NCBI GenBank assembly: GCA_964535655.1
Contig: CAZHTP010000004.1
Span: forward strand, 75,108-139,107
Source of the DNA: an uncultured Gammaproteobacteria bacterium
GTDB taxonomy: Bacteria > Patescibacteriota > Microgenomatia > JALYQM01
Length of the DNA: 64,000 nucleotides
Direction of reading: 5' to 3'
In this document: positions 1 through 64,000 of the stretch, piece by piece
Numbering within the stretch: position 1 is the first letter of the stretch
Layout: every line of letters starts with the position of its first letter
The notes under the pieces: model-generated
Told to the model about the DNA's origin: nothing
Seen by the model: the letters and a program-made list of their open reading frames with translations, nothing else
The model's database searches: none
Translations under genes and position numbers: made by a program

Positions 1-1
1 A

Positions 2-148
2 GGGCGCAGAGCTGATGTTTTACGAATTGTACAACCAACAGAAAGACTTGAGGAAGCCTATGCGGGCAAAGTAGGACCTTTATCTGTGGTAACTCAGACC
101 ATGCTTATTCATTGTTTAACAGCTGAGGCTAGTGGTGGCTTGCGTTAA
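2..148 (+). CDS. 3' end of an upstream gene (partial, enters from window edge); hypothetical protein C-terminus
   Basis: Open frame 2 from the window start to TAA at 146-148 (…RADVLRIVQPTERLEEAYAGKVGPLSVVTQTMLIHCLTAEASGGLR*). Its end overlaps the pepF stop convergently by 4 nt. No family recognised. Confidence 0.3.
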   Translation, partial: GRRADVLRIVQPTERLEEAYAGKVGPLSVVTQTMLIHCLTAEASGGLR

Positions 149-1983
149 ATTTTGCCTAACTTTTTTGCCAGCTTTTCAGTCTCATTTAGTAAATTTTCAA
201 TTTCATCTAGTCCTTTGTTCCAAAAATTTTTGTCGGCAATATTAACATCCATTTGGGCGAATATGCTTTTAGGAGAGGAGGATGTTCCGGATGAGAGGAA
301 TCCTTTTACTTTTTCAATAAAGGAATGATCTTTTTTGACCGAACTTTGTAATGACTTTGAAATTAATAGGCCGCTGGCGTAGGAATAGACATAGAAGAAT
401 GAGCGGATGTGTGACCAGTACACCCACCAGTTTTGTCCTCCTTTAGATTGCTCAACAAAATCTCCCATATACGCCTTCATGTTCTTAGTAAAGATTTCTC
501 CGATATTTTCTTTGGAAAGGTATCCCTTTTCGCGGAATGCTGCGTGTAAATCCTGCTCAAATTTATAGCAGGAGACTTGTCTAAAGATCGAGGAAACATC
601 GTCGTTTAATTTCATCATCATGATAGCAAGTTTGGTTTCATTGTCTGAGTCTTTAAGGAGTTCCTGTAGTACGAAATCTTCCATAAAGGTGCTTGCAACC
701 TCAGCAGTTGATGTTGGTGTGCCAAAGTTTAGGGCATTTTGTTTTTCTTTCATGAGCTCATCGTTGATACCGTGTCCAAATTCATGGGCTATTGTTAGCA
801 CGTCGTTGAGTTTTTTGGTGAAGTTAAGAAGCACATAGGTTGGTTGAGACTTTAAATTGTAGGCACAGAATGCACCACCACGTTTCCCTTTATTGGGCAT
901 GGCGTCAACTTTACCGGTTTCGACAAACATTTTAGCGATTTGGGCAAATTGAGGGTCTAGCTGAGTGAAAACATGATAGACTAAATCTACCGCTTCCTGA
1001 TACGAATAGGTTTTGTCGATTGCACCATATTCGACATTGCGTTCATGGTAGGCTAGTTTTTCTTGTCCCATTAATTTTGCTTTGAGTTGGTAAAACTTGT
1101 TCGGGATCATATTGCGTGATGAGACTGCCTTGATTAGTGCGTCGACAACGTCGGTTTCGATATCGTCTGCAAGGTGCCTTGCTGTATCCGGGCGTCCCAT
1201 GCCTCGTAGATCGTCGTTTATTTTTTTATTTCCAAAGATTGAGTTTAGTTCATTTTCCGCAACCTCCGCCCATTTAGCATTAATTGTATCGAAGGCTTGA
1301 GCGGCGCTGTCGCGCGTTTCCTTATTTTTTGATGAGGTAAGGGTGGCGATTTCGGAGAAGTTTTTAACTTGTTTGGTGCCATCCTCAGTGATAACTTCGG
1401 CTTCTTCTTTCGAAAGAAAGGTTGAGGTCATTTTTACCCAGTTGTAATGTGAAGTGGTGGCTTTAAGATTTAAGATTTTTTCTTCAGGCTCGCTTAGTAA
1501 ATATTTAGATTGTTTAAAGAGATTTTCTAAATAGTGCTTATATGGCGCAAGGGAACTATTTGCGAGAAATTTCTCTTGCTGATTTTCTGGGATTTTTGAG
1601 ATACGCATCTCGAAAAATTGGATATCGTTTAAGATTTTGTTGGCAAAATCTTCAAGCTGATTTTCTTTGGCTTTCAGTTCAGGGCTTATTGAATCCTGGG
1701 AGCTGCGGAGTGAGAAATAGTAGCCAAAATTACCTGAAGTGCTTGTGTAATGCTGCCAGTTTTCAAATTCATCGAGAGCTTGTTTGAGCAGTGCCGGTTG
1801 TTGTAAATAATCTTCACGGTCTTTCCATTTGTTTATAAAACAATATGATTCTTCGGTAACTTTTTTCTTTTGTTCTTCAAGTTCTGGTGAGTTGTCTGAT
1901 GTGAGGAGGGGGGAGAGATCCCAGGTTAATTTTGAGGTGTTTAGCTTTGTCATATTCTTAATTATACCATTTATTTGGGGCAT
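145..1983 (-). CDS. pepF: Oligoendopeptidase F (M3B zinc metallopeptidase)
   Basis: 612 aa with the HEXXH zinc site in the context TIAHEFGHGINDE; length and overall layout typical of the M3B PepF family. Confidence 0.8.
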   Translation of the reverse strand: MPQINGIIKNMTKLNTSKLTWDLSPLLTSDNSPELEEQKKKVTEESYCFINKWKDREDYLQQPALLKQALDEFENWQHYTSTSGNFGYYFSLRSSQDSISPELKAKENQLEDFANKILNDIQFFEMRISKIPENQQEKFLANSSLAPYKHYLENLFKQSKYLLSEPEEKILNLKATTSHYNWVKMTSTFLSKEEAEVITEDGTKQVKNFSEIATLTSSKNKETRDSAAQAFDTINAKWAEVAENELNSIFGNKKINDDLRGMGRPDTARHLADDIETDVVDALIKAVSSRNMIPNKFYQLKAKLMGQEKLAYHERNVEYGAIDKTYSYQEAVDLVYHVFTQLDPQFAQIAKMFVETGKVDAMPNKGKRGGAFCAYNLKSQPTYVLLNFTKKLNDVLTIAHEFGHGINDELMKEKQNALNFGTPTSTAEVASTFMEDFVLQELLKDSDNETKLAIMMMKLNDDVSSIFRQVSCYKFEQDLHAAFREKGYLSKENIGEIFTKNMKAYMGDFVEQSKGGQNWWVYWSHIRSFFYVYSYASGLLISKSLQSSVKKDHSFIEKVKGFLSSGTSSSPKSIFAQMDVNIADKNFWNKGLDEIENLLNETEKLAKKLGKI

Positions 1984-2030
1984 CTTTCTTTTGTCGAGCT
2001 TTGATTAGAAGAGACTTTCTCGCTGAATAC

Positions 2031-2117
2031 TACGCCGACACGCTTAACGCTTCGGCTTCGCCTTGCGTTTAAAGCTCTGCTTCGTCATTTTGGTTTGACG
2101 AAGAAGGTCGTCTAAAG
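2031..2117. repeat. Intergenic structured repeat, copy A (about 80% identical to copy B at 11574-11664)
   Basis: Shared core acgYcgacacgcttaacgcttcg…tgcgttta[ag]aagctc…catt…ggttt…aggtcg. Internal 7-bp hairpin cttcgtc/gacgaag around a 10-nt loop. Confidence 0.5.
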
Positions 2118-2152
2118 TATTTCAGCTTCGAAAGTCTGAGTTATAATAAGCT

Positions 2153-2794
2153 ATGAGATCTTCTGAAGACACTTCAGCAATGTTACAAAAACTGGAAACT
2201 GTGTATGGAGATGTTGAAGCGTTTTTGCATCACAAGTCGCCTTTTCAATTGCTGGTTGCCGTGATTTTATCTGCACAAACCACTGATATTTTAGTTAACA
2301 AAGTAACGCCTGCATTGTTTGAAAAATATCCTGATCCCGCTTCTTTAAAAAATGCTCCCGTAGAGAATGTAACTTTTTTGGTTAACAGGATAAATTATTA
2401 CAAAACTAAAGCAAAAAATTTGATTGGGATGGCAAAGCTTATTGATGAACAGTTTGGAGGGGTGGTTCCGCAAACTATTGAGGAGTTAGTTATATTGCCT
2501 GGAGTGGGGCGTAAAGTTGCTAATGTGATTGTGGGAGATATTTTTAAAAAGCCTCTAGGAATTGTTGTGGATACACATATTAAGCGGGTTTCCTATCGTG
2601 CAGGTTGGACGGAAGCGGTTGATCCGAAGAAAATTGAACAGGATTTAATGCAGCAGTGGCCTTTATCGTATTGGGTGGAAACTCCAAAGCGGATGATTTT
2701 GGTAGGCAGGCAGTATTGTTTTGCAAATAAGCCTCCTGATTGTGGACATTGTCCACTACGAGAGTTGTGTTGGAAACGAATTACTCAATCATAA
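2153..2794 (+). CDS. nth: Endonuclease III (DNA glycosylase/AP lyase)
   Basis: HhH-GPD signature [16 protein letters not shown]-terminal 4Fe-4S cluster motif C-x6-C-x2-C-x5-C ([18 protein letters not shown]). 213 aa. Confidence 0.85.
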
Positions 2795-4871
2795 TCTTTC
2801 CATTTACCACTTCGATATTTACGGTATCTCCTGGTTTTTTACGACCTTCGATAAACTGCAAGGCTACTTCATCGAGGATGGTGGATTCGATTAATCTACG
2901 CAAAGGTCTTGCGCCATATACCGGATCGTAGCCAATTTTGGCAAGCAGCGCTTTAACTTTGTCGGAGATATTCATCTTAAGGTGTTGTTTTTCAAGGCGT
3001 TTGCGAATATCCTCCAGCAGGATATTAACAATTTGTTCAATGTTGTTTTCAGTTAGTTTATTGAAAATAATAATATTATCTAGGCGATTAAGAAATTCCG
3101 GACGGAAAAAGGTTTTAAGTTCGTCTTCCGGAAGGTTGGATGTCATTATGATGAGCGTATTTCTAAAGTCTACTACTCGGCCATTGCCATCGGTTAACCG
3201 ACCATCATCTAATATTTGCAAAAAAACGTTAAACACTTGTTGATGCGCTTTTTCTACCTCATCAAATAGAATTACTGAATATGGACGGCGGTGAACGGCT
3301 TCGGTTAATTGGCCACCTTCTTCGTATCCAACGTAGCCTGGTGGTGCGCCTATTAAACGAGCTACATTGTGCGGTTCGGTGTATTCGGTCATGTCGATAC
3401 GAATTAAGGCACTTTCGTCGTCAAATAGAAATTCTGCAAGTGCTTTGGCTGTTTCTGTTTTACCGACACCAGTTGGACCAAGGAAAAGAAATGATCCGAT
3501 AGGCCGATTAGGTTGAGAAAGTCCGGTGCGTGAACGCCTGATCGCGTTAGCAACTTTATTTAAGGCTTCATTTTGTCCCACTACATGTTTGTGTAGTTCG
3601 CTTTCTAAGTGCTCGAGTTTATGCGATTCAGACATTAATAATTTAGTTAATGGGATACCTGTCCAACGAGAAACAACTTTGGCAACATCTTCGGCGATTA
3701 CTTCTTCGCGCAAGATCCGTTCTTCTTCAGGAATTTTATTCCATTCTATATCTGCTTGTTTTAGTTTTTCTTCAAGCTGCGGGAGTTTCCCATATTGAAT
3801 TTCGGCGGCTTTCTGAAGATCTACTTCGCGTTGTGCTTTTTCTAATTCAGCTTTGGCTTTATCTATGTCTGTTTTTATTTTTTGGATGTCTGAGATGAGG
3901 GCTTTTTGTTTTAACCACCGTTTTTCCATAGCATTGGCATTTTCTTTAAGTGAAAGTAACTCAGCAGCGATATATGTTGAGCGTTCCTTAGCGTTTTCGG
4001 TTTTTTCTTTTTTTAGTGCGGCTTGTTCAATCTCTAGCTGGATCATTTTACGTTTCATAGTGTCTAACTCAATCGGCATAGATTGTGTTTCTATTTTTAG
4101 AGCGCTTGTCGCCTCGTCGATAAGGTCGACGGCTTTATCTGGCAAAAAACGATCGGTTATATATCTGGTTGAAAGTTCAACGGATGCTATTAAGGCGTCG
4201 TCGGTAATACGTATTCCGTGGTGTAATTCATATTTTTCTTTGATTCCACGTAATATAGTTATGGAATCTTCGGCTGATGGTTCATCAACAAAAACTGGCT
4301 GGAATCTTCGTTCCAGAGCCTGATCTTTTTCTATGTATTGTCGATATTCCTTGACGGTTGTGGCGCCGATACAGCGTAATTGGCCACGTGCAAGCGCTGG
4401 CTTTAGAATATTTGCAGCATCCATGGCACCTTCTCCGCCGTTTCCTGCACCAACCAAAATATGTAATTCATCGATAAAAAGTATGTACTGGTCAGGCTTT
4501 TTCTCAATCGCTTTAACGATATTTTTAATTCTTTCTTCAAATTCGCCACGATATTTTGCGCCAGCAAGAACCATCGCAATATCTAAAACTAAGAGGTCTT
4601 TGCTTTGCAGTGTTTCTGGGACATCCTTGGAAACAATTCGTTGAGCAAGTCCCTCCACGATTGCGGTTTTTCCAACGCCTGGATCGCCTATAAGGACTGG
4701 GTTGTTTTTAGTTCGCCGTGAGAGTACTTGCATAAGGCGGCGTACCTCTTCGTTTCTGCCTATAACAGGATCAAGTTTTCCGCTTTTTGCATCATTAGTT
4801 AGATTGTGCGTGAATTTTTGCAAGGCATTCTCGCGGCCGTCGTCATAGTCTGGTGGAAGGTTAGTGTTCAT
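2781..4871 (-). CDS. clpB: ClpB-type AAA+ disaggregase lacking the N-terminal domain
   Basis: Two Walker A boxes (GDPGVGKT and GPTGVGKTE). A long coiled-coil middle domain lies between the NBDs ([21 protein letters not shown]…), which is ClpB-specific. Only 696 aa, so no N-domain. Confidence 0.85.
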
Positions 4872-5046
4872 ATATATTTACTTTATTTTGAAGAATTTGC
4901 TGCTCGAAAATTTGAAGTTTAAGGTTTCCTACCTTTTAGTTTTTTTGCTCTCGGGCTTTGCATAAGTGAATCCAGGACGGATGCAAATTTTCTGCGCTAC
5001 AAAATTCTCCAAAATCTGAATAATTAAAAATATTATAGAATATTTT

Positions 5047-5080
5047 GTCAAATTTGGCAATCTCCTATTCTGAGTGCTAA
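5047..5080. promoter_or_regulatory. Putative heat-shock operator upstream of clpB (CIRCE-like inverted repeat, overlapping a CtsR-like GTCAAA element)
   Basis: TTGGCAATC-N9-GAGTGCTAA at 5054-5080 matches CIRCE (TTAGCACTC-N9-GAGTGCTAA) in 16 of 18 positions with the exact 9-nt spacer. The overlapping tGTCAAAtttGGCAAt at 5047-5062 loosely resembles a CtsR heptad repeat. It lies about 185 nt upstream of the clpB start. Confidence 0.3.
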
Positions 5081-5163
5081 TACGTCTGCGACTTATTTGC
5101 TTTAGAGTAGCAGTGCCGCAAAAGGTGTGGACGTTTACTCAGTGATTTTGATACAGTAGAGGC

Positions 5164-5358
5164 ATGCAAGAGATGGTTGATGCTAAAAGCTATCGAGAAG
5201 ATCCGTATATGGATCAATTGGAGGGGCAAATAGTTCATAAACAAGTGCGAGAATATTTTACTGATAGTATGTTGTTCTTTGTGATCTTTTTTTTAGGTGT
5301 AATTATTTTAGGCGTTGTGTTAGGTATTTATGGGGCTCTTTACTTTACCTCGAAATAG
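5164..5358 (+). CDS. Small hypothetical protein with C-terminal transmembrane helix
   Basis: 64 aa ORF with a hydrophobic C-terminus (FFVIFFLGVIILGVVLGIYGALYF), immediately upstream of the rhodanese gene. Confidence 0.3.
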   Translation: MQEMVDAKSYREDPYMDQLEGQIVHKQVREYFTDSMLFFVIFFLGVIILGVVLGIYGALYFTSK

Positions 5359-5401
5359 TCTCATTCTTCACATTTTCCTCTCTTTTTAGTAAAATACGTG
5401 C

Positions 5402-6280
5402 ATGTCTGAATTTACTGTTTTACTATATTACAAATATGTACCTATTGGCGACGTGCAGGAAGTACGTGATTGGCAGTTTGCGCTCTGTGAGAAATTGTCT
5501 CTAAAAGGAAGAATTCTTATTGCCAAGGAAGGCATTAATGGTACTGTTTGCGGTACTCATGAAGCTACTGAAGAATACAAACGCATTACTGGTTCTGATG
5601 CACGATTTGTGGATATTACTTATAAAGAAAGTGATGCACATGAACAGGTTTTTCCAAAACTACGAGTAGTGGTTCGTGACGAGATTGTAACTCTTGGCGT
5701 CGGTAACGATGTAAGTGCCGATCACGGCGCTGAACATATTTCTCCTGCTGATCTTAACAGTTTGTTACATAGTGGCGAAGAGTTTTATTTGTTTGATGCA
5801 CGAAACAATTATGAATCTATGGTAGGGAAGTTTTGCAACGCAATTACGCCTGATGTAGATAATTTTAGAGATCTTCCAGCAAAGTTAAAAGAATTTGAGT
5901 TTTTGAAAAACAAGAAAGTTGTAACCTACTGTACTGGTGGTGTGCGCTGCGAAAAATTCTCGGCACTAATGAAAAAAGAAGGATTTGAGAATGTGTATCA
6001 GTTGGATGGCGGTATTGTAACGTATGGTGAACAATTTCCCGATGATGGGTGGGAGGGGAAATGTTATGTTTTTGATAAGCGAATTATGGTGGATATAAAT
6101 ACTCCTGAAAAAGAAGTGCTCGTTTCCACTTGTCATCATTGTGGTACACCTAGTGCACGAATGATTAATTGTGCAAATGTTCTGTGCAATAAGCAAATTG
6201 TTTGCTGTGAAGCATGTGATGCTCAGTTTCAGGGTGGATGTCGTGAGGAATGTGCAAAGAAAAGCCGTTACATGGGGTAG
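5402..6280 (+). CDS. Rhodanese-domain protein, UPF0176/TrhO (YceA)-like tRNA U34 hydroxylase candidate
   Basis: Rhodanese active-site context YCTGGVRCEKFSALMKKEGFENVYQLDGGI. N-terminal MSEFTVLLYYKY… is typical of the YceA family. C-terminal Cys-rich zinc-finger tail. Confidence 0.6.
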   Translation: MSEFTVLLYYKYVPIGDVQEVRDWQFALCEKLSLKGRILIAKEGINGTVCGTHEATEEYKRITGSDARFVDITYKESDAHEQVFPKLRVVVRDEIVTLGVGNDVSADHGAEHISPADLNSLLHSGEEFYLFDARNNYESMVGKFCNAITPDVDNFRDLPAKLKEFEFLKNKKVVTYCTGGVRCEKFSALMKKEGFENVYQLDGGIVTYGEQFPDDGWEGKCYVFDKRIMVDINTPEKEVLVSTCHHCGTPSARMINCANVLCNKQIVCCEACDAQFQGGCREECAKKSRYMG

Positions 6281-6326
6281 AGTTAGTTCTTGTATTGTCA
6301 TACTTCTATTTGTACTCTAGAAGTAC

Positions 6327-7208
6327 ATGGGAATTCTCAGGTATTTTTTACGTTTATTCACACTTCGTTTTTACATTACCATAGTAAATGGTACCCAGCG
6401 ATTTAATCCTTTTCTTTCTCTCTTTATTCTCTGTTTATTATGGGTGATTAACCCAACGATCACTCTTTACACCGATGGGTATGTTTTTGCTCAAGGGTTT
6501 GAAGCGCAGGTTTCGACGTTGATTGACCGTATGTATCCAGATGATCTAGAAGTTCGTATCCAAAACGGAATTGTTTCTACGAGTGTTCAAGAGCCGTATT
6601 ATGTCACTGTTTCACCAGAAACTTTTAAAGGTACTTTTTTGGAAAGTAAGAATAGGACTTCGGATTATAAGCAGCGATTACTTGCAATTGATACTCATGG
6701 CCGCGCCGAAGATTTTGAACGTTACCAGGCTTCGGCGCTTTTAACTGATCGCAGTTTGGTTTATTACAATGACAATAAAATTCGTATTCAACCATTGCGT
6801 GAATCTGAGAATATGTTGATTACAAAGAAAATAGTACAAGAAGGATTTCAAAGGATAACTGATAAAACTCATATTGGACAATGGTTGCGCATTGGTGTCA
6901 TTGTTTTGCCTTTTTTACTTGTTATTGGATTATATATCGTTAAGTGGATTGCGTTACTTTGGTATGCCTTACTTGTTTGGGGTTTGATGAAAATTTTTAT
7001 TCCAGGGGCTCGTTTCGGGCAAAGTATCATCTACACAGCTGCTGTCTCTTTTATTCCTGGTGTTTTTAGCACACTTATTCCGCTCATTCCAAATTTACCT
7101 TCGTATATGTCAATTGTACTTTCTTTGATGCCTTTAGCGGTTTTAACGCTTGCATATTTAGGTGTTTACTATGCTACACATGAGCAAAAGTTGGAGGTGC
7201 AATCGTGA
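6327..7208 (+). CDS. Polytopic membrane protein (N-terminal TM, central exported domain, C-terminal TM bundle)
   Basis: Hydrophobic segments at N- and C-terminus. Overlaps lepB by 4 nt (ATGA-type coupling), so likely co-transcribed. Confidence 0.4.
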   Translation: MGILRYFLRLFTLRFYITIVNGTQRFNPFLSLFILCLLWVINPTITLYTDGYVFAQGFEAQVSTLIDRMYPDDLEVRIQNGIVSTSVQEPYYVTVSPETFKGTFLESKNRTSDYKQRLLAIDTHGRAEDFERYQASALLTDRSLVYYNDNKIRIQPLRESENMLITKKIVQEGFQRITDKTHIGQWLRIGVIVLPFLLVIGLYIVKWIALLWYALLVWGLMKIFIPGARFGQSIIYTAAVSFIPGVFSTLIPLIPNLPSYMSIVLSLMPLAVLTLAYLGVYYATHEQKLEVQS

Positions 7209-8590
7209 GGCCGCAAGCTCGTAATTTAATAGCATTCTTCTTTTTGCCTTTTGTGCTTGTTTATGACATAGCAAAGTCACAAAGACTTCCTTGGAAAAAA
7301 TTTCTTTATATACTTTTTGTTTTCGTTTTTTTTGGTTCGATTTGGTGGGGTGGGTATAATCGCGTAATTGATCCGGTATATGCTCATTATTTCCCTAAGA
7401 AGGCTGCTCCAGCATCTAAGTTTGGACCTCCTGATTCAAAAGATTCTTGGAAAGTTCCAGTGATTGGTACATCAATGTTACCAACGATCCAAACTCCAAC
7501 AACGGTCACACTTTATAATCCTAAAAAATATGGTCTAGAGCGATTTGATATTGTCTCACTTAAGAATAATCAAACAGATGGTCGTTATTATATGAAACGA
7601 ATCATTGGTATGCCTGGTGACCATTATTCAATTAAGAATGGATATGTAACGATTAATGGACAGATACTTAAGGAGCCATATGTTCTTAATGAGTTGCCTA
7701 CATATGGGAATTCGGCACTATCTGACTGTGAGGACTATCTTGTACCAGAACACTCATTTGTAGTGATGGGTGATAATCGTACTGTAAGTCAGGATTCGCG
7801 TATTATTGGGTTTGTCGATCGCGCGGATATTGAAGGAGTTATAAAGGTTCATTTGAAAGTTTCGTATCTTTCGCCAGACGAAGCCAAAAATGTACTAGTA
7901 AAAAGTGTTGATGCTAAGAAATTTGTTGAACTACTTAACTCTCATCGGGATGCTTCAAGAAGTGGTACGTTACGATTGAGTAGTAAGTTAAATGGGGTTG
8001 CTTCTAAACGAAGTGTTATGGTTCGGGATCAATTTGATTCTTGGAAAAAACTGCAATTGCCGGTCGATCAAACCCTGGAAAAAGAAGGGTATCGTTTTAA
8101 TCTTTCGCATGAATATGTGACGTTTGGTTATCTTGACGAGTCTGCTTTATCTAATCAAATACTTGAATCGGTAAAAGAAAAGGACGAGTTTTTATCTGGT
8201 AAATATCTTGATGTCGGTGTTGGAACAAGTGAACGGGTAGTCGGATCTTGCACGTATCCTGTTATAAGTGTGATTTTAGGTTGGCCAAGTAATCCCGATT
8301 ATCCTAAAGCAACAATAGATTCGTGGAAGCAAGAGATGGATACAACGGCACAGAATCTTAAATATCTACAAAGTTTTGTCGGAAATAGCTCCTACGATCA
8401 AATAAAAATTCGTCGCTATATTACTCTTGAAGCAAAAATGAATGAGATCTCAACACGATTGTATATGCGAACTAAAAATAACCAGTGGTTTACTGATGCA
8501 GATAATCGGGACTTTGATATGAACGAAAAATTAATCCAAGAGACAAACGCACTGGATCGGGATTTATTTTCTGATACTTATAAAAATTAA
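7205..8590 (+). CDS. lepB: Signal peptidase I (S26) with an approximately 250-aa C-terminal extension
   Basis: N-terminal TM; catalytic Ser box SMLPTI; Lys box KRIIGMPGD; conserved GDNRTVSQDSR. The SPase domain ends around residue 210 and 250 further residues follow. Confidence 0.8.
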   Translation: MRPQARNLIAFFFLPFVLVYDIAKSQRLPWKKFLYILFVFVFFGSIWWGGYNRVIDPVYAHYFPKKAAPASKFGPPDSKDSWKVPVIGTSMLPTIQTPTTVTLYNPKKYGLERFDIVSLKNNQTDGRYYMKRIIGMPGDHYSIKNGYVTINGQILKEPYVLNELPTYGNSALSDCEDYLVPEHSFVVMGDNRTVSQDSRIIGFVDRADIEGVIKVHLKVSYLSPDEAKNVLVKSVDAKKFVELLNSHRDASRSGTLRLSSKLNGVASKRSVMVRDQFDSWKKLQLPVDQTLEKEGYRFNLSHEYVTFGYLDESALSNQILESVKEKDEFLSGKYLDVGVGTSERVVGSCTYPVISVILGWPSNPDYPKATIDSWKQEMDTTAQNLKYLQSFVGNSSYDQIKIRRYITLEAKMNEISTRLYMRTKNNQWFTDADNRDFDMNEKLIQETNALDRDLFSDTYKN

Positions 8591-9291
8591 ATACCATTAA
8601 TTTCTTTGTTTAGCTTTTCCCACTGACCTTTTCTTAGAATTAATTGTGGATCACTGGCAATAATTTCGGAGGCTTTGTTTAAATGAATTTTGGCTTGCGC
8701 CATATTCTCTTTATAGACCATTTCAGCTGTTTGCATATGTGCTCCAGAAAGCCATACCTTTTTTTCGAATTCTGGCGCATCATTTGTTTCCTCTAATTCC
8801 TTAATTGCTTCTTCCATGCTTTTTAATGCCCCTTGGTTCCCAGATTTGTACTTTGCGTATGCTAAATGAGATTTTATATCTGCTCGAATTGCCACTTTAT
8901 TATGTTGGGGAGAAGGATGATTTGTGCTTAATTCTAATGCCTGCTGATAGTTTTGTGCTGCTTCGTGGTATTTTTTTTCCAATTCGTACGCTTTCCCTAG
9001 GTTAAAGTAGGGAATAGCAAGCGCGGTAGGGTTGTTTGTTTGCTTGGCTATTTCGACTCCTGCTTGTGCGTTCAATCTGGCTAAAATAAGATAACTTGGC
9101 GCATGTGTTTTTTGATAGAGATGTTTAAATATTATGAAACGTGCAGATTGAGTTTCTGCTTGACCTGCGATATTTTCTTCTTCTTGATAGATTAAGGTGG
9201 CTTCGTCGGTGAGCACTAGCGCTTCTAAAAAATCGCCTTGCTGTGTTTTTTGGATTGCTTTTGAATGAGTCTCTTGGGCACTTTTTTTCAT
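8587..9291 (-). CDS. TPR-repeat protein
   Basis: Repeated 34-residue helical motifs with the W/LG/Y/A/F/AP pattern (e.g. AIPYFNLGKAYELEKKYHEAAQNYQQALEL). Confidence 0.55.
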   Translation of the reverse strand: MKKSAQETHSKAIQKTQQGDFLEALVLTDEATLIYQEEENIAGQAETQSARFIIFKHLYQKTHAPSYLILARLNAQAGVEIAKQTNNPTALAIPYFNLGKAYELEKKYHEAAQNYQQALELSTNHPSPQHNKVAIRADIKSHLAYAKYKSGNQGALKSMEEAIKELEETNDAPEFEKKVWLSGAHMQTAEMVYKENMAQAKIHLNKASEIIASDPQLILRKGQWEKLNKEINGI

Positions 9292-9293
9292 AG

Positions 9294-10274
9294 TTACTTT
9301 TTATGTTCCTCGTTGTGGATATATCGTATTATTGTTGGAATGCTTGCGGCAATAGGTAGTGCTATAAATGCGCCTACTATTCCCGCAAGGGAGCCACCAA
9401 CCAAAACGGCAATAAAGCTTAATGCAGGGGAAAGATCCAAAGCTTTGTTGTATACGTTGGGAGAAAGAATATTGTTTTCAATTTGCTGATACACAATAAA
9501 TAGTAAGAGAGTAAGAACGCCAACTCCCGGGGAGATGGTGAAAGCGATAATGACAGCTGGTGTCGCTCCAATAAAGGCTCCAATTTGTGGCAGTAAATCG
9601 GTAAGAGTGGCAAATAATGCTAATGGAGCAGCATAAGGAACTCCGATAAAATACAGACCAATAAAAATTACTGTCCCACACACTGCTGAGATAATTAAAT
9701 TCCCGCGAATGTATTGCCCATTAATTCTTGTTACATCTTCGGCTAGTTTCTTTATTTTTTCTTGATTTTCATCTGGAATTAAGGAAAGAACTAACTCGTT
9801 GAGACGCTTGGAATCTACTATGAAATATAATGTTAAGAAAATAACCGTGAAAAACCTGGTAACGTAGCCGGTAATTTTTGAAGTTGATTGTAATACATAG
9901 GAACCTGCGTTTTGTGCATATTGAGAAAAGTCTATGTTTCGAAGTTCAGGTGGGAGTAAAGAGGATTTGTTTACTACGGTGTTAACCTGTTGAATTACTT
10001 CAGGAAATTGCTGAATTAATCCGGGAACTATTGTAATAATTATTATGATAATAGGTATAAACAAGACAAAAACCACGAGAATCGCGGCGAGTACAATTGG
10101 TATTCCGCGTTTTATCAGTTTGTATACCAGTGGGAATAGCGCTGATGCAAGCATGATAGAAACAAGAATGAGGAGAATGGTATCAAATAAATACCAACAC
10201 AACCATATTGTTCCAACAATAATTACAACTCGTGTCAGGGCTTTCCAGCTGAGAGGATGTTCCGTTTTTGTCAT
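9294..10274 (-). CDS. AI-2E family transporter (PerM/UPF0118)
   Basis: About 8 TM helices, 326 aa. Family signature …IPQIGAFIGATPAVIIAF… and YQQIENNILSPNVYNKAL… followed by the glycine-rich last helix. Confidence 0.7.
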   Translation of the reverse strand: MTKTEHPLSWKALTRVVIIVGTIWLCWYLFDTILLILVSIMLASALFPLVYKLIKRGIPIVLAAILVVFVLFIPIIIIIITIVPGLIQQFPEVIQQVNTVVNKSSLLPPELRNIDFSQYAQNAGSYVLQSTSKITGYVTRFFTVIFLTLYFIVDSKRLNELVLSLIPDENQEKIKKLAEDVTRINGQYIRGNLIISAVCGTVIFIGLYFIGVPYAAPLALFATLTDLLPQIGAFIGATPAVIIAFTISPGVGVLTLLLFIVYQQIENNILSPNVYNKALDLSPALSFIAVLVGGSLAGIVGAFIALPIAASIPTIIRYIHNEEHKK

Positions 10275-10353
10275 TTGTAGAAGATTTTACTATATTTTCG
10301 ATGATTTGTCAGATTTTGCGGTATAATGAACTTAAATTGATAGGAGAGTTTTT

Positions 10354-11556
10354 ATGTATAAACCAAGTGATGAAACGTTGCAGAAATATGCAGACTTGTT
10401 AATTAAATTTGCGTTAGGTGGAGGAAAAGGTGTTAAAAAGGGTGAGGTTGTCTTTATGACAATTCCTGAGTCGGCAAAAGATTTTATTGCCCCTCTTCGT
10501 CGATCGGTGCTTTCTGCTGGTGCTCATCCACTCTTTCACTATCTTCCCGATGATGTTCAGGCGCGCGAATTTTACGAGTTGGCAAATGATTCTCAACTTA
10601 CTTTTTTTGCAGATAAAATGTACCGAGGAATAGTTGAACAAGCTGATCATACACTCCGTATGTTATCTGAATATGATAAATATGAATTTAAGGGTGTGGA
10701 TAGTAAAAAATTAATGAAATATAGTAAAGCACAAAAGCCGTATACCGATTGGAGATTTGAAAAAGAGAATAAAGGGAAATTGACGTGGGTGCTTGCCAGT
10801 TACGGAACAGAGGCAATGGCAAAGGATGTGGGAATGTCGCTTGAAGCGTATTGGGATCAGATTATTAAAGCTTGTTATTTAGATTTAGATGATCCAATTG
10901 CGCGATGGAAGGAGATTTTTAAAGAGCAGGAACGGCTGAAGAAAATACTGAGTGATATGAAAATTGAACAGTTACATGTTGAGGGCGAGCGTACTGATTT
11001 GTGGATTAAACTTGGGGCAACACGGAAATGGCTTGGTGGATCTGGGCGTAATATTCCTTCTTTTGAACTTTTTGTCTCGCCCGACTGGCGTGGTACTAAC
11101 GGGAAAATATATTTTAATCAGCCATTGTATCGGTATGGTAATAGGATCAGGGATATAACTTTGCAGTTTAAAGATGGGGTAATAGTTGAAGCAACAGCAA
11201 GTGAAAATCAACAGTTATTGCGAGATATGATCGCTGTTGCTAACGCGGATAAAATCGGTGAATATTCGTTAACCGACGGTAGAATGTCTCGCATTACCCG
11301 TTTGATGGGTGAGACATTGTTTGATGAAAATTTTGGTGGAGAGCAGGGTAATACTCACTTAGCGGTGGGAATGGCCTATAAGGATTCGTATGTTGGAGAG
11401 ATGGCGCTGGTAACTCCAGAAGAATGGAGTGAGATGGGGTTTAACGATAGTGCTATTCATACGGATATTATTTCTACTGAGAAACGAACTGTAACGGCAA
11501 CTTTGCCTGATGGGTCGATAAAGGTTATCTATACTGATGGAAAATTTGTAGTTTAA
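10354..11556 (+). CDS. Aminopeptidase, M29 (AmpS/PepS/aminopeptidase T) family
   Basis: 400 aa. N-terminus MYKPSDETLQKYADLLIKFALGGGKGVKKGEVV matches the M29 family start. GGAGAG RBS 7 nt upstream. Confidence 0.7.
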   Translation: MYKPSDETLQKYADLLIKFALGGGKGVKKGEVVFMTIPESAKDFIAPLRRSVLSAGAHPLFHYLPDDVQAREFYELANDSQLTFFADKMYRGIVEQADHTLRMLSEYDKYEFKGVDSKKLMKYSKAQKPYTDWRFEKENKGKLTWVLASYGTEAMAKDVGMSLEAYWDQIIKACYLDLDDPIARWKEIFKEQERLKKILSDMKIEQLHVEGERTDLWIKLGATRKWLGGSGRNIPSFELFVSPDWRGTNGKIYFNQPLYRYGNRIRDITLQFKDGVIVEATASENQQLLRDMIAVANADKIGEYSLTDGRMSRITRLMGETLFDENFGGEQGNTHLAVGMAYKDSYVGEMALVTPEEWSEMGFNDSAIHTDIISTEKRTVTATLPDGSIKVIYTDGKFVV

Positions 11557-11573
11557 ATTCCTTTGATATGTTT

Positions 11574-11664
11574 TACGTCGACACGCTTAACGCTTCGCTT
11601 TGCTCTGCGTTTAGAAGCTCCACTCTGCCATTCGCGGTTTGGCAGAGAGGGTCGACTTAAAAAC
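11574..11664. repeat. Intergenic structured repeat, copy B (see copy A at 2031-2117)
   Basis: Same core sequence as copy A. The internal hairpin here is ctctgcc/ggcagag, a different sequence from copy A with preserved pairing. Flanked by the palindrome GTCGAC…GTCGAC. Confidence 0.5.
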
Positions 11665-11678
11665 ATGCTTTCAGGAAT

Positions 11679-12980
11679 TTATATATTGTCTTGAATAGAT
11701 TTCCAAATTTTCTCTACTCCGTGAGGAGATAGTTCTTCGGTTTCGGTGTATGTTTTGTAGTTTTGCATAGCTAGAAATATTCCTGCTTTAAACGCATTGG
11801 TTAAAAATTGTGCGGCTTTAATTGGGTTGACGGGTAGTTGTAACGCTCGCCAGCTATGTGCTTCATTTTTGAACGGACCGGGTGTTAATGGGCATTGCGT
11901 AGTGCAGAGGTATTCGTTTAATTGCTGTTGCCTTTCGTCGTTGGGTAAAAAGCCAAAACGCTTTAAGTAATTAAGATTATCGTATTCCTGACGTCCAACC
12001 GGTTCGGATAAGAGTAAGATTGGACCTCCTATGGTATCCGGGGTTGTTAAAACTTTAAAGCATTGTTCGGATGGCTTGGTTATTTCGAGTGACGGCGGAT
12101 TGAGTTGCTCAAAGAGTTTATCGTAGAGTTGGACTGTTTGAAAATCGTTTGCGCCAATATGAAAAACTACTTCGGGATTATCTCGAAAATACTCTATAAA
12201 CGGCTTAGTGTAATTGCCTTCTCTTGTTGTTATTGAAAATTTAAATTCGCGATGCTTGATTCTAATTTTTTCACTGGTTAATTCGTCGATTAGTGTTTTG
12301 TAATAAGCCAGTTGGACTGCTGCACCGCTTATTGGAATGCTGATTCTCGCTTTTTGTGGGTTTTGGGGTGTTACTTGTTCTACTTTGTTATATAAAATTG
12401 GTGGATCTAGTTTTTGAAAGTATTTTGGGCTAATAGGATATGGAGTAACTACAATATTAGGAACTGAGAGGTGCTCGTCTTTAAATAATGTGTTTAATTT
12501 ATTTTTAGTTTGTTTGCTCGGGACAAAAATAGTATCTGCTTCGACCATCCAAAATCTTTGAGGTGAATCATCGGTTACGATTACAGCATGAAATATCGGG
12601 ATTGGGATTTTTTTATGTCGAATTATACGGGCAATTTTTTGAGCAATAAAAGCGTGCGTAGAGACGATAACTAGTTTGTCAGGATTATCGGTAGCAATTA
12701 TTTTTTGGATCTGATTAATTGTTTCTTCGATTTTTTGCACTTGCATGTAGGTTAGAAGCGGCGTAACTATTTTTTCTGCGGTGGAGTTGGTTTGGGTAAA
12801 TTCCAGTATTTTCCTTAAATAGTAATTAGTGCTGATGAGGTGATAGATAAAAGATATTGATTCGTCCTGAATTCCCATGATGTGAGCATTTGTACCTTCG
12901 GGAAGTCCTGCAAGTAAGGCGTTCGTAACTCTAATATGGCCTAGGCCGGTGGGTGCGGTGGTAATGATTATAGCGGGCAT
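11679..12980 (-). CDS. GT-B fold glycosyltransferase, GT28/MGDG-synthase-like (possible glycolipid synthase)
   Basis: N-terminal glycine-rich TAPTGLGHI resembles the GT28 (MurG/UgtP) G-loop. C-terminal …SEPVGRQEYDNLNYLKRFGF resembles the GT-B donor-binding helix. No exact family match possible by eye. Confidence 0.4.
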   Translation of the reverse strand: MPAIIITTAPTGLGHIRVTNALLAGLPEGTNAHIMGIQDESISFIYHLISTNYYLRKILEFTQTNSTAEKIVTPLLTYMQVQKIEETINQIQKIIATDNPDKLVIVSTHAFIAQKIARIIRHKKIPIPIFHAVIVTDDSPQRFWMVEADTIFVPSKQTKNKLNTLFKDEHLSVPNIVVTPYPISPKYFQKLDPPILYNKVEQVTPQNPQKARISIPISGAAVQLAYYKTLIDELTSEKIRIKHREFKFSITTREGNYTKPFIEYFRDNPEVVFHIGANDFQTVQLYDKLFEQLNPPSLEITKPSEQCFKVLTTPDTIGGPILLLSEPVGRQEYDNLNYLKRFGFLPNDERQQQLNEYLCTTQCPLTPGPFKNEAHSWRALQLPVNPIKAAQFLTNAFKAGIFLAMQNYKTYTETEELSPHGVEKIWKSIQDNI

Positions 12981-13078
12981 GGTATTAGTATAGCGGCTAT
13001 TTTATTGATGTTGCTAGATACCTCTATATTGTAGGACTTATTGCTTCGGTTTTTCGGACATGCTACAGTGGAGTAACT

Positions 13079-13543
13079 ATGATATTTCTCGGCGCTGATC
13101 ATGCAGGATTTGAAACTAAGGATTTAATTAAAGAATTATTGCATCAGATTGAAGTACCGTTTGAAGATCTTGGTGCTGAAGTGCTTCTTCCCGGTGATGA
13201 TTACGTTGACTATGCACAGCGAGTTGCGGTACGTGTTGCTAGGGGTTTTGGGTTGGGGATTTTAATTTGTGATACGGGAATTGGAATGGCGATGGCCGCT
13301 AATAAAATAAAAGGGGTTCGAGCTGCTTTATGCACGTCAACTTTTATGGCTCAACGCTCTAAAGAACATGAGAACGCAAATGTTCTTGCTCTTGGTGCTG
13401 CAGTTAATTCTCCTGTTGAAATAAATGAAATTGTACGTATTTGGCTTGATACTCAGTTTAGTGGTGATGAACGCCATATTCGACGATTAAAAAAGGTCGA
13501 GATGGTCGAAAAGGTATTGAAATTAGATCAACTTGCGGCATAA
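13079..13543 (+). CDS. rpiB: Ribose-5-phosphate isomerase B
   Basis: MIFLGADHAGFETKDLI… and GILICDTGIGMAMAANKIKGVRAALC are hallmark RpiB/LacAB motifs. 154 aa. Confidence 0.85.
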   Translation: MIFLGADHAGFETKDLIKELLHQIEVPFEDLGAEVLLPGDDYVDYAQRVAVRVARGFGLGILICDTGIGMAMAANKIKGVRAALCTSTFMAQRSKEHENANVLALGAAVNSPVEINEIVRIWLDTQFSGDERHIRRLKKVEMVEKVLKLDQLAA

Positions 13544-13549
13544 TGAGGT

Positions 13550-14182
13550 ATGATTGTTTTTCCCGGTGTAATTTCTCACACTAAAGAATCTTTTTTAGCT
13601 CGCCTTGAAGAGATAAGAGATATTGGCGATGGTGTTCATGTAGATTTTGCCGATGGTCTGTATGTTCCTAATACCTTACTTGCATTGAGTGAAATTGGAA
13701 AACTGCCAAATGATCGGTTTTTTGAAGCGCATTTAATGGTAAATAATCCTAGTACATATTTTGAACTTTGCAAGCAGGTTGGATTTAAACGAGTTCTGGT
13801 TCATTTTGACTCACTTGTTTTGGATACTTACTCGGAAGTTTTGTTAGTACAGGATTCTGTTCATAAGTTAGGAATGGAATTCTGCCTAGTATTTACTCAG
13901 CAAGATCCGGTAGAATTACATGAAGACCTCTGTAAATTTGATCAGGTTATGATAATGCCTATTATCCCTGGATTTTCTGGTCAAAAATTTATTCCTGAAC
14001 AAGTTGAAGAGGTGAAAAAAATTCGTGCATTTTGTCCGAATTTACCAATTGAGATAGATGGGCATGTTGATGAAATAACGATTGAACCCTTGCGAGCAGT
14101 GGGTGCCACGCATGTTGTTAGCACCTCGTATCTTAGTGGCAGTGATTTATCTATTCGTTACAAAAAATTAAAGGGTGAATAA
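13550..14182 (+). CDS. rpe: Ribulose-phosphate 3-epimerase
   Basis: HVDFADGLYVPN matches the Rpe HvDvMDGhFVPN box. MPIIPGFSGQKFIPE matches the M(S)VnPGFgGQkFip box. 210 aa. 6 nt after rpiB. Confidence 0.65.
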   Translation: MIVFPGVISHTKESFLARLEEIRDIGDGVHVDFADGLYVPNTLLALSEIGKLPNDRFFEAHLMVNNPSTYFELCKQVGFKRVLVHFDSLVLDTYSEVLLVQDSVHKLGMEFCLVFTQQDPVELHEDLCKFDQVMIMPIIPGFSGQKFIPEQVEEVKKIRAFCPNLPIEIDGHVDEITIEPLRAVGATHVVSTSYLSGSDLSIRYKKLKGE

Positions 14183-14184
14183 GT

Positions 14185-14847
14185 ATGGCGATTAAATTAA
14201 ATAATGTGGCAAAAAAGAAGACTTTTCCATCAGCTAAAGTAGAGAGAGTAGCCTTTTTTGGGTTTGCAGACTCCACGCGAAGTGACCCAGAATATAAGTT
14301 TGCATATGAGACAGCACAACTTGTAGCTGAAGCAGGGTATACCGTGGTTGATGGTGGCGGTCCTGGCGTGATGGAAGCCGCTTCCCGCGGGGCTAAGGCA
14401 GGGAATGGGCGCACGATTGGTGTTACGTTTTACCCACAAAACGCGGTTAATTTTGAAGGGAAGGCAACAACTAATATTATTGATGAGGAGATTGTTACCA
14501 AAAACTATCTTGAGCGTACTCTTCGATTACTCGAATATGGTCAAGTCTATATGATTTTTAATGGAGGGACGGGAACGATTAGTGAATTTGCGATGGCGTG
14601 GGGTATGGCTCGTTTGTATTTTGGTCATCATAAACCGCTTATTTTGTGTGGTAAGCATTGGTATGAGATCGTAGCGGCTTTTACTCGTAATATGAAGATT
14701 CGTGATGAAGAGTTAAATGTTTTTACGATTGTTGATTCTCCGAGTGAAGCTTTGAGTGAGCTTAAGGCGTTTGACTTAGATTTGGCGGGAACGCGGCTTG
14801 AATGGGATCGGGAGATTGATGAAAATGAGAAGCCGTTTGTGTTATAA
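14185..14847 (+). CDS. LOG family protein (TIGR00730; cytokinin riboside 5'-monophosphate phosphoribohydrolase-like)
   Basis: GGGPGVMEA motif and downstream GVTFY…/…FNGGTGTISE Rossmann elements typical of the LOG/YvdD family. Confidence 0.75.
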   Translation: MAIKLNNVAKKKTFPSAKVERVAFFGFADSTRSDPEYKFAYETAQLVAEAGYTVVDGGGPGVMEAASRGAKAGNGRTIGVTFYPQNAVNFEGKATTNIIDEEIVTKNYLERTLRLLEYGQVYMIFNGGTGTISEFAMAWGMARLYFGHHKPLILCGKHWYEIVAAFTRNMKIRDEELNVFTIVDSPSEALSELKAFDLDLAGTRLEWDREIDENEKPFVL

Positions 14848-14985
14848 CTAGTTATAAATTTTATTGTCGAAAGCAGTTCAAAACCTTTTTGCGATCTTTT
14901 TCTTTGCTCCCCGCTTCGCTCAGCGTCGGGCAATTTATGCCCTCCTAAGTCGCACGAAAAAGGATCGCTGCAGCGGTTTTGAACT
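14848..14985 (+). other. Structured non-coding leader upstream of the aldolase gene (nested long-range hairpins)
   Basis: gttcaaaacc(14867-14876) pairs with ggttttgaac(14972-14981). Nested gcgatc/gatcgc and ttttt/aaaaa pairs lie inside it, with an inner gggca-attta-tgccc hairpin. See findings. Confidence 0.3.
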
Positions 14986-15987
14986 TTGTTAAGGATTTTT
15001 ATGAAATTACGAACAACTTCTGCTATGAAAAAGCAGCGAATACACAATTTGGTTAATGAAAAAGGTGTTGTGGCGGCGATGGCGATAGATCAGCGAGGGT
15101 CTCTCGCTAAAATGCTTGGTGCGGCTCTTGGTCATGCCGCATCACAGCAAGACGTTGAGTTATTTAAAAAGGTCTGTGTTGAGGTACTTACTCCATATGC
15201 GAGTGCAGTACTTCTGGATTCGGAGTTTGGCATGCCGGCTTTGAAAGCTAAAGCCGAAAATACTGGTGTTTTACTCGCGTATGAAAAAACCGGATATGAT
15301 GCGACGGTGAAGGGGCGCCTACCAGATTTACTTGATGGTTATTCGGCTTCTCGTTTGCGAGATGAAGGTGCGGATGCTGTGAAGCTTTTGGTGTACTATG
15401 ATTCTTTTGATTCTGAATATGTAAACGCTATCAAAAAAGATTTTATCCGTACGATTGGAGAAGAGTGTGAGCGGGAAGAGATGCCGTATTTCTTGGAGAT
15501 TGTTTCTTATTCCGATGTGCTTGGCGATGTTAAGACACTTGCTTTTGCAAAAGAGAAACCTCGATTGGTAAAAGAATATATGCGTGAATTTTCTAAAGAA
15601 GAGTATAAGGTGGATGTACTAAAGGTTGAAATGCCTTTTAATGCACTTTTTGTGGAAGGAATAGGTAGTGAGCCGGAGTTTGCTTATACTCGTGATGAAG
15701 CGCTTGCTATCACGCGTGATGTTGTGACTGCGTCGGAGGTTCCTTTCATTTATTTGAGTGCGGGGGTTACGATTGACCAGTTCTTATCTTCACTTGATTT
15801 AGTCGCTGAAGCAGAAGTTCCGTATTCAGGTGTACTTTGCGGCCGCGCGACTTGGCAAAATGGAGTAAACGCTTTTGGTAAAGGTGGCGAAGAAGGTCTG
15901 CGCACCTGGCTTTTGGATGAAGGTGTCCGGAATATTAACGCAGTTAATGATCGATTGGCAAAAGGTGCCGTACGCATTGAACTTTAA
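14986..15987 (+). CDS. Class I aldolase of the LacD/DhnA family (tagatose/fructose-bisphosphate aldolase)
   Basis: AMAIDQRGSL matches the LacD ALAFDQRGAL motif. 333 aa fits LacD (about 326 aa). Archaeal/firmicute-type class I FBA. Confidence 0.6.
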   Translation: MLRIFMKLRTTSAMKKQRIHNLVNEKGVVAAMAIDQRGSLAKMLGAALGHAASQQDVELFKKVCVEVLTPYASAVLLDSEFGMPALKAKAENTGVLLAYEKTGYDATVKGRLPDLLDGYSASRLRDEGADAVKLLVYYDSFDSEYVNAIKKDFIRTIGEECEREEMPYFLEIVSYSDVLGDVKTLAFAKEKPRLVKEYMREFSKEEYKVDVLKVEMPFNALFVEGIGSEPEFAYTRDEALAITRDVVTASEVPFIYLSAGVTIDQFLSSLDLVAEAEVPYSGVLCGRATWQNGVNAFGKGGEEGLRTWLLDEGVRNINAVNDRLAKGAVRIEL

Positions 15988-16031
15988 TCGATAAGGAAAA
16001 GGAAGAAAAATCCTGCGCTCAAAAGAGGTTT

Positions 16032-16565
16032 GTGTTTTTTAACATGGCATGCTATGTTTTGACTATGGTTATTTTAGGAATTGATCCCGGTATAGCAACA
16101 ACAGGATGGGGAGTTGTTGAAAAAGGTGGGAAAGCATGGGTAAAAGGTACGGATATGATCATGCTTGATTATGGCTGTGTCATAACCGAGCCTAAGGATA
16201 CGTTACAGGAGCGATTAATGCTTTTGTATAAGGGTATAAGCGAGCTGCTTCGAGAATATTCACCTGATGCGTTTGTTGTTGAAGAATTGTTTTTTAACAC
16301 GAATGTAACAACGGGAATTACCGTTGGACAGGCTCGTGGAGTAATCCTGCTGGCTGCAGCCCATTTTAATGTGCCGTATTTTGAGTACACTCCTTTGCAG
16401 GTAAAGATGTCTTTAACCGGTTATGGTCGAGCCGAAAAGAAGCAGATGCAAAAAATGGTGCAGATGATTTTTGGATTAGCTGAGATTCCCAGACCAGATG
16501 ATGCGGCCGATGCTCTCGCGATTGCCTACTGTCACGGGGTGAGTGCAAGAACCGTAGTACTTTGA
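16032..16565 (+). CDS. ruvC: Holliday junction resolvase RuvC (probable true start at ATG 16065)
   Basis: MVILGIDPGIATTGWGVV is the canonical RuvC N-terminus (catalytic Asp in IDPG). C-terminal …DDAADALAIAYCH is conserved. Confidence 0.85.
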   Translation: MFFNMACYVLTMVILGIDPGIATTGWGVVEKGGKAWVKGTDMIMLDYGCVITEPKDTLQERLMLLYKGISELLREYSPDAFVVEELFFNTNVTTGITVGQARGVILLAAAHFNVPYFEYTPLQVKMSLTGYGRAEKKQMQKMVQMIFGLAEIPRPDDAADALAIAYCHGVSARTVVL

Positions 16566-16624
16566 GTTTTGGGTTTCATTTGTATTATTCTTTTTTGTGT
16601 GATATGTATGTAGTATAGCCAATT

Positions 16625-17215
16625 ATGATTGTCTTTTTGCAGGGTACAGTTGATTCTATTAACGCACACTCTCTTTTTATTGATGTGCTTGGTATTGGAT
16701 ATGAGGTATGGGTTCCTGTATCTGTATTGTCTCGTGTTCAAACAGGCTCTTCAGTAAAAATTTATACGTATCAACATGTCAGGGAAGATGATCTGCGGCT
16801 CTTTGGTTTTTTAGAAAACATTGATCTTGAAATATTTAAATTATTAATTGGAGTGAATGGTATTGGACCTAAAGCAGGGCTTTCTATTTTATCCGCTTAT
16901 TCCGGCGAAGATGTCATTGCCGCAATTAATCGGGAAGATGATCGATTATTTGCCAGTGTTTCTGGTATTGGGAAAAAAGGTGCGGCAAAAATTGTTATTG
17001 AATTAAAGGGAAAGGTTTCTGAGATGGGGCGTGGTTTGCGATCGATAGGCGTGCAGGAAAGTTTGGTTTCTACTTCAACTAATGATTTAGTTGATGCTCT
17101 CGTGAGTTTAGGATACTCTGAGAAAGAGATATATTTACATATCAAGTCTATAGATCAAAGTTTGACTTTGAATGAACAGTTAAAGTTGGCGCTTGGGCTT
17201 TTAGCTAAGCGTTAG
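16625..17215 (+). CDS. ruvA: Holliday junction branch migration protein RuvA
   Basis: MIVFLQGTV… start. HhH motifs (LIGVNGIGPKAGLSIL; VSGIGKKGAAKIVIELK). C-terminal domain III. 196 aa. Confidence 0.85.
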   Translation: MIVFLQGTVDSINAHSLFIDVLGIGYEVWVPVSVLSRVQTGSSVKIYTYQHVREDDLRLFGFLENIDLEIFKLLIGVNGIGPKAGLSILSAYSGEDVIAAINREDDRLFASVSGIGKKGAAKIVIELKGKVSEMGRGLRSIGVQESLVSTSTNDLVDALVSLGYSEKEIYLHIKSIDQSLTLNEQLKLALGLLAKR

Positions 17216-17242
17216 AAACGTAATTAATACTAAGGAGTATTT

Positions 17243-17848
17243 ATGACAGATTTTTCAAGTGAATATGAACATACCCAGATGGTAGAAAGCTCTATTGGGA
17301 ATTATTTAACTCCCGGTGAATTGGTATATGGGGAGAAAATGATTGGATTGCCTTCTCGTGCTGAGAGGGAGATGGTTCCCTTTGGAGAATTATCGTTAGC
17401 GGAGCAAATAATGACTGTAGATCGTGTAGGTTCACTTTTGGATAAGGCGGGTGTCACATACTCCGCATGTGGAGTGAGTGCAACTTCCATGACGCGAGCT
17501 GAAATAGGGGTTTATACGAGTGATGACCCAGTATTTACTATTCCCAATAGACGTATGGTGCAGGATAGAGCTGCAATACATTTATATAAAACATTTCAAC
17601 GAACTCAAGGAGGTACTTTTTTAGGAGGGGTTGAAGGTGTAGGCGCTACCGTTAATGATTTCTCCGGTATTCATTTGGAGCGAAAGGGTGAAGATGTTTA
17701 TATGATCGGTGAATCGACCCAGGGTGGCATAGACGGATTTTTTCGCAAGCATAAAGGTTTATTGAAAGATGTTACGTATGATGCTCGAGATGGACTAAAA
17801 GGCACTACATTGAATGGTTATGCTGTGCGTATTTCGGTAAAGCATTAA
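17243..17848 (+). CDS. Hypothetical protein inserted between ruvA and ruvB
   Basis: 201 aa, no recognisable motif. GGAG RBS upstream. 3-nt gap to ruvB, so in operon. Confidence 0.5.
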   Translation: MTDFSSEYEHTQMVESSIGNYLTPGELVYGEKMIGLPSRAEREMVPFGELSLAEQIMTVDRVGSLLDKAGVTYSACGVSATSMTRAEIGVYTSDDPVFTIPNRRMVQDRAAIHLYKTFQRTQGGTFLGGVEGVGATVNDFSGIHLERKGEDVYMIGESTQGGIDGFFRKHKGLLKDVTYDARDGLKGTTLNGYAVRISVKH

Positions 17849-17851
17849 CTT

Positions 17852-18838
17852 ATGTCAACAATAATTTCTTCAAAAGCTGAAAATAACGATGATGAGCAAT
17901 TAGATTTATCTTTACGCCCCAAAAAACTTGATGAGTATATTGGGCAAGAGAAGATGAAGGAGAATCTTATTATATCGTTAGAAGCCGCGCGTCAGCGTGG
18001 TGACCCGTTGGATCATTTGCTATTTTATGGTCCTCCGGGGCTTGGTAAAACGACGATTTCCCATGTTATTGCCAATGAAATGGGAGTATCGATTCGGGTT
18101 ACATCAGGACCGGCTATAGAGCGGGCAGGCGACTTGGCATCGATTTTAACCAACTTGCAGCCTGGAGATATTTTGTTTATTGATGAAATTCATCGGTTGA
18201 ACCGAGTGGTAGAAGAAGTGCTTTATCCTGCTATGGAAGACTTTGCTTTAGATATTGTTATTGGTAAGGGGCCGTCGGCACGTAGTGTTCGATTGGATTT
18301 GCCTAAATTTACGATTATTGGTGCGACGACACGAGTAGGTCTTTTATCTTCGCCACTTCGTGATCGCTTTGGGATTATTCATCGGCTTGAGTATTATAGT
18401 GACGATGCTCTGTTTAAAATAGTTGTTCGCGCATCTGATGTATTGGGAGTTGTGATTGATCACAATGCAGCAAAAGAACTTGCCAAACGCAGTCGCGGAA
18501 CTCCGCGTATTGCGAATAGATTGTTAAAACGGGTGCGGGATTTTGTGCAAGTGAGGCGTGAGGGTAAGGATATTGATATTCACATTGTTCGGGATGCTTT
18601 GCAGATGCTTGATGTTGATGAGCATGGTATGGATGCGAGCGACAGGCGAGTGCTTGAAACGATTCAAAAAAAGTTTGGTGGTGGGCCAGTTGGTATTGAA
18701 ACCTTGGCAGCGGCTTTGTCGGAGGATGTGGGCACAGTGGAAGATGTGCTGGAACCGTTTTTGTTGCAAAAAGGATTTTTACAACGGACTCCACGGGGGA
18801 GAGTGATTACGGATTCTGGAAAAAAGCATGTAGGGTAG
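17852..18838 (+). CDS. ruvB: Holliday junction ATP-dependent DNA helicase RuvB
   Basis: Walker [10 protein letters not shown]; Walker [11 protein letters not shown]; sensor and winged-helix C-terminus. 328 aa. Confidence 0.9.
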
Positions 18839-18903
18839 GAAAACCTTGATTAGGGACGAAATAGTAGTAGAATTGGCACAGTTGAGTTTATAGGAGGTGT
18901 TTT

Positions 18904-19218
18904 ATGGTTGAAGTAAACAGTTCTTTGCAGACCGAGCATCAAGGCGGGGGTGTAAAAAGTGGCCGAACTTTTAGAAGAATTAGAGGAATTGCTTTGCTTG
19001 CTTATGCTCTTGCAGGCTGTGGTGATACTGGACCTGATAAGCCAATGGCGGTGCCGACTTTTGTTCCAACTTTGACAGCACGTGAGTTGTGTTTTTATAA
19101 GCGTGCTGGAGAAAGTGATGAACAAGCTATTTCTGATGGAGGACCAGTTAACGGAAGGTGTGAGAGTGCTGATTCTGGGTGGCAGTTTGTTGGTATAAAA
19201 ACAGAATACGGAAAGTAA
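18904..19218 (+). CDS. Small putative lipoprotein
   Basis: RR-containing n-region plus hydrophobic core, then lipobox LAGC (…[20 protein letters not shown]…). Four Cys. Locally higher G+C. Confidence 0.4.
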
Positions 19219-19295
19219 GATCTTTAATGATCGACAAGCTGTGTGGCATCAGGTACAATTTGCTTGTTATTAAAAGATTAGCGGGAGGAAATTTT

Positions 19296-19814
19296 ATGTC
19301 TGGAGTATTGTCACTTGGACCGTGGAACAAGGAAGAGAAAAAGATTGTAAACGTATTTATTGAAATACCTCAAGGTGGGTCAATTAAATATGAGTTAGAT
19401 AAAGATTCGGGAGTTGTGTTTGTTGATCGATTTTTGTACACTTCAATGTCGTATCCGTTTAACTATGGATTTATTCCGGGAACTTTGGCTGATGACGGGG
19501 ATCCACTTGATGTGTTGGTATTGTCGGATAAATCGGTTGTGCCGGGTGTAGTTATTCCATCGGTTGTGATTGGTATGCTTGAGATGGAAGACGAAGAAGG
19601 AATTGATACTAAACTCGTTGCTGTTCCTACTGCAAAAATTGATCCGGTATATGGCGTGTATAAAGATATTGCCGAGCTTCCGGATGCTGTGAAGAATAAG
19701 ATGAAACATTTCTTTGAACACTATAAGGAGCTTGAGCCTGGTAAGTGGATAAAGATTAAGGATTGGAAAGGTGTAGATGTTGCTTTGGACGAGATTAAAA
19801 AGGGAATTAAGTAA
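19296..19814 (+). CDS. ppa: Inorganic pyrophosphatase, family I
   Basis: …[55 protein letters not shown] contains the family I PPase signature (DxDPxD region). Start chosen at ATG 19296 with a GGAGGAA RBS; the track ORF from 19179 is over-extended. Confidence 0.85.
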
Positions 19815-19830
19815 GTAATGTGAATTCGTG

Positions 19831-19870
19831 AAAAAGGATAGTGTTATTTTGTAGCGCTATCCTTTTTTTG
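19831..19870 (+). terminator. Rho-independent terminator after ppa
   Basis: Stem aaggatag/ctatcctt (8 bp) around a 15-nt loop, followed by TTTTTTTG. Confidence 0.6.
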
Positions 19871-19885
19871 TGCTTACCCTTTATT

Positions 19886-19915
19886 TTGGCCATTTCGTTT
19901 TGATCCTGTTATAAT
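19886..19915 (+). promoter_or_regulatory. Sigma70-like promoter for the GT2 gene (TTGGCC-N18-TATAAT), near-leaderless
   Basis: -35 TTGGCC at 19886-19891, 18-nt spacer, perfect -10 TATAAT at 19910-19915, 12 nt before ATG 19928. Confidence 0.35.
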
Positions 19916-19927
19916 TACTATGATTTT

Positions 19928-21718
19928 ATGTATACACTTTCCGTTTTGTTTATCTCTTTTATGGTTGGTTTTTTTGTAACCGACACTTTTGTTCGACGTT
20001 TATTTGAAAAAATGCACGAGAGAATTCGTGAATATAATTATACTTATACTGGGTTACTGGTAGTGTTTTTGGGAGCAGTTTTACAAATTTTATCTTTGGC
20101 TCAAGGTATTGTTATCTCAAGCGGCTTCTATCTATTTTCGTACGGATTGGGAGCTGGAATTGTTATTCACCATATTTTGTATAAAGGGTTCTTGCTTTCA
20201 CAGGATCGGGAGATTTCGACAGCTCAGCGCTATCATAAACAGATTAATCGTGGTTTAGAAATCTTGCCTGGGCTGCTTACTTACTTAGTGCTACTTTCGC
20301 CAGTACTTTTGGCCTTGCGGTTGCCTTTGGTTCTCATCTACCTAGTAATTATTGCGGATGTTTATTGGTTCTTTAAAGCAATGAGAATTGCTCTTTTTGT
20401 GATTGTTGGTTATCGCAAAATGCGTAATGCTGAGAAAACTGATTGGCTAAAAAAGCTTGAGAATGATTATCCAGAAGATTTAAAACGTATTTATCATGTG
20501 TTTGCGGTTCCTACTTATAAAGAAAGCCTGGAAGTGCTTGAGCCGCTATTTAAAGCAATCGTAAATGCAAATTATCCTAAAGATCATTTGTTTATTGCTT
20601 TAGGCCTTGAAGAAAAGGATACCGAAATTGGGCCTAGAAATGCGGAATATCTAAAGGAAAAGTATGGTAATGCGGTTACTATTTTTACTTCGGTGAATCG
20701 TTTGCAGGAAGGTGAATTACAAGGGCCTGCTACTAATCGAAATTGCGCACTTCGCAATGCAAAGGCTGAATTTGATAAACGAGGAATTCCACTTAAAGAT
20801 ATTTTAGTTACCACTCTTGATGCTGATTTTGTTATCCATCCCGAATTTATTGGTGGAGCTACGTATACCTATCTTTCTCAGCCAGTTGGAGAGCGGGACA
20901 AGCGTTCGTTTACGGGGGCATTTTTGTATAACAATAATTACTGGACAACTCCTGCGCCTATGCGTGTTATGGCTGTATCGACAGCTTTTTGGCAACTTTC
21001 GGAGATGGCGTTTAGTGATAAGTATGTGAACTTTGCTTCCTTAACCATGAATTTTCAGTCGTTGTGGGAGCTTGGGCTTTGGATGCCTGACAAAGTGAAT
21101 GATGATTCGGGATTTTATTGGAAAGCGTATTACCATTTTGATGGTGATTATCGTGTAATCCCGCACTTTTTACCATTGTCTGCTGATGCTGTTCAAGATG
21201 TGACTTTTGTTAAGACACTGCAGAACCAATATTTGCAGTATCGCAGGTGGGCGTATGGGGTAGAGCATATCCCCTATATTATTACGAGTTATTTTAAGAA
21301 TAAGAATGTGCCGTTTATTGATAAGACAGGAAAATTAATTTTTGTGCTATGGTCATACGGCTCGTGGGCGACGCTTGCTTTACTCGTGTCTTTTGGTGGT
21401 ATGGTAATTCCAATCTTTAATCCGACATTTGACAAGACAACGGCCTCGCAAAATCTACCAATTTTTTCTTCTTATATATTAACGTTTACTTTTATAAGTC
21501 TTTTCCTAACCATTTTTATGCACGAAAAGATTGTTCCGCCACGGCCAAAAACAATGAGATGGTATGGCCGGGTATTCTCATTCGCACAGTGGCTATTGGT
21601 ACCGATCATTATTTTGACGTTTGGAACGATCCCGGCATTGGATGCTCAGACTCGCTTGATGCTTGGTCAATATATGAAATTTAGGGTAACGAATAAAGCT
21701 CGAGCAGGAAAAATATAA
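19928..21718 (+). CDS. Membrane-embedded processive family-2 glycosyltransferase (cellulose/chitin/hyaluronan-synthase-like)
   Basis: N- and C-terminal TM bundles flank a cytoplasmic GT-A domain. DAD (TLDADFV) and the processive-synthase QxxRW motif (QNQYLQYRRWAYG) are present. 596 aa. Confidence 0.6.
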   Translation: MYTLSVLFISFMVGFFVTDTFVRRLFEKMHERIREYNYTYTGLLVVFLGAVLQILSLAQGIVISSGFYLFSYGLGAGIVIHHILYKGFLLSQDREISTAQRYHKQINRGLEILPGLLTYLVLLSPVLLALRLPLVLIYLVIIADVYWFFKAMRIALFVIVGYRKMRNAEKTDWLKKLENDYPEDLKRIYHVFAVPTYKESLEVLEPLFKAIVNANYPKDHLFIALGLEEKDTEIGPRNAEYLKEKYGNAVTIFTSVNRLQEGELQGPATNRNCALRNAKAEFDKRGIPLKDILVTTLDADFVIHPEFIGGATYTYLSQPVGERDKRSFTGAFLYNNNYWTTPAPMRVMAVSTAFWQLSEMAFSDKYVNFASLTMNFQSLWELGLWMPDKVNDDSGFYWKAYYHFDGDYRVIPHFLPLSADAVQDVTFVKTLQNQYLQYRRWAYGVEHIPYIITSYFKNKNVPFIDKTGKLIFVLWSYGSWATLALLVSFGGMVIPIFNPTFDKTTASQNLPIFSSYILTFTFISLFLTIFMHEKIVPPRPKTMRWYGRVFSFAQWLLVPIIILTFGTIPALDAQTRLMLGQYMKFRVTNKARAGKI

Positions 21719-21720
21719 TT

Positions 21721-22446
21721 ATGAATATTGTTTCTCACGATACGCAATTAAAAGTGCAGGAAGCTTTAGTTCATGATTTTGTAACATATATTGCTCAGTA
21801 TAAGAAAAATAAGCTACTATTTTTCTATTCCGGCGGCTCTGTTCTTGAGTTATTTCCATTACTGTATGATTTCCTATTTAAAGAGAATATAACTAAACTT
21901 AACGCCTGGTTTGTTCCGATTGACGAGCGGTTTGATGTATCCGCCAGCAATTTTAAAGCGTTTGCTGCTTTGGAGTGTTTTCGGGGGTTTGAAAGTATGG
22001 GGGTACGTTTTTTAGATGTTTTGTCACATGGGCATTTGCTTGAGGATAGTGCGTATTGGTTTAGCGAGTGGGTGCGGGTTGAAACGGATCAGGTGCATAT
22101 TGCTGATGGTAAAGTTATTTCACTATTTGGAATGGGTGCAGATGGCCATATGGCAGGAATATTTCCTTTTCCTGAAAATGAAGCATTTTTTAATGGTGAA
22201 TTTATTGAAACTTCTCGATTTGCCGTAGGATATGATGTAGGAGAGAAGAATCCGTATACTGAACGAATTACAACGACCTTACCTGCTTTTAAAACAATGG
22301 ATAGAAGTTTTGCCTATGTTTTAGGTGTTAATAAAAAGAGCGCTTTAGAGCGTGTTTTATCTCAGGAGGGTAGCTATTCAGAAACTCCTGCTCGTATATG
22401 GAGAGAATTGTCTGAACACGGTATTTATACCGATATTTCTCTTTAA
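21721..22446 (+). CDS. pgl: 6-phosphogluconolactonase / glucosamine-6-P isomerase family protein
   Basis: YSGGSV (SGGS box), VPIDERF (DER box) and FGMGADGHMAGIFP (GxGxDGHxAS box) match the Pgl/NagB family. 241 aa. 2 nt after the GT2 gene. Confidence 0.55.
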   Translation: MNIVSHDTQLKVQEALVHDFVTYIAQYKKNKLLFFYSGGSVLELFPLLYDFLFKENITKLNAWFVPIDERFDVSASNFKAFAALECFRGFESMGVRFLDVLSHGHLLEDSAYWFSEWVRVETDQVHIADGKVISLFGMGADGHMAGIFPFPENEAFFNGEFIETSRFAVGYDVGEKNPYTERITTTLPAFKTMDRSFAYVLGVNKKSALERVLSQEGSYSETPARIWRELSEHGIYTDISL

Positions 22447-22447
22447 T

Positions 22448-22741
22448 TTACTTTGGATCGTTGCGAGTGTCACGAGCGCTGAATGCAGGGATGACATCAC
22501 TTAAGGGGATTTTATTTCCTGCACGCGAAGCACTTACTAAACCACGGAATGTTGATTGTACTTGATCAGGAAGTAACTGAGGGTAATTAGGTAACTTAAC
22601 GGCTGAACCGATTGTACCTATAACTACGTTTGAGTCTAATAGCGTTTTATTTTTAAACGCTTCTTGGACTTCGGCGGAAATTATTGGAACGTTATTGAAG
22701 AGGAGTGGCATTGGGTGAGGAGCCGATTTCAAATTCGACAT
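22448..22741 (-). CDS. Hypothetical protein / downstream portion of the frameshifted lipoprotein
   Basis: 97-aa ORF in a different frame. It overlaps the preceding ORF by 50 nt on the same strand. Confidence 0.3.
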   Translation of the reverse strand: MSNLKSAPHPMPLLFNNVPIISAEVQEAFKNKTLLDSNVVIGTIGSAVKLPNYPQLLPDQVQSTFRGLVSASRAGNKIPLSDVIPAFSARDTRNDPK

Positions 22742-23075
22742 CGGCAGTAGTTGCCCTTATTGCTAATCTTTGTTGGTTATCTAATTCTATTAGACCAAAT
22801 AGTATTTTGTGATTGGGGTCTATTTCTGGAGTTGATGTGGCAGCCGGAGTTTTCTCAAGTGGAATTGCTGTGGTGTCAAACAGCCCACGCCTTGGAGTGG
22901 CTGTTGGTTGCTCCTCTCTTGCTACAACTGTGCTATACGTGTCCATATTTATTGGACTTCCACAAGCGGTTAAAGATAAACCGAATAAGAGAATTCTGCC
23001 AGTATGTCGTATCCTTTGCCAATTGGGACTGGTTGTCCTATTTTTTTTAGTGGGCTTTTGCCGTTCAACATTCAT
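22692..23075 (-). CDS. Putative lipoprotein (N-terminal part; may be frameshift-fused with 22448-22741)
   Basis: Start at Met14 of the track ORF (MNVERQKPTKKNRTT…ILLFGLSLTACGS): signal peptide plus lipobox LTAC. Thr/Pro-rich linker follows. Confidence 0.4.
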   Translation of the reverse strand: MNVERQKPTKKNRTTSPNWQRIRHTGRILLFGLSLTACGSPINMDTYSTVVAREEQPTATPRRGLFDTTAIPLEKTPAATSTPEIDPNHKILFGLIELDNQQRLAIRATTADVEFEIGSSPNATPLQ

Positions 23076-23094
23076 GCTGCGTGCATTGTACCAC

Positions 23095-25176
23095 TTAAAG
23101 AAGAATTCGTGCATCTAAGGCGATTATCCCGTTTTCTGTGACGGAGAGAGGATTTATGTCGATCTCCTGGATTTCAGGGTAGGACAAGGCGAGGTTGGCT
23201 ATACTTAAAATGGCTTGTACTATTGGCTCGGAGTTTAGGACTTCTTTACCGCGGTACCCATTTAGAATTTGAAAAACCTTGGTTTCTTCAAGCATTGCTT
23301 GTGCTTGACTTTTGGTGATTGGGGCTATGCGCGCTGCTGTGTCGCTGTAGAGCTCGGCATAAGTTCCACCTGTTCCTACAACAATTACTGGGCCAAAAGT
23401 AGGATCGCGCTTCATGCCAAGCAATACTTCGATGCCAACAGGCATTTGTTTTTGAATATAGATAGAATTGTTCGGAGAAGGATTTTTTTTAATTAGCCCT
23501 GCGAGTTGCGTGTAGCTTTCCTTTATTTGAGCCTCATCTCTCAGATTCAAATATACGGCGTGTTGTTCAGTTTTGTGTACAATTTTTTCTGAGGATACTT
23601 TCATAACCACCGGAGTTCCCATTGCTATTGCTTTTTGAACTGCATCGTGAGCAGATGTAACAACCTCACTCCTAGGAAAAGTAATGGCGGTTCGCTTAAA
23701 AATTTGTTCAACTTCATCTTGTGATAGTGTGCTTCGGTTTTCATTTTGAACTTTTTTCAGAATTGTTAGCTGATGAGCATCGGGTAAATGGGTAATGTTT
23801 TGTAGCGGAGGTAATAACTTTAATTGTAACTTCTTTTGAGAGAATTCCCACATTCGTGATAATACATAGACTGCCTGTTCGGGGAAGGTATAACACGGGA
23901 TATTATTTTGAGTAAGGGTATTTGTCGCTTCTGCTACGAGTGTTCCCCCTAGAAAAGCTGCGAGAATTGGCTTGTTCGTTTGCTTAACATGCTTCACTAT
24001 ACTTTGCGCGGTTAGTTCAATTTCTGTTGACGATTGAGGAGTTACTATAACTATACAGGCATCGACGGTATCTTCATTTATTACTGTGTGTAATGCGTGA
24101 TCGTAACGATCTACTTTTGCGTCGCCAATGAGATCGATAGGATCATGGATATTGGCTTCGCGAGGTAGATGTTTACTTAATTCTTGCTGTGTTTTTTCGG
24201 AGATTGGCGCAAGTTGTAGCCCGCTAGTTTCAAGTGCATCGGTGGTAATTATTCCTGGTCCCCCTGCGTTCGTGATTACCGCGATCTGGTTTCCTTTAAG
24301 CTCAGGTAAATTGGAGAAAGCTTTTATCAGGTCAAATAATTCATTAGTAGTGTTAACGCGTAAAATTCCAGTTTGTTTTGTTGCAATAGTAAGTACCTTA
24401 TCTGATCCGGTTAATGATCCGGTGTGTGACTTTACTGCAAGGGCGGCTTTTTCACTTTTCCCTGGCTTTAATAATACTACTGGTACCTTTTGGGTAATAT
24501 TCTGAGCAAGAGACATGAAATTCCTCCCATCAGATATTTCCTCTAAATAGAGCGCTATTACTTTTACTTTTTCAGGTATCTTTTGAAGAAAATGATCTTC
24601 AGTAATTATGGCTTTGTTGCCGAGCGAGATGAACTGACTGAAACCGATATGATGGTTCGATGCCCAGTCGATGGCTGCTGTTCCGAATGCGCCCGACTGG
24701 GACAGGAATAGTATATTTCCGTTGGCTGGCATTTCTGCTGCAAATGATGCATTTAAATTTTTTCCAGGGATGATAATTCCTAAACAATTGGGTCCAAGAG
24801 CTGGAATTTTTGCACTAATTAATTTCTGTTTAATACGTTCTTCCAGAGCTTTACCTTCCAAACCACTTTCTTTAAAACCTGAGGTTATGATGATAATAGA
24901 GCCGACATTTTTTTGAATACTTTCATCGATGACAGATTCAACAAGTTGTTGCGGAATAGCTATAATTGCCAGGTCGATTTTATCTGCATACTCCGTGATT
25001 GAGGCTAAGGATTGATGTCCCTGAATAATTTCTTTTTTAGGATTGACCGGAATAACTGTTCCAGGGTAATTGCTTTTGAGCAAATTTGAAAGTATTTGTG
25101 CGCCAATTTTGTTCGGGTCACGTGATGCTCCAATTATTGCGATAGATTTTGGTTCAAGAAGGGGCAAGAGATCCAT
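23095..25176 (-). CDS. Acetyl-CoA synthetase (ADP-forming), fused alpha/beta (NDP-forming acyl-CoA synthetase)
   Basis: N-terminal CoA-binding Rossmann (KSIAIIGASRDPNKIGAQIL), succinyl-CoA-synthetase-like flavodoxin domain, C-terminal ATP-grasp. 693 aa. Confidence 0.8.
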   Translation of the reverse strand: MDLLPLLEPKSIAIIGASRDPNKIGAQILSNLLKSNYPGTVIPVNPKKEIIQGHQSLASITEYADKIDLAIIAIPQQLVESVIDESIQKNVGSIIIITSGFKESGLEGKALEERIKQKLISAKIPALGPNCLGIIIPGKNLNASFAAEMPANGNILFLSQSGAFGTAAIDWASNHHIGFSQFISLGNKAIITEDHFLQKIPEKVKVIALYLEEISDGRNFMSLAQNITQKVPVVLLKPGKSEKAALAVKSHTGSLTGSDKVLTIATKQTGILRVNTTNELFDLIKAFSNLPELKGNQIAVITNAGGPGIITTDALETSGLQLAPISEKTQQELSKHLPREANIHDPIDLIGDAKVDRYDHALHTVINEDTVDACIVIVTPQSSTEIELTAQSIVKHVKQTNKPILAAFLGGTLVAEATNTLTQNNIPCYTFPEQAVYVLSRMWEFSQKKLQLKLLPPLQNITHLPDAHQLTILKKVQNENRSTLSQDEVEQIFKRTAITFPRSEVVTSAHDAVQKAIAMGTPVVMKVSSEKIVHKTEQHAVYLNLRDEAQIKESYTQLAGLIKKNPSPNNSIYIQKQMPVGIEVLLGMKRDPTFGPVIVVGTGGTYAELYSDTAARIAPITKSQAQAMLEETKVFQILNGYRGKEVLNSEPIVQAILSIANLALSYPEIQEIDINPLSVTENGIIALDARILL

Positions 25177-25224
25177 GGTTTTAGTATAGAATGAATCCAG
25201 TTTTTTTGATAGACTAGCTTTGCT

Positions 25225-25695
25225 ATGGCTGACTTGTTAATCCGCAAAATTGAAGAAAGAGATGTCGATGTAGTTGGACGATTGTGGTATCAGTTAAGCT
25301 TATATCATGAGAATTTTGCTCGCTATTATGAAGTTCGGCGGGATACAGAAGCGATTCTTGGTAACCATGTGCGCGATTTAATGCATCGTAACTGCATTTT
25401 TTTTGTTGCTGAGGCCGGTGGGCGGGTAGTGGGGTTTGTAAGTGGATACATTGTAATGCGTAACCCACAACTTGTAGTAGATCGAGTTGGAAAAGTTGAT
25501 AATATCTTTGTTGATGACGAATTTCGTGGTAAGGGGATTGGGACACAGTTATTGGAACAATTATTTGCTTATATAAAATCCCAAAATGTTGTGTATATAG
25601 AATTAAGTTGTGATTTTGCTAATGACCGAGCATTGGAGCTTTATAAAAGACTTGGGTTTAAAGAACAGAAAGTATTAATGGTGAGAGAAGGGTAG
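25225..25695 (+). CDS. GNAT family N-acetyltransferase
   Basis: Acetyl-CoA-binding motif A VDDEFRGKGIGTQLLE. 156 aa. Confidence 0.7.
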   Translation: MADLLIRKIEERDVDVVGRLWYQLSLYHENFARYYEVRRDTEAILGNHVRDLMHRNCIFFVAEAGGRVVGFVSGYIVMRNPQLVVDRVGKVDNIFVDDEFRGKGIGTQLLEQLFAYIKSQNVVYIELSCDFANDRALELYKRLGFKEQKVLMVREG

Positions 25696-25696
25696 T

Positions 25697-26332
25697 ATGC
25701 GAGTATATTTTGTCAGACATGGTGAAACAGCAGCTGGATCTACAGGGAATCACCAGAGGTCGGATGATCGCTTAAGTGCACTTGGACATGAGCAGGCAGA
25801 ATTTCTTGCTCAGAGACTTTCTGAAGTTGTAATTGACGCAATTTTTTGCAGCCCTTATGTTCGTGCTGTTGAAACGGCGACACATATTTCTACGGTAGTT
25901 CATCAACATATAGTATATTCTAAAGAGTTGGTTGAAATTAAGCTACCGACCGAAATTGAGGGTAAGAAGCATGATGATGTTGATATTAAAGCAATTCGAA
26001 AACAAATACGAGATCACTTTGGCGATGATGAATGGCATTATTCTGACGAAGAAAATTTTTTTGATTTAAAGTCGAGAGCCGCTCGTTTTATTCAAGAGCT
26101 TAACTCACTTGAAAAAGAAAATGTCCTTGTTGTGACTCATGGTGGGTTTATGGTTTTTATTTTAATGTACATGAAATTCGGTGAATCTTTGACAGCGGAT
26201 TTGTTTAAACAAATGCAATCATTTATGCACTCCAATAATACTGGTATTACGTTACTTGATAACAGTTATGACGGTAATTGGTGGCTTATATCGTGGAATG
26301 ATCATGGGCATCTGGGATATTTTTATAAATAA
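25697..26332 (+). CDS. Histidine phosphatase (phosphoglycerate-mutase superfamily)
   Basis: N-terminal RHGET motif (VRHGETAAG) and the second catalytic His in VVTHGGFM. 211 aa. Confidence 0.7.
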   Translation: MRVYFVRHGETAAGSTGNHQRSDDRLSALGHEQAEFLAQRLSEVVIDAIFCSPYVRAVETATHISTVVHQHIVYSKELVEIKLPTEIEGKKHDDVDIKAIRKQIRDHFGDDEWHYSDEENFFDLKSRAARFIQELNSLEKENVLVVTHGGFMVFILMYMKFGESLTADLFKQMQSFMHSNNTGITLLDNSYDGNWWLISWNDHGHLGYFYK

Positions 26333-26334
26333 CT

Positions 26335-26880
26335 ATGGCAACTTTTGAAACCGAAACTAAAATCTTGGATGTAAATTGGGATGAAATGGTTGAGGTATTG
26401 AAGCAAATTGGAGCTTCACATGTGTCTGATCGTGAATTTGCGGTTGATTGGTACCGCCCAAAAGGCGAAAAACTTGGTGAAGAGAACTGGTATTTACGAA
26501 CAAGAAGCTGGAAAGATGGAGAAGCAGAGGTTACCTGGAAAGGCAAACGGGAGGTCTTTTCTAATTCACGGCGTCATGAAGAGATCAATACTGGAATTAC
26601 TGATGCTTTGCAAATGGGAAAACTATTTGAAATGATTGGACTTGAGCATTATGCACATCAAGAAAAAAAGAGATCATCATGGACTTTTAACGAATGGAAA
26701 TTTGATTTAGATCAGTATCCCGGGATGCCTGCCTATTTAGAGATTGAAGGCAAAGGTGATGAGCATATTATGGATGCAGTTGCATTACTCCGTTTAGAAG
26801 AACATGAGCGCTGTTTTGACGGTGAGCGCGTTTTAATAATGGACAAATATAATTTGGATTGGCTGGATATGCGATTTTAA
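26335..26880 (+). CDS. CYTH-domain protein (triphosphate tunnel metalloenzyme / class IV adenylate-cyclase-like)
   Basis: N-terminal ExExK (ETETK); RxR…TxKxK (LRTRSWKDGEAEVTWKGK); late acidic ExE (YLEIEGKGDE). These are the defining CYTH motifs. Confidence 0.65.
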   Translation: MATFETETKILDVNWDEMVEVLKQIGASHVSDREFAVDWYRPKGEKLGEENWYLRTRSWKDGEAEVTWKGKREVFSNSRRHEEINTGITDALQMGKLFEMIGLEHYAHQEKKRSSWTFNEWKFDLDQYPGMPAYLEIEGKGDEHIMDAVALLRLEEHERCFDGERVLIMDKYNLDWLDMRF

Positions 26881-26903
26881 TTCTTCGTGTTATTATACCT
26901 TCG

Positions 26904-29900
26904 ATGTCTTCGTTTGATACACTTTATTCAAAATTAAATGAGCGCCAGCGAGAAGCGGTTGATCATATTGATGGCCCAATGATGGTTTTAGCTGGTGCTG
27001 GTACTGGAAAAACGCAAGTTCTGGCGATGCGAATTGGAAACCTGATGCGTATGACTGGAGTAGGCGCTGGAAATATTTTGTGCCTTACGTTTACTGATGC
27101 TGGTGTTACCGCTATGCGTGAACGTTTAATACGAATACTTGGTAGTGATGGACATGCGGCTAAAGTGGCTACTTTTCATTCATTCTCAAGTGAAGTGATG
27201 TCTGATTATCCAGAAAAATTTATTAAATCAGCGGAATTGTTACAAATAACGGATTTAGAGCGAGTTCAAATGCTTACAACAATTCTTGAAAACTTGCCCT
27301 ATGGAGATCCTTTAAAGCATGCAAACAATCCTGTTTTATATCTTAACGATATTTCCTCGCGGATAAGTGAGTTGAAGCGTGAAGGAGTGAACCCTGATCG
27401 ACTTGATCATTTTATCTACGAGCAGCTCTTATTTGTAGAGCGGACAAAAGAATTATTTGAGTCTATGACGAGTACCAATGCTGGCCAATTCTCGGAGAGT
27501 TTTCTTGATGATATTCATAACGGACTTATGGAGATAGGTAAAACAGTAGACGGTAGTGATTACTTGTACCGTAGTGCCGGGCTTTTGCTAATACGTGCCC
27601 GTGAACTTGCTTCACTGAACCCTACAAAAACTGGCAAGGTAAGTTATTCGAAATTGAAGGAAGAGATGAAGCGATTTTATGCTCAAGTGTCAGGAAAAAT
27701 TGAGCATCAGAAATCTTTGAACATTGTGTATCGTCAGTATTTGAAAGTGATGGAAGAAAACGGTCGATATGATTTTGAAGATATGATTAATAATGTTTTA
27801 AGCTTGCTTGTTTCGGAAGAGAATATGCGGCGGGATTTTCAGGAGAGATACCAGTATGTGCTGGTTGATGAGTACCAGGATACTAATACTGCACAAAATA
27901 GACTGGTTGATGTATTTGGCGCGGACGTTGATTCTCCAAATATTTTTGTAGTAGGGGATGATGATCAATCCATTTTTCGTTTTCAGGGAGCTTCGTTGGA
28001 AAATGTCGTAGGTTTTACCAATCAGTATCGTGATTCTGTGAAGGTGGTTTCGTTAACTCAGAACTATCGTAGTCAGCCAGGGATATTAAAAGGTGCTGAT
28101 TTATTAATTCAAAATAATCAGTTCCGGGCGGCAGTTGCTATTGCCAATGTTACTAAAGAATTACAGGCAGGACTTGACTTATCTGAAAAACCGATACGCG
28201 TAGTATCTTTTGCGGATTCGGGATCAGAGTATTATTGGATTGCCCGACAGATACGAGAACTGCTTGATCATGGGGTGGAACCGGCAGAGATTGCGGTGCT
28301 TGGTAAAACGAACAACGATTTGCTTGAACTTGTACCATTTGTGAAGAAACTAGAGATTCCGTTTACGTTATCCCGTAGTGAGAATGCTTTTGAAAATGTT
28401 ATTGTAAATCAATTTTTGAGACTAATTTTAGCAATTCGGAACCCATATGATAATCAAAATTTCTTCTTTTTGCTTGAGTCTGCGGCAGGAGGAATTCCTC
28501 CAATCGAATTTTTACGCATAAATAAATATGTGCTTTCCCATCCACGCGCTGGAATTATGTATTTTGATTTGTTGGGCGAGATGAAGACGTTACTTGAAGC
28601 AGGAGTTATCGATACCATTTCTTGCACAGCTTTATACCAAAATATTGTACGCTGGCGTGAACTTATTGGACTATTGGCTCCAATTGAAGTGATAAGTGAT
28701 ATTGTTTCTACTTCGGGAATACTTGAGCAGTGTAGTGTTAGTGGAGAAAATGAACTGGAGAATCTACGAGCTTTGGGTACGTTAGTTGCTGAATTTGGGA
28801 AGGCAATTCAATCGAATCGTACGGCAAGTTTTGACCAGTTAGTGCAGCTTGCGGTTGATATGCTGGGACATAATTTACCCCTCACCCTAAGTGGTCGAGG
28901 TAGTGTTTCGGATCGAGTTTGTTTAACAACGGTTCACAAGTCTAAAGGTCTTGAGTATGGTCATGTTTTTATGATGAACTCAATTGAGCGAAAATGGGAG
29001 AAGGGAGGGCGAGGAGATCGATTGCCTCTTCCTTTGAATTTATTTGAAAATGATTTAGGTGTGGCGGCCCGACAACAGGAAGAAGAGGCGCGGCGTTTAT
29101 TCTATGTTGCGGTTACTCGTGCTAAGCATGAACTAGTGATTTCTTATTCTAATACTGATCGTGATGGGAAGAAACAACTCCCGACGCAATTTATTACTGA
29201 GCTTGGCGAGGATGGAATCGCCCAAGAGATGGTAACCCTTGATGCGAAACAAGATAAAGATTGTTTGATTACACAAATAACTGGCTTAAAACGGCCTGAA
29301 TCATATGACACCGAAACGCGAGGCTATATGCGCGAACGATTACAGGATTATTCCTTGAGCGCTTCACACCTTAATGCGTATCGCAAGTGTCCACGAATGT
29401 TTTATTACCAATATTTTATACGGGCGCCTATTATTCCAGATACAGCGCTTGTAGTTGGTACAGCTGCACATAAAGCCGTAGAGGCACTGTTTGAAAGTAA
29501 CTTGCATGGTGAAGTGATAACTGCCGATGAGATGGTTGAGATTTATAAAAAAACGCTTGAGCGAAGTTTTCTTACGGGGTCCAAGTTTTCTGATGCACTC
29601 AAGCGGGGAGAGATTTTTTTACCAAAATATTATGCTTACCGAGTTAATAATTTGCCAAAGAAAGTAAAAATAGAAACCGACTTTAGTTACCATACTATTT
29701 CGCTTGAGGGAATTCGCTTAACCGGAAAGATTGACATGATTGAATTCACTGATGATGTCTCGAGGCGATGTGTCGTTTATGATTTTAAAACAGGAGACTC
29801 AACTAAAGGATCAAAACGAGTTGCCTTTGATGAAGATATTTGGCGTCAGGTAGTGTTTTATAAGTTGCTTACAAAATTGTCGCGTCGGTTTGGATTTACC

Positions 29901-30119
29901 ATGGAGCGAGGAATAGTGGAATTTGTAGAGCCGGATAAGGAAGGTAATTTTACGACTGTTGAAGTTAATGTTACAGATAGCGAACTGGATATTGTAAAAG
30001 GTCAAGTTAAAGAGATGTGGACTGAACTTCAATCTTTAAACTTTTCCTGTCGCGAGCCGATAGGCGAGTGTCGCTACTGCAAAAATATATTAAAAGTAGG
30101 TGACGGCGAAGGATTCTAA
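26904..30119 (+). CDS. UvrD/PcrA-type SF1 helicase fused to a C-terminal Cas4/AddB-like PD-(D/E)xK Fe-S nuclease (AddA/AdnB-like single-chain helicase-nuclease)
   Basis: Helicase motifs I AGAGTGKT, II DEYQDTN, III VVGDDDQSIFRFQGA, IV QNYRS, V TVHKSKGLEY, VI YVAVTRAKHEL. Nuclease: D…IDMIEF…YDFKTG with Fe-S cysteines (KCPRMF … C-x6-C-x2-C: CREPIGECRYC). Start set at ATG 26904. Confidence 0.8.
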   Translation: MSSFDTLYSKLNERQREAVDHIDGPMMVLAGAGTGKTQVLAMRIGNLMRMTGVGAGNILCLTFTDAGVTAMRERLIRILGSDGHAAKVATFHSFSSEVMSDYPEKFIKSAELLQITDLERVQMLTTILENLPYGDPLKHANNPVLYLNDISSRISELKREGVNPDRLDHFIYEQLLFVERTKELFESMTSTNAGQFSESFLDDIHNGLMEIGKTVDGSDYLYRSAGLLLIRARELASLNPTKTGKVSYSKLKEEMKRFYAQVSGKIEHQKSLNIVYRQYLKVMEENGRYDFEDMINNVLSLLVSEENMRRDFQERYQYVLVDEYQDTNTAQNRLVDVFGADVDSPNIFVVGDDDQSIFRFQGASLENVVGFTNQYRDSVKVVSLTQNYRSQPGILKGADLLIQNNQFRAAVAIANVTKELQAGLDLSEKPIRVVSFADSGSEYYWIARQIRELLDHGVEPAEIAVLGKTNNDLLELVPFVKKLEIPFTLSRSENAFENVIVNQFLRLILAIRNPYDNQNFFFLLESAAGGIPPIEFLRINKYVLSHPRAGIMYFDLLGEMKTLLEAGVIDTISCTALYQNIVRWRELIGLLAPIEVISDIVSTSGILEQCSVSGENELENLRALGTLVAEFGKAIQSNRTASFDQLVQLAVDMLGHNLPLTLSGRGSVSDRVCLTTVHKSKGLEYGHVFMMNSIERKWEKGGRGDRLPLPLNLFENDLGVAARQQEEEARRLFYVAVTRAKHELVISYSNTDRDGKKQLPTQFITELGEDGIAQEMVTLDAKQDKDCLITQITGLKRPESYDTETRGYMRERLQDYSLSASHLNAYRKCPRMFYYQYFIRAPIIPDTALVVGTAAHKAVEALFESNLHGEVITADEMVEIYKKTLERSFLTGSKFSDALKRGEIFLPKYYAYRVNNLPKKVKIETDFSYHTISLEGIRLTGKIDMIEFTDDVSRRCVVYDFKTGDSTKGSKRVAFDEDIWRQVVFYKLLTKLSRRFGFTMERGIVEFVEPDKEGNFTTVEVNVTDSELDIVKGQVKEMWTELQSLNFSCREPIGECRYCKNILKVGDGEGF

Positions 30120-30219
30120 TAAATATCTATAATTCGGCCACTAATATTTGGGAGAGCTACGTTGCTTTTTTCAGGATATGGTAGAGACACTTGTGCAAGT
30201 TGGTGCATACCTGAGAAAA

Positions 30220-31272
30220 TTATACCATAGCTGGTTCAGTAAACTCTTCTTCGTCGTCGTCATGGTGGCGAACGAAGTGGTTGAAATCTTTAGGACGAAT
30301 AGCAGCAATATCGAATTCGCTACCCTCAAAGTAGCTCTTGAGTACTGGTACGATTTCTTTGCGCACGAGTACATGATGTGTGTGTGCTGTATTATCTTCA
30401 AACTCAAGCTGGAAATTTTTAACAAGTAGTTTTTGTGTTTCAAGTTCTTCGGCAATAAAGATATTGCGACCTTGCATTACGTCGATAACTTTGACAAAGA
30501 TGTGGTGTACTTCGTACTTAGAGGCTAAGCGTCGAAGTGCTTTGATTATGTCGTCGAGGTTTTTATTAACAAACTTTTCAGCTTCAAGAATTTCAATTTG
30601 GCCAATGGCTATTCGTGTGCGATGAAATTTAAAGACTGCGAGCTTGTCTTCTACGATTTGATATGCAGTTTTATCCTTAAAAGTTGATTTTGCTTTAAAC
30701 ATTTTCTCAGTAAAGTCGGCCGGAACATTGAATTTGGTGGTAAGCCAGGTGGCTGTACGCTTGTCACGGTTGGCAGTTAGTTTGTTCTTAAAGTTAATTG
30801 TGTTAGAAATTATCCCCCCATAGAGGAGTATTGCACAGTCTGTAGGTAAATCTGTGTTAGTCTCAATAAATTTTTCTGTAACTAAGGTAGATGTTGCACC
30901 GATGGTTTCAATTTCAATCACTGCTTTTTTGAAGCTTTCAACGTCATTATGAGCTCGATGATCGATGATTTGGACAACTTTGGAAGGTTTGATCGTCTCA
31001 TCAATACCGGAGGTATCGCTTGCATCAACTAAAATAATGGCATCAGCCTTATCAATGAGCTTTTTAGCGTTCCCTAAGGACTTAATTTTATATTTTTTGA
31101 GCAGAAATTCTGTTTCAGCATCAGGGTTGCCAGTTATAGCAGCTTGCGCTTTTACCCCATTTGAGTTTAAATATTGAGCGTACGCGTATGCCGAAGCATA
31201 GCCGTCGAGGTCGGGGTTTTTATAGGCTGTGACGAGCACTAGGTTCATTTGCTTTAGTTTATTTAATTCCAT
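30220..31272 (-). CDS. DHH/DHHA2 phosphoesterase, family II inorganic pyrophosphatase-like
   Basis: KNPDLDGYASAYAYA, ILVDASDT and IIDHRAHND (DHR in place of DHH) align with the B. subtilis PpaC motifs QNPDTDTICSAIAYA / ILVDHN / VIDHHR. DHHA2-like C-half, then an acidic tail (HHDDDEEEF). Confidence 0.5.
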   Translation of the reverse strand: MELNKLKQMNLVLVTAYKNPDLDGYASAYAYAQYLNSNGVKAQAAITGNPDAETEFLLKKYKIKSLGNAKKLIDKADAIILVDASDTSGIDETIKPSKVVQIIDHRAHNDVESFKKAVIEIETIGATSTLVTEKFIETNTDLPTDCAILLYGGIISNTINFKNKLTANRDKRTATWLTTKFNVPADFTEKMFKAKSTFKDKTAYQIVEDKLAVFKFHRTRIAIGQIEILEAEKFVNKNLDDIIKALRRLASKYEVHHIFVKVIDVMQGRNIFIAEELETQKLLVKNFQLEFEDNTAHTHHVLVRKEIVPVLKSYFEGSEFDIAAIRPKDFNHFVRHHDDDEEEFTEPAMV

Positions 31273-31336
31273 GCCGGGATTATACCACTTATAGGGTAGT
31301 AGGACAAGATTAGGTTATATCCTAGGACTTTTTGCG

Positions 31337-32932
31337 CTACGCTAGTCTTGGAAATAACGGTTGAACTTCATTTACCGCTACTTCTTCTTCCCATTCGTGT
31401 ATCGCATGAAACATATTGGGATCTTCAACCAAAAGCTTCTCTATGTTGTATGTTTGTGCGATTTTAAGCGCTGTTTCTGGAAGGAATGGATAGATTTCCC
31501 AGGCAATTGTATGGATCGCTTGTGAGAGCCAGTATAGGACTTGATTAACTCTTTCTGTATCTCCAGCTTTGTATAGTTTCCAGGGTTGACTAATGTTTAT
31601 TAGTTGGTCGCATTCACGGATCTTATCCCAGATATGCTCAAGAGCTTTACTAAGCTCACGCTTTTTCATTAATTTTGCGTAGTCTGATGTTGACGGGTCA
31701 TTTTGAATACACGTTAAGGCTAGTTGACGAATTGCCTCATCAATTGGGTCAGTTGCTTTATCCTTCAAATTTCCAGCCAGGAGGCGTGGAACTTTACCTG
31801 CATTATATTTATGAATCATGGACACTGTTCGGGAAACTAAGTTGCCCAGCCCGTTGGCGAGGTCGGCATTGTACAGCTCTTCCATTCGACGATCGGAATA
31901 GTCCCCATCAGCGTATGTTGGTACTTCGCGAAGTAGATAGTAGCGAGTTGGATCGATACCATATTTCTCTGTTACTTGGTGCGGCGGAATGCCATTGCCC
32001 AAAGATTTACTTATTTTTTCTCCGTTAACAGTCACATAATCGTGGATCATCACCGCTTTAGGTGTAGGTATACCTGCTGAGAGTAGCATAGCAGGCCAAT
32101 AAATAGTGTGGAATCGATTTATTCCTTTTCCCACTAACTGAATGTCTGCAGGCCAATATTTTTTAAATAGCTCGTTATTTTCTTCTGCGTAGCCAAGGGC
32201 TGTGATGTAGTTGGATAATGCGTCTACCCATACATACATGGTTTGGCTTGGATCACTCGGAACTGGCACGCCCCACCCTTTGACGCGAGTGGTTGGACGG
32301 GAGATAGAAAAATCTTCTAAGCCTTTTTTAACCCAACCTAACGTTTCGTTACGTCTTTTGTCAGGGGTAATTTTAATTTCTCCTGTGGAGATCTTTTTGT
32401 CTAGAATATCTTGATAATTTGAGAGCTTAAAAAAGTAATTTTCTTCTTCAATCATTTCAAGTTCAATTTTATGGTCTGGGCAATACTTACCATCTACTAG
32501 TTCCTCTGAAGTGTAAAACTGTTCACAGCCAACGCAATATAAGCCTTGATATTTTTTAGAGTAAATATCTTCTTTTTTGAAAGACGACCAGAGTTTTTGT
32601 GCACCTTTAAAGTGCTTTTCTTGAGAGGTTTGAAAGAACTGATCGTTCGTTATGTTTAATATCCCTTTGAGTGCTGCGAACTCTTTGGCATGGCGATCGA
32701 CAAATTCTTTTGTTGGAACTCTTTCTTTTTCAGCGACTTGGGCATTCTTTTGCGCATTATCATCAGAGCCGGCTAAAAAATAGGTGTCGTAGCCGAGGAG
32801 GCGATGGTATCTTGCTAATGTATCAGCCTGAACAAGTTCCAACGCAAATCCGATATGTGGTGCGGCGTTAACGTAGGGAATTGAGGTTGTAATATAAAAT
32901 TTGCGATTTGGATTTTGTTCCTCTGTATTCAT
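31337..32932 (-). CDS. metG: Methionyl-tRNA synthetase
   Basis: Class I HIGH motif (PHIGFALE) and KMSKS (KISKSLGN). Zinc-knuckle cysteines CVGCEQ…CPDH. 531 aa. Confidence 0.9.
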   Translation of the reverse strand: MNTEEQNPNRKFYITTSIPYVNAAPHIGFALELVQADTLARYHRLLGYDTYFLAGSDDNAQKNAQVAEKERVPTKEFVDRHAKEFAALKGILNITNDQFFQTSQEKHFKGAQKLWSSFKKEDIYSKKYQGLYCVGCEQFYTSEELVDGKYCPDHKIELEMIEEENYFFKLSNYQDILDKKISTGEIKITPDKRRNETLGWVKKGLEDFSISRPTTRVKGWGVPVPSDPSQTMYVWVDALSNYITALGYAEENNELFKKYWPADIQLVGKGINRFHTIYWPAMLLSAGIPTPKAVMIHDYVTVNGEKISKSLGNGIPPHQVTEKYGIDPTRYYLLREVPTYADGDYSDRRMEELYNADLANGLGNLVSRTVSMIHKYNAGKVPRLLAGNLKDKATDPIDEAIRQLALTCIQNDPSTSDYAKLMKKRELSKALEHIWDKIRECDQLINISQPWKLYKAGDTERVNQVLYWLSQAIHTIAWEIYPFLPETALKIAQTYNIEKLLVEDPNMFHAIHEWEEEVAVNEVQPLFPRLA

Positions 32933-33687
32933 TCTGCTCTCCTTTGAATAGTAATGGTATCTTCCACTTTTACCTGTAATTTTTGGGCGGCATTTTGTTG
33001 ATTTATAGCAATTTCTAGGGTCTGGTGGCTTCCTTTATATGCTAATGGTTGACCGATTCCGACTTCGGCAAAGGTCTTTACAAAGGGTATTATATACGAT
33101 TTTTCGTTTATTTTAAGTTCCAGTTTATCTCCGTAGGAATATTGTGCAGGGTTGTTTAACTTGATATTGCCATATGGGTCAATATGGAGGATTTGATTAG
33201 GGTGGTATTTGAGTTTAATTAGTCGATTTACTGATAGTTTAGAAGTATATTCGATTAGAGGCTTTTTGATGCTTACATACGCTGCCACTTTGGCAAAAAT
33301 ATCCCGGCCGTGAAAAGTGTTTGATAGTGAGCCAATTTTTTCTTCATCAATTTTATATATTTTTTCTATTCCATCGAATTGAGCAGCAGGGTAGAAAAGA
33401 CCGTTATTTGGTCCGATGAACCAATAATTCTTGGTTTTCACTATTAAGCCAATTCTATCTGAGCCAACTCCCGGATCTACTACTCCAATGTGTATGCTTC
33501 CCTTAGGGGTAAATGGCGCAAACTTTTGAATAATAAATGCCCCCTCGGTGATCGAGTAGGGGGTTACCTCTTTGCTGGCGAGGATGAATTTAGCATTAGG
33601 ATTAATGTCGTATATAACTGACTCGATTTGGCCGGTTGCAAAGCGGTCTCCGAAGTCGCATGTAAGTGTAATGAGGGGGGATTTCAT
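32929..33687 (-). CDS. SAM hydroxide adenosyltransferase family protein (DUF62; fluorinase/chlorinase-like SAM hydrolase)
   Basis: Family N-terminus LITLTCDFGDRFATGQIESVIY (TDFG…D…G…K/Q..I). 252 aa. Overlaps the metG start by 4 nt. Confidence 0.6.
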   Translation of the reverse strand: MKSPLITLTCDFGDRFATGQIESVIYDINPNAKFILASKEVTPYSITEGAFIIQKFAPFTPKGSIHIGVVDPGVGSDRIGLIVKTKNYWFIGPNNGLFYPAAQFDGIEKIYKIDEEKIGSLSNTFHGRDIFAKVAAYVSIKKPLIEYTSKLSVNRLIKLKYHPNQILHIDPYGNIKLNNPAQYSYGDKLELKINEKSYIIPFVKTFAEVGIGQPLAYKGSHQTLEIAINQQNAAQKLQVKVEDTITIQRRAE

Positions 33688-33878
33688 ATTATAATAATAT
33701 CTTGCGGCAAATGTTTCTTGCTGCGGAAGCTAAGACTGTCTATCTTAACCAGATTGCGCTCACTAACGCTATCTACATCAATCGTATGTTTCGGTAGCGC
33801 TATTGTTTACCTGCGCTACCTTCAGCTGAATGTCCTCACTGCGAAATATTTACCGCTTCGTTATTATTTCTCCTTTCT

Positions 33879-33906
33879 ACGAAAAAACCCTCCTGGTGGA
33901 GGGTTT
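33879..33906 (-). terminator. Rho-independent terminator (minus strand) downstream of the 34057-34386 gene
   Basis: Minus-strand RNA reads AAACCCUCC-ACCA-GGAGGGUUU (9-bp GC-rich stem) followed by UUUUUUCGU. Confidence 0.55.
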
Positions 33907-34056
33907 GTGCTTATTGTTTATAATTTTTTATTTATGACTACGCATGCACTTTCTCACCAGATTGGAAGATGAGGTGTCGCATGTACATGATGGTTGATAG
34001 TACTATTGTAATCATTGCTTTGAGTATACTGCGTTAATCCTTTTTGTGCAAGGTTT

Positions 34057-34386
34057 TTAAATTTCTTCGACCGTGAGTTCGTTTTTTTTGTTGTTAATAA
34101 ATAGTAATGGTATACAAACGGCGTATGTTACTATAGGTATAATACGGAGATGTTTCACAAATAATAAACTAACTATAAGTAGGGAAAATTCTAAAGCTTT
34201 TTTGGGAGTGGTGAAAAGTTGAATTGTTGTGAACATTGCTACAAATAGAAAAAAAGTTAGTAAGGCGATTGGTACAGTATTTGCTTCCGTAAAAGTAAAT
34301 GGTGCTTTGTAGTAGTATACGAATATACAAAAGGCTAGAACACTTATTACAGTTGCACTAATTTTTAACACTTTATTTTTTTTCAT
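34057..34386 (-). CDS. Small membrane protein (3 TM)
   Basis: 109 aa, strongly hydrophobic. Confidence 0.35.
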   Translation of the reverse strand: MKKNKVLKISATVISVLAFCIFVYYYKAPFTFTEANTVPIALLTFFLFVAMFTTIQLFTTPKKALEFSLLIVSLLFVKHLRIIPIVTYAVCIPLLFINNKKNELTVEEI

Positions 34387-34392
34387 ATAATT

Positions 34393-35415
34393 ATGAATAG
34401 TATACTTATTTTGTTGATATTTGTCTTTTTAGCTGTGATTTGTGTTTTTTTATTTTTGTTGTACCAGAAAATCATTAGGACCGACCATGATTCGCAACTT
34501 GATGTGATGGGACGTTGGATGGAGCAAATGCAGCAGCGGCTTGATCGCAATGCTGATGTACTTGAACGAAGTATGCGAGCAACTAATGATACTATTGGAT
34601 CTCGCCTTGATAAAACGAGTGAAATGTTGTCTGTAGTTGGACAGCGAGTAGGTGAGATGAGTGAAATTGGAAGAAGTATGCGTGATCTCGGAGATTTACT
34701 TAAATCCCCTAAGCTGCGCGGGAATATTGGAGAATATGTACTTCGAGATTTGCTCGCGCAATATTTACCAAAAACTAGTTTTGACTTACAATATTCATTT
34801 AAAAGTGGCCATATTGCTGATGCAATTGTTCGTACTGATCAGGGTATTTTGTGCATCGATTCAAAATTTCCACTTGAGAACTTTAGAAAAATGTATGAGG
34901 TGGATTCTGAACAAGAGAAGGATCGAGCACGTAAGGATTTTATCCGCGATGTTAAACGGCATATTGAGGCGATAGCTACAAAATATATTGTTCCGGAAGA
35001 GCAATCGCTTGATTATGCCATTATGTACGTGCCTTCGGAATCTATATATTATGAAGTTATTTCTCAACAACATGAACTTCTTGAGTATGCTCAAAGCCGA
35101 CAAGTCATTGTGGTGAGTCCATCAGTATTTTATGCTTATCTACAGGTAATTCTACTTTCTTTGGAGGGGCGTAAAGTAGAAGAACAGGCAACGGAACTGC
35201 TTCGGAATTTTAAAGGTTTACAGCTTGAATTTAAACGCTTCTCTGAAGTATTTGGATTGGGGATGAAACATTTAGGGAATGCCCGAAATGCGTTTGATGA
35301 CGCTTCGATTAAATACGGAGTAGTGGAAGGAAAATTGCAATCAATGTTTAAAGCTGAAGAGCGAATGACTAATAGCTTGCCTGAGAAGGATCCATTGTAT
35401 CTTCCTGAAAACTAG
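34393..35415 (+). CDS. rmuC: DNA recombination protein RmuC
   Basis: N-terminal TM, coiled-coil, and C-terminal RmuC nuclease-like core (…ADAIVRTDQGILCIDSKFPLENF…IMYVPSESIYYEV…). Confidence 0.65.
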   Translation: MNSILILLIFVFLAVICVFLFLLYQKIIRTDHDSQLDVMGRWMEQMQQRLDRNADVLERSMRATNDTIGSRLDKTSEMLSVVGQRVGEMSEIGRSMRDLGDLLKSPKLRGNIGEYVLRDLLAQYLPKTSFDLQYSFKSGHIADAIVRTDQGILCIDSKFPLENFRKMYEVDSEQEKDRARKDFIRDVKRHIEAIATKYIVPEEQSLDYAIMYVPSESIYYEVISQQHELLEYAQSRQVIVVSPSVFYAYLQVILLSLEGRKVEEQATELLRNFKGLQLEFKRFSEVFGLGMKHLGNARNAFDDASIKYGVVEGKLQSMFKAEERMTNSLPEKDPLYLPEN

Positions 35416-35641
35416 GAGCTGTTGAGCTAGAACTTGATTCTTCGTTATTTAATGTAGCAGGGGCAGTTTCAACTCTATATGTTCTTTCACTTTCAACAGG
35501 AGCATATTGATGCTGCATTATTGGCTTATAATCGAAATACACAAACACTCCAATTAATAATGCTGCTCCAAATAATCCAAGCGCAAGTAGATTTTTATCT
35601 GATCGGATAAGAGGAGAAGGTGCTTTCTTTGTTTTTGCCAT
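35369..35641 (-). CDS. Small membrane-anchored protein with Ser-rich exported tail
   Basis: Start at MAKTKK…; single TM (LLALGLFGAALLIGVFVYF). Overlaps the rmuC 3' end convergently. Confidence 0.3.
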   Translation of the reverse strand: MAKTKKAPSPLIRSDKNLLALGLFGAALLIGVFVYFDYKPIMQHQYAPVESERTYRVETAPATLNNEESSSSSTAPSFQEDTMDPSQASY

Positions 35642-35694
35642 GTATCTATTATTTGGTAAATAAAAATGTTTTGTCAATATAGAGATTGATTTTT

Positions 35695-36747
35695 CTATCT
35701 AAATTTAGTTTTAAACCGTAACCATTGTGATCGATATTTATCTAATTTATTGTAAATTTGGTACATAGGTGGGTTGGTAATTAAATCATAGGATCCAAGA
35801 TATTCAATATGTGTTGGACCGTATCCTTCCTTGAACCGGTGAAAACCGTACCATGGGTCGGTAGGATCTGGGTTCAACGACATCGCTCCCCATAAATCGA
35901 GGGTTGTTAAGCCCATCCGTTTCCCTAGTTGAATAGCACTCCAGGCAACTAAGTTGGAAGACATAACATTTCTGAATTTAGTTGTTGATCCACCGTACTG
36001 ATAATACATAGTATTGTGAAAGTTGGTTACTAACCAAATCGAAGTAGGAACGTTGTCGTAGTAAGCAATTAATAATCTTGCCATGTCGTTGGCGCGTAAA
36101 GTTTCCCAAATATGACGATGATAGCTTTCGTCATGACCGTAGTACCCCTGTCTTTTTGTTGTTTCGAAATATAGTTTAAGAAAAATTTTAAAACCTTCTT
36201 CGTCGGTTCTTTCTTGGATCTGAACTCCTTTTCTTTGTGCTAAACCGATATTATACCGAGTTTTTTCATGCATATTTGCGAGAAGTTCCTCATCGGATTT
36301 AGTTATATCCAGGAGGAAATTATATTTGGTAAATAATTCTTTACCTTGAATGATATTTAAGTCTTTAGTAGCGAGCAGTTGTTCGCGGGTCGATTTTAGA
36401 TAACTTTGAACATTTGGATCTTTCGTTGGTCCGAACACATTTGGTTCCAATTTAATATATACGCAATTATTTTTTTGTCCAAAGGCTTGCAACGAATGAA
36501 GCATTTCTAGCGTTGGTAGGGTACATTTAGGAAGGTAGCCAATATTCCACATGCTTAGTGGTGCCGGGAGTGGATGCAAAGATAGTTGAAAGCCATCTGT
36601 CATATTGGTGTTGTCAAAAAAACCGTATTTAAAAACCTTTTTTCCGGTTGCCTCCTTTGCATCGCCCCATTCCCATGACTGGACGATATGCTTCACTATG
36701 GAGTTGTATCTTTCTTTTTCGTTGATAAAAAGTTCGCGAATAAGCAT
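35695..36747 (-). CDS. FemAB-family aminoacyl-tRNA-dependent peptidoglycan peptidyltransferase (FemX-like)
   Basis: 350 aa. N-terminal …HIVQSWEWGDAKEATG… parallels FemX …YGQVTQDLGWAKVK…. C-terminal YQYGGSTTKFRN…VAWSAIQLG…TLDLWGA parallels the FemX YMYAGS…/…LYDLGGI region. Confidence 0.55.
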   Translation of the reverse strand: MLIRELFINEKERYNSIVKHIVQSWEWGDAKEATGKKVFKYGFFDNTNMTDGFQLSLHPLPAPLSMWNIGYLPKCTLPTLEMLHSLQAFGQKNNCVYIKLEPNVFGPTKDPNVQSYLKSTREQLLATKDLNIIQGKELFTKYNFLLDITKSDEELLANMHEKTRYNIGLAQRKGVQIQERTDEEGFKIFLKLYFETTKRQGYYGHDESYHRHIWETLRANDMARLLIAYYDNVPTSIWLVTNFHNTMYYQYGGSTTKFRNVMSSNLVAWSAIQLGKRMGLTTLDLWGAMSLNPDPTDPWYGFHRFKEGYGPTHIEYLGSYDLITNPPMYQIYNKLDKYRSQWLRFKTKFR

Positions 36748-36785
36748 AGGGAAATGGTACTAGAAATAGTAGTTGGGGTAAAGGA

Positions 36786-37196
36786 TTAGTGCCAAAGCGC
36801 GAGTATCACTCCCATTGTTATAAAGCTGAAGAAAAAATAGCAATAATTGATTGCCCATAATTTCCATGATTTATTTGAAAAAGCGTTAGTTGTAATTGTT
36901 GATGTGGCTAGAAAGCCTAACCATGCCCATAATCCTATTTGTAATCCTTCGACCACTGTTCTTGCTTGTGCAAATCCGATAAATTTCGCTAAAATGTATG
37001 CGGTTACTATACTTGCAAACGATGCAATAGCGTAGCCAATTGATGTACTATTACTTTTTATATCATCAGGATTTTTCCCTAAAAGTAACATCCAATGTTT
37101 GCCGAAAAGTGCGGGAGAATACCAGACAGCTCCAATTATCATTTGAATTATTGCTGCCACGAGTACTGCTACTAAATTTATGCTTGATTGATCCAT
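36786..37196 (-). CDS. DUF1761-like membrane protein
   Basis: AVWYSPALFGKHWM signature near the N-terminus. 4 TM, 136 aa. Confidence 0.5.
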   Translation of the reverse strand: MDQSSINLVAVLVAAIIQMIIGAVWYSPALFGKHWMLLLGKNPDDIKSNSTSIGYAIASFASIVTAYILAKFIGFAQARTVVEGLQIGLWAWLGFLATSTITTNAFSNKSWKLWAINYCYFFFSFITMGVILALWH

Positions 37197-37208
37197 AGAA
37201 AGCTCCTT

Positions 37209-37982
37209 TTATGCAAATTTAAAATTCTCTATTTCAAAGCGTTTTTTTATACGATATTTAAACTCCCGTTCCATATCCCATTTTTTTGCTTGGTTTGTTT
37301 TGATTAGTGTTTTTATGGTTACTTTTGCCCCTGCTAAATCAATTATTCCATCGACTTTAGGGACCCCTATTATCCAGGTACCTAGATTTGGGTCAGTTTT
37401 TATTTTTTGAGCTTCTTCATTAAAAATTTTGAGGACTCGATCAATGGGATGTTCGGTAGAAACTCCAATATCTACATTCGCCTGAGACCATTCTTTTGTT
37501 AGGTTAGCTATTGTACCAACTGTACCGTTAGGGATCGTATGTACAACTCCATTCAAATCACGAACTGTTATTGCTCTAATTCCAACTTTTTCTACTTTTC
37601 CTTCAACTTCTCCGACTTTAATAATATCTCCCTCGTAGAAGATATCGCCGGTTAATAAAAAAAGACCTGTTACTAGATCTTTAACAATAGCCTGACTTCC
37701 AAACCCGATCGTAAATCCAACAATACCTGCCGATGCGAGTAGTGGCAAAATGTTTATATTTAGAGTTGACAAGATAGTTAATATGGCGATGAGAATAATT
37801 ACTACTGACACCGTGTTTTGCAGCAAATGGAGCACTGTTCTTGTTTTTGGTGTAGATGTTTTACTGAAAATTTTGTCGAATACTCTTTGCAATGCTATAT
37901 TTAAGATGTACGAAAGAGCTACAATTATTATTATTCGCAGCCATAAAGAGATATCTATAGCCTCAATAAGGGATATGTTCAT
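37209..37982 (-). CDS. Small-conductance mechanosensitive channel (MscS family)
   Basis: Three TM helices then the conserved beta-domain IIKVGEVEGKVEKVGIRAITVRDLNGVVHTIPNGTV. Confidence 0.75.
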   Translation of the reverse strand: MNISLIEAIDISLWLRIIIIVALSYILNIALQRVFDKIFSKTSTPKTRTVLHLLQNTVSVVIILIAILTILSTLNINILPLLASAGIVGFTIGFGSQAIVKDLVTGLFLLTGDIFYEGDIIKVGEVEGKVEKVGIRAITVRDLNGVVHTIPNGTVGTIANLTKEWSQANVDIGVSTEHPIDRVLKIFNEEAQKIKTDPNLGTWIIGVPKVDGIIDLAGAKVTIKTLIKTNQAKKWDMEREFKYRIKKRFEIENFKFA

Positions 37983-38062
37983 AGGATAATTGTATCATAT
38001 TGTATTTATTGCATCTGTGGAGTTAATTTGCAATTCCCGCATAATTATGGCAGGATATTTTT

Positions 38063-39133
38063 ATGTTTCAACCTAAATTTATTGTGAATCAGAAGGTCCT
38101 TAAATATATTTCACAAATTGAAGTGGCCAAAGAGATTATTGAAAATTCTCCGCTTGTTCCGCAGTGGGAAGTTAAATTTAGAGAAGAGGCGATGCTTCGT
38201 TCTGTTCATCATGGGACACATGTTGAAGGAAACCAGATGACGCTTGGCGAAGTAAAAGGAGCGTTAGAAGGGCGAGAGGTCTCGGCTCGAGAACGTGATG
38301 TCCAGGAAGTTATAAATTATCGTAATGTACTACGATATATCGATAAATGGTCTCGTACTGAAAGTGAAGCTCAAAAATCTATTGATATAGGAACGATGCT
38401 TAAGTTGCATGAAATTATAATGGAAAATATTTTACCTCCTGAACGAATTGGTGTACTACGTGATGTCGAGGTAGTGCTTAAAAGTTCACGGACAGGGATT
38501 ACCAGTTTTAGACCTCCTTCTAAATACAATGTTCCCGCACTTGTGAATATGTTTTTAGAATGGCTTGGGAGTGCTGAGGCAGAGGAGCTTCACCCTGTTT
38601 TGCGTGCTGGTATTACTCATTATGAGTTGGTGCGCATTCATCCGTTTGTTGATGGAAATGGACGAGTGTCGCGCGCTATGGCAATTCTGGTGTTATTTAA
38701 AGGTGGCTACGATGTAAAACGATTTTTTTCAATTGAAGAGTATTTTGATCGAGATTCGGTACGTTATTTTCAAACTCTGCAAAATACGTCTAATCAGTTA
38801 GTTGTGGATAATAATGAACGCGACTTAACCGAATGGCTGGAATATTTTTCAGAAGGACTTGCTGTTGAACTTGCTCGAGTAAAAGAGAAAGTAAAGAAAC
38901 TTTCGGTTGATTTAAAATTGCAAAATAAAGTTGGTCAGATTTCCCTTAATGAACGGCAGATGGTTCTTGTTGAGTATATGGAGGATTATGGTGGAATCTC
39001 AAATAAAGAATGGCGAAATCTTTTAAGTGGCGTTTCTGATGATACTATTTTGCGAGATATACAGGATTTAATTAAGAAACGTCTCGTTAAAAAAGAAGGA
39101 ACTACTAAAGCTTCTAAATACCGACTTGTTTAA
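38063..39133 (+). CDS. Fic family protein (AMPylase-type Fic motif) with C-terminal winged-helix domain
   Basis: Canonical Fic motif HPFVDGNGRVSRAM (HxFx[DE]GNGRxxR). 356 aa. Confidence 0.85.
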   Translation: MFQPKFIVNQKVLKYISQIEVAKEIIENSPLVPQWEVKFREEAMLRSVHHGTHVEGNQMTLGEVKGALEGREVSARERDVQEVINYRNVLRYIDKWSRTESEAQKSIDIGTMLKLHEIIMENILPPERIGVLRDVEVVLKSSRTGITSFRPPSKYNVPALVNMFLEWLGSAEAEELHPVLRAGITHYELVRIHPFVDGNGRVSRAMAILVLFKGGYDVKRFFSIEEYFDRDSVRYFQTLQNTSNQLVVDNNERDLTEWLEYFSEGLAVELARVKEKVKKLSVDLKLQNKVGQISLNERQMVLVEYMEDYGGISNKEWRNLLSGVSDDTILRDIQDLIKKRLVKKEGTTKASKYRLV

Positions 39134-39135
39134 TA

Positions 39136-39702
39136 ATGTTTGGTTGTGATATTTGTACCAGTATGGATTTTGCAGAATCATTGCCCATTCATCTGGTTGC
39201 TAAGCCCATTGATAATAGAAATAGATATTCCTTTGTTTATCCTGTAAACTCCTTGCAGAACCCTCGGCGTATTGTACTTCAACATCGACATTCTAAAAAA
39301 GAAGGAGGAGGGTATATAGGAAGTATTGGAGGCAAATATGAAATGTATGAGCCGCTATTGCTTAATGGCGTGAGACTACATGAACATTTAGAAATTGGTA
39401 TGTTGCGAGAATTATATGCTGAAACCGGCCTTAGGTGGCCAGTCCGCTATGCTCATCGTGCTCACTACTGGTGGAGAAATGCAAAACAGGGATTTTGTGA
39501 AGGGGAAGCTTTTTTTGTTGAATTTCCTAATCTCCCGCGACGGTATCGAAGAATGAAGGAGGGTACTCCAGTAAATTTAAACGCGGAGAAAATTGTTTCT
39601 CATCGTGACCTGTTACCAATGCAGCGTTTAATATTATCTGAGCTGTTGTATTCTCATCGATTTTTTTGCGAAGAGATTCCTTTTGAATTTACGCAATGGT
39701 AG
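39136..39702 (+). CDS. Hypothetical protein downstream of Fic
   Basis: 188 aa, His/Arg/Trp-rich. 2 nt after the Fic stop. A weak, imperfect Nudix-box-like stretch (GGKYEMYE…RELYAETGL) does not fit the consensus. Confidence 0.35.
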   Translation: MFGCDICTSMDFAESLPIHLVAKPIDNRNRYSFVYPVNSLQNPRRIVLQHRHSKKEGGGYIGSIGGKYEMYEPLLLNGVRLHEHLEIGMLRELYAETGLRWPVRYAHRAHYWWRNAKQGFCEGEAFFVEFPNLPRRYRRMKEGTPVNLNAEKIVSHRDLLPMQRLILSELLYSHRFFCEEIPFEFTQW

Positions 39703-40111
39703 TTTGTGTTATACTGCCGTTGTGAAATTATTGCATGTTATTTTATCTCTGATTGTGCTGTTGGGCTGCTTTTATTTGCTATATTTTTATTTTGACCAAA
39801 GGCTTCAGATTACTTCTTTCTATAATCCGTATATTTCTGGTACTTCAGGTGAAAAAGTTGCTGGAATTGCTACCTTGTCAGCAGAACCAGATTCTGATGT
39901 CCCTATACGTTGTGTACTCAGTTATGGAACTTTTATGGTTGGACAACATGGGTGTGATGATTTGACCGATTCTGATACTAACCAGTATCTTACGGAAGAC
40001 ACTATTTCCTGCAAACTAAAAGAAGGTAATTTTTCAGTAACCTCTCATGAATGCGATCTTTTAAAAAGCGCAGTAGGAAGCCGCGATGTGTTGCAATCTC
40101 TTGATGAATAA
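39683..40111 (+). CDS. Hypothetical small exported/membrane-anchored Cys-containing protein (TTG start)
   Basis: N-terminal TM (LLHVILSLIVLLGCFYLLYFYF). Five Cys in the exported part. Overlaps the previous ORF by 20 nt. Confidence 0.3.
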   Translation: MNLRNGSLCYTAVVKLLHVILSLIVLLGCFYLLYFYFDQRLQITSFYNPYISGTSGEKVAGIATLSAEPDSDVPIRCVLSYGTFMVGQHGCDDLTDSDTNQYLTEDTISCKLKEGNFSVTSHECDLLKSAVGSRDVLQSLDE

Positions 40112-40182
40112 AGAAAAAGAGCAAGATAGTTTAGATTTTTATTTGTGCCGTTACAAATCTCTTTCTGTAGTACAATTAGTAC

Positions 40183-41955
40183 ATGACTTTTAAAGAATTA
40201 GCACTGTTTTTCTCAGAGCTTGAATCTACTACTAAGCGGCTTGAGTTAATCGATATTTTATCCCGCTTATTCGTTACTATAAGTACACCCAAAGAAGCAA
40301 AAAAAATAACCTATTTACTTCAAGGTAGGGTAGCGGCTTTCTATGAGCCTATAGAGTTTGGTATGGGTGATCGGTTAATTGAGCGGGCTATCGCTTTGGC
40401 GTATGAAGGTGATGTAGAAGGAGTTCACAACTTGTATGGCAAGCTTGGTGATTTGGGTCTTGCTGCTGAAGAAATGGCGAAAAAAAATGGTAAACACTTA
40501 ATAAGTTTATCTATTGATGAGTTATTTGAACAATTACAAATGGTTACCCGTACAATGGGTGAAGGGGCAGTTGAGGGAAAAGTTGAGGTATTATCACAGA
40601 TATTGCTTCATAGTGATCCGAATGCTGCAAAATTTGTCGTGCGGATTGTCTCTGGGCGGCTACGCCTTGGCATTGGTGATCCAACGGTGCTTGAGGCGCT
40701 TGCCAATGCGCGGTTGGGTGACAGAAAACATCGAAAAGAATTAGAACGTGCTTATAACGAGATTAGTGACCTTGGCCTTATTGCTGAAGCTCTTTGGGAA
40801 TATGAAGGTGATATAGCTTTACGTATCGTTGAAAAAATGACTGTTACGGTAGGTAGACCGCTTCGATCGGAGTTGTGTGAACGACTCCCCAACGCTGAAA
40901 AGACGATAGAGAAAATGGGCGAAGTTGTTTCTCAATTTAAATATGATGGTTTCCGAACACAGATGCATCTTGATAGAAAATCTGGTTTAGTGAAGTTATA
41001 TTCCCGAAATTTAGAGGAGACTACCCATTCTTTCCCCGAGATAACAAAGGGGATTTTGGATCAAGTTGATGCTGATTCAGTTATTCTCGACTCTGAAACA
41101 TTGGCATATCATCCGGAGTCAGAAGAGTTTTTCCCTTTTCAAGAAACTACTAAGCGCCGGAGAAAATATGGCATAGAAGAGATGGCCGAGGAGTTACCCC
41201 TGCGGGCGTTTGTATTTGACATTCTGTATAAGAATGGCGAGTCGCTTGTACAACTTCCTGTACGTGAGCGATTAAAAATACTCGATTCTACTATTAAAAA
41301 AAATGTAGATCCAACTCGCGCTGATACGCTTATTGTCTCAGAGTCGCGTGTTATTTCTGTAGCCAAAGATCTTGGATTGATGTTAGAGGAGGCTCTCACT
41401 AAAGGACTTGAAGGCATTGTTGTTAAGAAAATTGAGTCGTCATACGAAGCTGGTGCACGTAATTTTAACTGGGTAAAACTGAAACATACTGCTTCAGAGC
41501 AATTGAAGGATACAGTTGATTGTGTGGTGTTAGGTTATATTTATGGTCGTGGAAAACGGGTTGCGTTTGGAGTAGGTGCGTTACTTGTTGGTCTTTATGA
41601 TAAAGAGCGCGATGTCTTTGTTTCAGTCTCCAAGATAGGGACCGGATTGACCGATGCTGAATGGGTTTCAATTCGTGAACGATGTGATGCTTTTGTTTCT
41701 AAGGAGAAACCCGCTCGGATTGAATCGGATATTATTCCTTCGGTGTGGGTTGAACCTGAAGTAGTTATCGAAGTGCTGGCAGATGAAATTACTCGATCTC
41801 CCTCACATACTGCAGGAAAAACTACCACTGAACCTGGATATGCTTTACGTTTCCCGCGGCTTGTTACGTTTCGTGACGCCGATAAACGACCAGAAGATGC
41901 TACTAATATCGATGAAATAAAAGAACTATATTCAATGCAGGGAAAGAGGGCGTGA
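40183..41955 (+). CDS. ATP-dependent DNA ligase (archaeal/eukaryotic-type)
   Basis: Adenylation motif I KYDGFR; motif IV EGIVVK; motif V WVKLK; OB-fold C-terminal domain. 590 aa. Confidence 0.8.
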   Translation: MTFKELALFFSELESTTKRLELIDILSRLFVTISTPKEAKKITYLLQGRVAAFYEPIEFGMGDRLIERAIALAYEGDVEGVHNLYGKLGDLGLAAEEMAKKNGKHLISLSIDELFEQLQMVTRTMGEGAVEGKVEVLSQILLHSDPNAAKFVVRIVSGRLRLGIGDPTVLEALANARLGDRKHRKELERAYNEISDLGLIAEALWEYEGDIALRIVEKMTVTVGRPLRSELCERLPNAEKTIEKMGEVVSQFKYDGFRTQMHLDRKSGLVKLYSRNLEETTHSFPEITKGILDQVDADSVILDSETLAYHPESEEFFPFQETTKRRRKYGIEEMAEELPLRAFVFDILYKNGESLVQLPVRERLKILDSTIKKNVDPTRADTLIVSESRVISVAKDLGLMLEEALTKGLEGIVVKKIESSYEAGARNFNWVKLKHTASEQLKDTVDCVVLGYIYGRGKRVAFGVGALLVGLYDKERDVFVSVSKIGTGLTDAEWVSIRERCDAFVSKEKPARIESDIIPSVWVEPEVVIEVLADEITRSPSHTAGKTTTEPGYALRFPRLVTFRDADKRPEDATNIDEIKELYSMQGKRA

Positions 41956-41967
41956 AAGAACTGGTGT

Positions 41968-42609
41968 TTGAAGATGGTAAAAAATAAAGTTATCGTTTTT
42001 GATTTTGATGGTACTCTTGCAGATACCTTCTCAACCGTTGTCGAAATTGTTAACGGGATGTCTGATCAATTTGGATTTCCTAAGTTATCTTTTGAAGATA
42101 TATCATTGCTCCGACACATGCGTGCTCAAGACGCAATGAAAATTTTTAAAATTTCCATTTTTAAAATTCCCGCGTTAATCTTTGCCGTCAAAGCTGCGCT
42201 AGGTAAAAAAATTGCTACAGTACCGGTATTTGATGGTGTTCCTGAGACGTTACGAGAATTGAAGAAAGAAGATTTTTCCCTTGGTATTGTTTCTTCAAAT
42301 ACTGTGGAGACAATTGCAGCCTTTCTGAAACATAATGATTTGGAGATTTTCGATTTTATACATTGTGAAAAAGATCTTTTTGGTAAAGGGAAAGTACTCT
42401 CGCATGTACTTCGAGATAATAAAATTAGTAGCGCTGATGCAATTTATGTTGGCGATGAAACGCGAGATATTGAAGCAGCTTGGAAAGCGGGGATTAAAAT
42501 AATTTCAGTTGCGTGGGGATTTAATGCTGTTGAGGCTTTAGAAAAGCTTAACCCTGATTTTCTCATACATTATCCGCATCAACTTTTAGATACAGTACGG
42601 CAATTCTAA
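41968..42609 (+). CDS. HAD-superfamily hydrolase (phosphoglycolate-phosphatase-like)
   Basis: Motif I VIVFDFDGTLADT. Motif III/IV …YVGDETRDIEAA…. Confidence 0.7.
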   Translation: MKMVKNKVIVFDFDGTLADTFSTVVEIVNGMSDQFGFPKLSFEDISLLRHMRAQDAMKIFKISIFKIPALIFAVKAALGKKIATVPVFDGVPETLRELKKEDFSLGIVSSNTVETIAAFLKHNDLEIFDFIHCEKDLFGKGKVLSHVLRDNKISSADAIYVGDETRDIEAAWKAGIKIISVAWGFNAVEALEKLNPDFLIHYPHQLLDTVRQF

Positions 42610-42662
42610 CTCTCTCTGCTCATCTTTACCTCTGGCTATTCACTGATTATACTTAGCGTAGG

Positions 42663-42977
42663 ATGTTTAAACTAGACCGTTCGACTATGCAATACATTAA
42701 AGATTTGTCTGATCCTGATATAGTTGCAAATTCAGATCCAGATTCAATAAATCTAAAGCGTGAAATAATCCGTACTAATTTGCTTACACTTGTTATAGGT
42801 ACTTTTGTAGTTTCAGCAATAATCATACTATTTATATTTTACTTACCAGGTCTATTTAATGTATTTTTGCAAATAATTTTTTATTATGTAGCTAGCCTCG
42901 TTACGTATTGGAAAATCCTTATTATAGCCTTTATCTTTTTCTTGCTTCTGTTGTTTATATCGTTTAGACATACTTGA
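42663..42977 (+). CDS. Small membrane protein (2 TM)
   Basis: 104 aa with two long hydrophobic helices. Confidence 0.3.
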   Translation: MFKLDRSTMQYIKDLSDPDIVANSDPDSINLKREIIRTNLLTLVIGTFVVSAIIILFIFYLPGLFNVFLQIIFYYVASLVTYWKILIIAFIFFLLLLFISFRHT

Positions 42978-43040
42978 CACCAGTCTTTTTCTCCATCTAC
43001 AGTAGAGTTATTAATCTTATTTTATTAGAAGGAGAACTCT

Positions 43041-44150
43041 ATGCAACTCAAAAATCTTCTTATAGGGGGAAGTGTCGGACTGGCCTTTTTTGGCCTATAC
43101 TTGCATTCAAATATTTCCGCTCATGCTGCTACGAAGACTATTACAATTCTTAATTCGGCATTTTCTGATAGTTTAGCCATTGTAAATGCAGGAGACACTG
43201 TAGTTTGGCAAAATAATGACACTTTTGGACATCGTTTAGATATCTTAAATGCATCAGATAGTTCTTTTCTGGCTGGAGATGATCTTAGTCCAAAAGTGTC
43301 TACTTCTACTTCAGGAAGAACTTTGTCAAGAAAATTTAATACTGAAGGTTTATTTATTTATCGTTTGGATCAGCAAGCAAGTATGTCGGGAACTCTTACC
43401 GTAGTGCCATCGATAGTAGTACCGACGGTTACACCATCGGCAACCGCTACCGCAACAGCAACGGCGGTGCCCACCGCTACTGCTACCGTAACACCAACGC
43501 TAACGCCTACTGCTTCACCTACTCCAAGCGTTACTGCGACGGCTTCACCAACCGCAACTCCAGCTTTATCTCCAACGCCGTCGCCTTCCTTAACACCTTC
43601 ACCAACACCAACATTGACTCCTACACCAACAGTTACGTCTACTCCTAGCGCAACTCCTACTGTTACGATAACAGCAAGTCCGACTGTTAGTCCATCGGCT
43701 ACTGCATCACCTACGCCAACACCATCGATGACTGCTAGTCCGACTACCTCGCCAACATCTTCACCTACGGCAACACCTACTAGTTCAATAACACCTTCAC
43801 CAACAAGTACGCCGGTTCCTCCTGTAGGGGAAGTTTTACCTGCATTTTCAGTCTTCAGACCAACAATGTGTAGCGCGTTATTGATAACAAACAATACTCA
43901 AATTCGAACTGATAAACTGGGTGCGGTTACGTTGCGAAGAGGTATTTGGAATGTAGAAAACTTGGTTAATACTCCGCCTAACGTATCTGTACAGGCTCGA
44001 TTAATTGCGATTCGAACAGTAAATTTACTTTTCGGGAATAATCCGTTTTTTGGTTTAGATCGAACCGTTTCAGCAAATACCGCAAGTACTTTCAATGCCG
44101 CATCGGTTGAAGGCGCGTTACAAAAAGCAGCTCAAGCTTGGTGCAAATAA
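43041..44150 (+). CDS. Secreted protein: signal peptide, cupredoxin-like beta domain (no Cu ligands), long Pro/Thr/Ser/Ala linker, C-terminal globular domain
   Basis: Signal peptide MQLKNLLIGGSVGLAFFGLYLHSNISAHA. Plastocyanin-like stretch GDTVVWQNNDTFGHRLD but no Cys/Met ligand set. About 130 aa of TPTxTP repeats. Confidence 0.5.
   Translation: MQLKNLLIGGSVGLAFFGLYLHSNISAHAATKTITILNSAFSDSLAIVNAGDTVVWQNNDTFGHRLDILNASDSSFLAGDDLSPKVSTSTSGRTLSRKFNTEGLFIYRLDQQASMSGTLTVVPSIVVPTVTPSATATATATAVPTATATVTPTLTPTASPTPSVTATASPTATPALSPTPSPSLTPSPTPTLTPTPTVTSTPSATPTVTITASPTVSPSATASPTPTPSMTASPTTSPTSSPTATPTSSITPSPTSTPVPPVGEVLPAFSVFRPTMCSALLITNNTQIRTDKLGAVTLRRGIWNVENLVNTPPNVSVQARLIAIRTVNLLFGNNPFFGLDRTVSANTASTFNAASVEGALQKAAQAWCK
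43430..43830 (+). repeat. GC-rich low-complexity tandem-repeat DNA encoding the PT linker
   Basis: Reiterated ac(a/t)cc(a/t)ac(g/a)… units (aca cca acg cta acg cct act gct tca cct act…). The antisense ORF 43370-43894 is an artefact of this repeat. Confidence 0.5.
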
Positions 44151-44172
44151 TTAAAAAGTGAGTTCAAATCGA

Positions 44173-44210
44173 CAAAGATCCTCGATTCGAGGGTCTTTGT
44201 CTTGTATTTG
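44173..44210 (+). terminator. Probable intrinsic terminator after the secreted PT-linker gene
   Basis: 12-bp stem caaagatcctcg/cgagggtctttg (1 mismatch), loop ATT, followed by the U-rich tcttgtatttgg. It lies inside the over-extended track ORF 44158-44823. Confidence 0.45.
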
Positions 44211-44250
44211 GTATATACTAACTGGTACTTTTCTGGTATATTTTATCCTT

Positions 44251-44823
44251 ATGGAATTGAATGAATTTCGCGATTACCTGCGTATTTTCACTACAACCCA
44301 CGACGCTGAACTCCATAAAACTGCGCTTTTGCAAATGCTTGATCCGCTGGACCTAGATATTGAGTATAAAAAGCTTAATCAGGAGGGCGGATTGGATAGG
44401 GTAATGGCAATATTTTCTTCGTTCTCTGACGTTACTGATGACGAGTTGGTGACTGAATATGAGCGCAAGAGCTTGGAGCAAGTTGGTGCTTTAACTAAAG
44501 AGTACTTTGCAAAAGAAGCATATTCCTCTTTTGCTAAAATGGTTTTCGCGTTAACTATTGAATCGTTTGGAGAGAAATATGACTTGGGGGTAGAAGATGA
44601 GGAGTTAACTGAAGTTAAAATAGAGGATATTTACAATATTATTCCTTCGGAAATATATTTGCAGACATTTCTTCTGGAGAGTATGTCTGACGAGACTGCG
44701 TTTAATTGGAATCGCAGCCCGATAATTATTGAACAATCACTTTTAGCCTTAACGGTTTGTTTTAGTGATATTTATGCATTCCTGACTGAGGAAGATGATT
44801 ATATGGAAGAAATTGCTGATTAA
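44251..44823 (+). CDS. Hypothetical acidic cytoplasmic protein (start moved to ATG 44251)
   Basis: ORF MELNEFRDYLRIF… The first 31 codons of the track ORF start at GTG and cover the terminator hairpin. Confidence 0.4.
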   Translation: MELNEFRDYLRIFTTTHDAELHKTALLQMLDPLDLDIEYKKLNQEGGLDRVMAIFSSFSDVTDDELVTEYERKSLEQVGALTKEYFAKEAYSSFAKMVFALTIESFGEKYDLGVEDEELTEVKIEDIYNIIPSEIYLQTFLLESMSDETAFNWNRSPIIIEQSLLALTVCFSDIYAFLTEEDDYMEEIAD

Positions 44824-46047
44824 TCATTTCATCGCTTGTGTAATTACATCCAAGATCTTAGTGTTATGCTTTTCGATTGAAAATCTACTGATACTATCGT
44901 TAAGAGCATTTATTCCCATTTTTTTATTTAATTGCATATCAGCGCTAAGTTTATAGATTTTTTCGCTGAATTCTTCTAAATTAAATGGAGTTACCGCATA
45001 CCCGGTTAGATTGTCTTTAATAATGCCTGAAGGTCCGGCATTATTCCAAGCAATCACCGGAACTCCACAGGCCATGGCCTGGATTAAGCCCTTACCGAAA
45101 TCTTCCTCAGGGGCAGTGTAGATATATAGTGATGCGTTTTTATAAAGTAGATGGGTATCTATTTCAGTTGTGTAACCAGAAAAGATTATTTGAGATTCTA
45201 AATTTTTTTCTTTAATCAGATTAATGAGTGTATTTGTATATTCTGTTGGTGATCCTGTTATGACGAGTTTAGCTGTACAGTTTTCTTTCTTCTTTACTAA
45301 TTCTAGTGCGCAAATAGCATATTCAAACTTTTTTTTAGGCATGTGCCTATTGGTTAGTAAAATGTAAGGTTTGGGAATATTTTTTCCATTAATGGTACAT
45401 ATTCCGCTAAATCTATCGGTTTCATTTATTTCTTCACATGAAAGTGGAGTTGCTCCAGGCGGGCAATTAATGCAATCGCGCTTGTAAATATTCTCGAAAA
45501 CATGAAGCGCGTATTCTCCTTCGGTGATTATTGTTTTAGCGTGTTTCATAATCAAGGTATCAATTTTTCTGAATATTGGCTTTATTATCTTTATTACTAT
45601 TTTTGTAAAACTATTTAAGTCGGACTGTTCGCCAAATTCTTTATCAATTTTGCGAGGATATAAAAAACCTTGAGGATAGGGCATATAGACTATATACGGT
45701 TTCTTATTGATACGTGAAGCAATATAGGCAAAAAAAGGACCTGCTTGATTTGCTCCATAGTAGACATCCGAATCTTTGAACTTTAGTACTAAAAAAGGTG
45801 ATAAAAGCCCTGCAATAATGAGATATACCTCCCTTGGTAAAGATAGTTTTATAAACCAACCTGGAAGCAGAGAATTAATCGGATACTTGCTAATTATTTC
45901 AGGAAAGCAGGTGCTTTTATTTACATACGGTGCTACACCGGTGACCTGAAACCCTTTTTGTTGTAAAAAATCGATCGTCTCGAGTAATGTATGTTCAGCT
46001 CCTCCAGAGAAGAAGAACTCGGTGTGGAATATTGTTAACTTCTTCAT
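44824..46047 (-). CDS. Glycosyltransferase family 4 (GT-B, retaining)
   Basis: C-terminal GT4 E-x7-E region …TAPEEDFGKGLIQAMACGVPVIAWNNAGPSGIIKD…. Paralogous to 57429-58718. Confidence 0.7.
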   Translation of the reverse strand: MKKLTIFHTEFFFSGGAEHTLLETIDFLQQKGFQVTGVAPYVNKSTCFPEIISKYPINSLLPGWFIKLSLPREVYLIIAGLLSPFLVLKFKDSDVYYGANQAGPFFAYIASRINKKPYIVYMPYPQGFLYPRKIDKEFGEQSDLNSFTKIVIKIIKPIFRKIDTLIMKHAKTIITEGEYALHVFENIYKRDCINCPPGATPLSCEEINETDRFSGICTINGKNIPKPYILLTNRHMPKKKFEYAICALELVKKKENCTAKLVITGSPTEYTNTLINLIKEKNLESQIIFSGYTTEIDTHLLYKNASLYIYTAPEEDFGKGLIQAMACGVPVIAWNNAGPSGIIKDNLTGYAVTPFNLEEFSEKIYKLSADMQLNKKMGINALNDSISRFSIEKHNTKILDVITQAMK

Positions 46048-46087
46048 ATACTTGTAAGGAGTTTTTATGATCCTTTATAACTCACTG

Positions 46088-49000
46088 CTATTCTTCTGAA
46101 GGATCTTCATGAACCTTAAACGAAGCATTTTCAGATTTTGCTATCTCTAGTTTATCTTTAGTCTTCCAAATATAGTAATGTACCGTTCGATTAATTGATC
46201 CCGTGATTCCTAGAGCATACAAAACTAAGTAGGAAATGGTAAGAAGGCTTAGTACATTCAAAGCAATTTCCTTAGGGGTGTTCTCTATTTGCATGGTTAT
46301 TGTTTGATTTGCAGTCATCTTGGGTAGACGCATTCCTGTTAGCCTGGGGCCGGCTTGGTATAAGTTAACTTCCTTTTTGCCAGTAGCTGAATTTAAATAC
46401 GCATGCCATTTAGGGTAGTAACTTTCTCTCCAGTACAACGTAGTTGGAGACTCCGTACTATCGTTTAACGTGAACTGAACAATATCTGGTGAGGGCCTTT
46501 TAACTGAGACATGGTAATCGTTTATATTGTTTGTATTATTTTCTAAAAGCCACTGTAGAGAATATTTCAAAACTTCAATTTCTTTAGCGTTTTCATTTTT
46601 ACCTCCTTCAATGTGAGGGACAATATTCATCCCCGACCAGACAACTCGGCCTTTTCCATGAATCTTAGAAATAATCAAGGGAATATTATTGCTCTGTAAA
46701 ATGACATTTGCTCCGTCTCGGATATCTTGAGGAGAGGAAATTCCCCATGCGCTATCAAGATTAGTTAGATAACCAGCATCTTTATTTTCCGTATCCATAC
46801 CTATTTTTCCTGCTTGATCAAGAGTCATTTTAGAACGGGGAGCAGCTTCTTTCCAAACTAAATTATTCGTAGGGAAAAATGCTGAAGCTGATTTTAATTC
46901 CCAATCAGGGGATTCATATTGCCAGCCGGTATCTATGAACAAATTTCCTCCATTTTTAACATAATTATCCAGTAGATCATGTCCATTAGCTTGGTCATGA
47001 TAATTATATCCTTCAAGAAATAGTACATTAAATTTATTTAATTCATCGAGAGAGTAATCATCAACGTACGTTTTCCCCGCAAATAGCGTGGCTTTATCAT
47101 AGGGGAGTATTCCTAAATTAGCGGTCTTGAAAAATTGGTCGTAGAGAAATGTTTTTTTGTTTCCTATAAAAAGTACCGCTGGTTTACTGGTCCACGTAGT
47201 AAGCGTGGTGGGATTTTTGAAATGTCTCCAGTTAGGCTTATCTGCGTTTTCCCAATTTTGATCGTTATCGAAAAGCGACTTTGCAACTTCTGAATTGGTA
47301 GCTTGATATATGTATTCATATCCAAAATACTTAGCAAGTTCGCTAATTACTCCTGGTTTTTGATTAATTGGTTGATCAGAATACATTACTGATGACTGAT
47401 AATTCCAGAGTGCACTAAAAAGGTTGAGATTGTTTATATACACTTGGGTTTGAGAAGCATTAGTTAATAGTGGAGCTCTCATAATAATACTTCCTGCTAA
47501 GCCTGATAAATCGTAACGGGTGTCGAGTGGTTTATCGGGAATAAGAGAAAAGAACTCTGCTTCTTTTTTATAGTCGGAAAAATCGGGCTTCGTTACATTA
47601 AAGCGTGGCCAATTTTTAGGATTTAGCTGGTAAGCTAATGGAAGTTTATTGAGAGTGTTACAAAAATTAAATTTAGTCTCGGTCATCTCATGTTTATCGG
47701 TTGTACAGTAGGTAGTGAATATTTTAAGGTCATCAACTTGAAGTAGCTCGATTTTGTTTGTACGCTTAGTAATTGCTTTATCACAGAGTGAGTTAATGAC
47801 ATTATCGGAACCGCTATAGTTTTTGCAGAAAAAATATAATTCTTCTGGAGTATATGTAAGATCTGTATCGTAGTCGACGTCTTTATTCTGATTGGGGTCG
47901 TGTATGATAATTTTATTGTGTTCGCTTACTTGCTTCCATAGATTATCTCGGCTAACCTTTCCTATTCCTATCCTCAGAATTTTAGAAGTATCTCTTCCCT
48001 TTTCAACTTTTGCTGGATTTGTGTAAACTGTAACATAGAAGGTAAGTAAACTCATCATGCTTATTACGATTGCGGGTTTTAGAACATTACTCCAATTGAA
48101 CTGAATTAGTGGATGCACTTTTGTTATGAGTTTATCTATGATAATAAAAGGTAGTTCACACAGCGTATACACTCCATATGCTGCTAGTATCGGTACTATC
48201 ATTCGATATACCGTCCAAACCGATCGAGCATTGAATAATTCAGCGAAAACCCCAATTCTACTGAGGATGAATAAAACTATGGGTAAAGAAAGCGTTAGTA
48301 ACCCATATGTAGACATTAACCCAAATAAGGCCATTTTTTTTGATCTTAAGGCCCCAATCGTTCCCCCAATTGCAGCGAATATCCATATGAAAGGTTGCAA
48401 AGCCCAGTTATTCATGGGTTTTCGTGGATCGGAATCAGGATAATAATCAAAACCTAATACCTGCTTAAGGTGTAAGGTATGTGTTTCAGTGATATCGCTT
48501 AGCTTAACTGTTGGATTCGCATATCCGGCAAAACCTCCTTTTGCAACTTCAGCGCTATAATCTTGAAAATTTGCAAGTCGCCAGGAGAATAATCCTGTAA
48601 GACTTATATAAATGCATGCACCCGCTGTAAAACCATTTATAAGTGATTTCTTGAAATCTGTTTTTAACGGATTTTTGAGCATTCTTCCGATAATTAAAAT
48701 AAATAATACATTTGTTAGTCCCACACCTGTTGAAAAATGGGTTAGAAAAGTGATGGTGTAAAAAATCATGCCAAAAAGTAATGCTACTCGTTTTTTCCAA
48801 TCGTGCTCACCTTTAAAATGTTTATCGATAAAATAATCGAGAAGAATAAGAGTTGGGCCGGTGAACATATAGGAAACGGTTTCGGCATAAAATCCCCAGG
48901 GGTTGGCAAAAACGTAGGTAATTGGAGCGATGAGATAAAAAGTTGCAGCGGTTATTCCAATTGCTTGCCTGGCCACTTTATTTTTTGGATAATCGAGCCT

Positions 49001-49390
49001 GGTCCAACAATAAATAAATATCCCAATAGCTGTTATGAAAAATGCTGAAAACTCAACAATATTAAAAGAGCGAATTAAAGAGATATTAGTTAGATGATGA
49101 AAAAGTACTACAATGTAGTGGGCAAGAAAGGGATAGGCAGCTACGAAAGATACTCCGGCCCCTTGAAGTGGATACCAATAAGGGACATTGGGGTAAAATC
49201 TGTTAATCCATTCTACATAGGTAAAAGCACTAAATGAATCTGTTCCTATGGGTGAGAAAGCATTGATTGAAGACCAGTTGGCGGAATAAAAAAGGAAGGT
49301 AATTACAGCAAGTCCAATGATTGCGACCATGCTTTGGATTACAAAAGAAATTAACGATATAATTACTTTTTTAGGTTTGATTCTGTTCAT
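46088..49390 (-). CDS. Very large polytopic membrane protein, YfhO/GT-C-like (N-terminal ~12 TM, large exported domain, C-terminal TM anchor)
   Basis: 1100 aa. N-terminal 450 aa are multi-TM with aromatic-rich loops. About 550-aa hydrophilic domain. Final TM LNVLSLLTISYLVLYALGI. No STT3 WWDYG motif found. Confidence 0.4.
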   Translation of the reverse strand: MNRIKPKKVIISLISFVIQSMVAIIGLAVITFLFYSANWSSINAFSPIGTDSFSAFTYVEWINRFYPNVPYWYPLQGAGVSFVAAYPFLAHYIVVLFHHLTNISLIRSFNIVEFSAFFITAIGIFIYCWTRLDYPKNKVARQAIGITAATFYLIAPITYVFANPWGFYAETVSYMFTGPTLILLDYFIDKHFKGEHDWKKRVALLFGMIFYTITFLTHFSTGVGLTNVLFILIIGRMLKNPLKTDFKKSLINGFTAGACIYISLTGLFSWRLANFQDYSAEVAKGGFAGYANPTVKLSDITETHTLHLKQVLGFDYYPDSDPRKPMNNWALQPFIWIFAAIGGTIGALRSKKMALFGLMSTYGLLTLSLPIVLFILSRIGVFAELFNARSVWTVYRMIVPILAAYGVYTLCELPFIIIDKLITKVHPLIQFNWSNVLKPAIVISMMSLLTFYVTVYTNPAKVEKGRDTSKILRIGIGKVSRDNLWKQVSEHNKIIIHDPNQNKDVDYDTDLTYTPEELYFFCKNYSGSDNVINSLCDKAITKRTNKIELLQVDDLKIFTTYCTTDKHEMTETKFNFCNTLNKLPLAYQLNPKNWPRFNVTKPDFSDYKKEAEFFSLIPDKPLDTRYDLSGLAGSIIMRAPLLTNASQTQVYINNLNLFSALWNYQSSVMYSDQPINQKPGVISELAKYFGYEYIYQATNSEVAKSLFDNDQNWENADKPNWRHFKNPTTLTTWTSKPAVLFIGNKKTFLYDQFFKTANLGILPYDKATLFAGKTYVDDYSLDELNKFNVLFLEGYNYHDQANGHDLLDNYVKNGGNLFIDTGWQYESPDWELKSASAFFPTNNLVWKEAAPRSKMTLDQAGKIGMDTENKDAGYLTNLDSAWGISSPQDIRDGANVILQSNNIPLIISKIHGKGRVVWSGMNIVPHIEGGKNENAKEIEVLKYSLQWLLENNTNNINDYHVSVKRPSPDIVQFTLNDSTESPTTLYWRESYYPKWHAYLNSATGKKEVNLYQAGPRLTGMRLPKMTANQTITMQIENTPKEIALNVLSLLTISYLVLYALGITGSINRTVHYYIWKTKDKLEIAKSENASFKVHEDPSEE

Positions 49391-49423
49391 GGAAGTTTTG
49401 CTTACTTGATGATAGTAATTGAA

Positions 49424-50347
49424 CTATGATTTTCGTGCAAGAACATTTATGGCTGTCCAAAAAAGGCGTTTCTTTTCAAGTTTTTGAAGCAGAAGTTTCA
49501 ACTTGCCAGAAAAATGAGGCAATTCTGGTGTAAATTCATATCTGAATACTTCAACTTGTTTATATCCGGCTTTTTTGTGCATTTTTTTTATAGTACTTGG
49601 CAAAAAAGATTTTTCATACCCGGTGAACATAAATTTGGTTTTAAATATTTTTCTGTGTATAAAATAAAATAACGGTTTTAATAGGGGGATTTCAGGGATG
49701 TTGCCTGAAAATTGACGATAGGTTAAAGAACTTACTGAAACTACTGGAATAGTATTGATGATATATCCATTTTTTCGGGTAACTTTGTAAAGTTCACATA
49801 ACGCATCTTGTGTTTGTTCGATGTGTTCAAGTGTGCCACCTCCGTAAATGATATCAAAAGTATTTTCTTTAAAAGGAGGATGGGCGATATCGGCACACAC
49901 AAGAAAACAGGGTATTTTGTATAGTTTGGCGATCTGCTTCGTTAAGGCAAGTGAAGTTAAGGAGAAGTCGATACCATAGATTGTGTACCCCTTTTGAGCA
50001 ATGGTATTTATTGCGATACTTCCCCCAATGCCAAGTTCAAGGTAATTACCGTGTTTTTTATTAGGTAATGTTTCGAGCAATTTTCTTAAAGGAAAATACT
50101 CTTTTATTTTTTGTTTAGCAAAATCATAGAGCTTTTCCTCTTTAATATTTCCTTCGTTGTAGAGTTCATGAAATTTTTTTAAAGAGAGTTTTGTTTCTTC
50201 TTCATCAATGATTTGTGTGAAATCAGGAATGCCATTATGTACTGGATAGGTGCGATGACATGTTGAACATACAAGACTTCTTTCGGCTTCTTCAACTGAT
50301 GATCGGCAAATAGGGCAGGCTAGAATAGTAAGAAATTGTTTGTTCAT
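49424..50347 (-). CDS. Class I SAM-dependent methyltransferase with N-terminal Trm112-like zinc ribbon
   Basis: CPICRSS…CSTCHRTYPVHNGIPDF (Trm112/UPF0434-type C4 ribbon), then MTase motif I LELGIGGS and post-I acidic IYGIDFS. Confidence 0.65.
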   Translation of the reverse strand: MNKQFLTILACPICRSSVEEAERSLVCSTCHRTYPVHNGIPDFTQIIDEEETKLSLKKFHELYNEGNIKEEKLYDFAKQKIKEYFPLRKLLETLPNKKHGNYLELGIGGSIAINTIAQKGYTIYGIDFSLTSLALTKQIAKLYKIPCFLVCADIAHPPFKENTFDIIYGGGTLEHIEQTQDALCELYKVTRKNGYIINTIPVVSVSSLTYRQFSGNIPEIPLLKPLFYFIHRKIFKTKFMFTGYEKSFLPSTIKKMHKKAGYKQVEVFRYEFTPELPHFSGKLKLLLQKLEKKRLFWTAINVLARKS

Positions 50348-50350
50348 ACT

Positions 50351-51481
50351 TTATACTAGTTTAACTAGTTCATTTTCTAATAATTCCGATTGAATAGCTA
50401 AATCATATTTTTTTTCAGCAAATAGCCGATTTTTTAAACCAATTTCATTTCTTTTTTCAGTGTCGTTTATCATATCATTTAATGCTGCTATTAATTGATC
50501 AAGATTTTGTTCTTCGATAAAGGAGTTTTGCGGTTCAACTTCTTCCACTATTCCACCAGATTTTGTTGCAATGATTGGTAATCCGCTCGCTTGTGCTTCG
50601 AGCAATGTATACGAAAAATATTCATGCCAGAAAGGGATTCCGAGGATACTGCTCGTTTGAGAAGGAGAGCAAAAAATATCTGCGGTTTGGTAAAGGGTCG
50701 GTAACTGAGAGTAGTTAACTTGACCGTGATACACGATAGGTAGGTAGTTGGATGCATTAATAATCTCATTGGTTAGTGCTCCTTTCCCGGCGATATGTAA
50801 TTCTACGTTATTTTCTTTAGATATTGCAGCAAAGGCTTGCAAGAGAAGTCGTATTCCTTTGGCTTCAGATAATGCTCCGACATACAAAATTCGTATTTTT
50901 TCTGATACTTGTTTAATTTTTGCGGGGGTAAATTGCTCAAGACTAATTCCAGGATAAATTACGCGTGTTTTACTTCGTGGAATTCCAATCGAATCGGTGA
51001 ACTCGTAGGCTTTATAATTGCGAAGAATGAACAATTCAGAATTCTTAATAACTTTATTCGTTATTATTGAATAGGGTGGTAACCATGAGGAAATATGATT
51101 CGGAAGATTACACCAGATAATGGTATAGAAAGGGATTCGGTTTCTCTTAGCAAACGTTTCTAATTGATAATTCCAAAAATAATAGGTATCGGTAATTCCT
51201 ATCAGTGAACTGTTTTCTAGAATATTTTCTAAGCCCTTTAACATTTTCCAGGATAGATTGTTGGGAGAATTTGAAATCATTTCTACTGGATCCAATATTA
51301 GTGGAGAATAGTAATTTAAGGAGGCATAAGTAATATTTTGATATTCTGTAGAAACTGGTGTGAAGTTTGTGCTACCAAATAATTCCGGTCTGAAAATTTT
51401 AAATCTATTATAGAGATCAAAATTTATTAATCTACTTTCACTATTTACTACTAGTTTTTTCATTGGTGGGACCAAAGGCAT
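50351..51481 (-). CDS. Glycosyltransferase family 4
   Basis: C-terminal …GIPFWHEYFSYTLLEAQASGLPIIATKSGGIVEEVE… GT4 donor-binding region. 376 aa. Confidence 0.55.
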   Translation of the reverse strand: MPLVPPMKKLVVNSESRLINFDLYNRFKIFRPELFGSTNFTPVSTEYQNITYASLNYYSPLILDPVEMISNSPNNLSWKMLKGLENILENSSLIGITDTYYFWNYQLETFAKRNRIPFYTIIWCNLPNHISSWLPPYSIITNKVIKNSELFILRNYKAYEFTDSIGIPRSKTRVIYPGISLEQFTPAKIKQVSEKIRILYVGALSEAKGIRLLLQAFAAISKENNVELHIAGKGALTNEIINASNYLPIVYHGQVNYSQLPTLYQTADIFCSPSQTSSILGIPFWHEYFSYTLLEAQASGLPIIATKSGGIVEEVEPQNSFIEEQNLDQLIAALNDMINDTEKRNEIGLKNRLFAEKKYDLAIQSELLENELVKLV

Positions 51482-52562
51482 CGATTATTGTATTGGCAAT
51501 AATATCATGACCGGCTTGAGAAGGATGTAACAAATCTTCGGAAAGTACCTTTTCTGCTCCGGCTGCTTTCATAGGAGTATACACATCAATTAGTTGCATT
51601 TTTTTAGAATAAGCGAGGTCCTTGATCATTTTATTCCAGGCGATATCTTTACCGCCATTTTCTGTCCAGTCTTTATTGCAGCAGTTTTGATAATAAATAT
51701 TTACAAGGAAAACGGTTCGTTCTGCGGAAGGTGCCGAAGTATTGATTATTTTTTCTAGATTATCTTTTACATATAGCATTTTAAACCCTTCACTACTTTT
51801 GTCCGCGCCACTAATCAAGTCATTAATACCAACCGCAATGCTCACCAAATCTGGATTGGCTTCGTCAATTTCACTTTTAATCCGTGGAACTAAATCTTGA
51901 GTGGTTGTTCCAGTGACTCCTTTGTTTATTGTTTTTAATTTGGGATTGGTTTTTTTAAGGTAATTTGAAAACTGGTCTACCCAACCGTTGTCTTTTGCTG
52001 CTCGTGATCCTTGGGTTATGCTATCGCCTGATGCAAGATATACTTGATAGGAATCTTTTTTCCCTATTGTTGGTTTAATTTCTTCGAATTTTGTTTCTAT
52101 TTTAATTGGTTCACTTCGTAGACCTTCGATTTTGTTGTCAAAGGTTAACGCTGCGACTGAATATGAATAGCTTTCACCTGGGTAGAGATTGGTGTCAGTA
52201 AAGGTTGAAAGCTCTCCGAGTATATCTGTGTACCAAAAACCGTCTCGATAAATGCGATATCCTGAATGAAGTATATATGGTTTCATTTCTGGAGAGAAAG
52301 CTACGAGCTTTCTCTGAGCGAAATTCCATGAAAGTGATACACTGTTAGAAGTTGACTCAGCTTTAAGATCTGTCGGAGCATATAGATCAGATTTAGTGTT
52401 TCCTTCTGTAATTTTTATAGTAAATGTATTTGCAAATTTTTCTGAGATTTTATTTTGTTCTTTTTGGGTCCTTGGATCAATTTTGCGGGAATAGTCGAAG
52501 TAAAAAAATCCCATGGTGAGAGCCAATACAACGCAACCTGCAATAAAGATTATTTTATTCAT
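51441..52562 (-). CDS. Membrane-anchored SGNH/GDSL hydrolase with Fn3-like N-domain
   Basis: N-terminal TM. Fn3-like segment (…VSLSWNF…YRIYRDG…). SGNH block I YLASGDSITQGS and block V …DLLHPSQAGHDII. Confidence 0.6.
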   Translation of the reverse strand: MNKIIFIAGCVVLALTMGFFYFDYSRKIDPRTQKEQNKISEKFANTFTIKITEGNTKSDLYAPTDLKAESTSNSVSLSWNFAQRKLVAFSPEMKPYILHSGYRIYRDGFWYTDILGELSTFTDTNLYPGESYSYSVAALTFDNKIEGLRSEPIKIETKFEEIKPTIGKKDSYQVYLASGDSITQGSRAAKDNGWVDQFSNYLKKTNPKLKTINKGVTGTTTQDLVPRIKSEIDEANPDLVSIAVGINDLISGADKSSEGFKMLYVKDNLEKIINTSAPSAERTVFLVNIYYQNCCNKDWTENGGKDIAWNKMIKDLAYSKKMQLIDVYTPMKAAGAEKVLSEDLLHPSQAGHDIIANTIIDAFGPTNEKTSSK

Positions 52563-53682
52563 ACTTTTTAACTAAATTTAAAAACTGTGTGGAATAGTAT
52601 TCAGGTGATAGTTTTGTCGACACGTATTCCCAGCCTTTCTGTATAGTATACTCGAATTCGTTAGGATGAGACATATACCCAATTAACGCTTGCGAAAGCT
52701 CTTGGGTATTATTTTTTACGACTATTCCAATTGCTTGTTCTTGGATAATTTTTGCCGCTCCTGATCCTTCAACTACGATTGGTAATTTTTTACGGGAGAG
52801 TCCTTCGAAGGGAGTTAAGCCGAGCCCTTCTGGGTAGAAAGCTGTTTGTAATACAATATCGGCGATTTCGTAGTATGCTTCGAGTTGGCTGGCAGATAAT
52901 TTTCCAGTAAAAACAAGCTCAGGGAAAGTAAGTGAATAGTGGTTAAGATCAGTGGGGTTCCCATCTCCAATAAATATCAAAGAAGATTGTGGATATTGTT
53001 TTAGATATTTTATGAATGAGTCAATTGCAAGTTGCTGATTTTTTAAGGGGTGAATGTGGCCGATACAGAGTATCACTTTGCGGTTTTTGAATACTGCGTT
53101 AAGATGTGTCGGTTTCGGATTTTTAATAGGAGAGACTGGAGGAATTAATTCAGCGCAATTTGTATTTGGAAATATTTCTTGTGCATTGATCCTAACTTTA
53201 GGTGAATTAGCTATAATTGAATGGACATGCTTTACTAAGAGTTTATTTATACTAAGTACTGCCTTGGAATACGCTTTTTGAATCGGTGATGATTGGGGAA
53301 AGGGAATTTTTTCAAAGGAATGCATCATCCAAAATATTTTTTTACTCATGAGCTTTCCAATAAGAATTGCTGACCACAAACAGGGAAAGCTATCTGAGAC
53401 GAGAACATTTGCATTCGAGGTGTACTTAGCTGCTTGTACTGTTGCATAGAATGGAGAGATTAAGGTAAATAATACATTGTTTTGAACTATTTTGTTAATA
53501 ACAGTATTTGGTGTGACTACCATAACTCTCGGATCAAAAAAATTCTCAGTTAATTTTGAATTCTTTTTTAGAAAGATTACTGTTACCGTATGTTCTTTCT
53601 CAACTAAGGATTCTGAAAGTGTTGCAATGACTCGTTCAGCCCCTCGATAACTTAACTCTGACTGAATAAATAGAAATTTCAT
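52555..53682 (-). CDS. Glycosyltransferase family 4
   Basis: C-terminal …AFYPEGLGLTPFEGLSRKKLPIVVEGSGAAKIIQ…. 375 aa. Confidence 0.6.
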   Translation of the reverse strand: MKFLFIQSELSYRGAERVIATLSESLVEKEHTVTVIFLKKNSKLTENFFDPRVMVVTPNTVINKIVQNNVLFTLISPFYATVQAAKYTSNANVLVSDSFPCLWSAILIGKLMSKKIFWMMHSFEKIPFPQSSPIQKAYSKAVLSINKLLVKHVHSIIANSPKVRINAQEIFPNTNCAELIPPVSPIKNPKPTHLNAVFKNRKVILCIGHIHPLKNQQLAIDSFIKYLKQYPQSSLIFIGDGNPTDLNHYSLTFPELVFTGKLSASQLEAYYEIADIVLQTAFYPEGLGLTPFEGLSRKKLPIVVEGSGAAKIIQEQAIGIVVKNNTQELSQALIGYMSHPNEFEYTIQKGWEYVSTKLSPEYYSTQFLNLVKKYE

Positions 53683-53683
53683 A

Positions 53684-55396
53684 TTACTTTTTGACTAAAT
53701 ATGAGCCAATTGCTAGCGCATCTAATCCTGAATTTTTAAAACAGTTAATTGCTTGCTCTGGTGTGCAGACAATTGGTTCATTCATAACATTGAATGAAGT
53801 ATTTAAAAGTACCGATACTCCGGTGATCCTTTTAAAGGCACTGAGTAGTCTGAAATACTCAGGGTTTTGATCTTCTGATACGGTTTGTACCCGAGCTGTA
53901 CCGTCGACATGGGTTACCGAGGGGATTATAGATTTCATTTCCTCGATTACATCGAAGGTAATAATCATATAGGGTGCCTCTGTGCAATTTTTGAAATACA
54001 ATGAGGCATCTTTTTTAAGTACTGAGGGCGCGAATGGTCTAAAACTTTCGCGGAATTTTACTTTGGCATTTAGTTTGTCTTTATTAGTTGGATCTCTCGG
54101 GTCGGCCAGGATTGAACGATTGCCGAGGGCTCTCGGACCAAATTCGTGTGCTCCTTGAAACCATCCGACAAATTTTCCATCCGCAAGTAGTTGAGCTGTT
54201 GCTGTAAATATATCGCTTTCTTTGGTAAACGTTAGGTTACTTTTTGTGAGTGCTTCGATTATCTCACTTTCACTTGGGGTAAATCCTAAATATGGTGATC
54301 TGTTTTGAGAATCAACTACATGGGTCTTTGCATATTTGTAATACGATAAAAATGCTGCTCCTACTGCTATTCCGTCGTCACCTGCAGCCGGATATACGAA
54401 CAACTCTTTAAAGATATTTGATTCGATAATCTTTCCGTTTGTGACACTATTTAGTGTTACTCCACCTGCCAAGCAGAGTGTATCTTCGCCAGTTATCTTT
54501 TTTGCTCTTTTAACCAAATTTACTATGGTTTCTTCGATAATTACTTGCAGTGCTTTAGCTAAATTCTGGTGTTCTGAAGTTATAGGATCTTTTTTAACTC
54601 GTGGAGCCCCAAACTCTTTTTCGAATTTTTTTGATACTCCTTTATAGGGATTCCACCAAAAATCAAAGTAAGAAAGCTTTAGAGAGAACTTCCCGTTAGG
54701 GTTGATCTGAATAACTTTTTTCATTGTGGGAACTAATGAGGTGTCACCATACGAAGATAACCCCATTACTTTGCCTTCATCGCAGTTTCTGAGGAAACCT
54801 AAGTGATAGGTGATTGCTGTATAGAGTAATCCTAGCGAGTGAGGATAGTTTATCTGGAACTTCCTTCGAAGATGTGTTCCTGATGCTTTATAAATTCGGG
54901 TAGAAGCTCGTTCACCTCTTCCATCAATAGTAATAATGGCTGCAGAATATGCACTTGAGGGGAAGTAGCAAGAAGCAGCATGGGCATCATGATGGTCATG
55001 AAACGCTACTTTGCCTTTGTATTTTAATGTATTCCTTATAAAATCGTGAGTATCGACGATATTATAAATATTTTTTAGTAAGTTAAATATATGATTGTCA
55101 CCTGTTTCGATGAATTCTCTTGTCGAGGGGGGGATGAGTTTAAAAATACCAATTGATGAGAGAAACCACAGTATTTGCCAGCGAATAAAATTAAATCCTA
55201 AGGATATTTCTTGGATTTCATTACTATCTTTTAATCCGGCCTTATCGATGCAAAATCGTATTGCATTAACTGGGATTTTTGCGCTATGTTTTTCTCTATT
55301 AAACCGTTCTTCGCTGCTTGCGGCTATAATCACCCCATCCTTAACTATTGCTGCGCTACTGTCATGACTGAACGGGTTTATTCCGAGTGTTATCAT
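53684..55396 (-). CDS. Carbamoyltransferase, NodU/CmcH/TobZ family (O-carbamoyltransferase)
   Basis: N-terminal ITLGINPFSHDSSAAIVKDGVIIAASSEERFNREKH is the family signature. 570 aa with a YrdC/Kae1-like C-terminal half. Confidence 0.8.
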   Translation of the reverse strand: MITLGINPFSHDSSAAIVKDGVIIAASSEERFNREKHSAKIPVNAIRFCIDKAGLKDSNEIQEISLGFNFIRWQILWFLSSIGIFKLIPPSTREFIETGDNHIFNLLKNIYNIVDTHDFIRNTLKYKGKVAFHDHHDAHAASCYFPSSAYSAAIITIDGRGERASTRIYKASGTHLRRKFQINYPHSLGLLYTAITYHLGFLRNCDEGKVMGLSSYGDTSLVPTMKKVIQINPNGKFSLKLSYFDFWWNPYKGVSKKFEKEFGAPRVKKDPITSEHQNLAKALQVIIEETIVNLVKRAKKITGEDTLCLAGGVTLNSVTNGKIIESNIFKELFVYPAAGDDGIAVGAAFLSYYKYAKTHVVDSQNRSPYLGFTPSESEIIEALTKSNLTFTKESDIFTATAQLLADGKFVGWFQGAHEFGPRALGNRSILADPRDPTNKDKLNAKVKFRESFRPFAPSVLKKDASLYFKNCTEAPYMIITFDVIEEMKSIIPSVTHVDGTARVQTVSEDQNPEYFRLLSAFKRITGVSVLLNTSFNVMNEPIVCTPEQAINCFKNSGLDALAIGSYLVKK

Positions 55397-55438
55397 GTGG
55401 GTAGAGTATAGCGTAAACTAAAGTACGTCAAGGTCGAT

Positions 55439-56566
55439 ATGAGGAGAGATTTGTCAGTGCTAATAATTCAGCCATGGTTAAATTACCGTGGAGCGGAAAG
55501 TGTATCAATTGAACTTTGCAAAGAGTTGCAGTCTCGCGGGATACGCTCACGAATATTGTGTTTATATGTTTCTGATGCTGTGGCTGATGAACTAGGTCCG
55601 GAAATGGTGCATGTTCCAAATCGAGTTTGGCAAGTTTTTTTTAAGAACAAAATTTTCTTTATATTGTTTGGCTTTTGGGGGATGTTGCTCCTCGGGATTA
55701 TTCACGGACGTAAATACGAGGTTTATAATCCGCATAATTTCCCCGCTGTATGGGTAGCGGTACTTTGTTCTATTGTTTACTGGCGTCGAGTTGTCTGGAC
55801 GGTGCATAATTTTCCTCAACATCCTTTTCGTGGAAAAGTCGGGACTACTTTTGAATTTCTTATTTCAGGAATTGATTCGTATTTAGTACATCATGTAGAT
55901 ACTATAGTGGCCGTTTCGCAAAAAGTGGCTGCACTAGTTCATTCTAAATATGATGTAACTGCTGAAGTGGTGTATCCAGGAATCCCTGTTTCTTTTTGGC
56001 AGACAAATGTAAGCTTGGATACTTCATTTGAATTTTCGGGAAAGCGAATTCTATTGCATGCGGGACAAATTCGACCTGAAAAACGGCAAGAATCCAGCGT
56101 TGCACTATTTAACTTGATTGCTCAAACTTGCTCTGAATTGGTCTTGGTATTTGCCGGGGAGCGAATTTCCTCACATTATCCCAATCTTGATTTGTTGCCT
56201 AAAAATGTTCGGGATCGTGTTTTTTTTACCGGTCGAATTCCTAAAGAGAAATTACGTTCGCTGTACTCTAATACAGAATTTCTTATTCTTCAGTCACATT
56301 GGGGAGAGGGGTGTAATTTAGTGGCATTGGAAGCTATGGCGAGTGGCGTAGCACATGTTTTTGTAGCAAAAGGGAGTGGAGTAGACGAATTGTTCGATAG
56401 ATATGGTAAGGAAATTGTTTTTGATAGTGAACAAGCTATACAAAAAGTTGCGTCATTAATTGAGCAAAAGTATTTTGAAAAGAGGAAGGATGACTATACA
56501 AATATTGTTGAAATCTCTAGTTTTTCTCATTATACTGATATTTTTCTAAATATCCTTAAAGGGTAA
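55439..56566 (+). CDS. Glycosyltransferase family 4
   Basis: …QSHWGEGCNLVALEAMASGVAHVFVAKGSGVDELF… 375 aa. The only plus-strand gene in this block. Confidence 0.65.
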   Translation: MRRDLSVLIIQPWLNYRGAESVSIELCKELQSRGIRSRILCLYVSDAVADELGPEMVHVPNRVWQVFFKNKIFFILFGFWGMLLLGIIHGRKYEVYNPHNFPAVWVAVLCSIVYWRRVVWTVHNFPQHPFRGKVGTTFEFLISGIDSYLVHHVDTIVAVSQKVAALVHSKYDVTAEVVYPGIPVSFWQTNVSLDTSFEFSGKRILLHAGQIRPEKRQESSVALFNLIAQTCSELVLVFAGERISSHYPNLDLLPKNVRDRVFFTGRIPKEKLRSLYSNTEFLILQSHWGEGCNLVALEAMASGVAHVFVAKGSGVDELFDRYGKEIVFDSEQAIQKVASLIEQKYFEKRKDDYTNIVEISSFSHYTDIFLNILKG

Positions 56567-57448
56567 ATGTTTAATTATTTTAAATTGTTCATCCATGCTT
56601 AGTTCTTTTGAGAAGTAATAGTTAGGAAAATATGCTTCTTGAGATGAGAGTGCTGGCAACGTATTTGTAATTAAATTCCGAAGTACGAAAAATGCATTAG
56701 TACCAGAACTATCGCAGCCTACCAGACTATATCCTTTAGTTGCTCCTAGCTTCGCTAACGCACTGAGAGACGCTCCATGATACAAATTGCTTGGGTGTTT
56801 GTTTCCACAGTAAAAATCTGGATCATAGACCGTAGATATTGACCTGCTTACTCCTAACTGCGCATTATATTCTATTACTACAACACGGGGCTTTATCGAA
56901 ACTATGGCTTCCCAGATCCAATAATCATTGCCATCGATGTCGATGGACAATAAATCAATTTCCCCGCTAATATTTGATTTTATACATTCATCGACGCTTT
57001 CCTTTTTCGCTTGGTGATGAATTAACTTAATATTTTTAAAATTAGTACCTAGTAGTTGTTTATAAAAAAAAGTGGCTAGTTCCAAATATTCGATAGTTTG
57101 ATCTATCAGTAGACCTTTCCACTGTTTACGTATCAGGTAGGTCGTATTGTTTTCGGTACCGTCACCGATGCCGATCTCGACGAACACTTTATTTGTCGTT
57201 CCGATTTGAGAGAAAATATATTCAATAATTCCGTCCTCACCATTTTGAGAGTACATGGTTTTTTCATGCTTATTAATTATGTTTTTTTGTGTCGAATTAT
57301 TTAGTTTGAATTGTCTGTTAAGATTATTTCTTTTATATTGTAGTTGTTGAGAAATTAAAATTAACTGTACTTTTTTAGAAAGGTTTCTTCTTAAGTACAT
57401 TGCGATGTTATTGCGAAGCCATTGCACTTTATTCGATATTATTTTCAT
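56546..57448 (-). CDS. Class I SAM-dependent methyltransferase (FkbM/TylF-like sugar methyltransferase candidate)
   Basis: Motif I VFVEIGIGDGTEN. Motif II acidic LLSIDIDGNDYW. N-terminal YSQNGEDGIIEYIF box. Confidence 0.4.
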   Translation of the reverse strand: MKIISNKVQWLRNNIAMYLRRNLSKKVQLILISQQLQYKRNNLNRQFKLNNSTQKNIINKHEKTMYSQNGEDGIIEYIFSQIGTTNKVFVEIGIGDGTENNTTYLIRKQWKGLLIDQTIEYLELATFFYKQLLGTNFKNIKLIHHQAKKESVDECIKSNISGEIDLLSIDIDGNDYWIWEAIVSIKPRVVVIEYNAQLGVSRSISTVYDPDFYCGNKHPSNLYHGASLSALAKLGATKGYSLVGCDSSGTNAFFVLRNLITNTLPALSSQEAYFPNYYFSKELSMDEQFKIIKHLPFKDI

Positions 57449-58718
57449 AAGATATTATTATTCTATTTTTTTGTAATTCGGATATTCTTTTTTTTATAAT
57501 CTTTTGAATATGACTGTGTAGTGCCATTTGATGATTTGTCCAGGAATATTTTTCTTCAATAGTTTTTGCTGCATTGCGAGAAACAAATTTGGCTATTTCT
57601 TTATTTTCCAAAACTACTTTAATATACTTTCGCATATCGTTGTTGTCACCGGGACTCGCGAGAAATCCATTGTGCCCATGGGTAATTATTTTGGATGGAC
57701 CGGCGTTATCCCACGCTATTACCGGTTTACCCTGAGCCATGGCTTCAATTATTCCCATTCCAAAATCTTCTTCGGGTGACGTATATAGATAGAGCGTACA
57801 TTCCCGATAGAGTCGTTTTAACTCCTTCTCATAAACATACCCCAAGAAATATACATATTTTTCAAGGCGATAGTATTTAACTAGTTTACGTAATTCGTCT
57901 GTATATTCGGTAGTTTCACCAGATATTACTAGTGGGATTTTATCTTCCATGCTATCAAGGATCTCTAAAGCATATTCAAATTTTTTGTGGGGAAAATGAC
58001 GATTGGACATAAATATAAAGGGCTTTTCAATTGTTAGCCTGCGAAATTGAAATATTCCTTTCCCGCTTTCCGGCTTTTTTGTGAGGTTATTTACTGATGC
58101 ACCGGGAGAGCAGACAATTGGGGTTTTACCGTAAATCTGACTTAATACTTTTTGCATATACATTCCGTTGGTAAGAAAAATATCTGCACTTAGAATGCTT
58201 TTTAAATCTATCCAATAAAATAATGGTCGCAATATATTCACTATATGCGGTAAGAATTGCATTTTGTTCTTAATTTGAATTCCTACTTCGTTATCAATAG
58301 GACGCTTGTACAGAATGCGAGTTGGCTGGGCAACATATATGAGGTAGGGAATATTAAAAAGTGACTTTAAAATAAACCCAAAGATCGGACCCGGTTGATT
58401 AGCTCCGATCACTAGATCGTATTTTCGGTACTTAAAAGCCAAAAAAGGGAAGAGCAAACATACCAGTAGTACGCCAATTTCTGGTTTGCGATGGAATACT
58501 TTTGTTATACCAGGAATAATTTCTTTTGCTGCTGCTTTTTTTATTAAATCTGGAAAACATATAGTTGTGTCCAATAGAGGAGAATAACAGTCAACTGTAT
58601 AACCTAATTTACGTAGTAAACTTATTTCCTTAAGCGCAAGTTTTTCTCCTCCGCCTGAATAGAGAAACGCGAGATGAAAATAAGCGACTTTGATATCACT
58701 TGGATTTACTGTAGGCAT
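57429..58718 (-). CDS. Glycosyltransferase family 4 (paralog of 44824-46047)
   Basis: …TSPEEDFGMGIIEAMAQGKPVIAWDNAGPSKII… N-terminal FHLAFLYSGGGEKLALKEISLL resembles FHTEFFFSGGAEHTLLETIDFL in the other copy. Confidence 0.7.
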   Translation of the reverse strand: MPTVNPSDIKVAYFHLAFLYSGGGEKLALKEISLLRKLGYTVDCYSPLLDTTICFPDLIKKAAAKEIIPGITKVFHRKPEIGVLLVCLLFPFLAFKYRKYDLVIGANQPGPIFGFILKSLFNIPYLIYVAQPTRILYKRPIDNEVGIQIKNKMQFLPHIVNILRPLFYWIDLKSILSADIFLTNGMYMQKVLSQIYGKTPIVCSPGASVNNLTKKPESGKGIFQFRRLTIEKPFIFMSNRHFPHKKFEYALEILDSMEDKIPLVISGETTEYTDELRKLVKYYRLEKYVYFLGYVYEKELKRLYRECTLYLYTSPEEDFGMGIIEAMAQGKPVIAWDNAGPSKIITHGHNGFLASPGDNNDMRKYIKVVLENKEIAKFVSRNAAKTIEEKYSWTNHQMALHSHIQKIIKKRISELQKNRIIISYENNIE

Positions 58719-59643
58719 AGTTAGGTATCCAGAGTTTATTAGTTATGAACTCTTCTCGCAGACGCTCAGTAATTATGTTACTTTTATTTTCATTTTCGAT
58801 ATTAAGTTTCTCAAGTGTAAATGGTTGAGAAAGTGCTACATGAAGAGGATTCTCTTTTAAATATATTCTTCGGTCGAATAAGAAATGACGTAAAATCTTC
58901 GCTGTGGTAATCCCGGTGATTTGTGCTGCATATAATTGTATATTCCTGCGCTCGAACGAGCTGTGGGTAATAATTTCTCCTATCCCGTTGTACCACAGTT
59001 CTGGGTTATTGCTTCCGCCATCGGGAAATATTATGACGACATGACCTTCTTTAAGGAGTTGTGCTGCTTTTTCGATTGTATGCTTATTTTGTACTCGTAC
59101 ATCTTCTGGTTTGGCATAACCGGTTAATTGTCTCATTACATAAAAACCAATTGTATTTAAGAATCCGCGATTATACAGATTCTTTTTGGTTCGGGAATAG
59201 GTAATAGGAATTATCTGTTTCCCAATATTTTTTCCTTTATTTTTTTGGTAAATGTCAGCAACGATATACACATCTTCGCGGTTTAAACAGGCTGCTATAA
59301 TAAAAGGATCAAGTCCCGTAGGATGATTACCGAAAATCAGTGCCGGGCCTATAATATCAATTGGGTTTTGGATGTTAATTTCGATATTTAAATCTTTTAA
59401 GTAATTTCGTGTGCTTTCCGAAAAACCTGTGTCTTCAATTTTTTTATCGTACCTGGCATTGATCTTTAAAATGCTTTCGTAGGGTAGGATCAAGAAGAGA
59501 GTTTTTAATAGATACTTAATTGGTATAAATCGCTTTTTGTCGTAAATCCATTCTAAGATTCCAAGCGTTCCTTTTTCGTTATATAGCTGCTTTAGTGCGG
59601 GCATCATGACTTTAGACCTTTTCTCCTGTAAAGAAAAATGCAT
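58696..59643 (-). CDS. Lysophospholipid/glycerol-phosphate acyltransferase family (PlsC-like H-x4-D acyltransferase)
   Basis: H-x4-D motif LIFGNHPTGLDPFII. Later …FPDGG… block. 315 aa. Confidence 0.5.
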   Translation of the reverse strand: MHFSLQEKRSKVMMPALKQLYNEKGTLGILEWIYDKKRFIPIKYLLKTLFLILPYESILKINARYDKKIEDTGFSESTRNYLKDLNIEINIQNPIDIIGPALIFGNHPTGLDPFIIAACLNREDVYIVADIYQKNKGKNIGKQIIPITYSRTKKNLYNRGFLNTIGFYVMRQLTGYAKPEDVRVQNKHTIEKAAQLLKEGHVVIIFPDGGSNNPELWYNGIGEIITHSSFERRNIQLYAAQITGITTAKILRHFLFDRRIYLKENPLHVALSQPFTLEKLNIENENKSNIITERLREEFITNKLWIPNYAYSKSK

Positions 59644-60460
59644 TGGAATATCCGAAGCGTGTTACTAGTGTATCAACTTTTTCGCAAATTGGTAATGCAA
59701 TTTCACTTATTGCATTGGTAATTGTTAATAATTTACTTCCGATTAGATCCTTGTGTTTAGTAGGGGTAATTTTTTCCGTAATCATTAAAAATATATAGAG
59801 GGCACAGTCTAGTATGAGAATACTTGTGGCATCGAAAAGGCGTATTTTGGTGTTTTTCATTCCGGCATCGATAAAGAGTTGCTCTATTTCCTTAGGATCG
59901 AAAAATAATTCTTTTACGTGTCCGGCGCGTGTAAGGTGATAGTCACTACCTAATTTCTCTAAAGTCCAGTCAATAGTAAACCGATTATGTTTATTGATCG
60001 TATTTAACAGGATTTTTCCATCAGGTTTTAATACGCGCACCATTTCTTTAATTACTTCATTATATTCTTTGATATGTTCAAGATTATCGAAGCTGGTGAT
60101 GAGATCAAAAGTGTTGTCGTCAAAGGGAAGTTTGGATGCATCGGCAATCAAATACGTGTTGGTAGGATCTTCCTGTTGTGCTTTCTTAATAAGGACTTCG
60201 GATACGTCGATACCGGTGCCTGGGCAATTATACGTAACTCTTATTCGTTGTAATAATAATCCCGACGCGCAGCCCATATCAAGGATTTTGGTCTTTTCAT
60301 TTATTTTCCACGAGTCAAAGTATCTTTTGGCGGCAAGATCCTTGGGACGTAGCGTTTTTGAGAATCCCGTTTTTCGTACTAATTTTTCCCATGGATTTAG
60401 TGGGGGATTTTTATCATAATGACTCGCTTGCCATTTCGTGTGATCTGAGAATTCCGACAT
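59612..60460 (-). CDS. Class I SAM-dependent methyltransferase (Methyltransf_11/23-like)
   Basis: Motif I ILDMGCASGLLL, post-I GIDVS, motif III LKPDGKILL. Confidence 0.65.
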   Translation of the reverse strand: MSEFSDHTKWQASHYDKNPPLNPWEKLVRKTGFSKTLRPKDLAAKRYFDSWKINEKTKILDMGCASGLLLQRIRVTYNCPGTGIDVSEVLIKKAQQEDPTNTYLIADASKLPFDDNTFDLITSFDNLEHIKEYNEVIKEMVRVLKPDGKILLNTINKHNRFTIDWTLEKLGSDYHLTRAGHVKELFFDPKEIEQLFIDAGMKNTKIRLFDATSILILDCALYIFLMITEKITPTKHKDLIGSKLLTITNAISEIALPICEKVDTLVTRFGYSNAFFFTGEKV

Positions 60461-60492
60461 ACAGAAGAGAGTACGGCTTTAAAAAGTAGCCG

Positions 60493-61353
60493 TCAAGAAC
60501 CGAAGAGAATGTTACTAAATAGACAATCCATGTATTCGATATTCTCGCTGCTTGGGACTGCCCGCAATCGAATTAGTTGAAAGTTATATTCATCGGTACA
60601 TAATTCTTTTATCAGCTCGGAAAAGGTGTAATTATTATTTTTATTAACGGTAATTTCTATCAGTAAATACTGCGTGTTTTTGAGTGTCGAAGTCGCTTTT
60701 TTAAGTATTTGTAATTCGTGTGACTCGGTATCTATTTTTAGTAAATGTATACGAGTAATATTATTTTCTGTAGTGAATGAATCAAGGGTTGTGGCTTGGA
60801 CTTGGTGATCTCCGTTCGTATCGATGCGGCTCAGTTCGTTATGTTGGTTATCGTGGAGCATTGTCACCGTAGTCGTGGTATCAGATATTGCACAATTATG
60901 TGTTTTTGTATTTGAATCGCTACTGAAATTTTGTTGTAAAGCCCGATAGGTTTGCTCTACCGGTTCAATTGCATGGATTGTCGCATCGGGATAAATTGAA
61001 CGGGCTAGTTTAGAGAAACAGCCTACATTGGCACCGATATCGACGATAATTCCTCTCTGCGGTATAGCAATCTTTTTAAAATTTTTACGGTGTGTATTTA
61101 TGACAAATTGAAATGGGGCAAGCCCGAACGGTGCATTATAGAATATTTTTTCGGATTTAACTTGTGCAAAACTTTCTCCGAAAATGAATTCTTTTTTTAC
61201 TAGATACTTACAGATTACACAATATTTCGTTCGTAAGAATGAGAATTTATAGTTAGGAGTCCAATAGGGAAGTAGGAGCGTTGAAAGGTCTAATTTTATT
61301 GTCTGTAATACTGACCGTATGATCTGTGTGGTGTTTGTATATAATCTAGCCAT
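60493..61353 (-). CDS. FkbM-family methyltransferase
   Basis: IVDIGANVGCFS (FkbM DIGANxG box) and downstream …HAIEP…. About 100-aa N-terminal extension. Confidence 0.6.
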   Translation of the reverse strand: MARLYTNTTQIIRSVLQTIKLDLSTLLLPYWTPNYKFSFLRTKYCVICKYLVKKEFIFGESFAQVKSEKIFYNAPFGLAPFQFVINTHRKNFKKIAIPQRGIIVDIGANVGCFSKLARSIYPDATIHAIEPVEQTYRALQQNFSSDSNTKTHNCAISDTTTTVTMLHDNQHNELSRIDTNGDHQVQATTLDSFTTENNITRIHLLKIDTESHELQILKKATSTLKNTQYLLIEITVNKNNNYTFSELIKELCTDEYNFQLIRLRAVPSSENIEYMDCLFSNILFGS

Positions 61354-62814
61354 ATGTTGTTGCGGTTGCGTACTTATTTTTCGAATGAAAACGTGATTAT
61401 TGTTCTGACTTTATTTGTCTATTTTATTACTCTCTTTTTTACCATTTTTCATCATGAACTTTGGCATGAGGAAATGCAGGGCTGGTTAATAGCTCGCTCT
61501 GCGAATTCTATTTCTACGCTTTATTCTAACTTACGATATGAAGCGCATCCAATGCTTTGGTATTTACTGCTTTTTATAGTTTCACGGTTTACTTCTGATC
61601 CGTTGTGGATGCAACTACTTAGCGGCCTTATTGGTTGTTTAGTAGCGTTCATATTCCTTAAATATGCTCCATTTCGATTATATCAGCGAGTGCTGTTTGT
61701 ATTTGGTTATTTTCCTTTATATGAATACGTCGTATTAAGCAGGAACTATTTACTCACCGTTCTATTTTTATTTAGCTATTGTATTTTTTTTGTGCGTAAT
61801 AAATATTGGATGGCGGCATTTTCCTTATTATTGATCATGCAAACATCAATTCCTGGGTTGATTTTAGGGACATTACTTGGATTGCATTTAACAATTTGTT
61901 TTAAAAAGAAGCAGCTTTATTTAGGATTGTTATTGATCTTAAGCATTGCGCTGTCTCTATTCCAAATAATTCCACCTCACGATTATGGTATCACTGTTGA
62001 TTGGATTACTTCCTTTGATTATAGGCGTTTTTTGATGGTATTAATTATGCTTTGGCGAGGCTATTTTCCTATACCACGGTTAAGCCTTTCATTTTGGAAT
62101 ACTAACATTCTTATTCCCGATTTTGCTGGAAATACTTTCTTGTTTACTCCTACTGCAGTCTTGGGCTTAAGTTTTGCTCTTACCTTTTCACTTTTACTAC
62201 TAATTGGAATTGGATGTTATTTTTTTCATAGACGTAAAGTTATGATTCTATTTTATGCCGGAACTCTGAGTTTGTTATCCTTTTTTTACTTTTTTTACTA
62301 TGGAGCGGTTCGACATTGGGGATTCTTATATTTGTTTTTTATCTGCTGTGTCTGGATTTCGTATCAGCAGACTACGAGATATCGTTTATATTTTTTTACA
62401 CTGTTGCTTTGCGCTCAACTTTATTCTGGGCTGTTCGCTATTTTTTTAGATATCAATTATACATTTGCTGCAGGAAAAGCAGCTGCTTTGTATGTTACTG
62501 AGAATAAATTGCAAAATACGGTGCTTATTGGAGATATAGATACCCATGTAGTGTCAGTTGCTGGATATGTGAACTCTTCTTTTTATTATCCTCGAGAAAA
62601 AGTAAAAAGCAGCTTTGCTGTTGTCAGAAAGAATCGAGAAACTGTACGCGAGGATGCTTTATTCTTATTTGGGCCAAGTACTTTGATTTTGTCGTATCCG
62701 CTGCTGTATCCTCACTGCGAAATTATCTTTCAGAAATCCTTTATTGCACAAATTGCACAAGCGGACAGTTATTACGTGTACACAGTGAATGACTCAAAAT
62801 GTAGGAAATTATAA
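61354..62814 (+). CDS. Polytopic membrane protein, GT-C/PMT-ArnT-like candidate
   Basis: 486 aa, about 12 TM. First-loop acidic/aromatic segment HHELWHEEMQGW. Start abuts the divergent FkbM gene start with zero spacing, so one start is probably over-called. Confidence 0.4.
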   Translation: MLLRLRTYFSNENVIIVLTLFVYFITLFFTIFHHELWHEEMQGWLIARSANSISTLYSNLRYEAHPMLWYLLLFIVSRFTSDPLWMQLLSGLIGCLVAFIFLKYAPFRLYQRVLFVFGYFPLYEYVVLSRNYLLTVLFLFSYCIFFVRNKYWMAAFSLLLIMQTSIPGLILGTLLGLHLTICFKKKQLYLGLLLILSIALSLFQIIPPHDYGITVDWITSFDYRRFLMVLIMLWRGYFPIPRLSLSFWNTNILIPDFAGNTFLFTPTAVLGLSFALTFSLLLLIGIGCYFFHRRKVMILFYAGTLSLLSFFYFFYYGAVRHWGFLYLFFICCVWISYQQTTRYRLYFFTLLLCAQLYSGLFAIFLDINYTFAAGKAAALYVTENKLQNTVLIGDIDTHVVSVAGYVNSSFYYPREKVKSSFAVVRKNRETVREDALFLFGPSTLILSYPLLYPHCEIIFQKSFIAQIAQADSYYVYTVNDSKCRKL

Positions 62815-64000
62815 ATTATCTGTGTTAATAGTATAGGTAACTAAATTTCCGTAGGTACCTTTGGCTGGAGTTGCTAGTCTTGGCTCCAGAGCAAAAAGCT
62901 TAGTGTATCTATCACGATCACTGTACGTAATCATGAACTTAATATTATTTTTCTTGAAGAAAAGTAATACTTCATCGCGTACGGTCATGCCTTGTTTATT
63001 AAAGGGATCGACTTGGTTCCAGTTTGCATACGGATCGAGCCCATTTTGTTCAAAGTAATAATACGGGTCATACATCTGACTCACTAAGTCTTTTCCTTGC
63101 ACACCTTCTTCATGCACTAGTGCATAAGTAATATCTGGATTACCCTCAATCATTAGTAACCCGCCACCTTTGTAATCCTGAATTAAATCTTTTGAAACTA
63201 CTTTAACATTTTCCCAGGTTGGTTGAGTTGGGTTATAGTATTTAAAAATCTCAGGCCACGCGAGCTGCGTTGCGCCGATTGCTCCTAAAAGTACAATGCA
63301 GCTTAGCAGTGTACCAAAAATGTTATTTAGTAACTTTATCTTGGTTGGAATATAGTAAAAAAGAAATGCGGAAAATGCGATACATAGAAATGTGTAGGGA
63401 TACAGCATAAACCGTACAACCCACACATAATCCGCCCAGGACTTTATGTATTCTGAAAAGCCAAAGGTTAATCCTAAAAAGAGCCAGTTCCCGAGTCCCA
63501 TGAGGTGCCATTGCCACGCACGTGGCTTTCGCCAAAGAGTTAGTCCGATACCGAAAACCGTTATAGCAGTGATTACACGGAAGGCAAATTGGCCAAAAAG
63601 ATCTTTTGAATCGAGTGCTTGTTTGTACTGCCATTCGCCCTGAATATTTTTATTTACATTCTGGTACAAGGGATACACTGGATTGCCCGTATAGTCCAGT
63701 AAATATTTCATGTACGGAAGGAGTATTATAAGGAGGCCAAATATGAGTAATACTTTCTTATCTGTTTGAACAAGCCGGTCAAAAATTATAAATGCTGCAA
63801 CAAGACCTACGCTAAAAACCCAGAATTCTGATCGAGTCATCATTGCAATTCCAAGAAATATTCCTGCCAAGAATGACTTTCTTGGCCAGTAATAAATTCC
63901 ACCTAAGAGAAAAGGAATTCCCAGAGGTTCGACCATCCCTGTTGCATCGTTAAAGATTATGACAGAACAGCACGCTGTGAACACCGCAGCTGCGATTCCC
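62809..64000 (-). CDS. Polytopic membrane protein, GT-C-like; probably 5'-truncated by the window edge
   Basis: Multi-TM N-half, exported C-terminal domain (…NWNQVDPFNKQGMTVRDE…). The open frame runs to the window end. Confidence 0.4.
   Translation of the reverse strand, partial: GIAAAVFTACCSVIIFNDATGMVEPLGIPFLLGGIYYWPRKSFLAGIFLGIAMMTRSEFWVFSVGLVAAFIIFDRLVQTDKKVLLIFGLLIILLPYMKYLLDYTGNPVYPLYQNVNKNIQGEWQYKQALDSKDLFGQFAFRVITAITVFGIGLTLWRKPRAWQWHLMGLGNWLFLGLTFGFSEYIKSWADYVWVVRFMLYPYTFLCIAFSAFLFYYIPTKIKLLNNIFGTLLSCIVLLGAIGATQLAWPEIFKYYNPTQPTWENVKVVSKDLIQDYKGGGLLMIEGNPDITYALVHEEGVQGKDLVSQMYDPYYYFEQNGLDPYANWNQVDPFNKQGMTVRDEVLLFFKKNNIKFMITYSDRDRYTKLFALEPRLATPAKGTYGNLVTYTINTDNL

Follow-up and report, generated by a model that had tools for sequence, protein, structure and literature searches.

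The intergenic spacer between pepF and nth raises the question of what kind of repeated element it holds. A segment at positions 2031–2117 of the window, i.e. the whole 64,000 nucleotide stretch of DNA that was analyzed, had been noted for its similarity to positions 11574–11664 and was thought to be an element of about 90 nt that could be a small RNA, a REP/MITE-like element or a regulatory site. The similarity is real. The two copies, here termed A and B, share an exact 19-mer (CGACACGCTTAACGCTTCG) that is found in the window only at positions 2036 and 11579, and its expected number of matches in 100 dinucleotide shuffles of the window is 0.00 even with three mismatches allowed. Alignment of positions 2001–2150 with 11544–11694 displays a mean column identity of 77% over 151 columns. 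The cores of the two copies (73 and 74 nt) are identical at 58 of 72 positions (81%), and a repeat scan of the window also pairs A with B (pair D3). All motifs quoted in the sequence-only reading as the shared core are found. Its similarity coordinates are right as well, but the size it gave is too small, as the segment is only the tip of a hairpin of about 126–128 nt. The element as a whole, a non-coding repeat of about 130 bases, has not been described before and forms a long hairpin with a conserved forked tip.

The whole hairpin of copy A encompasses positions 2012–2137 (plus strand), as delimited by RNA and DNA folding and by the sequence that is extra relative to the spacers of related genomes. 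The 5′ arm of its variable basal stem (2012–2036, plus) pairs with the 3′ arm (2110–2137, plus), which ends 4 nt before the nth −10 box. Between the arms is the conserved core at 2037–2109 (plus), which consists in order of GAC, AC, P2 (2042–2075), T, P3 (2077–2106, with a GGTTTG loop) and GTC. Copy B encompasses positions 11554–11681 (plus), and its conserved core, GAC...GTC with P2 and P3, is at 11580–11653 (plus), as supported by the covariance model match, the identity and the pair counts. A third full copy, C, is present in a relative and is described below.

The basal stem is formed by AT-rich, imperfect arms of about 26–28 nt each. Within a copy the arms are complementary at 19 of 24 aligned positions in A, 21 of 26 in B and 24 of 31 in C (77–81%); the arms of different copies are no more similar to one another than shuffled sequence. 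The stem closes on the GAC/GTC pairs, beyond which is a conserved three-way junction with the joining strands AC, T and none. P2 displays GCTT/AAGC, a 3′ bulge TA(G), AACGC/GCGTT and a variable tip. P3 displays CY/RG, a 1x1 internal loop and a stem of 7–8 bp, and its loop ends in GGTTTG. The consensus of the conserved tip is GAC-AC-GCTTAA...TTAGAAGC-T-CY...GGTTTG...RG-GTC.

All three full copies fold identically. With RNA parameters the minimum free energy (MFE) of copy A is −47.5 kcal/mol for the plus strand and −50.0 kcal/mol for the minus strand (z −3.9 and −5.0), and with DNA parameters −28.6 and −30.9 kcal/mol (z −4.7 and −5.1). The corresponding values for copy B are −46.9 and −47.4 kcal/mol as RNA (z −5.0 and −7.0) and −28.8 and −30.1 kcal/mol as DNA (z −6.7 and −6.6). 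Both strands are equally foldable, as RNA or as DNA, and no strand is preferred. Covariance model R1 scores copy A at 98.7 bits (E = 3e-24), copy B at 118 bits (E = 1.5e-29) and copy C at 101.5 bits.

For the pair counts, A, B and C were aligned to a model made from B and C only, and the indels of A are thus correctly placed. Over the three full copies, 98.6% of the cells of 24 core pairs are paired. Eight of the 24 pairs are altered on both sides and none on one side only (72 cells). These pairing and covariation values were reached by none of 500 shuffles, and pairing drops to 32–47% in a control where the 3′ partners are slid by 1–3 columns. G-U pairs are absent from the 44 pairs of the MFE fold of A and from the core of every copy; the few in B and C are peripheral or belong to the variable tip of P2, and are not among the 24 core pairs counted. 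A functional RNA with some 45 pairs would normally be expected to contain some G-U pairs as well as some pairs altered on one side only. The Watson-Crick-only compensation, together with the strand symmetry, is the pattern of a DNA hairpin or cruciform. Compensation of this kind may result from selection on the hairpin or from hairpin-templated (quasipalindrome) correction, and REPINs are a precedent for frequent compensatory changes in a mobile DNA hairpin (PMC3116915).

Copy A is in a divergent promoter region, as had been proposed. On one side is the extended −10 box of pepF (TGGTATAAT, 1961–1969, minus), 7 nt before the ATG at 1953, and on the other the −10 box of nth (TATAAT, 2142–2147, plus), 5 nt before the ATG at 2153. 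The pepF start at 1953, which gives a protein of 602 aa, is backed by homologues; the mechanical open reading frame of 612 aa (to 1983) is 10 codons longer. The pepF box is conserved in relatives as TGTTATAAT-N7-ATG. In the window and in five relatives, the start codons of nth and pepF are 5–8 nt past a TATAAT-like box, thus the mRNAs of both genes are probably leaderless. Copy A is between two outward-facing −10 boxes of apparently leaderless genes and therefore is not transcribed from those promoters.

The nth-pepF spacer of the window is about 199 nt long, which is about 150 nt more than in four relatives with spacers of 44–58 nt. These four are empty at this site: L020 (GCA_964403585.1; pepF identity 84%, spacer 46 nt), L023 (81%, 58 nt), L024 (GCA_964462765.1; 78%, 46 nt) and L033 (75%, 44 nt). 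In L025, where pepF identity is 91%, the spacer is 208 nt and contains copy C. Copy C displays the same blocks as A and B, i.e. GACACGCTTAA, TTTAGAAGCTC, GGTTTG and GAAGGTC. Its P2 tip is longer, its P2 and P3 stems co-vary, and its arms are quite different yet again complementary. In the source sample (SRR8893623), copy A contains the ends of two Logan contigs, at 2018 and 2044, whose overlap is only 27 nt; over copy B the contig is unbroken. The contig ends inside copy A could represent allelic variation or another near-identical copy.

The second site is between two convergent genes, an M29 peptidase gene and a gene encoding 433 aa. Their 122-nt spacer in the window is copy B from end to end, and the base of the hairpin overlaps both stop codons, the TAA of the M29 peptidase gene (11554–11556) and the TTA of the 433-aa gene (11679–11681). 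The site is empty in L027, where the genes overlap by 4 nt, and in L028, where they are 23 nt apart. In L023 a 146-aa gene of unknown function (3556–3996) is found in the place of copy B, between the M29 peptidase gene and a 432-aa gene, and tblastn finds no trace of this gene in the window. In L031 (GCA_020050275.1), whose 433-aa protein is 91% identical, the spacer is 41 nt (1788–1828) and has the 3′ part of the element only. This remnant, GGTTTGGCAGAGAAGGTCGACTTAAAAACATG, is identical at 31 of 32 positions to window positions 11636–11667 (plus). The 79 nt that match 11557–11635 are missing from L031; the deletion begins just past the M29 stop codon and ends in the P3 loop. A 37-aa open reading frame (MFLSRPSLPNREWQSGASKRRAKRSVKRVDVKHIKGI, 11554–11667, minus) has been called over copy B in the Logan and NCBI annotations; it is almost certainly spurious, since it forms a singleton cluster and has no counterpart in A or C.

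Both copies are thus lineage-specific insertions that are older than the split from the relatives with about 91% identity, and one of them was later truncated in a relative. Insertion between genes in only the source and its closest relatives makes a small mobile or selfish DNA most likely, and not an RNA gene.

The sequence-only reading had inferred a genome-wide family from two copies in 64 kb. The known set amounts to three full copies and one fragment. In the window, core-motif regular expressions and model R1, filtered or unfiltered, give no other copy, the next best match having E = 0.16, and covariance models find none in about 12 kb more of source DNA or in about 125 kb from relatives. 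The source organism has two copies in about 76 kb (the window, about 10.5 kb of L019 and 1.2 kb of L030). Exact matches to the 18-mer GACACGCTTAACGCTTCG number 6 among genome contigs, 11 among metagenome contigs and 0 among viral contigs; all are chance matches in unrelated, mostly high-GC sequence that lacks any other motif of the element. The 18-mer is too strict a probe, as copy C differs from it at two positions. A degenerate two-block pattern gives one chance match among viral contigs, in a coding region (L026), and BLASTN of copy B against plasmids and phages gives no match.

The source DNA has a G+C content of 38%; Logan run SRR8893623 contains an assembly of the organism as well. Where distant homologues of its genes are named, most belong to Patescibacteria, those of pepF to Nitrospirota and those of the M29 peptidase to Verrucomicrobiota, so that a relation of the lineage to the candidate phyla radiation is possible. 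L029 indicates that the same sample also holds a second related species. The M29 protein of L029 is identical to that of GCA_964462765.1, thus two members of the clade co-occur in SRR8893623.

A self-BLAST for other long hairpins returned only one, in the clpB leader of L020, and it is unrelated to the A/B family. In the window the region upstream of clpB (4872–5079, minus) displays a CIRCE-like inverted repeat (TTAGCACTC-N9-GATTGCCAA) together with a TTGACA/TATAAT promoter, and the leader is about 160 nt long. The layout is the same in L020 (3792–4028), where the leader is 188 nt and contains a long-stemmed hairpin of 135 nt (MFE −51 kcal/mol, z −4.5). Part of this hairpin can be aligned with the leader of the window, and it may be a conserved leader structure. 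ClpB itself (2781–4871, minus) is 696 aa long and begins at position 152 of the ClpB profile, thus the N-terminal domain is lacking; relatives have the same 696-aa form. Elsewhere in the window, positions 22447–23094 display 650 nt without a long open reading frame, with two adjacent minus-strand open reading frames of 97 and 140 aa, perhaps the parts of a single gene that is frameshifted or split. An ATP-dependent DNA ligase of the archaeal/eukaryotic type is encoded at 40183–41955.

Of the identities offered in the sequence-only reading, the REP/MITE-like element fits best. It is favored by the presence or absence and the truncation at orthologous sites, the Watson-Crick-only compensation, the equal folding of both strands and the location of A outside of predicted transcripts. 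We regard copies A and B, with moderate confidence, as a lineage-restricted, REPIN/MITE-like repeat, i.e. a non-coding intergenic DNA hairpin with a conserved tip and free arms. A unit of about 130 nt would have been inserted whole into very short spacers in the ancestor of the source and of the relatives with about 91% identity. It would act and persist as a DNA hairpin, in single-stranded or cruciform DNA, and the conserved three-way-junction tip is probably the part that is recognized by a trans-acting enzyme encoded elsewhere. Candidate enzymes are a transposase or recombinase of the HUH/Y1 type or another structure-specific kind. As the basal stem would need only to pair, its sequence could drift while its complementarity stays, by selection on the hairpin or by quasipalindrome correction.

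The copies within one genome may also swap sequence by gene conversion. A and B are identical at 23 of 24 positions over TACGYCGACACGCTTAACGCTTCG and at only about 70% in the 3′ half; between B and C, identity is about 67% in this 5′ block and about 86% in the 3′ half. This mosaic, which involves few sites, suggests gene conversion between copies. Effects on neighboring genes would be secondary: copy B is a possible bidirectional 3′-end hairpin, and copy A would replace the −35 regions of two promoters.

There are points against the reading as a REPIN/MITE-like repeat. The known set is only three full copies and one fragment. Conserved terminal inverted repeats and a recognizable target-site duplication are both missing from the element, and a transposase, integrase or RAYT-like gene is absent among the window open reading frames of at least 150 aa. 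With its conserved tip and free ends, opposite to the pattern in REPINs and MITEs, the element would offer a cut-and-paste enzyme no conserved ends as cutting sites. The conserved core of A and C has persisted between lineages in which third-codon-position identity is only 64–77%, and the 31/32 identity of the L031 remnant is above expectation for junk DNA; both would also fit a host function.

REPINs are REP doublets that form hairpins and are mobilized by RAYT transposases (Bertels & Rainey 2011, PMC3116915; PMC3337134). Their two inverted REP units are conserved at the ends and the apical spacer is less conserved (PMC3116915). The element resembles REPINs as an extragenic, non-coding sequence of about 100 nt that forms one long hairpin in single-stranded DNA or mRNA, kept by compensatory changes. 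It also resembles them in its persistence in a lineage and in asymmetric partial deletions at orthologous sites; the one-sided loss of copy B in L031, with the 3′ third kept, recalls asymmetric REPIN excisions (PMC3116915). However, it is the ends of REPINs (REP 16–25-mers) that are conserved, whereas the present element has free ends and a conserved three-way junction at its apex. Similarity of the arms between copies is at chance level, and the cores (73–90 nt) are 81–84% identical in all pairwise comparisons of A, B and C, that of A being 81–82% identical to those of B and C. A GTAG-type REP motif is also absent. REPs and REPINs occur in tens to hundreds of copies per genome; of the present element, two are found in about 76 kb of the source.

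MITEs and repeats of the Correia, ERIC, RUP, BOX and RPE types have conserved terminal inverted repeats or a full-length consensus, and MITEs carry target-site duplications. The element is comparable to these in that it is small, non-autonomous, intergenic and hairpin-forming, is present or absent at orthologous sites among relatives, and is tolerated when inserted beside promoters and gene ends. In contrast, its termini are not conserved, the terminal arms of A, B and C being unrelated, and it has no sequence similarity to these repeats and a different, uncultured host lineage. The flanks (A, …TTAGAAG / GAGTTAT…; B, …GTAGTTTAA / TTATATA…) display no direct repeat. The conserved ends of REPINs and MITEs are thus not found in this element, because it is the apical junction that is conserved and the stem that is free.

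Integron attC sites are substrates of about 60–140 nt that are set mainly by the folded single strand and sometimes have branched tips; R and L boxes are conserved at the hairpin base (RYYYAAC...GTTRRRY) and the tip is variable. The likeness is in a recombination substrate defined by structure more than by sequence, in the similar length and in the branched tip. However the polarity is opposite, as it is the base that is conserved in attC, and here a cassette array is absent, as is an integrase from the window. At the hairpin base, copy A reads AGACTTTC/GAAAGTCT and copy B AAATTCC/GGAATTT, which are not attC boxes. HUH stem-loop origins and nick sites are found in rolling-circle replicons and at the ends of IS200/IS605 and IS91. 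They likewise have conserved nucleotides in or near the loop of a sequence-variable stem and act in single-stranded DNA, and they do not need terminal inverted repeats or target duplications. Unlike those sites, the element has no HUH gene nearby and no known nick motif that was recognized, and a three-way junction and a 25-bp basal stem are foreign to them. Without conserved ends, a REP motif, terminal inverted repeats, a target duplication, attC boxes or a nearby transposase, the element cannot be placed in any of the named families.

A bolder proposal, which we consider rather improbable, is that this is the first structure-specified element of reversed polarity or, alternatively, a new class of protein-binding non-coding RNA. 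The sequence-conserved three-way DNA (or RNA) junction would then be a recognition module carried on a stem of about 25 bp that is free in sequence and actively maintained in its pairing. Its user would be an unknown structure-specific recombinase or HUH enzyme in a small-genome, possibly Patescibacteria-related lineage.

A structured RNA is an alternative. This could be a small RNA transcribed on its own, or a cis-acting RNA module now spread over several loci, e.g. a 3′-end hairpin, a stabilizer, a processing site or a protein-binding three-way junction. The fold is strongly conserved, eight pairs are compensated, junction and loop nucleotides are kept, and the core has been retained between genomes whose neutral sites are diverged by about 25–35%. 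Copy B is exactly in the shared 3′ region of convergent genes, with A/T-rich tracts at its stem base. It would therefore be part of transcripts there and might serve as a bidirectional terminator or stabilizer. However, one-sided changes and core G-U pairs are lacking and neither strand is preferred, and A and C are upstream of both flanking −10 boxes and therefore outside of known transcripts. Simple promoter and terminator scans find neither at copy A or B; the short G+C-rich stem and T run of an intrinsic terminator are absent, B having only its A/T-rich stem base. Rfam 15 shows 0 matches at gathering score in the window, and E-value runs on both copies give only noise at E of at least 2; with ARAGORN and Rfam, no tRNA, rRNA or known RNA family is found over the 64 kb. 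The features of an independent small RNA gene are thus not displayed, and the small RNA of the sequence-only reading is without positive support, as an Rfam match, a promoter, a terminator and G-U pairs are all lacking. Absence of the element in four to five related species with the same gene order also implies that it is not an essential RNA. On balance a structured RNA appears unlikely.

The folding symmetry and the Watson-Crick-only compensation are also as a cruciform requires, and the element may be viewed as a host DNA element, i.e. a cruciform or hairpin platform for a structure-specific nucleoid protein, recombinase or regulator. Such a platform would be favored between divergent or convergent genes, where supercoiling is extreme. 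The locations are suggestive, as A is between divergent promoters and B between convergent genes, where transcription-induced supercoiling should be strongest, and the junction sequence is conserved. However, close relatives with the same gene pairs do without the element, and a sister genome carries one copy in truncated form with no evident consequence. Nor was any protein identified as a candidate for binding, and 64 kb contain only two sites. We judge a host element of this kind to be quite improbable.

Conservation between copies is confined to the cores, the arms being unrelated, and in the comparison of C with A and B it ends at or near GAC/GTC. This raises the question of whether the mobile unit is the core only (about 73–90 nt, GAC...GTC), inserted into the loops of existing palindromes, with the stems as host sequence. 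Some IS elements target REP or terminator hairpins, and a 6-bp palindrome is present in the empty 23-nt spacer of L028 at site B. However the empty sites, which range from a 4-nt overlap to 58 nt, are too short for two arms of 26–28 nt (about 54 nt) and show no similarity to the arms. The difference in size between filled and empty sites (about 100–150 nt) is that of the whole hairpin and not of the core alone, and A and B also have in common TACGY upstream of GAC. Insertion of a core alone is thus very unlikely.

Chance similarity or a duplicated gene fragment, for which the small copy number alone could speak, is hardly conceivable in view of the 19-mer, the shared fold (z −3.9 to −7.0), the third copy and the fragment in other genomes, the lack of a conserved reading frame and the empty peptide searches (45-aa frame and 37-aa open reading frame); the gene fragment in particular, which had been named as a possible source of the similarity, is excluded by the absent frame and the hairpin fold.

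Several other identities were considered and rejected. A coding element is not tenable, as no reading frame is conserved among A, B and C, and with regard to open reading frames over the other copies, a search of a 45-aa frame against 1.84 billion representatives gave only repetitive-protein noise. A tRNA-like origin is rejected because ARAGORN finds nothing tRNA-like across the window. A riboswitch or leader does not agree with the location of A upstream of both −10 boxes and of B downstream of both genes. An inverton is rejected in view of the covariation in the internal hairpins P2 and P3 and of arms that match at only about 80%.

If the reading as a REPIN/MITE-like DNA hairpin repeat is true, the element adds a new type to the palindromic intergenic repeats, from an uncultured lineage with small genomes about which little is known. 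Such elements apparently can break assemblies, as with the Logan assembly in which contigs end inside A, and attract spurious open reading frame calls, as with the 37-aa call over B. The element is also a clean small case which illustrates that covariation alone is not proof of a functional RNA, as the hairpin probably is maintained at the DNA level. If many more copies exist, they would provide a handle on the unknown mobilizing enzyme.

Follow-up and report, generated by a model that had tools for sequence, protein, structure and literature searches.

A 126-nt palindromic intergenic element with a conserved three-way-junction tip and compensated stem changes in a probably Patescibacteria-like lineage

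The window (the whole 64,000-nt stretch of DNA that was analysed) carries two copies of a 126-nt non-coding element, each of which folds into a long AT-rich closing stem, P0, capped by a GC-rich three-way junction of the helices P1, P2 and P3. We observed that the 5′ half of the junction is nearly invariant between the copies, and that the closing stem is almost fully rewritten yet still paired. Our favoured explanation, to which we give about an even chance of being right, is that the element is a palindromic repeat of the MITE/REPIN kind, derived from an insertion, and that it acts in the form of a folded single strand. Repeat finding, short-word blastn, nhmmer and a covariance model run with filters off all gave two copies in the window.

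Copy B (11555–11680, +) fills the whole spacer between two convergent genes, from the stop codon TAA (11554–11556) of an M29 aminopeptidase gene on its 5′ side (10354–11556, +) to the stop codon TTA (11679–11681) of a gene for a 433-aa MGDG-synthase-like glycosyltransferase on its 3′ side (11679–12980, −). Copy A (2012–2137, +) lies between two divergent genes, pepF on its left (145–1953, −) and nth on its right (2153–2794, +). These 126-nt spans were used for the folds and, in the case of copy A, for the spacer comparisons. Copy A sits between two divergent conserved −10-like boxes (TATAAT/TACAAT) located 5–8 nt from the start codons, and is therefore probably outside both mRNAs; the −35 position of nth falls within its 3′ arm. 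Both copies, and also the orthologue A′ described below, share one orientation. Independent Logan assemblies of run SRR8893623 are 100% identical to both copies (contig L007 for A and contig L030 for B), hence the copies are not assembly artefacts.

The homologous cores of the two copies (11574–11660 in B and 2031–2115 in A, both +) are ~85 nt long, and each folds as a Y, in which P1 is the outer helix and P2 and P3 are hairpins. An earlier note on this DNA had drawn attention to the arms of P3, CTCTGCC (11623–11629) and GGCAGAG (11641–11647) in copy B and CTTCGTC (2080–2086) and GACGAAG (2097–2103) in copy A, and had reported three stem positions that differ on both arms with complementarity kept. 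We recovered these three and found a fourth compensated pair (T-A to C-G) in a 2-bp extension below a conserved 1×1 mismatch. Other observations of the note also held: the loops between the 7-nt arms are 10 nt and 11 nt long, with GGTTT at the end of each, copy B is bounded by GTCGAC at 11577–11582 and at 11651–11656, and B and A lie between convergent and divergent genes, respectively. In full, P3 spans 11620–11650 (+) in copy B (CC-A-CTCTGCCA, a 9-nt loop, TGGCAGAG-A-GG) and 2077–2106 (+) in copy A (CT-G-CTTCGTCA, an 8-nt loop, TGACGAAG-A-AG), with four pairs altered on both sides. P2 (11585–11618 in B and 2042–2075 in A, both +) has the same stem sequence in the two copies; GCTTAACGC (11585–11593 in copy B) pairs with GCGTT (11607–11611) and AAGC (11615–11618), which are separated by a bulge, TAG in B and TA in A. 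The tip of P2 has a GGC/GCC mini-helix in A vs GC/GC in B, in effect a paired indel. The 5′ arm of P1 is GTCGAC (11577–11582, +; partner 11651–11656) in copy B and CGAC (2036–2039, +; partner 2107–2110) in copy A. The junction strands are 2, 1 and 0 nt long, and the conserved tip module reads GACACGCTTAAYGC ... TTTA(G)AAGCTC ... GGTTTG ... GGTC.

We compared the 25 core pairs of A and B in a hand-corrected alignment. Twenty pairs are identical, four are double transitions from one Watson–Crick pair to another, all of them in P3, and the remaining one is C.T in A vs T-A in B; one-sided changes were not seen (0/25). The 10 differing paired columns fall into exactly five pairs, an arrangement with a probability of C(25,5)/C(50,10), ~5e-6, under random placement. 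The paired changes are thus far beyond chance and support the view of the earlier note that the element is not a decaying duplication. The note had further taken them as a signature of selection on secondary structure. The changes themselves are real, but alone they are no proof of selection on RNA, because intra-hairpin template switching in palindromic DNA can also make them.

The size of ~90 nt given in the earlier note has to be revised, as it spans the sequence-conserved core only and the folded unit is 126 nt long. In copy B, the 5′ arm of P0 (11555–11574, +) pairs with 11657–11680 (+) through 8 bp, a 2-nt bulge and 10 bp. In copy A, the 5′ arm (2012–2031, +) consists of AGACTTTC, tc and GCTGAATACT, and its partner, 2113–2137 (+), stops 4 nt before the TATAAT box of nth (2142–2147). 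Seen as flanks of ~20 nt, the arms are mutually inverted within each copy (AGACTTTC-tc-GCTGAATACT ... AGTATTTCAGC-ttc-GAAAGTCT in A; AAATTCCT-tt-... ATGTTTT ... AAAACAT ... AGGAATTT in B), and their sequence differs between A and B. Local alignment of the left flank with the reverse complement of the right one scores 12 for A and 11 for B, values that random window positions reach at frequencies of 0.0002 and 0.0017, respectively.

From independent folds of A and B we obtained dot-brackets that coincide almost throughout, both having 8 bp, a 2-nt bulge on the 5′ side, 10 bp, P1, P2 and P3. With DNA parameters, the z-scores are −6.0 (+) and −6.5 (−) for copy B and −5.2 (+) and −5.9 (−) for copy A, and no shuffle folded as well as either copy on either strand; as RNA, the fold energy is −45 to −47 kcal/mol. 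Only two wobbles occur among ~86 pairs, both being G.T on the + strand of copy B, and the − strand has none. The GC content is 48–55% in the core, 23–36% in the arms and 38% in the genome. Because MAFFT misplaces the 3′ arms of P2 and P0, we did not use it for the P0 tallies, which were read from the independent folds along the ungapped 5′ arm in a manually set register. In this natural register, the 5′ arms of A and B show 7 identical positions, 9 transitions and 3 transversions; purine/pyrimidine agreement is 16/19 (empirical P ~0.002), vs 8–13/19 in other registers. Among the 18 bp of P0, 5 pairs are the same, 8 are double transitions, 3 are double transversions and 2 become G.T wobbles. 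Given the equal 126-nt units, the superimposable folds and the shared purine/pyrimidine pattern, the closing stem is a homologous part of the element, almost fully rewritten yet paired.

The orthologous sites were compared in three syntenic relatives with 78–84% PepF and 84% M29 identity (GCA_964403585.1, GCA_964462765.1 and a Logan contig of SRR18933249) and in two closer contigs, L031 (Logan ERR8482628; PepF 91%) and L035 (GCA_020050275.1; glycosyltransferase 91%, M29 94%). The nearest named homologues of these proteins conflict, with M29 pointing to Pelagicoccus and the glycosyltransferase and PepF to Patescibacteria or Woesebacteria; the lineage is probably Patescibacteria-like. In all three relatives at 78–84% identity (3/3) the element is absent from both sites. 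Their M29/glycosyltransferase spacer is −4 nt (an overlap), 23 nt or taken up by an unrelated 146-aa ORF, as against 122 nt in the window, and their pepF–nth spacer is 46, 46 and 58 nt, as against ~199 nt. Homology with one relative (L011) restarts at GAGTTATA, just after 2137. As homology resumes right there and copy B spans exactly from stop to stop, the inserted entity is the entire 126-nt unit.

We had also considered a smaller mobile unit, the ~83-nt core alone, which would have entered the loop of an AT-rich palindrome already in place, at a TA that was thereby duplicated, and rejected this. Both units are 126 nt long with superimposable folds and arms that agree in their purine/pyrimidine pattern, the extra spacer relative to the outgroups equals the length of the whole unit, and the window has few empty palindromes of this kind (12 in 64 kb, most of them in coding sequence). 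The TA...TA pair sits inside the unit, at the P0/P1 boundary.

A third full copy, A′, occupies the pepF–nth spacer of L031 in the same orientation as copy A. A model for which only A and B were used recovers it with 61.5 bits (E 1.7e-15). We observed that A′ folds alike, with an outer helix of 10 bp that is followed by an internal loop, a helix of 13 bp without mismatch (ATTTTCTAGAGAC/GTCTCTAGAAAAT) and the same AC junction, in a unit of 147 nt vs ~126 nt. Its P2 has a compensated C-G to T-A change and the TAG bulge of copy B, and its P3 reads CT-A-CTTTGCC/GGCAAAG-A-AG. The tip loop of P2 varies in length among the copies (13, 14 and 29 nt), the 29-nt loop being that of A′. In the three-sequence alignment of 22 core pairs, counted with four P2 cells of copy A treated as gaps, 98.4% of cells are paired, five pairs are double-changed and none is single-changed. 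Controls in which the partner was slid by 1–3 columns gave 33–52% pairing and 0–1 double changes, and the observed covariation values were reached by 3/500 shuffles. The added copy did not show the unpaired, random stem substitutions that the earlier note had named as evidence against its reading, and this third independent sequence strengthens its claim of a constraint on structure.

At the other site, all that remains of copy B in L035 is its 3′ third (TAG|GTTTGGCAGAGAAGGTCGACTTAAAAACATG...|TCA), which matches window positions 11640–11671 at 30/32. Here 83 nt (11557–11639) are gone, and GTTT microhomology is found at both ends of the deletion. Since A′ is present in L031 and a remnant of copy B in L035, the common ancestor of the lineages of the window organism, L031 and L035 had the element at both sites. 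The insertions thus fall after the split from the 78–84%-identity relatives and before that from the ~91–94% ones. Since this ancestor, one site has been conserved (A) and the other has been largely deleted in the sister lineage (B), with the flanking genes unharmed. The known set amounts to three full copies and one remnant at two loci, in two or three genomes.

The A/A′ pair also allowed us to look at conservation in place. Between the window and L031, pepF has 91% protein identity and 52% identity at four-fold degenerate sites, and the spacer outside the element could not be aligned beyond the promoter-like box. The core blocks, counted by hand over 58 columns, are ~83% identical between A and A′, 88% between B and A′ and 81% between A and B. 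Six of the 10 differences between A and A′ in these blocks are the two sides of compensated pairs. A core at ~83%, vs 52% at four-fold sites and a remainder that cannot be aligned, argues for constraint in place at site A. By these identities copy A is the most derived of the three, and the paralogues separated not long before the species did, which suggests a single insertion period. The closing stem behaves in a different manner from the core. The partners of the P0 helices are re-registered between the orthologues A and A′, and the perfect 13-bp stem of A′ lies where A and B have different, imperfect sequence; for these reasons the change of the closing stem looks like block-wise copying from arm to arm, not like serial single compensations. 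Where single pairs have changed in P3 and P2, every change is a transition.

Searches for known features and for further copies were negative. We found no Rfam match at the gathering score in any part of the window, and in E-value mode (to E = 10) the sole match at the two loci was to 7SK (E 0.24), far below threshold. ARAGORN found no tRNA or tmRNA. At neither locus was there a sigma-70-type promoter of the element's own or an intrinsic terminator, the base of the stem being AT-rich. There is no conserved ORF, as ORFs are wholly different between the copies and A′ is without any. Neither a transposase nor an integrase domain was found among the scanned window ORFs, and no RAYT gene was seen within the ~75 kb inspected. 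Further copies were absent from ~10 kb of extra flanking sequence and from ~60 kb of the 78–84% relatives. Outside the lineage, blastn detected no similarity in plasmids or phages, nor, in distant mode, in 5,426 E. coli genomes, an exact 18-mer searched in one genome per GTDB species gave six unrelated chance matches only, and two viral-contig scans gave chance matches only. A gapped pattern run on JGI metagenomes returned one eukaryote-like contig (L008), which has the pattern and an 11-mer in common with the element; P3 and the junction fold are missing from this contig, and we took it as chance. Because these searches were exact or near-exact, absence elsewhere is weak evidence. The Logan contig break at the 5′ edge of copy A was considered as a sign of more copies and dismissed, since similar breaks, with 27–28-nt overlaps, occur inside ordinary genes.

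Several named classes were also set aside. The junction strands (2, 1 and 0 nt) are too short for the core of a hammerhead, for which there was no Rfam match either, and other ribozymes, a Y RNA or a tRNA-like structure had no covariance-model match. A type I toxin–antitoxin or small-protein repeat (QUAD/Sib, Ldr) was rejected for want of a conserved small ORF. Integron attC sites have the outer R″/R′ core sites RYYYAAC ... GTTRRRY and an integrase or cassette array nearby; in our element GCTTAAC lies inside P2 and not at the ends, the 3′ end is without GTTRRRY, and no integrase was found in the window. Outward promoters were checked and dropped. In the literature on Patescibacteria-like organisms we found no such element described.

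REPINs are among the known systems closest to the element. REPINs are REP doublets that form hairpins and are mobilised by RAYT (Y1) transposases, a REP unit being a 20–40-nt palindrome tagged by GTAG or CGTC. Like a REPIN, our element is intergenic, about 100 nt long, folds into a long hairpin on either strand and has compensatory changes, which are common in REPIN hairpins (PMC3116915). Unlike in a REPIN, however, P2 (GCTTAACGC) shows no relation to P3 (CTYYGYC), the element is not made of one REP and its inverted copy, and the 3′ half does not repeat the conserved 24-mer in inverted form. Beside P1, copy A has the tetranucleotide CGCC, copy B CGTC and A′ CTAG, so that there is no conserved GTAG/CGTC tag. 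Where CGTC REPs have a loop of 4–5 nt (PMC3733652), the loop of P2 is 13–29 nt long. The tip, a three-way junction, is the most conserved part of our element and the ends are the least, again unlike in REPINs. Some REP dimers (CGTC-1 of Halothiobacillus neapolitanus and GTAG-15 of Anabaena variabilis) always lie inside 41–52-bp palindromes, which were never found empty (PMC3733652), whereas the palindromic flanks of our element have no shared consensus.

With MITEs the element shares its size, its non-coding and intergenic nature and its long imperfect hairpin; non-coding copies are dispersed at two window loci, both of which are empty in three relatives. The terminal inverted repeats of MITEs are the binding sites of the transposase. 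In our element the ends pair within each copy but differ in sequence among A, B and A′, there is no TA or other direct repeat at the ends of the 126-nt unit, the tip is branched, and no parent IS is known. E. coli genomes carry ERIC, REP and BIME elements, and the lack of homology in the 5,426 E. coli genomes searched with blastn in distant mode sets the element apart from ERIC. MITE-type repeats have comparable sizes (ERIC ~127 bp, Correia/CREE 104–157, RUP 107 and Nezha 130–170 bp; PMC3184786). Stem-loops derived from IS200/IS605 persist in Borrelia without a transposase near gene ends, and one class of them has compensatory base-pair changes (PMC3184786). Our element resembles these as a stand-alone stem-loop near gene ends whose structure is kept by compensation, but the Borrelia motifs are simple hairpins of 32–51 nt from a known IS end, and the element is three times longer, branched and without a known parent. 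It thus differs from MITEs, REP/REPINs and ERIC in their defining features and is a member of no named family. As a mobile-repeat family it would have an unusual layout, a conserved branched tip on free-running stems. On present evidence we consider the element a solid but ordinary discovery and no new kind of system.

We propose the following for an insertion-derived repeat. A single strand folds into the long AT-rich hairpin stem P0 with the GC-rich three-way junction at its tip. As the comparison with relatives shows, this unit was inserted at two or more intergenic sites and then vertically inherited. The copies show further that the tip has retained its sequence, that P3, P2 and P1 have altered through paired substitutions only, and that the closing stem, though almost wholly rewritten in each copy, always pairs. 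Copy B was largely removed from the sister lineage by a microhomology deletion. The form that matters would be single-stranded DNA, during replication or mobilisation, or a cruciform, and the conserved tip may be the recognition module for a trans-acting protein, e.g. a transposase or a domesticated relative of one. The stems would need only to pair. Selection might account for part of this pairing, and template switching within the hairpin, by which one arm is copied onto the other, for the rest. Should the element be part of a transcript, as is possible for copy B at the 3′ ends of two convergent genes, the hairpin may incidentally buffer mRNA 3′ ends. The equal folding of both strands, the two wobbles among ~86 pairs and the dynamics of P0 point to DNA, as do the GC-rich core with arms drifting toward the host composition and the position of copy A, which is probably outside both mRNAs.

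Some of the results do not fit a mobile repeat well. No transposase was found in the window, the 126-nt unit has no target-site duplication at its ends, and conservation that is lowest at the ends and highest in the centre is the reverse of that in MITEs and REPINs. Only two loci are known, with no copy in ~10 kb of flanking sequence and ~60 kb of relatives. Constraint in place at A/A′ is not expected of a purely selfish fixed copy, and single-pair changes in P3 and P2 that are all transitions are what stepwise compensation through wobble intermediates gives in RNAs. The main rival, which is possible although we are inclined to doubt it, is a structured non-coding RNA of small size; it could be a gene of its own or a module acting in cis, and its paralogues would owe their spread to duplication or insertion. 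A protein or ligand would then be bound by the conserved nucleotides of junction and loops, with the helices free to covary, and the observed pattern, in which the junction and P2 are invariant while P3, P1 and P0 covary, is indeed typical of RNA. The double transitions throughout P3 and P2, the two G.T wobbles on the + strand of copy B with none on the − strand, the single orientation of every copy including the orthologue, the core conserved in place between A and A′ (~83% vs 52% at four-fold sites) and a P2 tip loop of 13, 14 or 29 nt, like the peripheral loops of RNAs, agree with it. The earlier note had suggested a discrete transcript, which did not find support: neither promoter nor terminator was detected, Rfam gave no significant match even at E = 10, copy A is upstream of both flanking −10-like boxes, and the strands fold equally well with G.U pairs almost absent. 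The perfect 13-bp AT-rich stem of L031 and the re-registered helices fit DNA palindromes better, copy B is largely deleted in the sister lineage, and the element is absent in all the 78–84% relatives. We regard as rather doubtful, too, a broader form of this reading, in which the element is a hitherto undescribed, host-maintained structured module, a ~126-nt non-coding RNA or single-stranded DNA recognition structure with an invariant three-way junction, that is confined to a small uncultured, probably Patescibacteria-like clade, spread there by insertion into intergenic spacers and then came under purifying selection in place.

A DNA site used by the host is unlikely. In that case a cruciform or hairpin with a sequence-specific tip, bound by a nucleoid protein, a regulator or a recombinase, would affect adjacent promoters or local topology. 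The place of copy A exactly between back-to-back promoter-like boxes, with its 3′ arm at the −35 position of nth, would suit such a site, and so would folding that is symmetric between strands, the invariant inverted repeat of P2 (GCTTAACGC ... GCGTT-AAGC) and conservation in place at site A. However, copy B lies between two stop codons, where a promoter is not expected, the contexts have no common theme (a peptidase and a DNA glycosylase vs an aminopeptidase and a glycosyltransferase), the relatives do without the element at both sites, and no candidate binding protein is encoded adjacent to it. Very unlikely, in our judgement, is a bidirectional transcription terminator or stabiliser of mRNA 3′ ends whose role is maintained by selection. 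Copy B does fill a convergent-gene spacer, its strong hairpin (−45 to −47 kcal/mol as RNA) would block 3′ exonucleases, and A/T-rich sequence follows the stem on both strands. The earlier note had spoken of a terminator position; the placement of copy B between convergent genes stands, but not the terminator, since there is no GC-rich stem with a T-run, and the AT-rich base of the stem lacks a clean T-run. No terminator-like site was found, the genes on either side of copy A and of its orthologue are divergent, with nothing there to terminate, at 5/9 of the convergent pairs in the window the genes abut or overlap and have no hairpin, and two-thirds of copy B is deleted in the sister lineage. 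Chance resemblance, or a decaying neutral duplication with unconstrained structure, is effectively refuted. The set holds three full copies only, so that the statistics rest on few sequences in a partly manual alignment; nonetheless the 10 differing columns make up exactly five pairs (~5e-6), the slid controls collapse to 33–52% paired, the fold z-scores are −5.2 to −6.5 with no shuffle as good, and the third copy was independently detected (E 1.7e-15) with the same fold.

Patescibacteria-like organisms have reduced genomes. If the element is a mobile repeat, it would represent a small structured intergenic repeat family in an apparently Patescibacteria-like lineage. If it is a host-maintained module, it would be a mobile functional RNA or DNA motif and not genomic junk, and as a functional RNA it would be a new motif with covariation support. 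At quasipalindromes, template switching alters one arm to match the other and extends the identity of the arms (PMC7202029, PMC3820800). The perfect 13-bp stem of L031 and the rewritten, always paired closing stems resemble the outcome of such events, which leave unexplained the sequence conservation of the tip and the all-transition single-pair changes of P3 and P2. In the orthologues A and A′, compensated substitutions at one and the same locus can be seen with rare clarity beside block-wise rewriting of arms, and this pair is useful to separate selection on structure from template-switch mutation.

The copy of the element in the pepF-nth spacer (copy A, 2012-2137) was found to be inserted between two promoter-like boxes, one belonging to each flanking gene. 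We observed that a conserved TATAAT/TACAAT box precedes the start codon of pepF, and another that of nth, by only 5-8 nt. The boxes lie at 1959-1964 and 2142-2147 of the window and recur in the four relatives L031, L011, L032 and L034. They suggest back-to-back promoters that would give rise to leaderless or very short-leader mRNAs.

The spacer between the M29 and glycosyltransferase genes, where copy B (11555-11680) resides, carries an extra 146-aa ORF in the relative L011 (11211-11651 of that contig), for which no Pfam hit was obtained. Because of this ORF, we concluded that the spacer took up different insertions in different lineages. The gene caller used for the Logan contig also placed an ORF of 37 aa over copy B itself (11553-11666, minus strand). 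This ORF is conserved neither in copy A nor in A′, the orthologous copy in the relative L031, and is therefore considered spurious.

In the JGI metagenome contig Ga0208853_1004193 (L008, region 1082-1167), 31 nt of the P2 hairpin region are matched, and the 11-mer TTTTACGTCGA is also present, in the inverse orientation, ∼70 nt from this match. The contig is AT-rich and eukaryotic in appearance, and encodes a Rab-like GTPase fragment. As the matching region has neither the P3 hairpin nor the junction fold, we took the match as a chance occurrence, a reading that leaves the 11-mer unaccounted for. In the Logan assembly of run SRR8893623, one contig ends and another begins within the 5′ edge of copy A (2018-2044), with an overlap of 27 nt. 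A comparable break, having a 28-nt overlap, is found at 7819-7846, in the interior of an ordinary gene, and therefore the break at copy A is not by itself indicative of more copies.

Other spacers of the window also showed conservation. The divergent glycosyltransferase-rpiB spacer (12981-13078) is ∼88% identical to that of the close relative L035, the four-fold sites of its flanking genes being only 52-69% identical between the same two sequences, and it is partly conserved in L011 and L012 too. The spacer may hold a promoter or regulatory sequence that has been conserved, or else a small RNA. In the long spacer at 4872-5401, ∼200 nt are conserved at ∼70% in three relatives. A small ORF of 63-64 aa, at ∼5164-5358 of the window, was called within it in L011, L012 and the Logan contig of run SRR8893623 (L007), and gave no Pfam hit.

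Nine gene pairs are convergent across the whole window, and in five of them the genes overlap or abut, leaving no spacer. Perfect hairpins are rare in the window. One hairpin with a T-run after it, resembling a terminator, was located 3′ of the pyrophosphatase gene (∼19830-19870).

Among the remaining genes, a 369-aa ORF (43041-44150) without a Pfam hit contains degenerate internal repeats at 43495-43805, spaced by multiples of 6-12 nt, and probably encodes a repetitive low-complexity protein. The genes at 40183-41955 and 23095-25176 encode an archaeal/eukaryotic-type ATP-dependent DNA ligase and an ADP-forming acetyl-CoA synthetase-like protein, respectively. Taken with other genes whose homologues are named as Patescibacteria, these two hint at a candidate-phyla-radiation-like organism.

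Follow-up and report, generated by a model that had tools for sequence, protein, structure and literature searches.

Gene content and organization of the cluster

The stretch of DNA analyzed here (64,000 nucleotides, hereafter the window) probably comes from an uncultured CPR-type bacterium and carries a gene cluster of 19.6 kb. The cluster is composed of 15 back-to-back genes, of which two lie on the plus and 13 on the minus strand, as in the original prediction, and an ORF check found all of them at the following positions (Pfam matches were counted when above the gathering score):

44824..46047, minus strand: GT4 glycosyltransferase, 407 aa (PF00534, 105.9 bits)
46088..49390, minus strand: giant GT-C glycosyltransferase, 1100 aa (PF10131, GT-C clan, 30.2 bits)
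49424..50347, minus strand: SAM methyltransferase carrying a Trm112-like zinc ribbon at its N-terminus, 307 aa, without TM segments (PF03966, 35.4 bits; PF08241, 61.7 bits)
50351..51481, minus strand: GT4 glycosyltransferase, 376 aa, core type (PF00534, 103 bits)
51441..52562, minus strand: membrane-anchored fn3 and SGNH esterase/acyltransferase, 373 aa (PF13472, 84 bits; fn3, E = 2e-4)
52555..53682, minus strand: GT4 glycosyltransferase, 375 aa (PF00534, 65.6 bits; PF13439, 38.6 bits)
53684..55396, minus strand: O-carbamoyltransferase of the NodU/CmcH/TobZ class, 570 aa, cytoplasmic (PF02543 and PF16861)
55439..56566, plus strand (opposite): GT4 glycosyltransferase, 375 aa (PF00534, 71 bits; PF13439, 60 bits)
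56546..57448, minus strand: soluble protein of uncertain family, 300 aa (sub-threshold Pfam matches only, E = 0.015-0.02)
57429..58718, minus strand: GT4 glycosyltransferase, 429 aa, core type (PF00534, 111.7 bits)
58696..59643, minus strand: PlsC/LPLAT-type acyltransferase, 315 aa (the public gene call gives 303 aa; PF01553, 34 bits)
59612..60460, minus strand: class I SAM methyltransferase, 282 aa, core type (PF08241, 77.9 bits)
60493..61353, minus strand: FkbM-family methyltransferase, 286 aa (PF05050, Methyltransf_21, 71 bits; TIGR01444, 91.6 bits against a cut-off of 37.7)
61354..62814, plus strand: membrane glycosyltransferase, 486 aa, assigned to GT-C by fold (no Pfam family)
62809..64000, minus strand, full gene to the window-equivalent position 64458: PMT_2-family GT-C, core type (PF13231, 40.3 bits)

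Consecutive overlaps of 4-40 nt had been described for these genes, but this is true of only half of the junctions: seven of the 14 overlap, by 6-41 nt, and the other seven are gaps of 0-42 nt. The proposal of one or two operons has to be abandoned, because the two plus-strand genes interrupt the array and split it into at least five transcription units. The GC content of the cluster is 0.362, compared with 0.393 in the rest of the window. The same gene order was found in the MAG JALYQM010000007.1, with amino-acid identities of 50-84%, and the arrangement is therefore not due to chance.

The cluster runs past position 64000, and its last gene extends 458 nt beyond the end of the window. The full PMT_2 gene, whose product has its N-terminus outside the window, was taken from the identical Logan contig L001 and encodes 549 aa. 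An initiating transferase and a flippase had been suggested as worth seeking beyond this point; apart from the remainder of the PMT_2 gene, the 2.4 kb recovered there holds just two small ORFs, one of 175 aa with no Pfam match and a truncated one of 121 aa. No phosphoglycosyl transferase (PGT), Wzx/Wzy/Wzz, or ABC exporter was found among the scanned window proteins (all predicted polytopic membrane proteins and the majority of the larger ORFs), in agreement with the original prediction, and GtrA is absent from them as well. Likewise, PGT, Wzx/Wzy/Wzz, GtrA, and ABC exporter families are missing from the scanned recurrent neighbor families of 79 related loci.

Tailoring enzymes

The assignment of a NodU/CmcH-type carbamoyltransferase was confirmed over the full length of the protein (Carbam_trans_N, 203 bits; Carbam_trans_C, 246 bits). 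The enzyme aligns full-length to GdmN (E = 4e-90), NovN, and TobZ, with E values from 1e-76 to 4e-90, and shares their YrdC-like plus Kae1-like two-domain architecture; however, it sits in a glycan locus and not in a secondary-metabolite cluster. The acyltransferase is of the predicted PlsC type, with the motifs H107-PTGL-D112 and FPDGG in addition to the PF01553 match. It is the most conserved protein of the cluster (84% identity to its counterpart in locus L002), and no sequence match was found for it in the PDB, PatA included.

Four SAM methyltransferases had been proposed, two of them FkbM-like, of which three are clear: the 307-aa enzyme, which carries the expected Trm112p domain together with Methyltransf_11, the 282-aa enzyme, and the 286-aa FkbM-family enzyme. 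The fourth, the 300-aa protein, is a weak FkbM-like candidate only, with 15 bits against the Pfam cut-off of 22.7 and an hhalign probability of 0.7% against FkbM. A sequence search of the PDB gave no meaningful match to it (best E = 0.32 alone and 1.2 with a two-sequence profile). The protein is kept in L002 at 56% identity and contains the motifs YSQNGEDGII, EIGIGDG, and IDLLSIDIDGND; judged by its sequence, it may belong, as a divergent member, to the FkbM-like class I methyltransferases.

According to TM prediction, the methyltransferases, the carbamoyltransferase, and the acyltransferase have no N-terminal TM segment or anchor; the 282-aa methyltransferase has one internal hydrophobic stretch. 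The SGNH protein, by contrast membrane-anchored as predicted, combines fn3 and Lipase_GDSL_2 domains with a single N-terminal TM segment (residues 4-22) and probably faces outwards. Its motifs are GDS179, GINDL, and D343-LL-H346.

This set of enzymes had been likened, by function, to that of the Nod-factor genes (NodU, NodS/NoeI, and NodA), and carbamoylation, methylation, and acylation of an oligosaccharide are indeed common to both. The product might then be a short, N- or O-acylated, methylated, and carbamoylated lipo-oligosaccharide released as a signal, and the NodU equivalog is the only sizeable NCBIfam match of the carbamoyltransferase. However, that match reaches 154 bits where the cut-off is 1000, NodS reaches 18 bits against 24, and the Pfam and NCBIfam searches returned no match to NodA, NodB, NodC, or NodIJ and no GT2 glycosyltransferase in the cluster. 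The backbone enzymes are of the GT4 family and not a GT2 chitin-oligomer synthase, and Nod-factor synthesis has no role for three GT-Cs. The reading thus fails at the family level, we regard such a signal as highly improbable, and the likeness is a functional analogy only.

GT4 glycosyltransferases and a possible protein acceptor

All five predicted GT4 enzymes were recovered, each with a Glycos_transf_1 domain above the gathering score. The 407-aa enzyme is a paralogue of the 429-aa enzyme (35% identity), and the latter is 75% identical to its counterpart in L002 and 58% identical to that in L009. The best solved relative of the 376-aa enzyme is PimB' (3oka, E = 2.5e-10), over the C-terminal domain only.

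It is also conceivable that the locus serves protein O-glycosylation, with the PMT_2 protein or the giant GT-C placing sugars on Ser/Thr of secreted proteins and the GT4s and tailoring enzymes building a lipid-linked or directly protein-linked glycan. The candidate substrate would be a secreted, Pro/Thr/Ser-rich, cupredoxin-like protein with a Pro/Thr/Ser/Ala linker of about 130 aa, which is encoded two genes upstream (43041-44150), a position kept in L007, L009, and L013. In NCBIfam, the 407- and 429-aa GT4s match best to SdgA and SdgB, which are adhesin O-glycosyltransferases; however, the scores are 74-84 bits against 800, and the similarity is generic and confined to the GT4 C-terminal domain. 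Moreover, such Pro/Thr/Ser-rich ORFs occur in only three of the 79 related loci, all of one clade, so plain synteny may explain the position. There is no PF02366 PMT match, a MIR domain was not reported, and acylation and multiple GT-C paralogues would be unusual on protein O-glycans. We consider this explanation rather unlikely.

GT-C membrane enzymes

All three large membrane proteins have the GT-C fold, as had been proposed. The best structural neighbors are ALG12, ArnT, Pmt4, ALG6, ALG3, PIG-M, AftA/B, and PimE, which all take polyprenyl-phosphate monosaccharide donors. The GT-C fold cannot separate monosaccharide transferases from en-bloc oligosaccharyl transferases. For the 486-aa protein, the top structural matches include ALG12, ALG6, ALG3, ALG9, and STT3/AglB, and its first outer loop, after TM1, has three nearly invariant residues, H34, E35, and E40.

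The giant GT-C, a member of a family with 438 representatives at E ≤ 1e-30, is predicted to have about 11 N-terminal TM helices, a soluble region of about 590 aa, and one C-terminal TM helix. Its D51, in the first loop after TM1, is invariant. In an AF2 model of medium quality (pLDDT 67), Foldseek matched the TM part to AftD, STT3, AftA, ArnT, and AglB and the soluble part to a GH42 domain, STM3548, and ThuA-like proteins; the soluble region appears as a ThuA/GATase1-like domain plus a beta-sandwich.

STT3, AglB, and PglB among the structural neighbors would suit a conventional undecaprenyl-diphosphate-linked wall or S-layer polysaccharide, in which one GT-C works as en-bloc ligase or oligosaccharyltransferase, side-chain sugars are attached by the others, and the initiating PGT and flippase are encoded elsewhere in the genome. 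Genes of such pathways are often scattered in small genomes, and the 64 kb inspected belong to a contig that is at least 204 kb long. However, there is no STT3 Pfam match, the invariant residues of the giant GT-C include no WWDYG-type motif, and the scanned neighbor families of the related loci, as described above, contain neither PGT nor Wzx. This route therefore seems to us rather unlikely.

Another conceivable product is a cytoplasmic polymethylated polysaccharide, a lipid-binding storage glycan like the mycobacterial MGLP/MMP. With its GT4s, its several SAM methyltransferases, and its acyltransferase, the cluster resembles the MGLP gene set by analogy. However, three GT-Cs and the outward-facing SGNH protein are embedded tightly in the cluster, and the GT-Cs are the most conserved partners across loci, which argues for an extracytoplasmic product; a storage glycan has very little probability.

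Proposed assembly pathway

The domain assignments support the original view of a glycoconjugate locus that combines GT4 and GT-C enzymes with carbamoyl, methyl, and acyl tailoring. Most likely, the cluster makes a cell-envelope glycan that bears methyl, carbamoyl, and acyl groups, with an intracellular step followed by an extracellular one. The specific form of a two-compartment line, in which a decorated, lipid-linked glycoconjugate is extended outside by GT-Cs, stands in our judgment about an even chance of being correct.

Judging from family chemistry, the five soluble or peripheral GT4s, as retaining enzymes using nucleotide sugars, would make an oligosaccharide on a lipid acceptor at the cytoplasmic face of the membrane. 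Tailoring would take place while the glycan is still cytoplasmic, because the tailoring enzymes have no signal peptide or membrane anchor and because SAM, ATP with carbamoyl phosphate, and acyl thioesters or acyl phosphates are available only in the cell interior. Sugars would be O-methylated by three methyltransferases, or possibly by four, the TobZ/GdmN-type enzyme would O-carbamoylate a hydroxyl via carbamoyl-AMP, and the PlsC-type enzyme would add an acyl chain. The intermediate would then be flipped across the membrane by a protein encoded outside the locus. On the far side, the three GT-Cs, whose first outer loops all contain a conserved acidic residue, may extend, branch, or transfer the glycan with polyprenyl-phosphate-linked donors, as their fold suggests. 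The ThuA-like plus beta-sandwich ectodomain of the giant GT-C probably holds the growing acceptor, and the fn3-SGNH protein may edit O-acyl groups. The first, third, and fourth of these steps (initial assembly, flipping, and extension) rely on genes elsewhere, because genes for a lipid acceptor, a flippase, and a polyprenyl-phosphate-sugar synthase (GT2) are absent from the cluster.

We suggest that the product is most likely a lipoglycan or wall-associated polysaccharide, anchored to a lipid and heavily O-methylated, whose synthesis follows the logic of the actinobacterial route from PIM to LM/LAM (PimA/PimB' and PatA; GT-Cs PimE, MptA/B, EmbC, and AftC/D). In that route, as in the one proposed here, a membrane lipid is the acceptor for GT4s and a PlsC-type acyltransferase in the cytoplasm, several GT-Cs extend the product outside, and there is no phosphoglycosyl transferase or Wzx/Wzy; such a route would explain why no PGT, Wzx/Wzy, or ABC exporter was seen in the window or its relatives. 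The relationship to PimB', the structural neighbors AftD, AftA, AftB, EmbA, and PimE, and the Emb/AftD-like build of the giant GT-C (TM domain plus large ectodomain) are in line with this.

However, the similarity is at the superfamily level and does not amount to orthology. The PimB' match is weak, the acyltransferase has no detectable sequence relation to PatA, the structure of the giant GT-C is a model of medium quality, and its ectodomain is ThuA/GATase1-like and not of the Emb type with carbohydrate-binding modules. The locus lacks Ppm1, carries methyl, carbamoyl, and SGNH decorations, and belongs to another phylum. The nearby Pro/Thr/Ser-rich secreted protein favors a protein acceptor, and the source of acyl donors would be problematic if a CPR host has no fatty-acid synthesis of its own.

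The division of labor between cytosolic GT4s and GT-Cs on the far side is also found in the eukaryotic and archaeal LLO pathway (Alg2/Alg11; ALG3/9/12/6/8/10 and STT3), to which the top matches of the 486-aa protein belong. The cluster differs in having no Alg7/WecA-type initiator, STT3 Pfam match, or WWDYG motif and in having bacterial tailoring enzymes. In contrast to the three-component polyprenyl-phosphate modules GtrA/B/C, ArnC/ArnT, and CsbB/YfhO, the cluster lacks a GT2 and a GtrA-like flippase, and its enzyme set is far larger than that of a simple module for side-chain glucosylation.

A recurrent cluster type

Gene occurrence was counted in 39 related metagenome loci with a length of at least 12 kb. 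Homologues of the 407/429-aa GT4 type are present in 31 of these, of the PMT_2 GT-C in 27, of the 282-aa methyltransferase (MT_11) in 25, and of the 376-aa GT4 type in 21; the carbamoyltransferase, the acyltransferase, and the SGNH protein each occur in only two or three. Giant GT-C paralogues are present in two or three copies in 29 of 69 loci, and the commonest extra neighbors are methyltransferases (89 genes in 45 loci). In the related locus L009, the flanking DNA ligase is 80% identical, but the content of the cluster at this site differs: its proteins share only 33-62% identity, and six genes of the window are missing. The site looks variable, as in variable surface-glycan loci, and the lower GC content of the cluster is in line with this.

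None of the characterized cluster types matches the locus, which is one version of a recurrent, previously uncharacterized cluster type in uncultured, probably CPR-type bacteria. A giant PF10131 GT-C of about 1,000-1,100 aa, a PMT_2 GT-C, GT4s, and multiple methyltransferases form its conserved core. To this core, particular clades add a variable tailoring layer, here the carbamoyl-, acyl-, SGNH, and FkbM genes. The parts come from known enzyme superfamilies, but their combination has not been characterized before.

Gene content and arrangement of the cluster

The region from position 44824 to the end of the window is a real, coherent locus for glycoconjugate biosynthesis; an uncharacterised family of GT-C proteins forms its core, and its decorations are unusual. 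The ORF listing gave 15 consecutive ORFs, of which 13 are on the minus strand, as in the original prediction, and Pfam and NCBIfam scans recovered the five GT4 glycosyltransferases that it had named.

Genes of the cluster (window coordinates, strand, product and basis)
44824-46047, minus: GT4 (Glycos_transf_1), 407 aa; Pfam/NCBIfam
46088-49390, minus: giant GT-C, 1100 aa; PF10131 (PTPS_related)
49424-50347, minus: Trm112 zinc ribbon plus Methyltransf_11, 307 aa; Pfam/NCBIfam
50351-51481, minus: GT4, 376 aa; Pfam/NCBIfam
51441-52562, minus: fn3 plus SGNH protein, 373 aa; Pfam/NCBIfam
52555-53682, minus: GT4, 375 aa; Pfam/NCBIfam
53684-55396, minus: two-domain O-carbamoyltransferase, 570 aa; Pfam/NCBIfam
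55439-56566, plus: GT4, 375 aa; Pfam/NCBIfam
56546-57448, minus: 300-aa protein, weakly FkbM-like; sub-threshold Pfam
57429-58718, minus: GT4, 429 aa; Pfam/NCBIfam
58696-59643, minus: PlsC-type acyltransferase, 315 aa; Pfam/NCBIfam
59612-60460, minus: Methyltransf_11, 282 aa; Pfam/NCBIfam
60493-61353, minus: FkbM methyltransferase, 286 aa; Pfam/NCBIfam
61354-62814, plus: GT-C, 486 aa; no Pfam match, fold model
62809-64458 (window-equivalent), minus: PMT_2 GT-C, 549 aa in full; PF13231, full ORF from the identical contig L001

The genes had been described as overlapping, which is true of 7 of the 14 junctions (6-41 nt), whereas the other 7 are gaps of 0-42 nt. The suggestion of one or two operons does not hold, since two plus-strand genes interrupt the array, which comprises five transcription units or more: the PMT_2 gene; the gene of the 486-aa GT-C; five genes from FkbM through the 300-aa gene; the plus-strand GT4 gene; and seven genes from the carbamoyltransferase through the 407-aa GT4. 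The start codons of FkbM (minus) and the 486-aa GT-C (plus) abut as CAT followed directly by ATG, with 0 nt between them (61351-61356), and those of the carbamoyltransferase (minus) and GT4 (plus) are 42 nt apart (55397-55438). Because these two divergent junctions have almost no intergenic DNA, either the promoters must lie within the neighboring genes' coding sequence or the start codons have been called wrongly. Scans for consensus promoters (60 against 68 expected) and terminators (15 against 14.5 expected) were at chance and gave no operon information, and Rfam and tRNA scans of the window found nothing. The GC content is 0.362 in the cluster and 0.393 in the remainder of the window. The public Logan contig L001 (22 kb), identical to the end of the window, reaches 2.4 kb past 64000; beyond the PMT_2 gene it carries a divergently transcribed 175-aa ORF, which had no match in a Pfam scan, and then a truncated 121-aa ORF.

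GT-C membrane proteins

The three large polytopic proteins, predicted to be GT-C-like, all belong to the GT-C superfamily: each has a polytopic GT-C fold and a conserved acidic residue in the first extracytoplasmic loop. The giant GT-C has a predicted topology of about 11 N-terminal TM helices, a soluble region of about 590 aa and a C-terminal TM helix; the loop that follows TM1 holds an invariant D51. In fold comparisons with its model, which is of medium quality (pLDDT 67), the TM part matches AftD, STT3, AftA, ArnT and AglB, and the soluble part matches ThuA/GATase1-like domains (a GH42 domain, STM3548 and the IFT52 N-terminal domain). There was no match to PF02516 and no WWDxG in the invariant columns of the giant GT-C, and the resemblance to STT3/AglB/PglB is confined to the fold. 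PF10131 (PTPS_related) is a member of the GT-C clan that was given as "function unknown" in a 2021 survey (PMC7801869). Beyond this survey, no paper on PF10131/PTPS_related or CPR glycosylation was found in the literature searched, nor any characterization of PF10131 or of this cluster type.

The 486-aa protein matched no Pfam family, and its model is confident (pLDDT 89, pTM 0.90). That it might be the flippase (Wzx) or polymerase (Wzy) missing from the locus was considered and rejected: the model matches GT-C enzymes only, with TM scores of 0.09-0.16 against MFS-type transporters and other non-GT-C membrane proteins. These matches, together with the nearly invariant H34, E35 and E40 in the first loop, show that it is not the missing flippase. 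In the comparison with the GT39 PMT family, PMT_2 (PF13231, 40 bits) was the only domain detected, and neither PF02366 nor MIR was matched.

Tailoring enzymes

The carbamoyltransferase, predicted to be of the NodU/CmcH type, contains Carbam_trans_N and Carbam_trans_C (202.8 and 246.3 bits, full length) and is assigned by sequence to the NodU/CmcH/TobZ O-carbamoyltransferase family. It had further been proposed that carbamoylation, methylation and acylation together match, by function, the Nod-factor-type decoration set; membership of that set was not borne out. The enzyme scored 154.2 bits against a cut-off of 1000 for the NodU equivalog (NF041651) and is nearer to GdmN (residues 8-569, E=4e-90), NovN and TobZ, all matched over the full length; NodS (PF05401), with 18.3 bits, stayed below its cut-off of 24, neither NodA nor NodC was matched, and the cluster has no GT2. 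We consider a Nod-factor-like signal unlikely.

The PlsC-type acyltransferase has the motifs H107PTGLD112 (HX4D) and F206PDGG210 (FP(E/D)G), both invariant across three orthologues, and matches PF01553 at 34.1 bits (cut-off 23). The SGNH protein was rightly described as membrane anchored, with one N-terminal TM helix and GDS, GINDL and DLLH blocks. Among the four methyltransferases originally counted, three are clear, but the fourth, the 300-aa protein at 56546-57448, misses the FkbM threshold (PF05050, 15.4 bits against a gathering cut-off of 22.7, E=0.02); hhalign gave a probability of 0.7% with the IDLLxIDxxG motif alone aligned to FkbM, and a sequence search of the PDB found no meaningful relative. 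Several methyltransferases could also serve a cytoplasmic polymethylated polysaccharide; they stand here beside three membrane GT-C enzymes, and we regard such a product as unlikely.

The Pfam "GT4-conflict" matches raised an anti-phage defense reading, which was rejected on a negative PADLOC result. PADLOC gave no match for the 407-, 429- and 376-aa GT4s, the 300-aa and 486-aa proteins, the acyltransferase or the SGNH protein, and its sole similarity was a generic methyltransferase likeness to mad2. Every part of the cluster belongs to a known superfamily, and there is no categorically new mechanism.

Recurrence of the locus

Among 5.8 billion proteins, only 10 homologues share words with the giant GT-C, and a profile search of 1.84 billion found 903 cluster representatives at E<=1e-3 (438 at E<=1e-30). 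The best 150 relatives mostly measure 900-1,200 aa, those that are shorter seem to be fragments, and the best-conserved part of the family is the C-terminal ectodomain. The giant PF10131 genes are often duplicated, in tandem or close together (for example at 6663-13330 in the related locus L007, and in L008, L009 and L011), and at least two copies (2-3) are present in 29 of 69 loci.

The composition of the locus was counted in 39 metagenome loci of at least 12 kb, each with a member of the giant GT-C family. A 429/407-type GT4 is present in 31 of them, PMT_2 in 27, MT_11 in 25 and a 376-type GT4 in 21, whereas the SGNH protein is found in three, the carbamoyltransferase and the acyltransferase in two each, and the FkbM, 300-aa and 486-aa proteins of the window in none. 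These counts separate a conserved core from variable accessory genes and define a recurrent module of the giant PF10131 GT-C, the PMT_2 GT-C, GT4s and several methyltransferases. Among the further recurrent neighbors, MT_11 genes are the most abundant (89 in 45 loci); the others encode radical SAM enzymes of the B12 and SPASM types, sugar epimerases/dehydratases, LPG_synthase_TM proteins, SGNH proteins resembling AlgX, nucleotidyl transferases, DegT aminotransferases and additional FkbM proteins.

The closest genome, MAG MDV bin63 (GCA_030855825.1), has the gene order of the window at 50-84% identity and a second giant GT-C copy. Its locus, L002, also encodes an RmlD-like reductase and an FAD amine-oxidase/NAD_binding_8 protein (1607-3918) between FkbM and a 515-aa GT-C homologue, a hint that this variant contains a 6-deoxyhexose or a modified sugar. 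L009 keeps the flanks, with 80% identity in the DNA ligase and conserved genes for the HAD, 104-aa and 221-aa proteins, but the cluster proteins are just 33-62% identical to those of the window, and the carbamoyltransferase, SGNH protein, Trm112-methyltransferase, FkbM, 300-aa gene and 486-aa GT-C are missing. The glycan locus is therefore variable, and its place in the chromosome is fixed.

Organism and neighboring genes

An archaeal origin, suggested by the dnl1-type ligase, Trm112_arch and Agl16, was ruled out by ClpB, a bacterial signal peptidase I, PcrA, RuvB and FemAB; the window also encodes MetRS. The nearest named relatives of RuvB (67% identity) are from Candidatus Collierbacteria and Bacillota, and the giant GT-C has a distant homologue, at 28% identity, that carries the label Candidatus Pacebacteria; these relatives make a CPR/Patescibacteria-like lineage probable. 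Some related metagenome contigs bear "Hain-H43-01um" names, which we take to denote groundwater small-cell size-fraction samples.

The dnl1-type (archaeal/eukaryotic-like) ATP-dependent DNA ligase (40183-41955, plus, 590 aa; TIGR00574, 399 bits) is 80-82% identical in L007 and L009, where two CYTH-domain genes adjoin it. A FemAB-family peptidyltransferase (35695-36747, minus, 110 bits) implies peptidoglycan with an interpeptide bridge, and a weak Fic-domain protein (43 bits) is encoded at 38063-39133 (plus). An ADP-forming acetyl-CoA synthetase-like protein (23095-25176, minus), a LacD-like tagatose/fructose-bisphosphate aldolase (14986-15987, plus) and a SAM hydroxide adenosyltransferase (DUF62; 32929-33687, minus) fit a reduced and fermentative lineage of uncultured bacteria. 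At 11679-12980 (minus), a 433-aa GT28 protein that resembles MGDG synthase (PF06925, 27.8 bits) may be a diacylglycerol glycolipid synthase and a possible source of a glycolipid anchor. A single GT2-like gene was seen in the window (19928-21718, plus, 596 aa). Its product has a weak GT2 domain, which at about 22 bits is below the cut-off, set between TM helices that number about 7 in all; the architecture resembles a synthase, possibly one for polyprenyl-phosphate-sugar.

Proposed pathway

On the established enzyme families, catalytic motifs, predicted topologies and GT-C folds, we suggest a model with two compartments, which we consider likely. The GT4s and cytoplasmic tailoring enzymes, the latter needing SAM, carbamoyl phosphate plus ATP, and an acyl donor, would work inside the cell on a lipid-linked glycan. 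The glycan would be flipped across the membrane by a further protein; the three GT-C enzymes would then extend or transfer it outside with polyprenyl-phosphate-linked donors, and the SGNH protein may edit O-acyl groups there.

A main rival is a conventional Und-PP pathway with its PGT (phosphoglycosyl transferase) and flippase encoded elsewhere. As originally predicted, no initiating PGT (WecA/MraY or WbaP/PglC type), Wzx, Wzy or Wzz was found by Pfam/NCBIfam among the scanned window proteins, a set that takes in most of the larger ORFs and all membrane proteins predicted to be polytopic, and likewise no ABC exporter (Wzm/Wzt-type ABC-2 permease or ATPase) in these or in the cluster. The recurrent neighbor families scanned in 79 related loci included no PGT, Wzx, Wzy, Wzz, GtrA or ABC protein. 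A 221-aa single-TM protein (44158-44823) was considered as a small PglC-type PGT and rejected, Pfam giving no match even at E<=1. We favor a lipid-anchored glycan because no PGT or export gene is found at the loci, an acyltransferase of the PlsC type is present and PimB' is the closest solved relative of the 376-aa GT4. The likeness to the PIM/LM/LAM pathway is by analogy, in that the locus works like it: PimB' is the best PDB match of this GT4 (E=2.5e-10), but over the C-terminal domain only, the acyltransferase has no PatA match, the cluster has no Ppm1-like GT2, and the GT-C likeness is at fold level. Taken as a whole, a lipid-anchored glycan made by PIM to LM/LAM-like logic in two compartments has about an even chance of being correct; that the product itself is a lipoglycan we put somewhat below that.

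Near the cluster, at 43041-44150 (plus), lies the gene of a 369-aa secreted protein with a signal peptide, a C-terminal domain that is conserved, weak likeness to a cupredoxin domain (Pfam Copper-bind, E=0.0095) and a Pro/Thr/Ser/Ala-rich linker of about 130 aa (T66, S46, A41 and P40 of 369 residues); a terminator-like hairpin with a 14-bp stem follows at 44171-44201, and the gene has the same position in the related loci L007, L009 and L013. This protein is a candidate O-glycosylation substrate, and an attractive one, for the other main rival, O-glycosylation of secreted proteins. However, the association with a PTS-rich protein is confined to four closely related genomes and fails beyond this close clade.

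Returning to the lipid-anchored glycan, a more specific proposal, which we think rather doubtful, is an undescribed envelope glycopolymer pathway peculiar to uncultured CPR-like bacteria, in which a heavily O-methylated, lipid-anchored glycan would be started without a PGT and polymerized outside by a dedicated family of giant PF10131 GT-Cs with ThuA-like ectodomains, often as 2-3 paralogues, and swappable carbamoyl, acyl and methyl decorations would give antigenic or host-interaction diversity.

Significance

No principle of glycan biosynthesis is overturned by this locus. The analysis parts a conserved core from swappable decorations, the window's version being unusually decoration-rich (carbamoyl, acyl and methyl groups and an SGNH editing enzyme), and suggests a testable pathway starting without a PGT. 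The recurrent module provides a concrete first functional context for PF10131. The envelope chemistry of ultra-small CPR/Patescibacteria-like bacteria is almost unexplored and probably mediates attachment to host cells; if the envelope glycopolymer pathway proposed here is true, it would parallel actinobacterial LM/LAM in function, in bacteria of little-known envelope chemistry.
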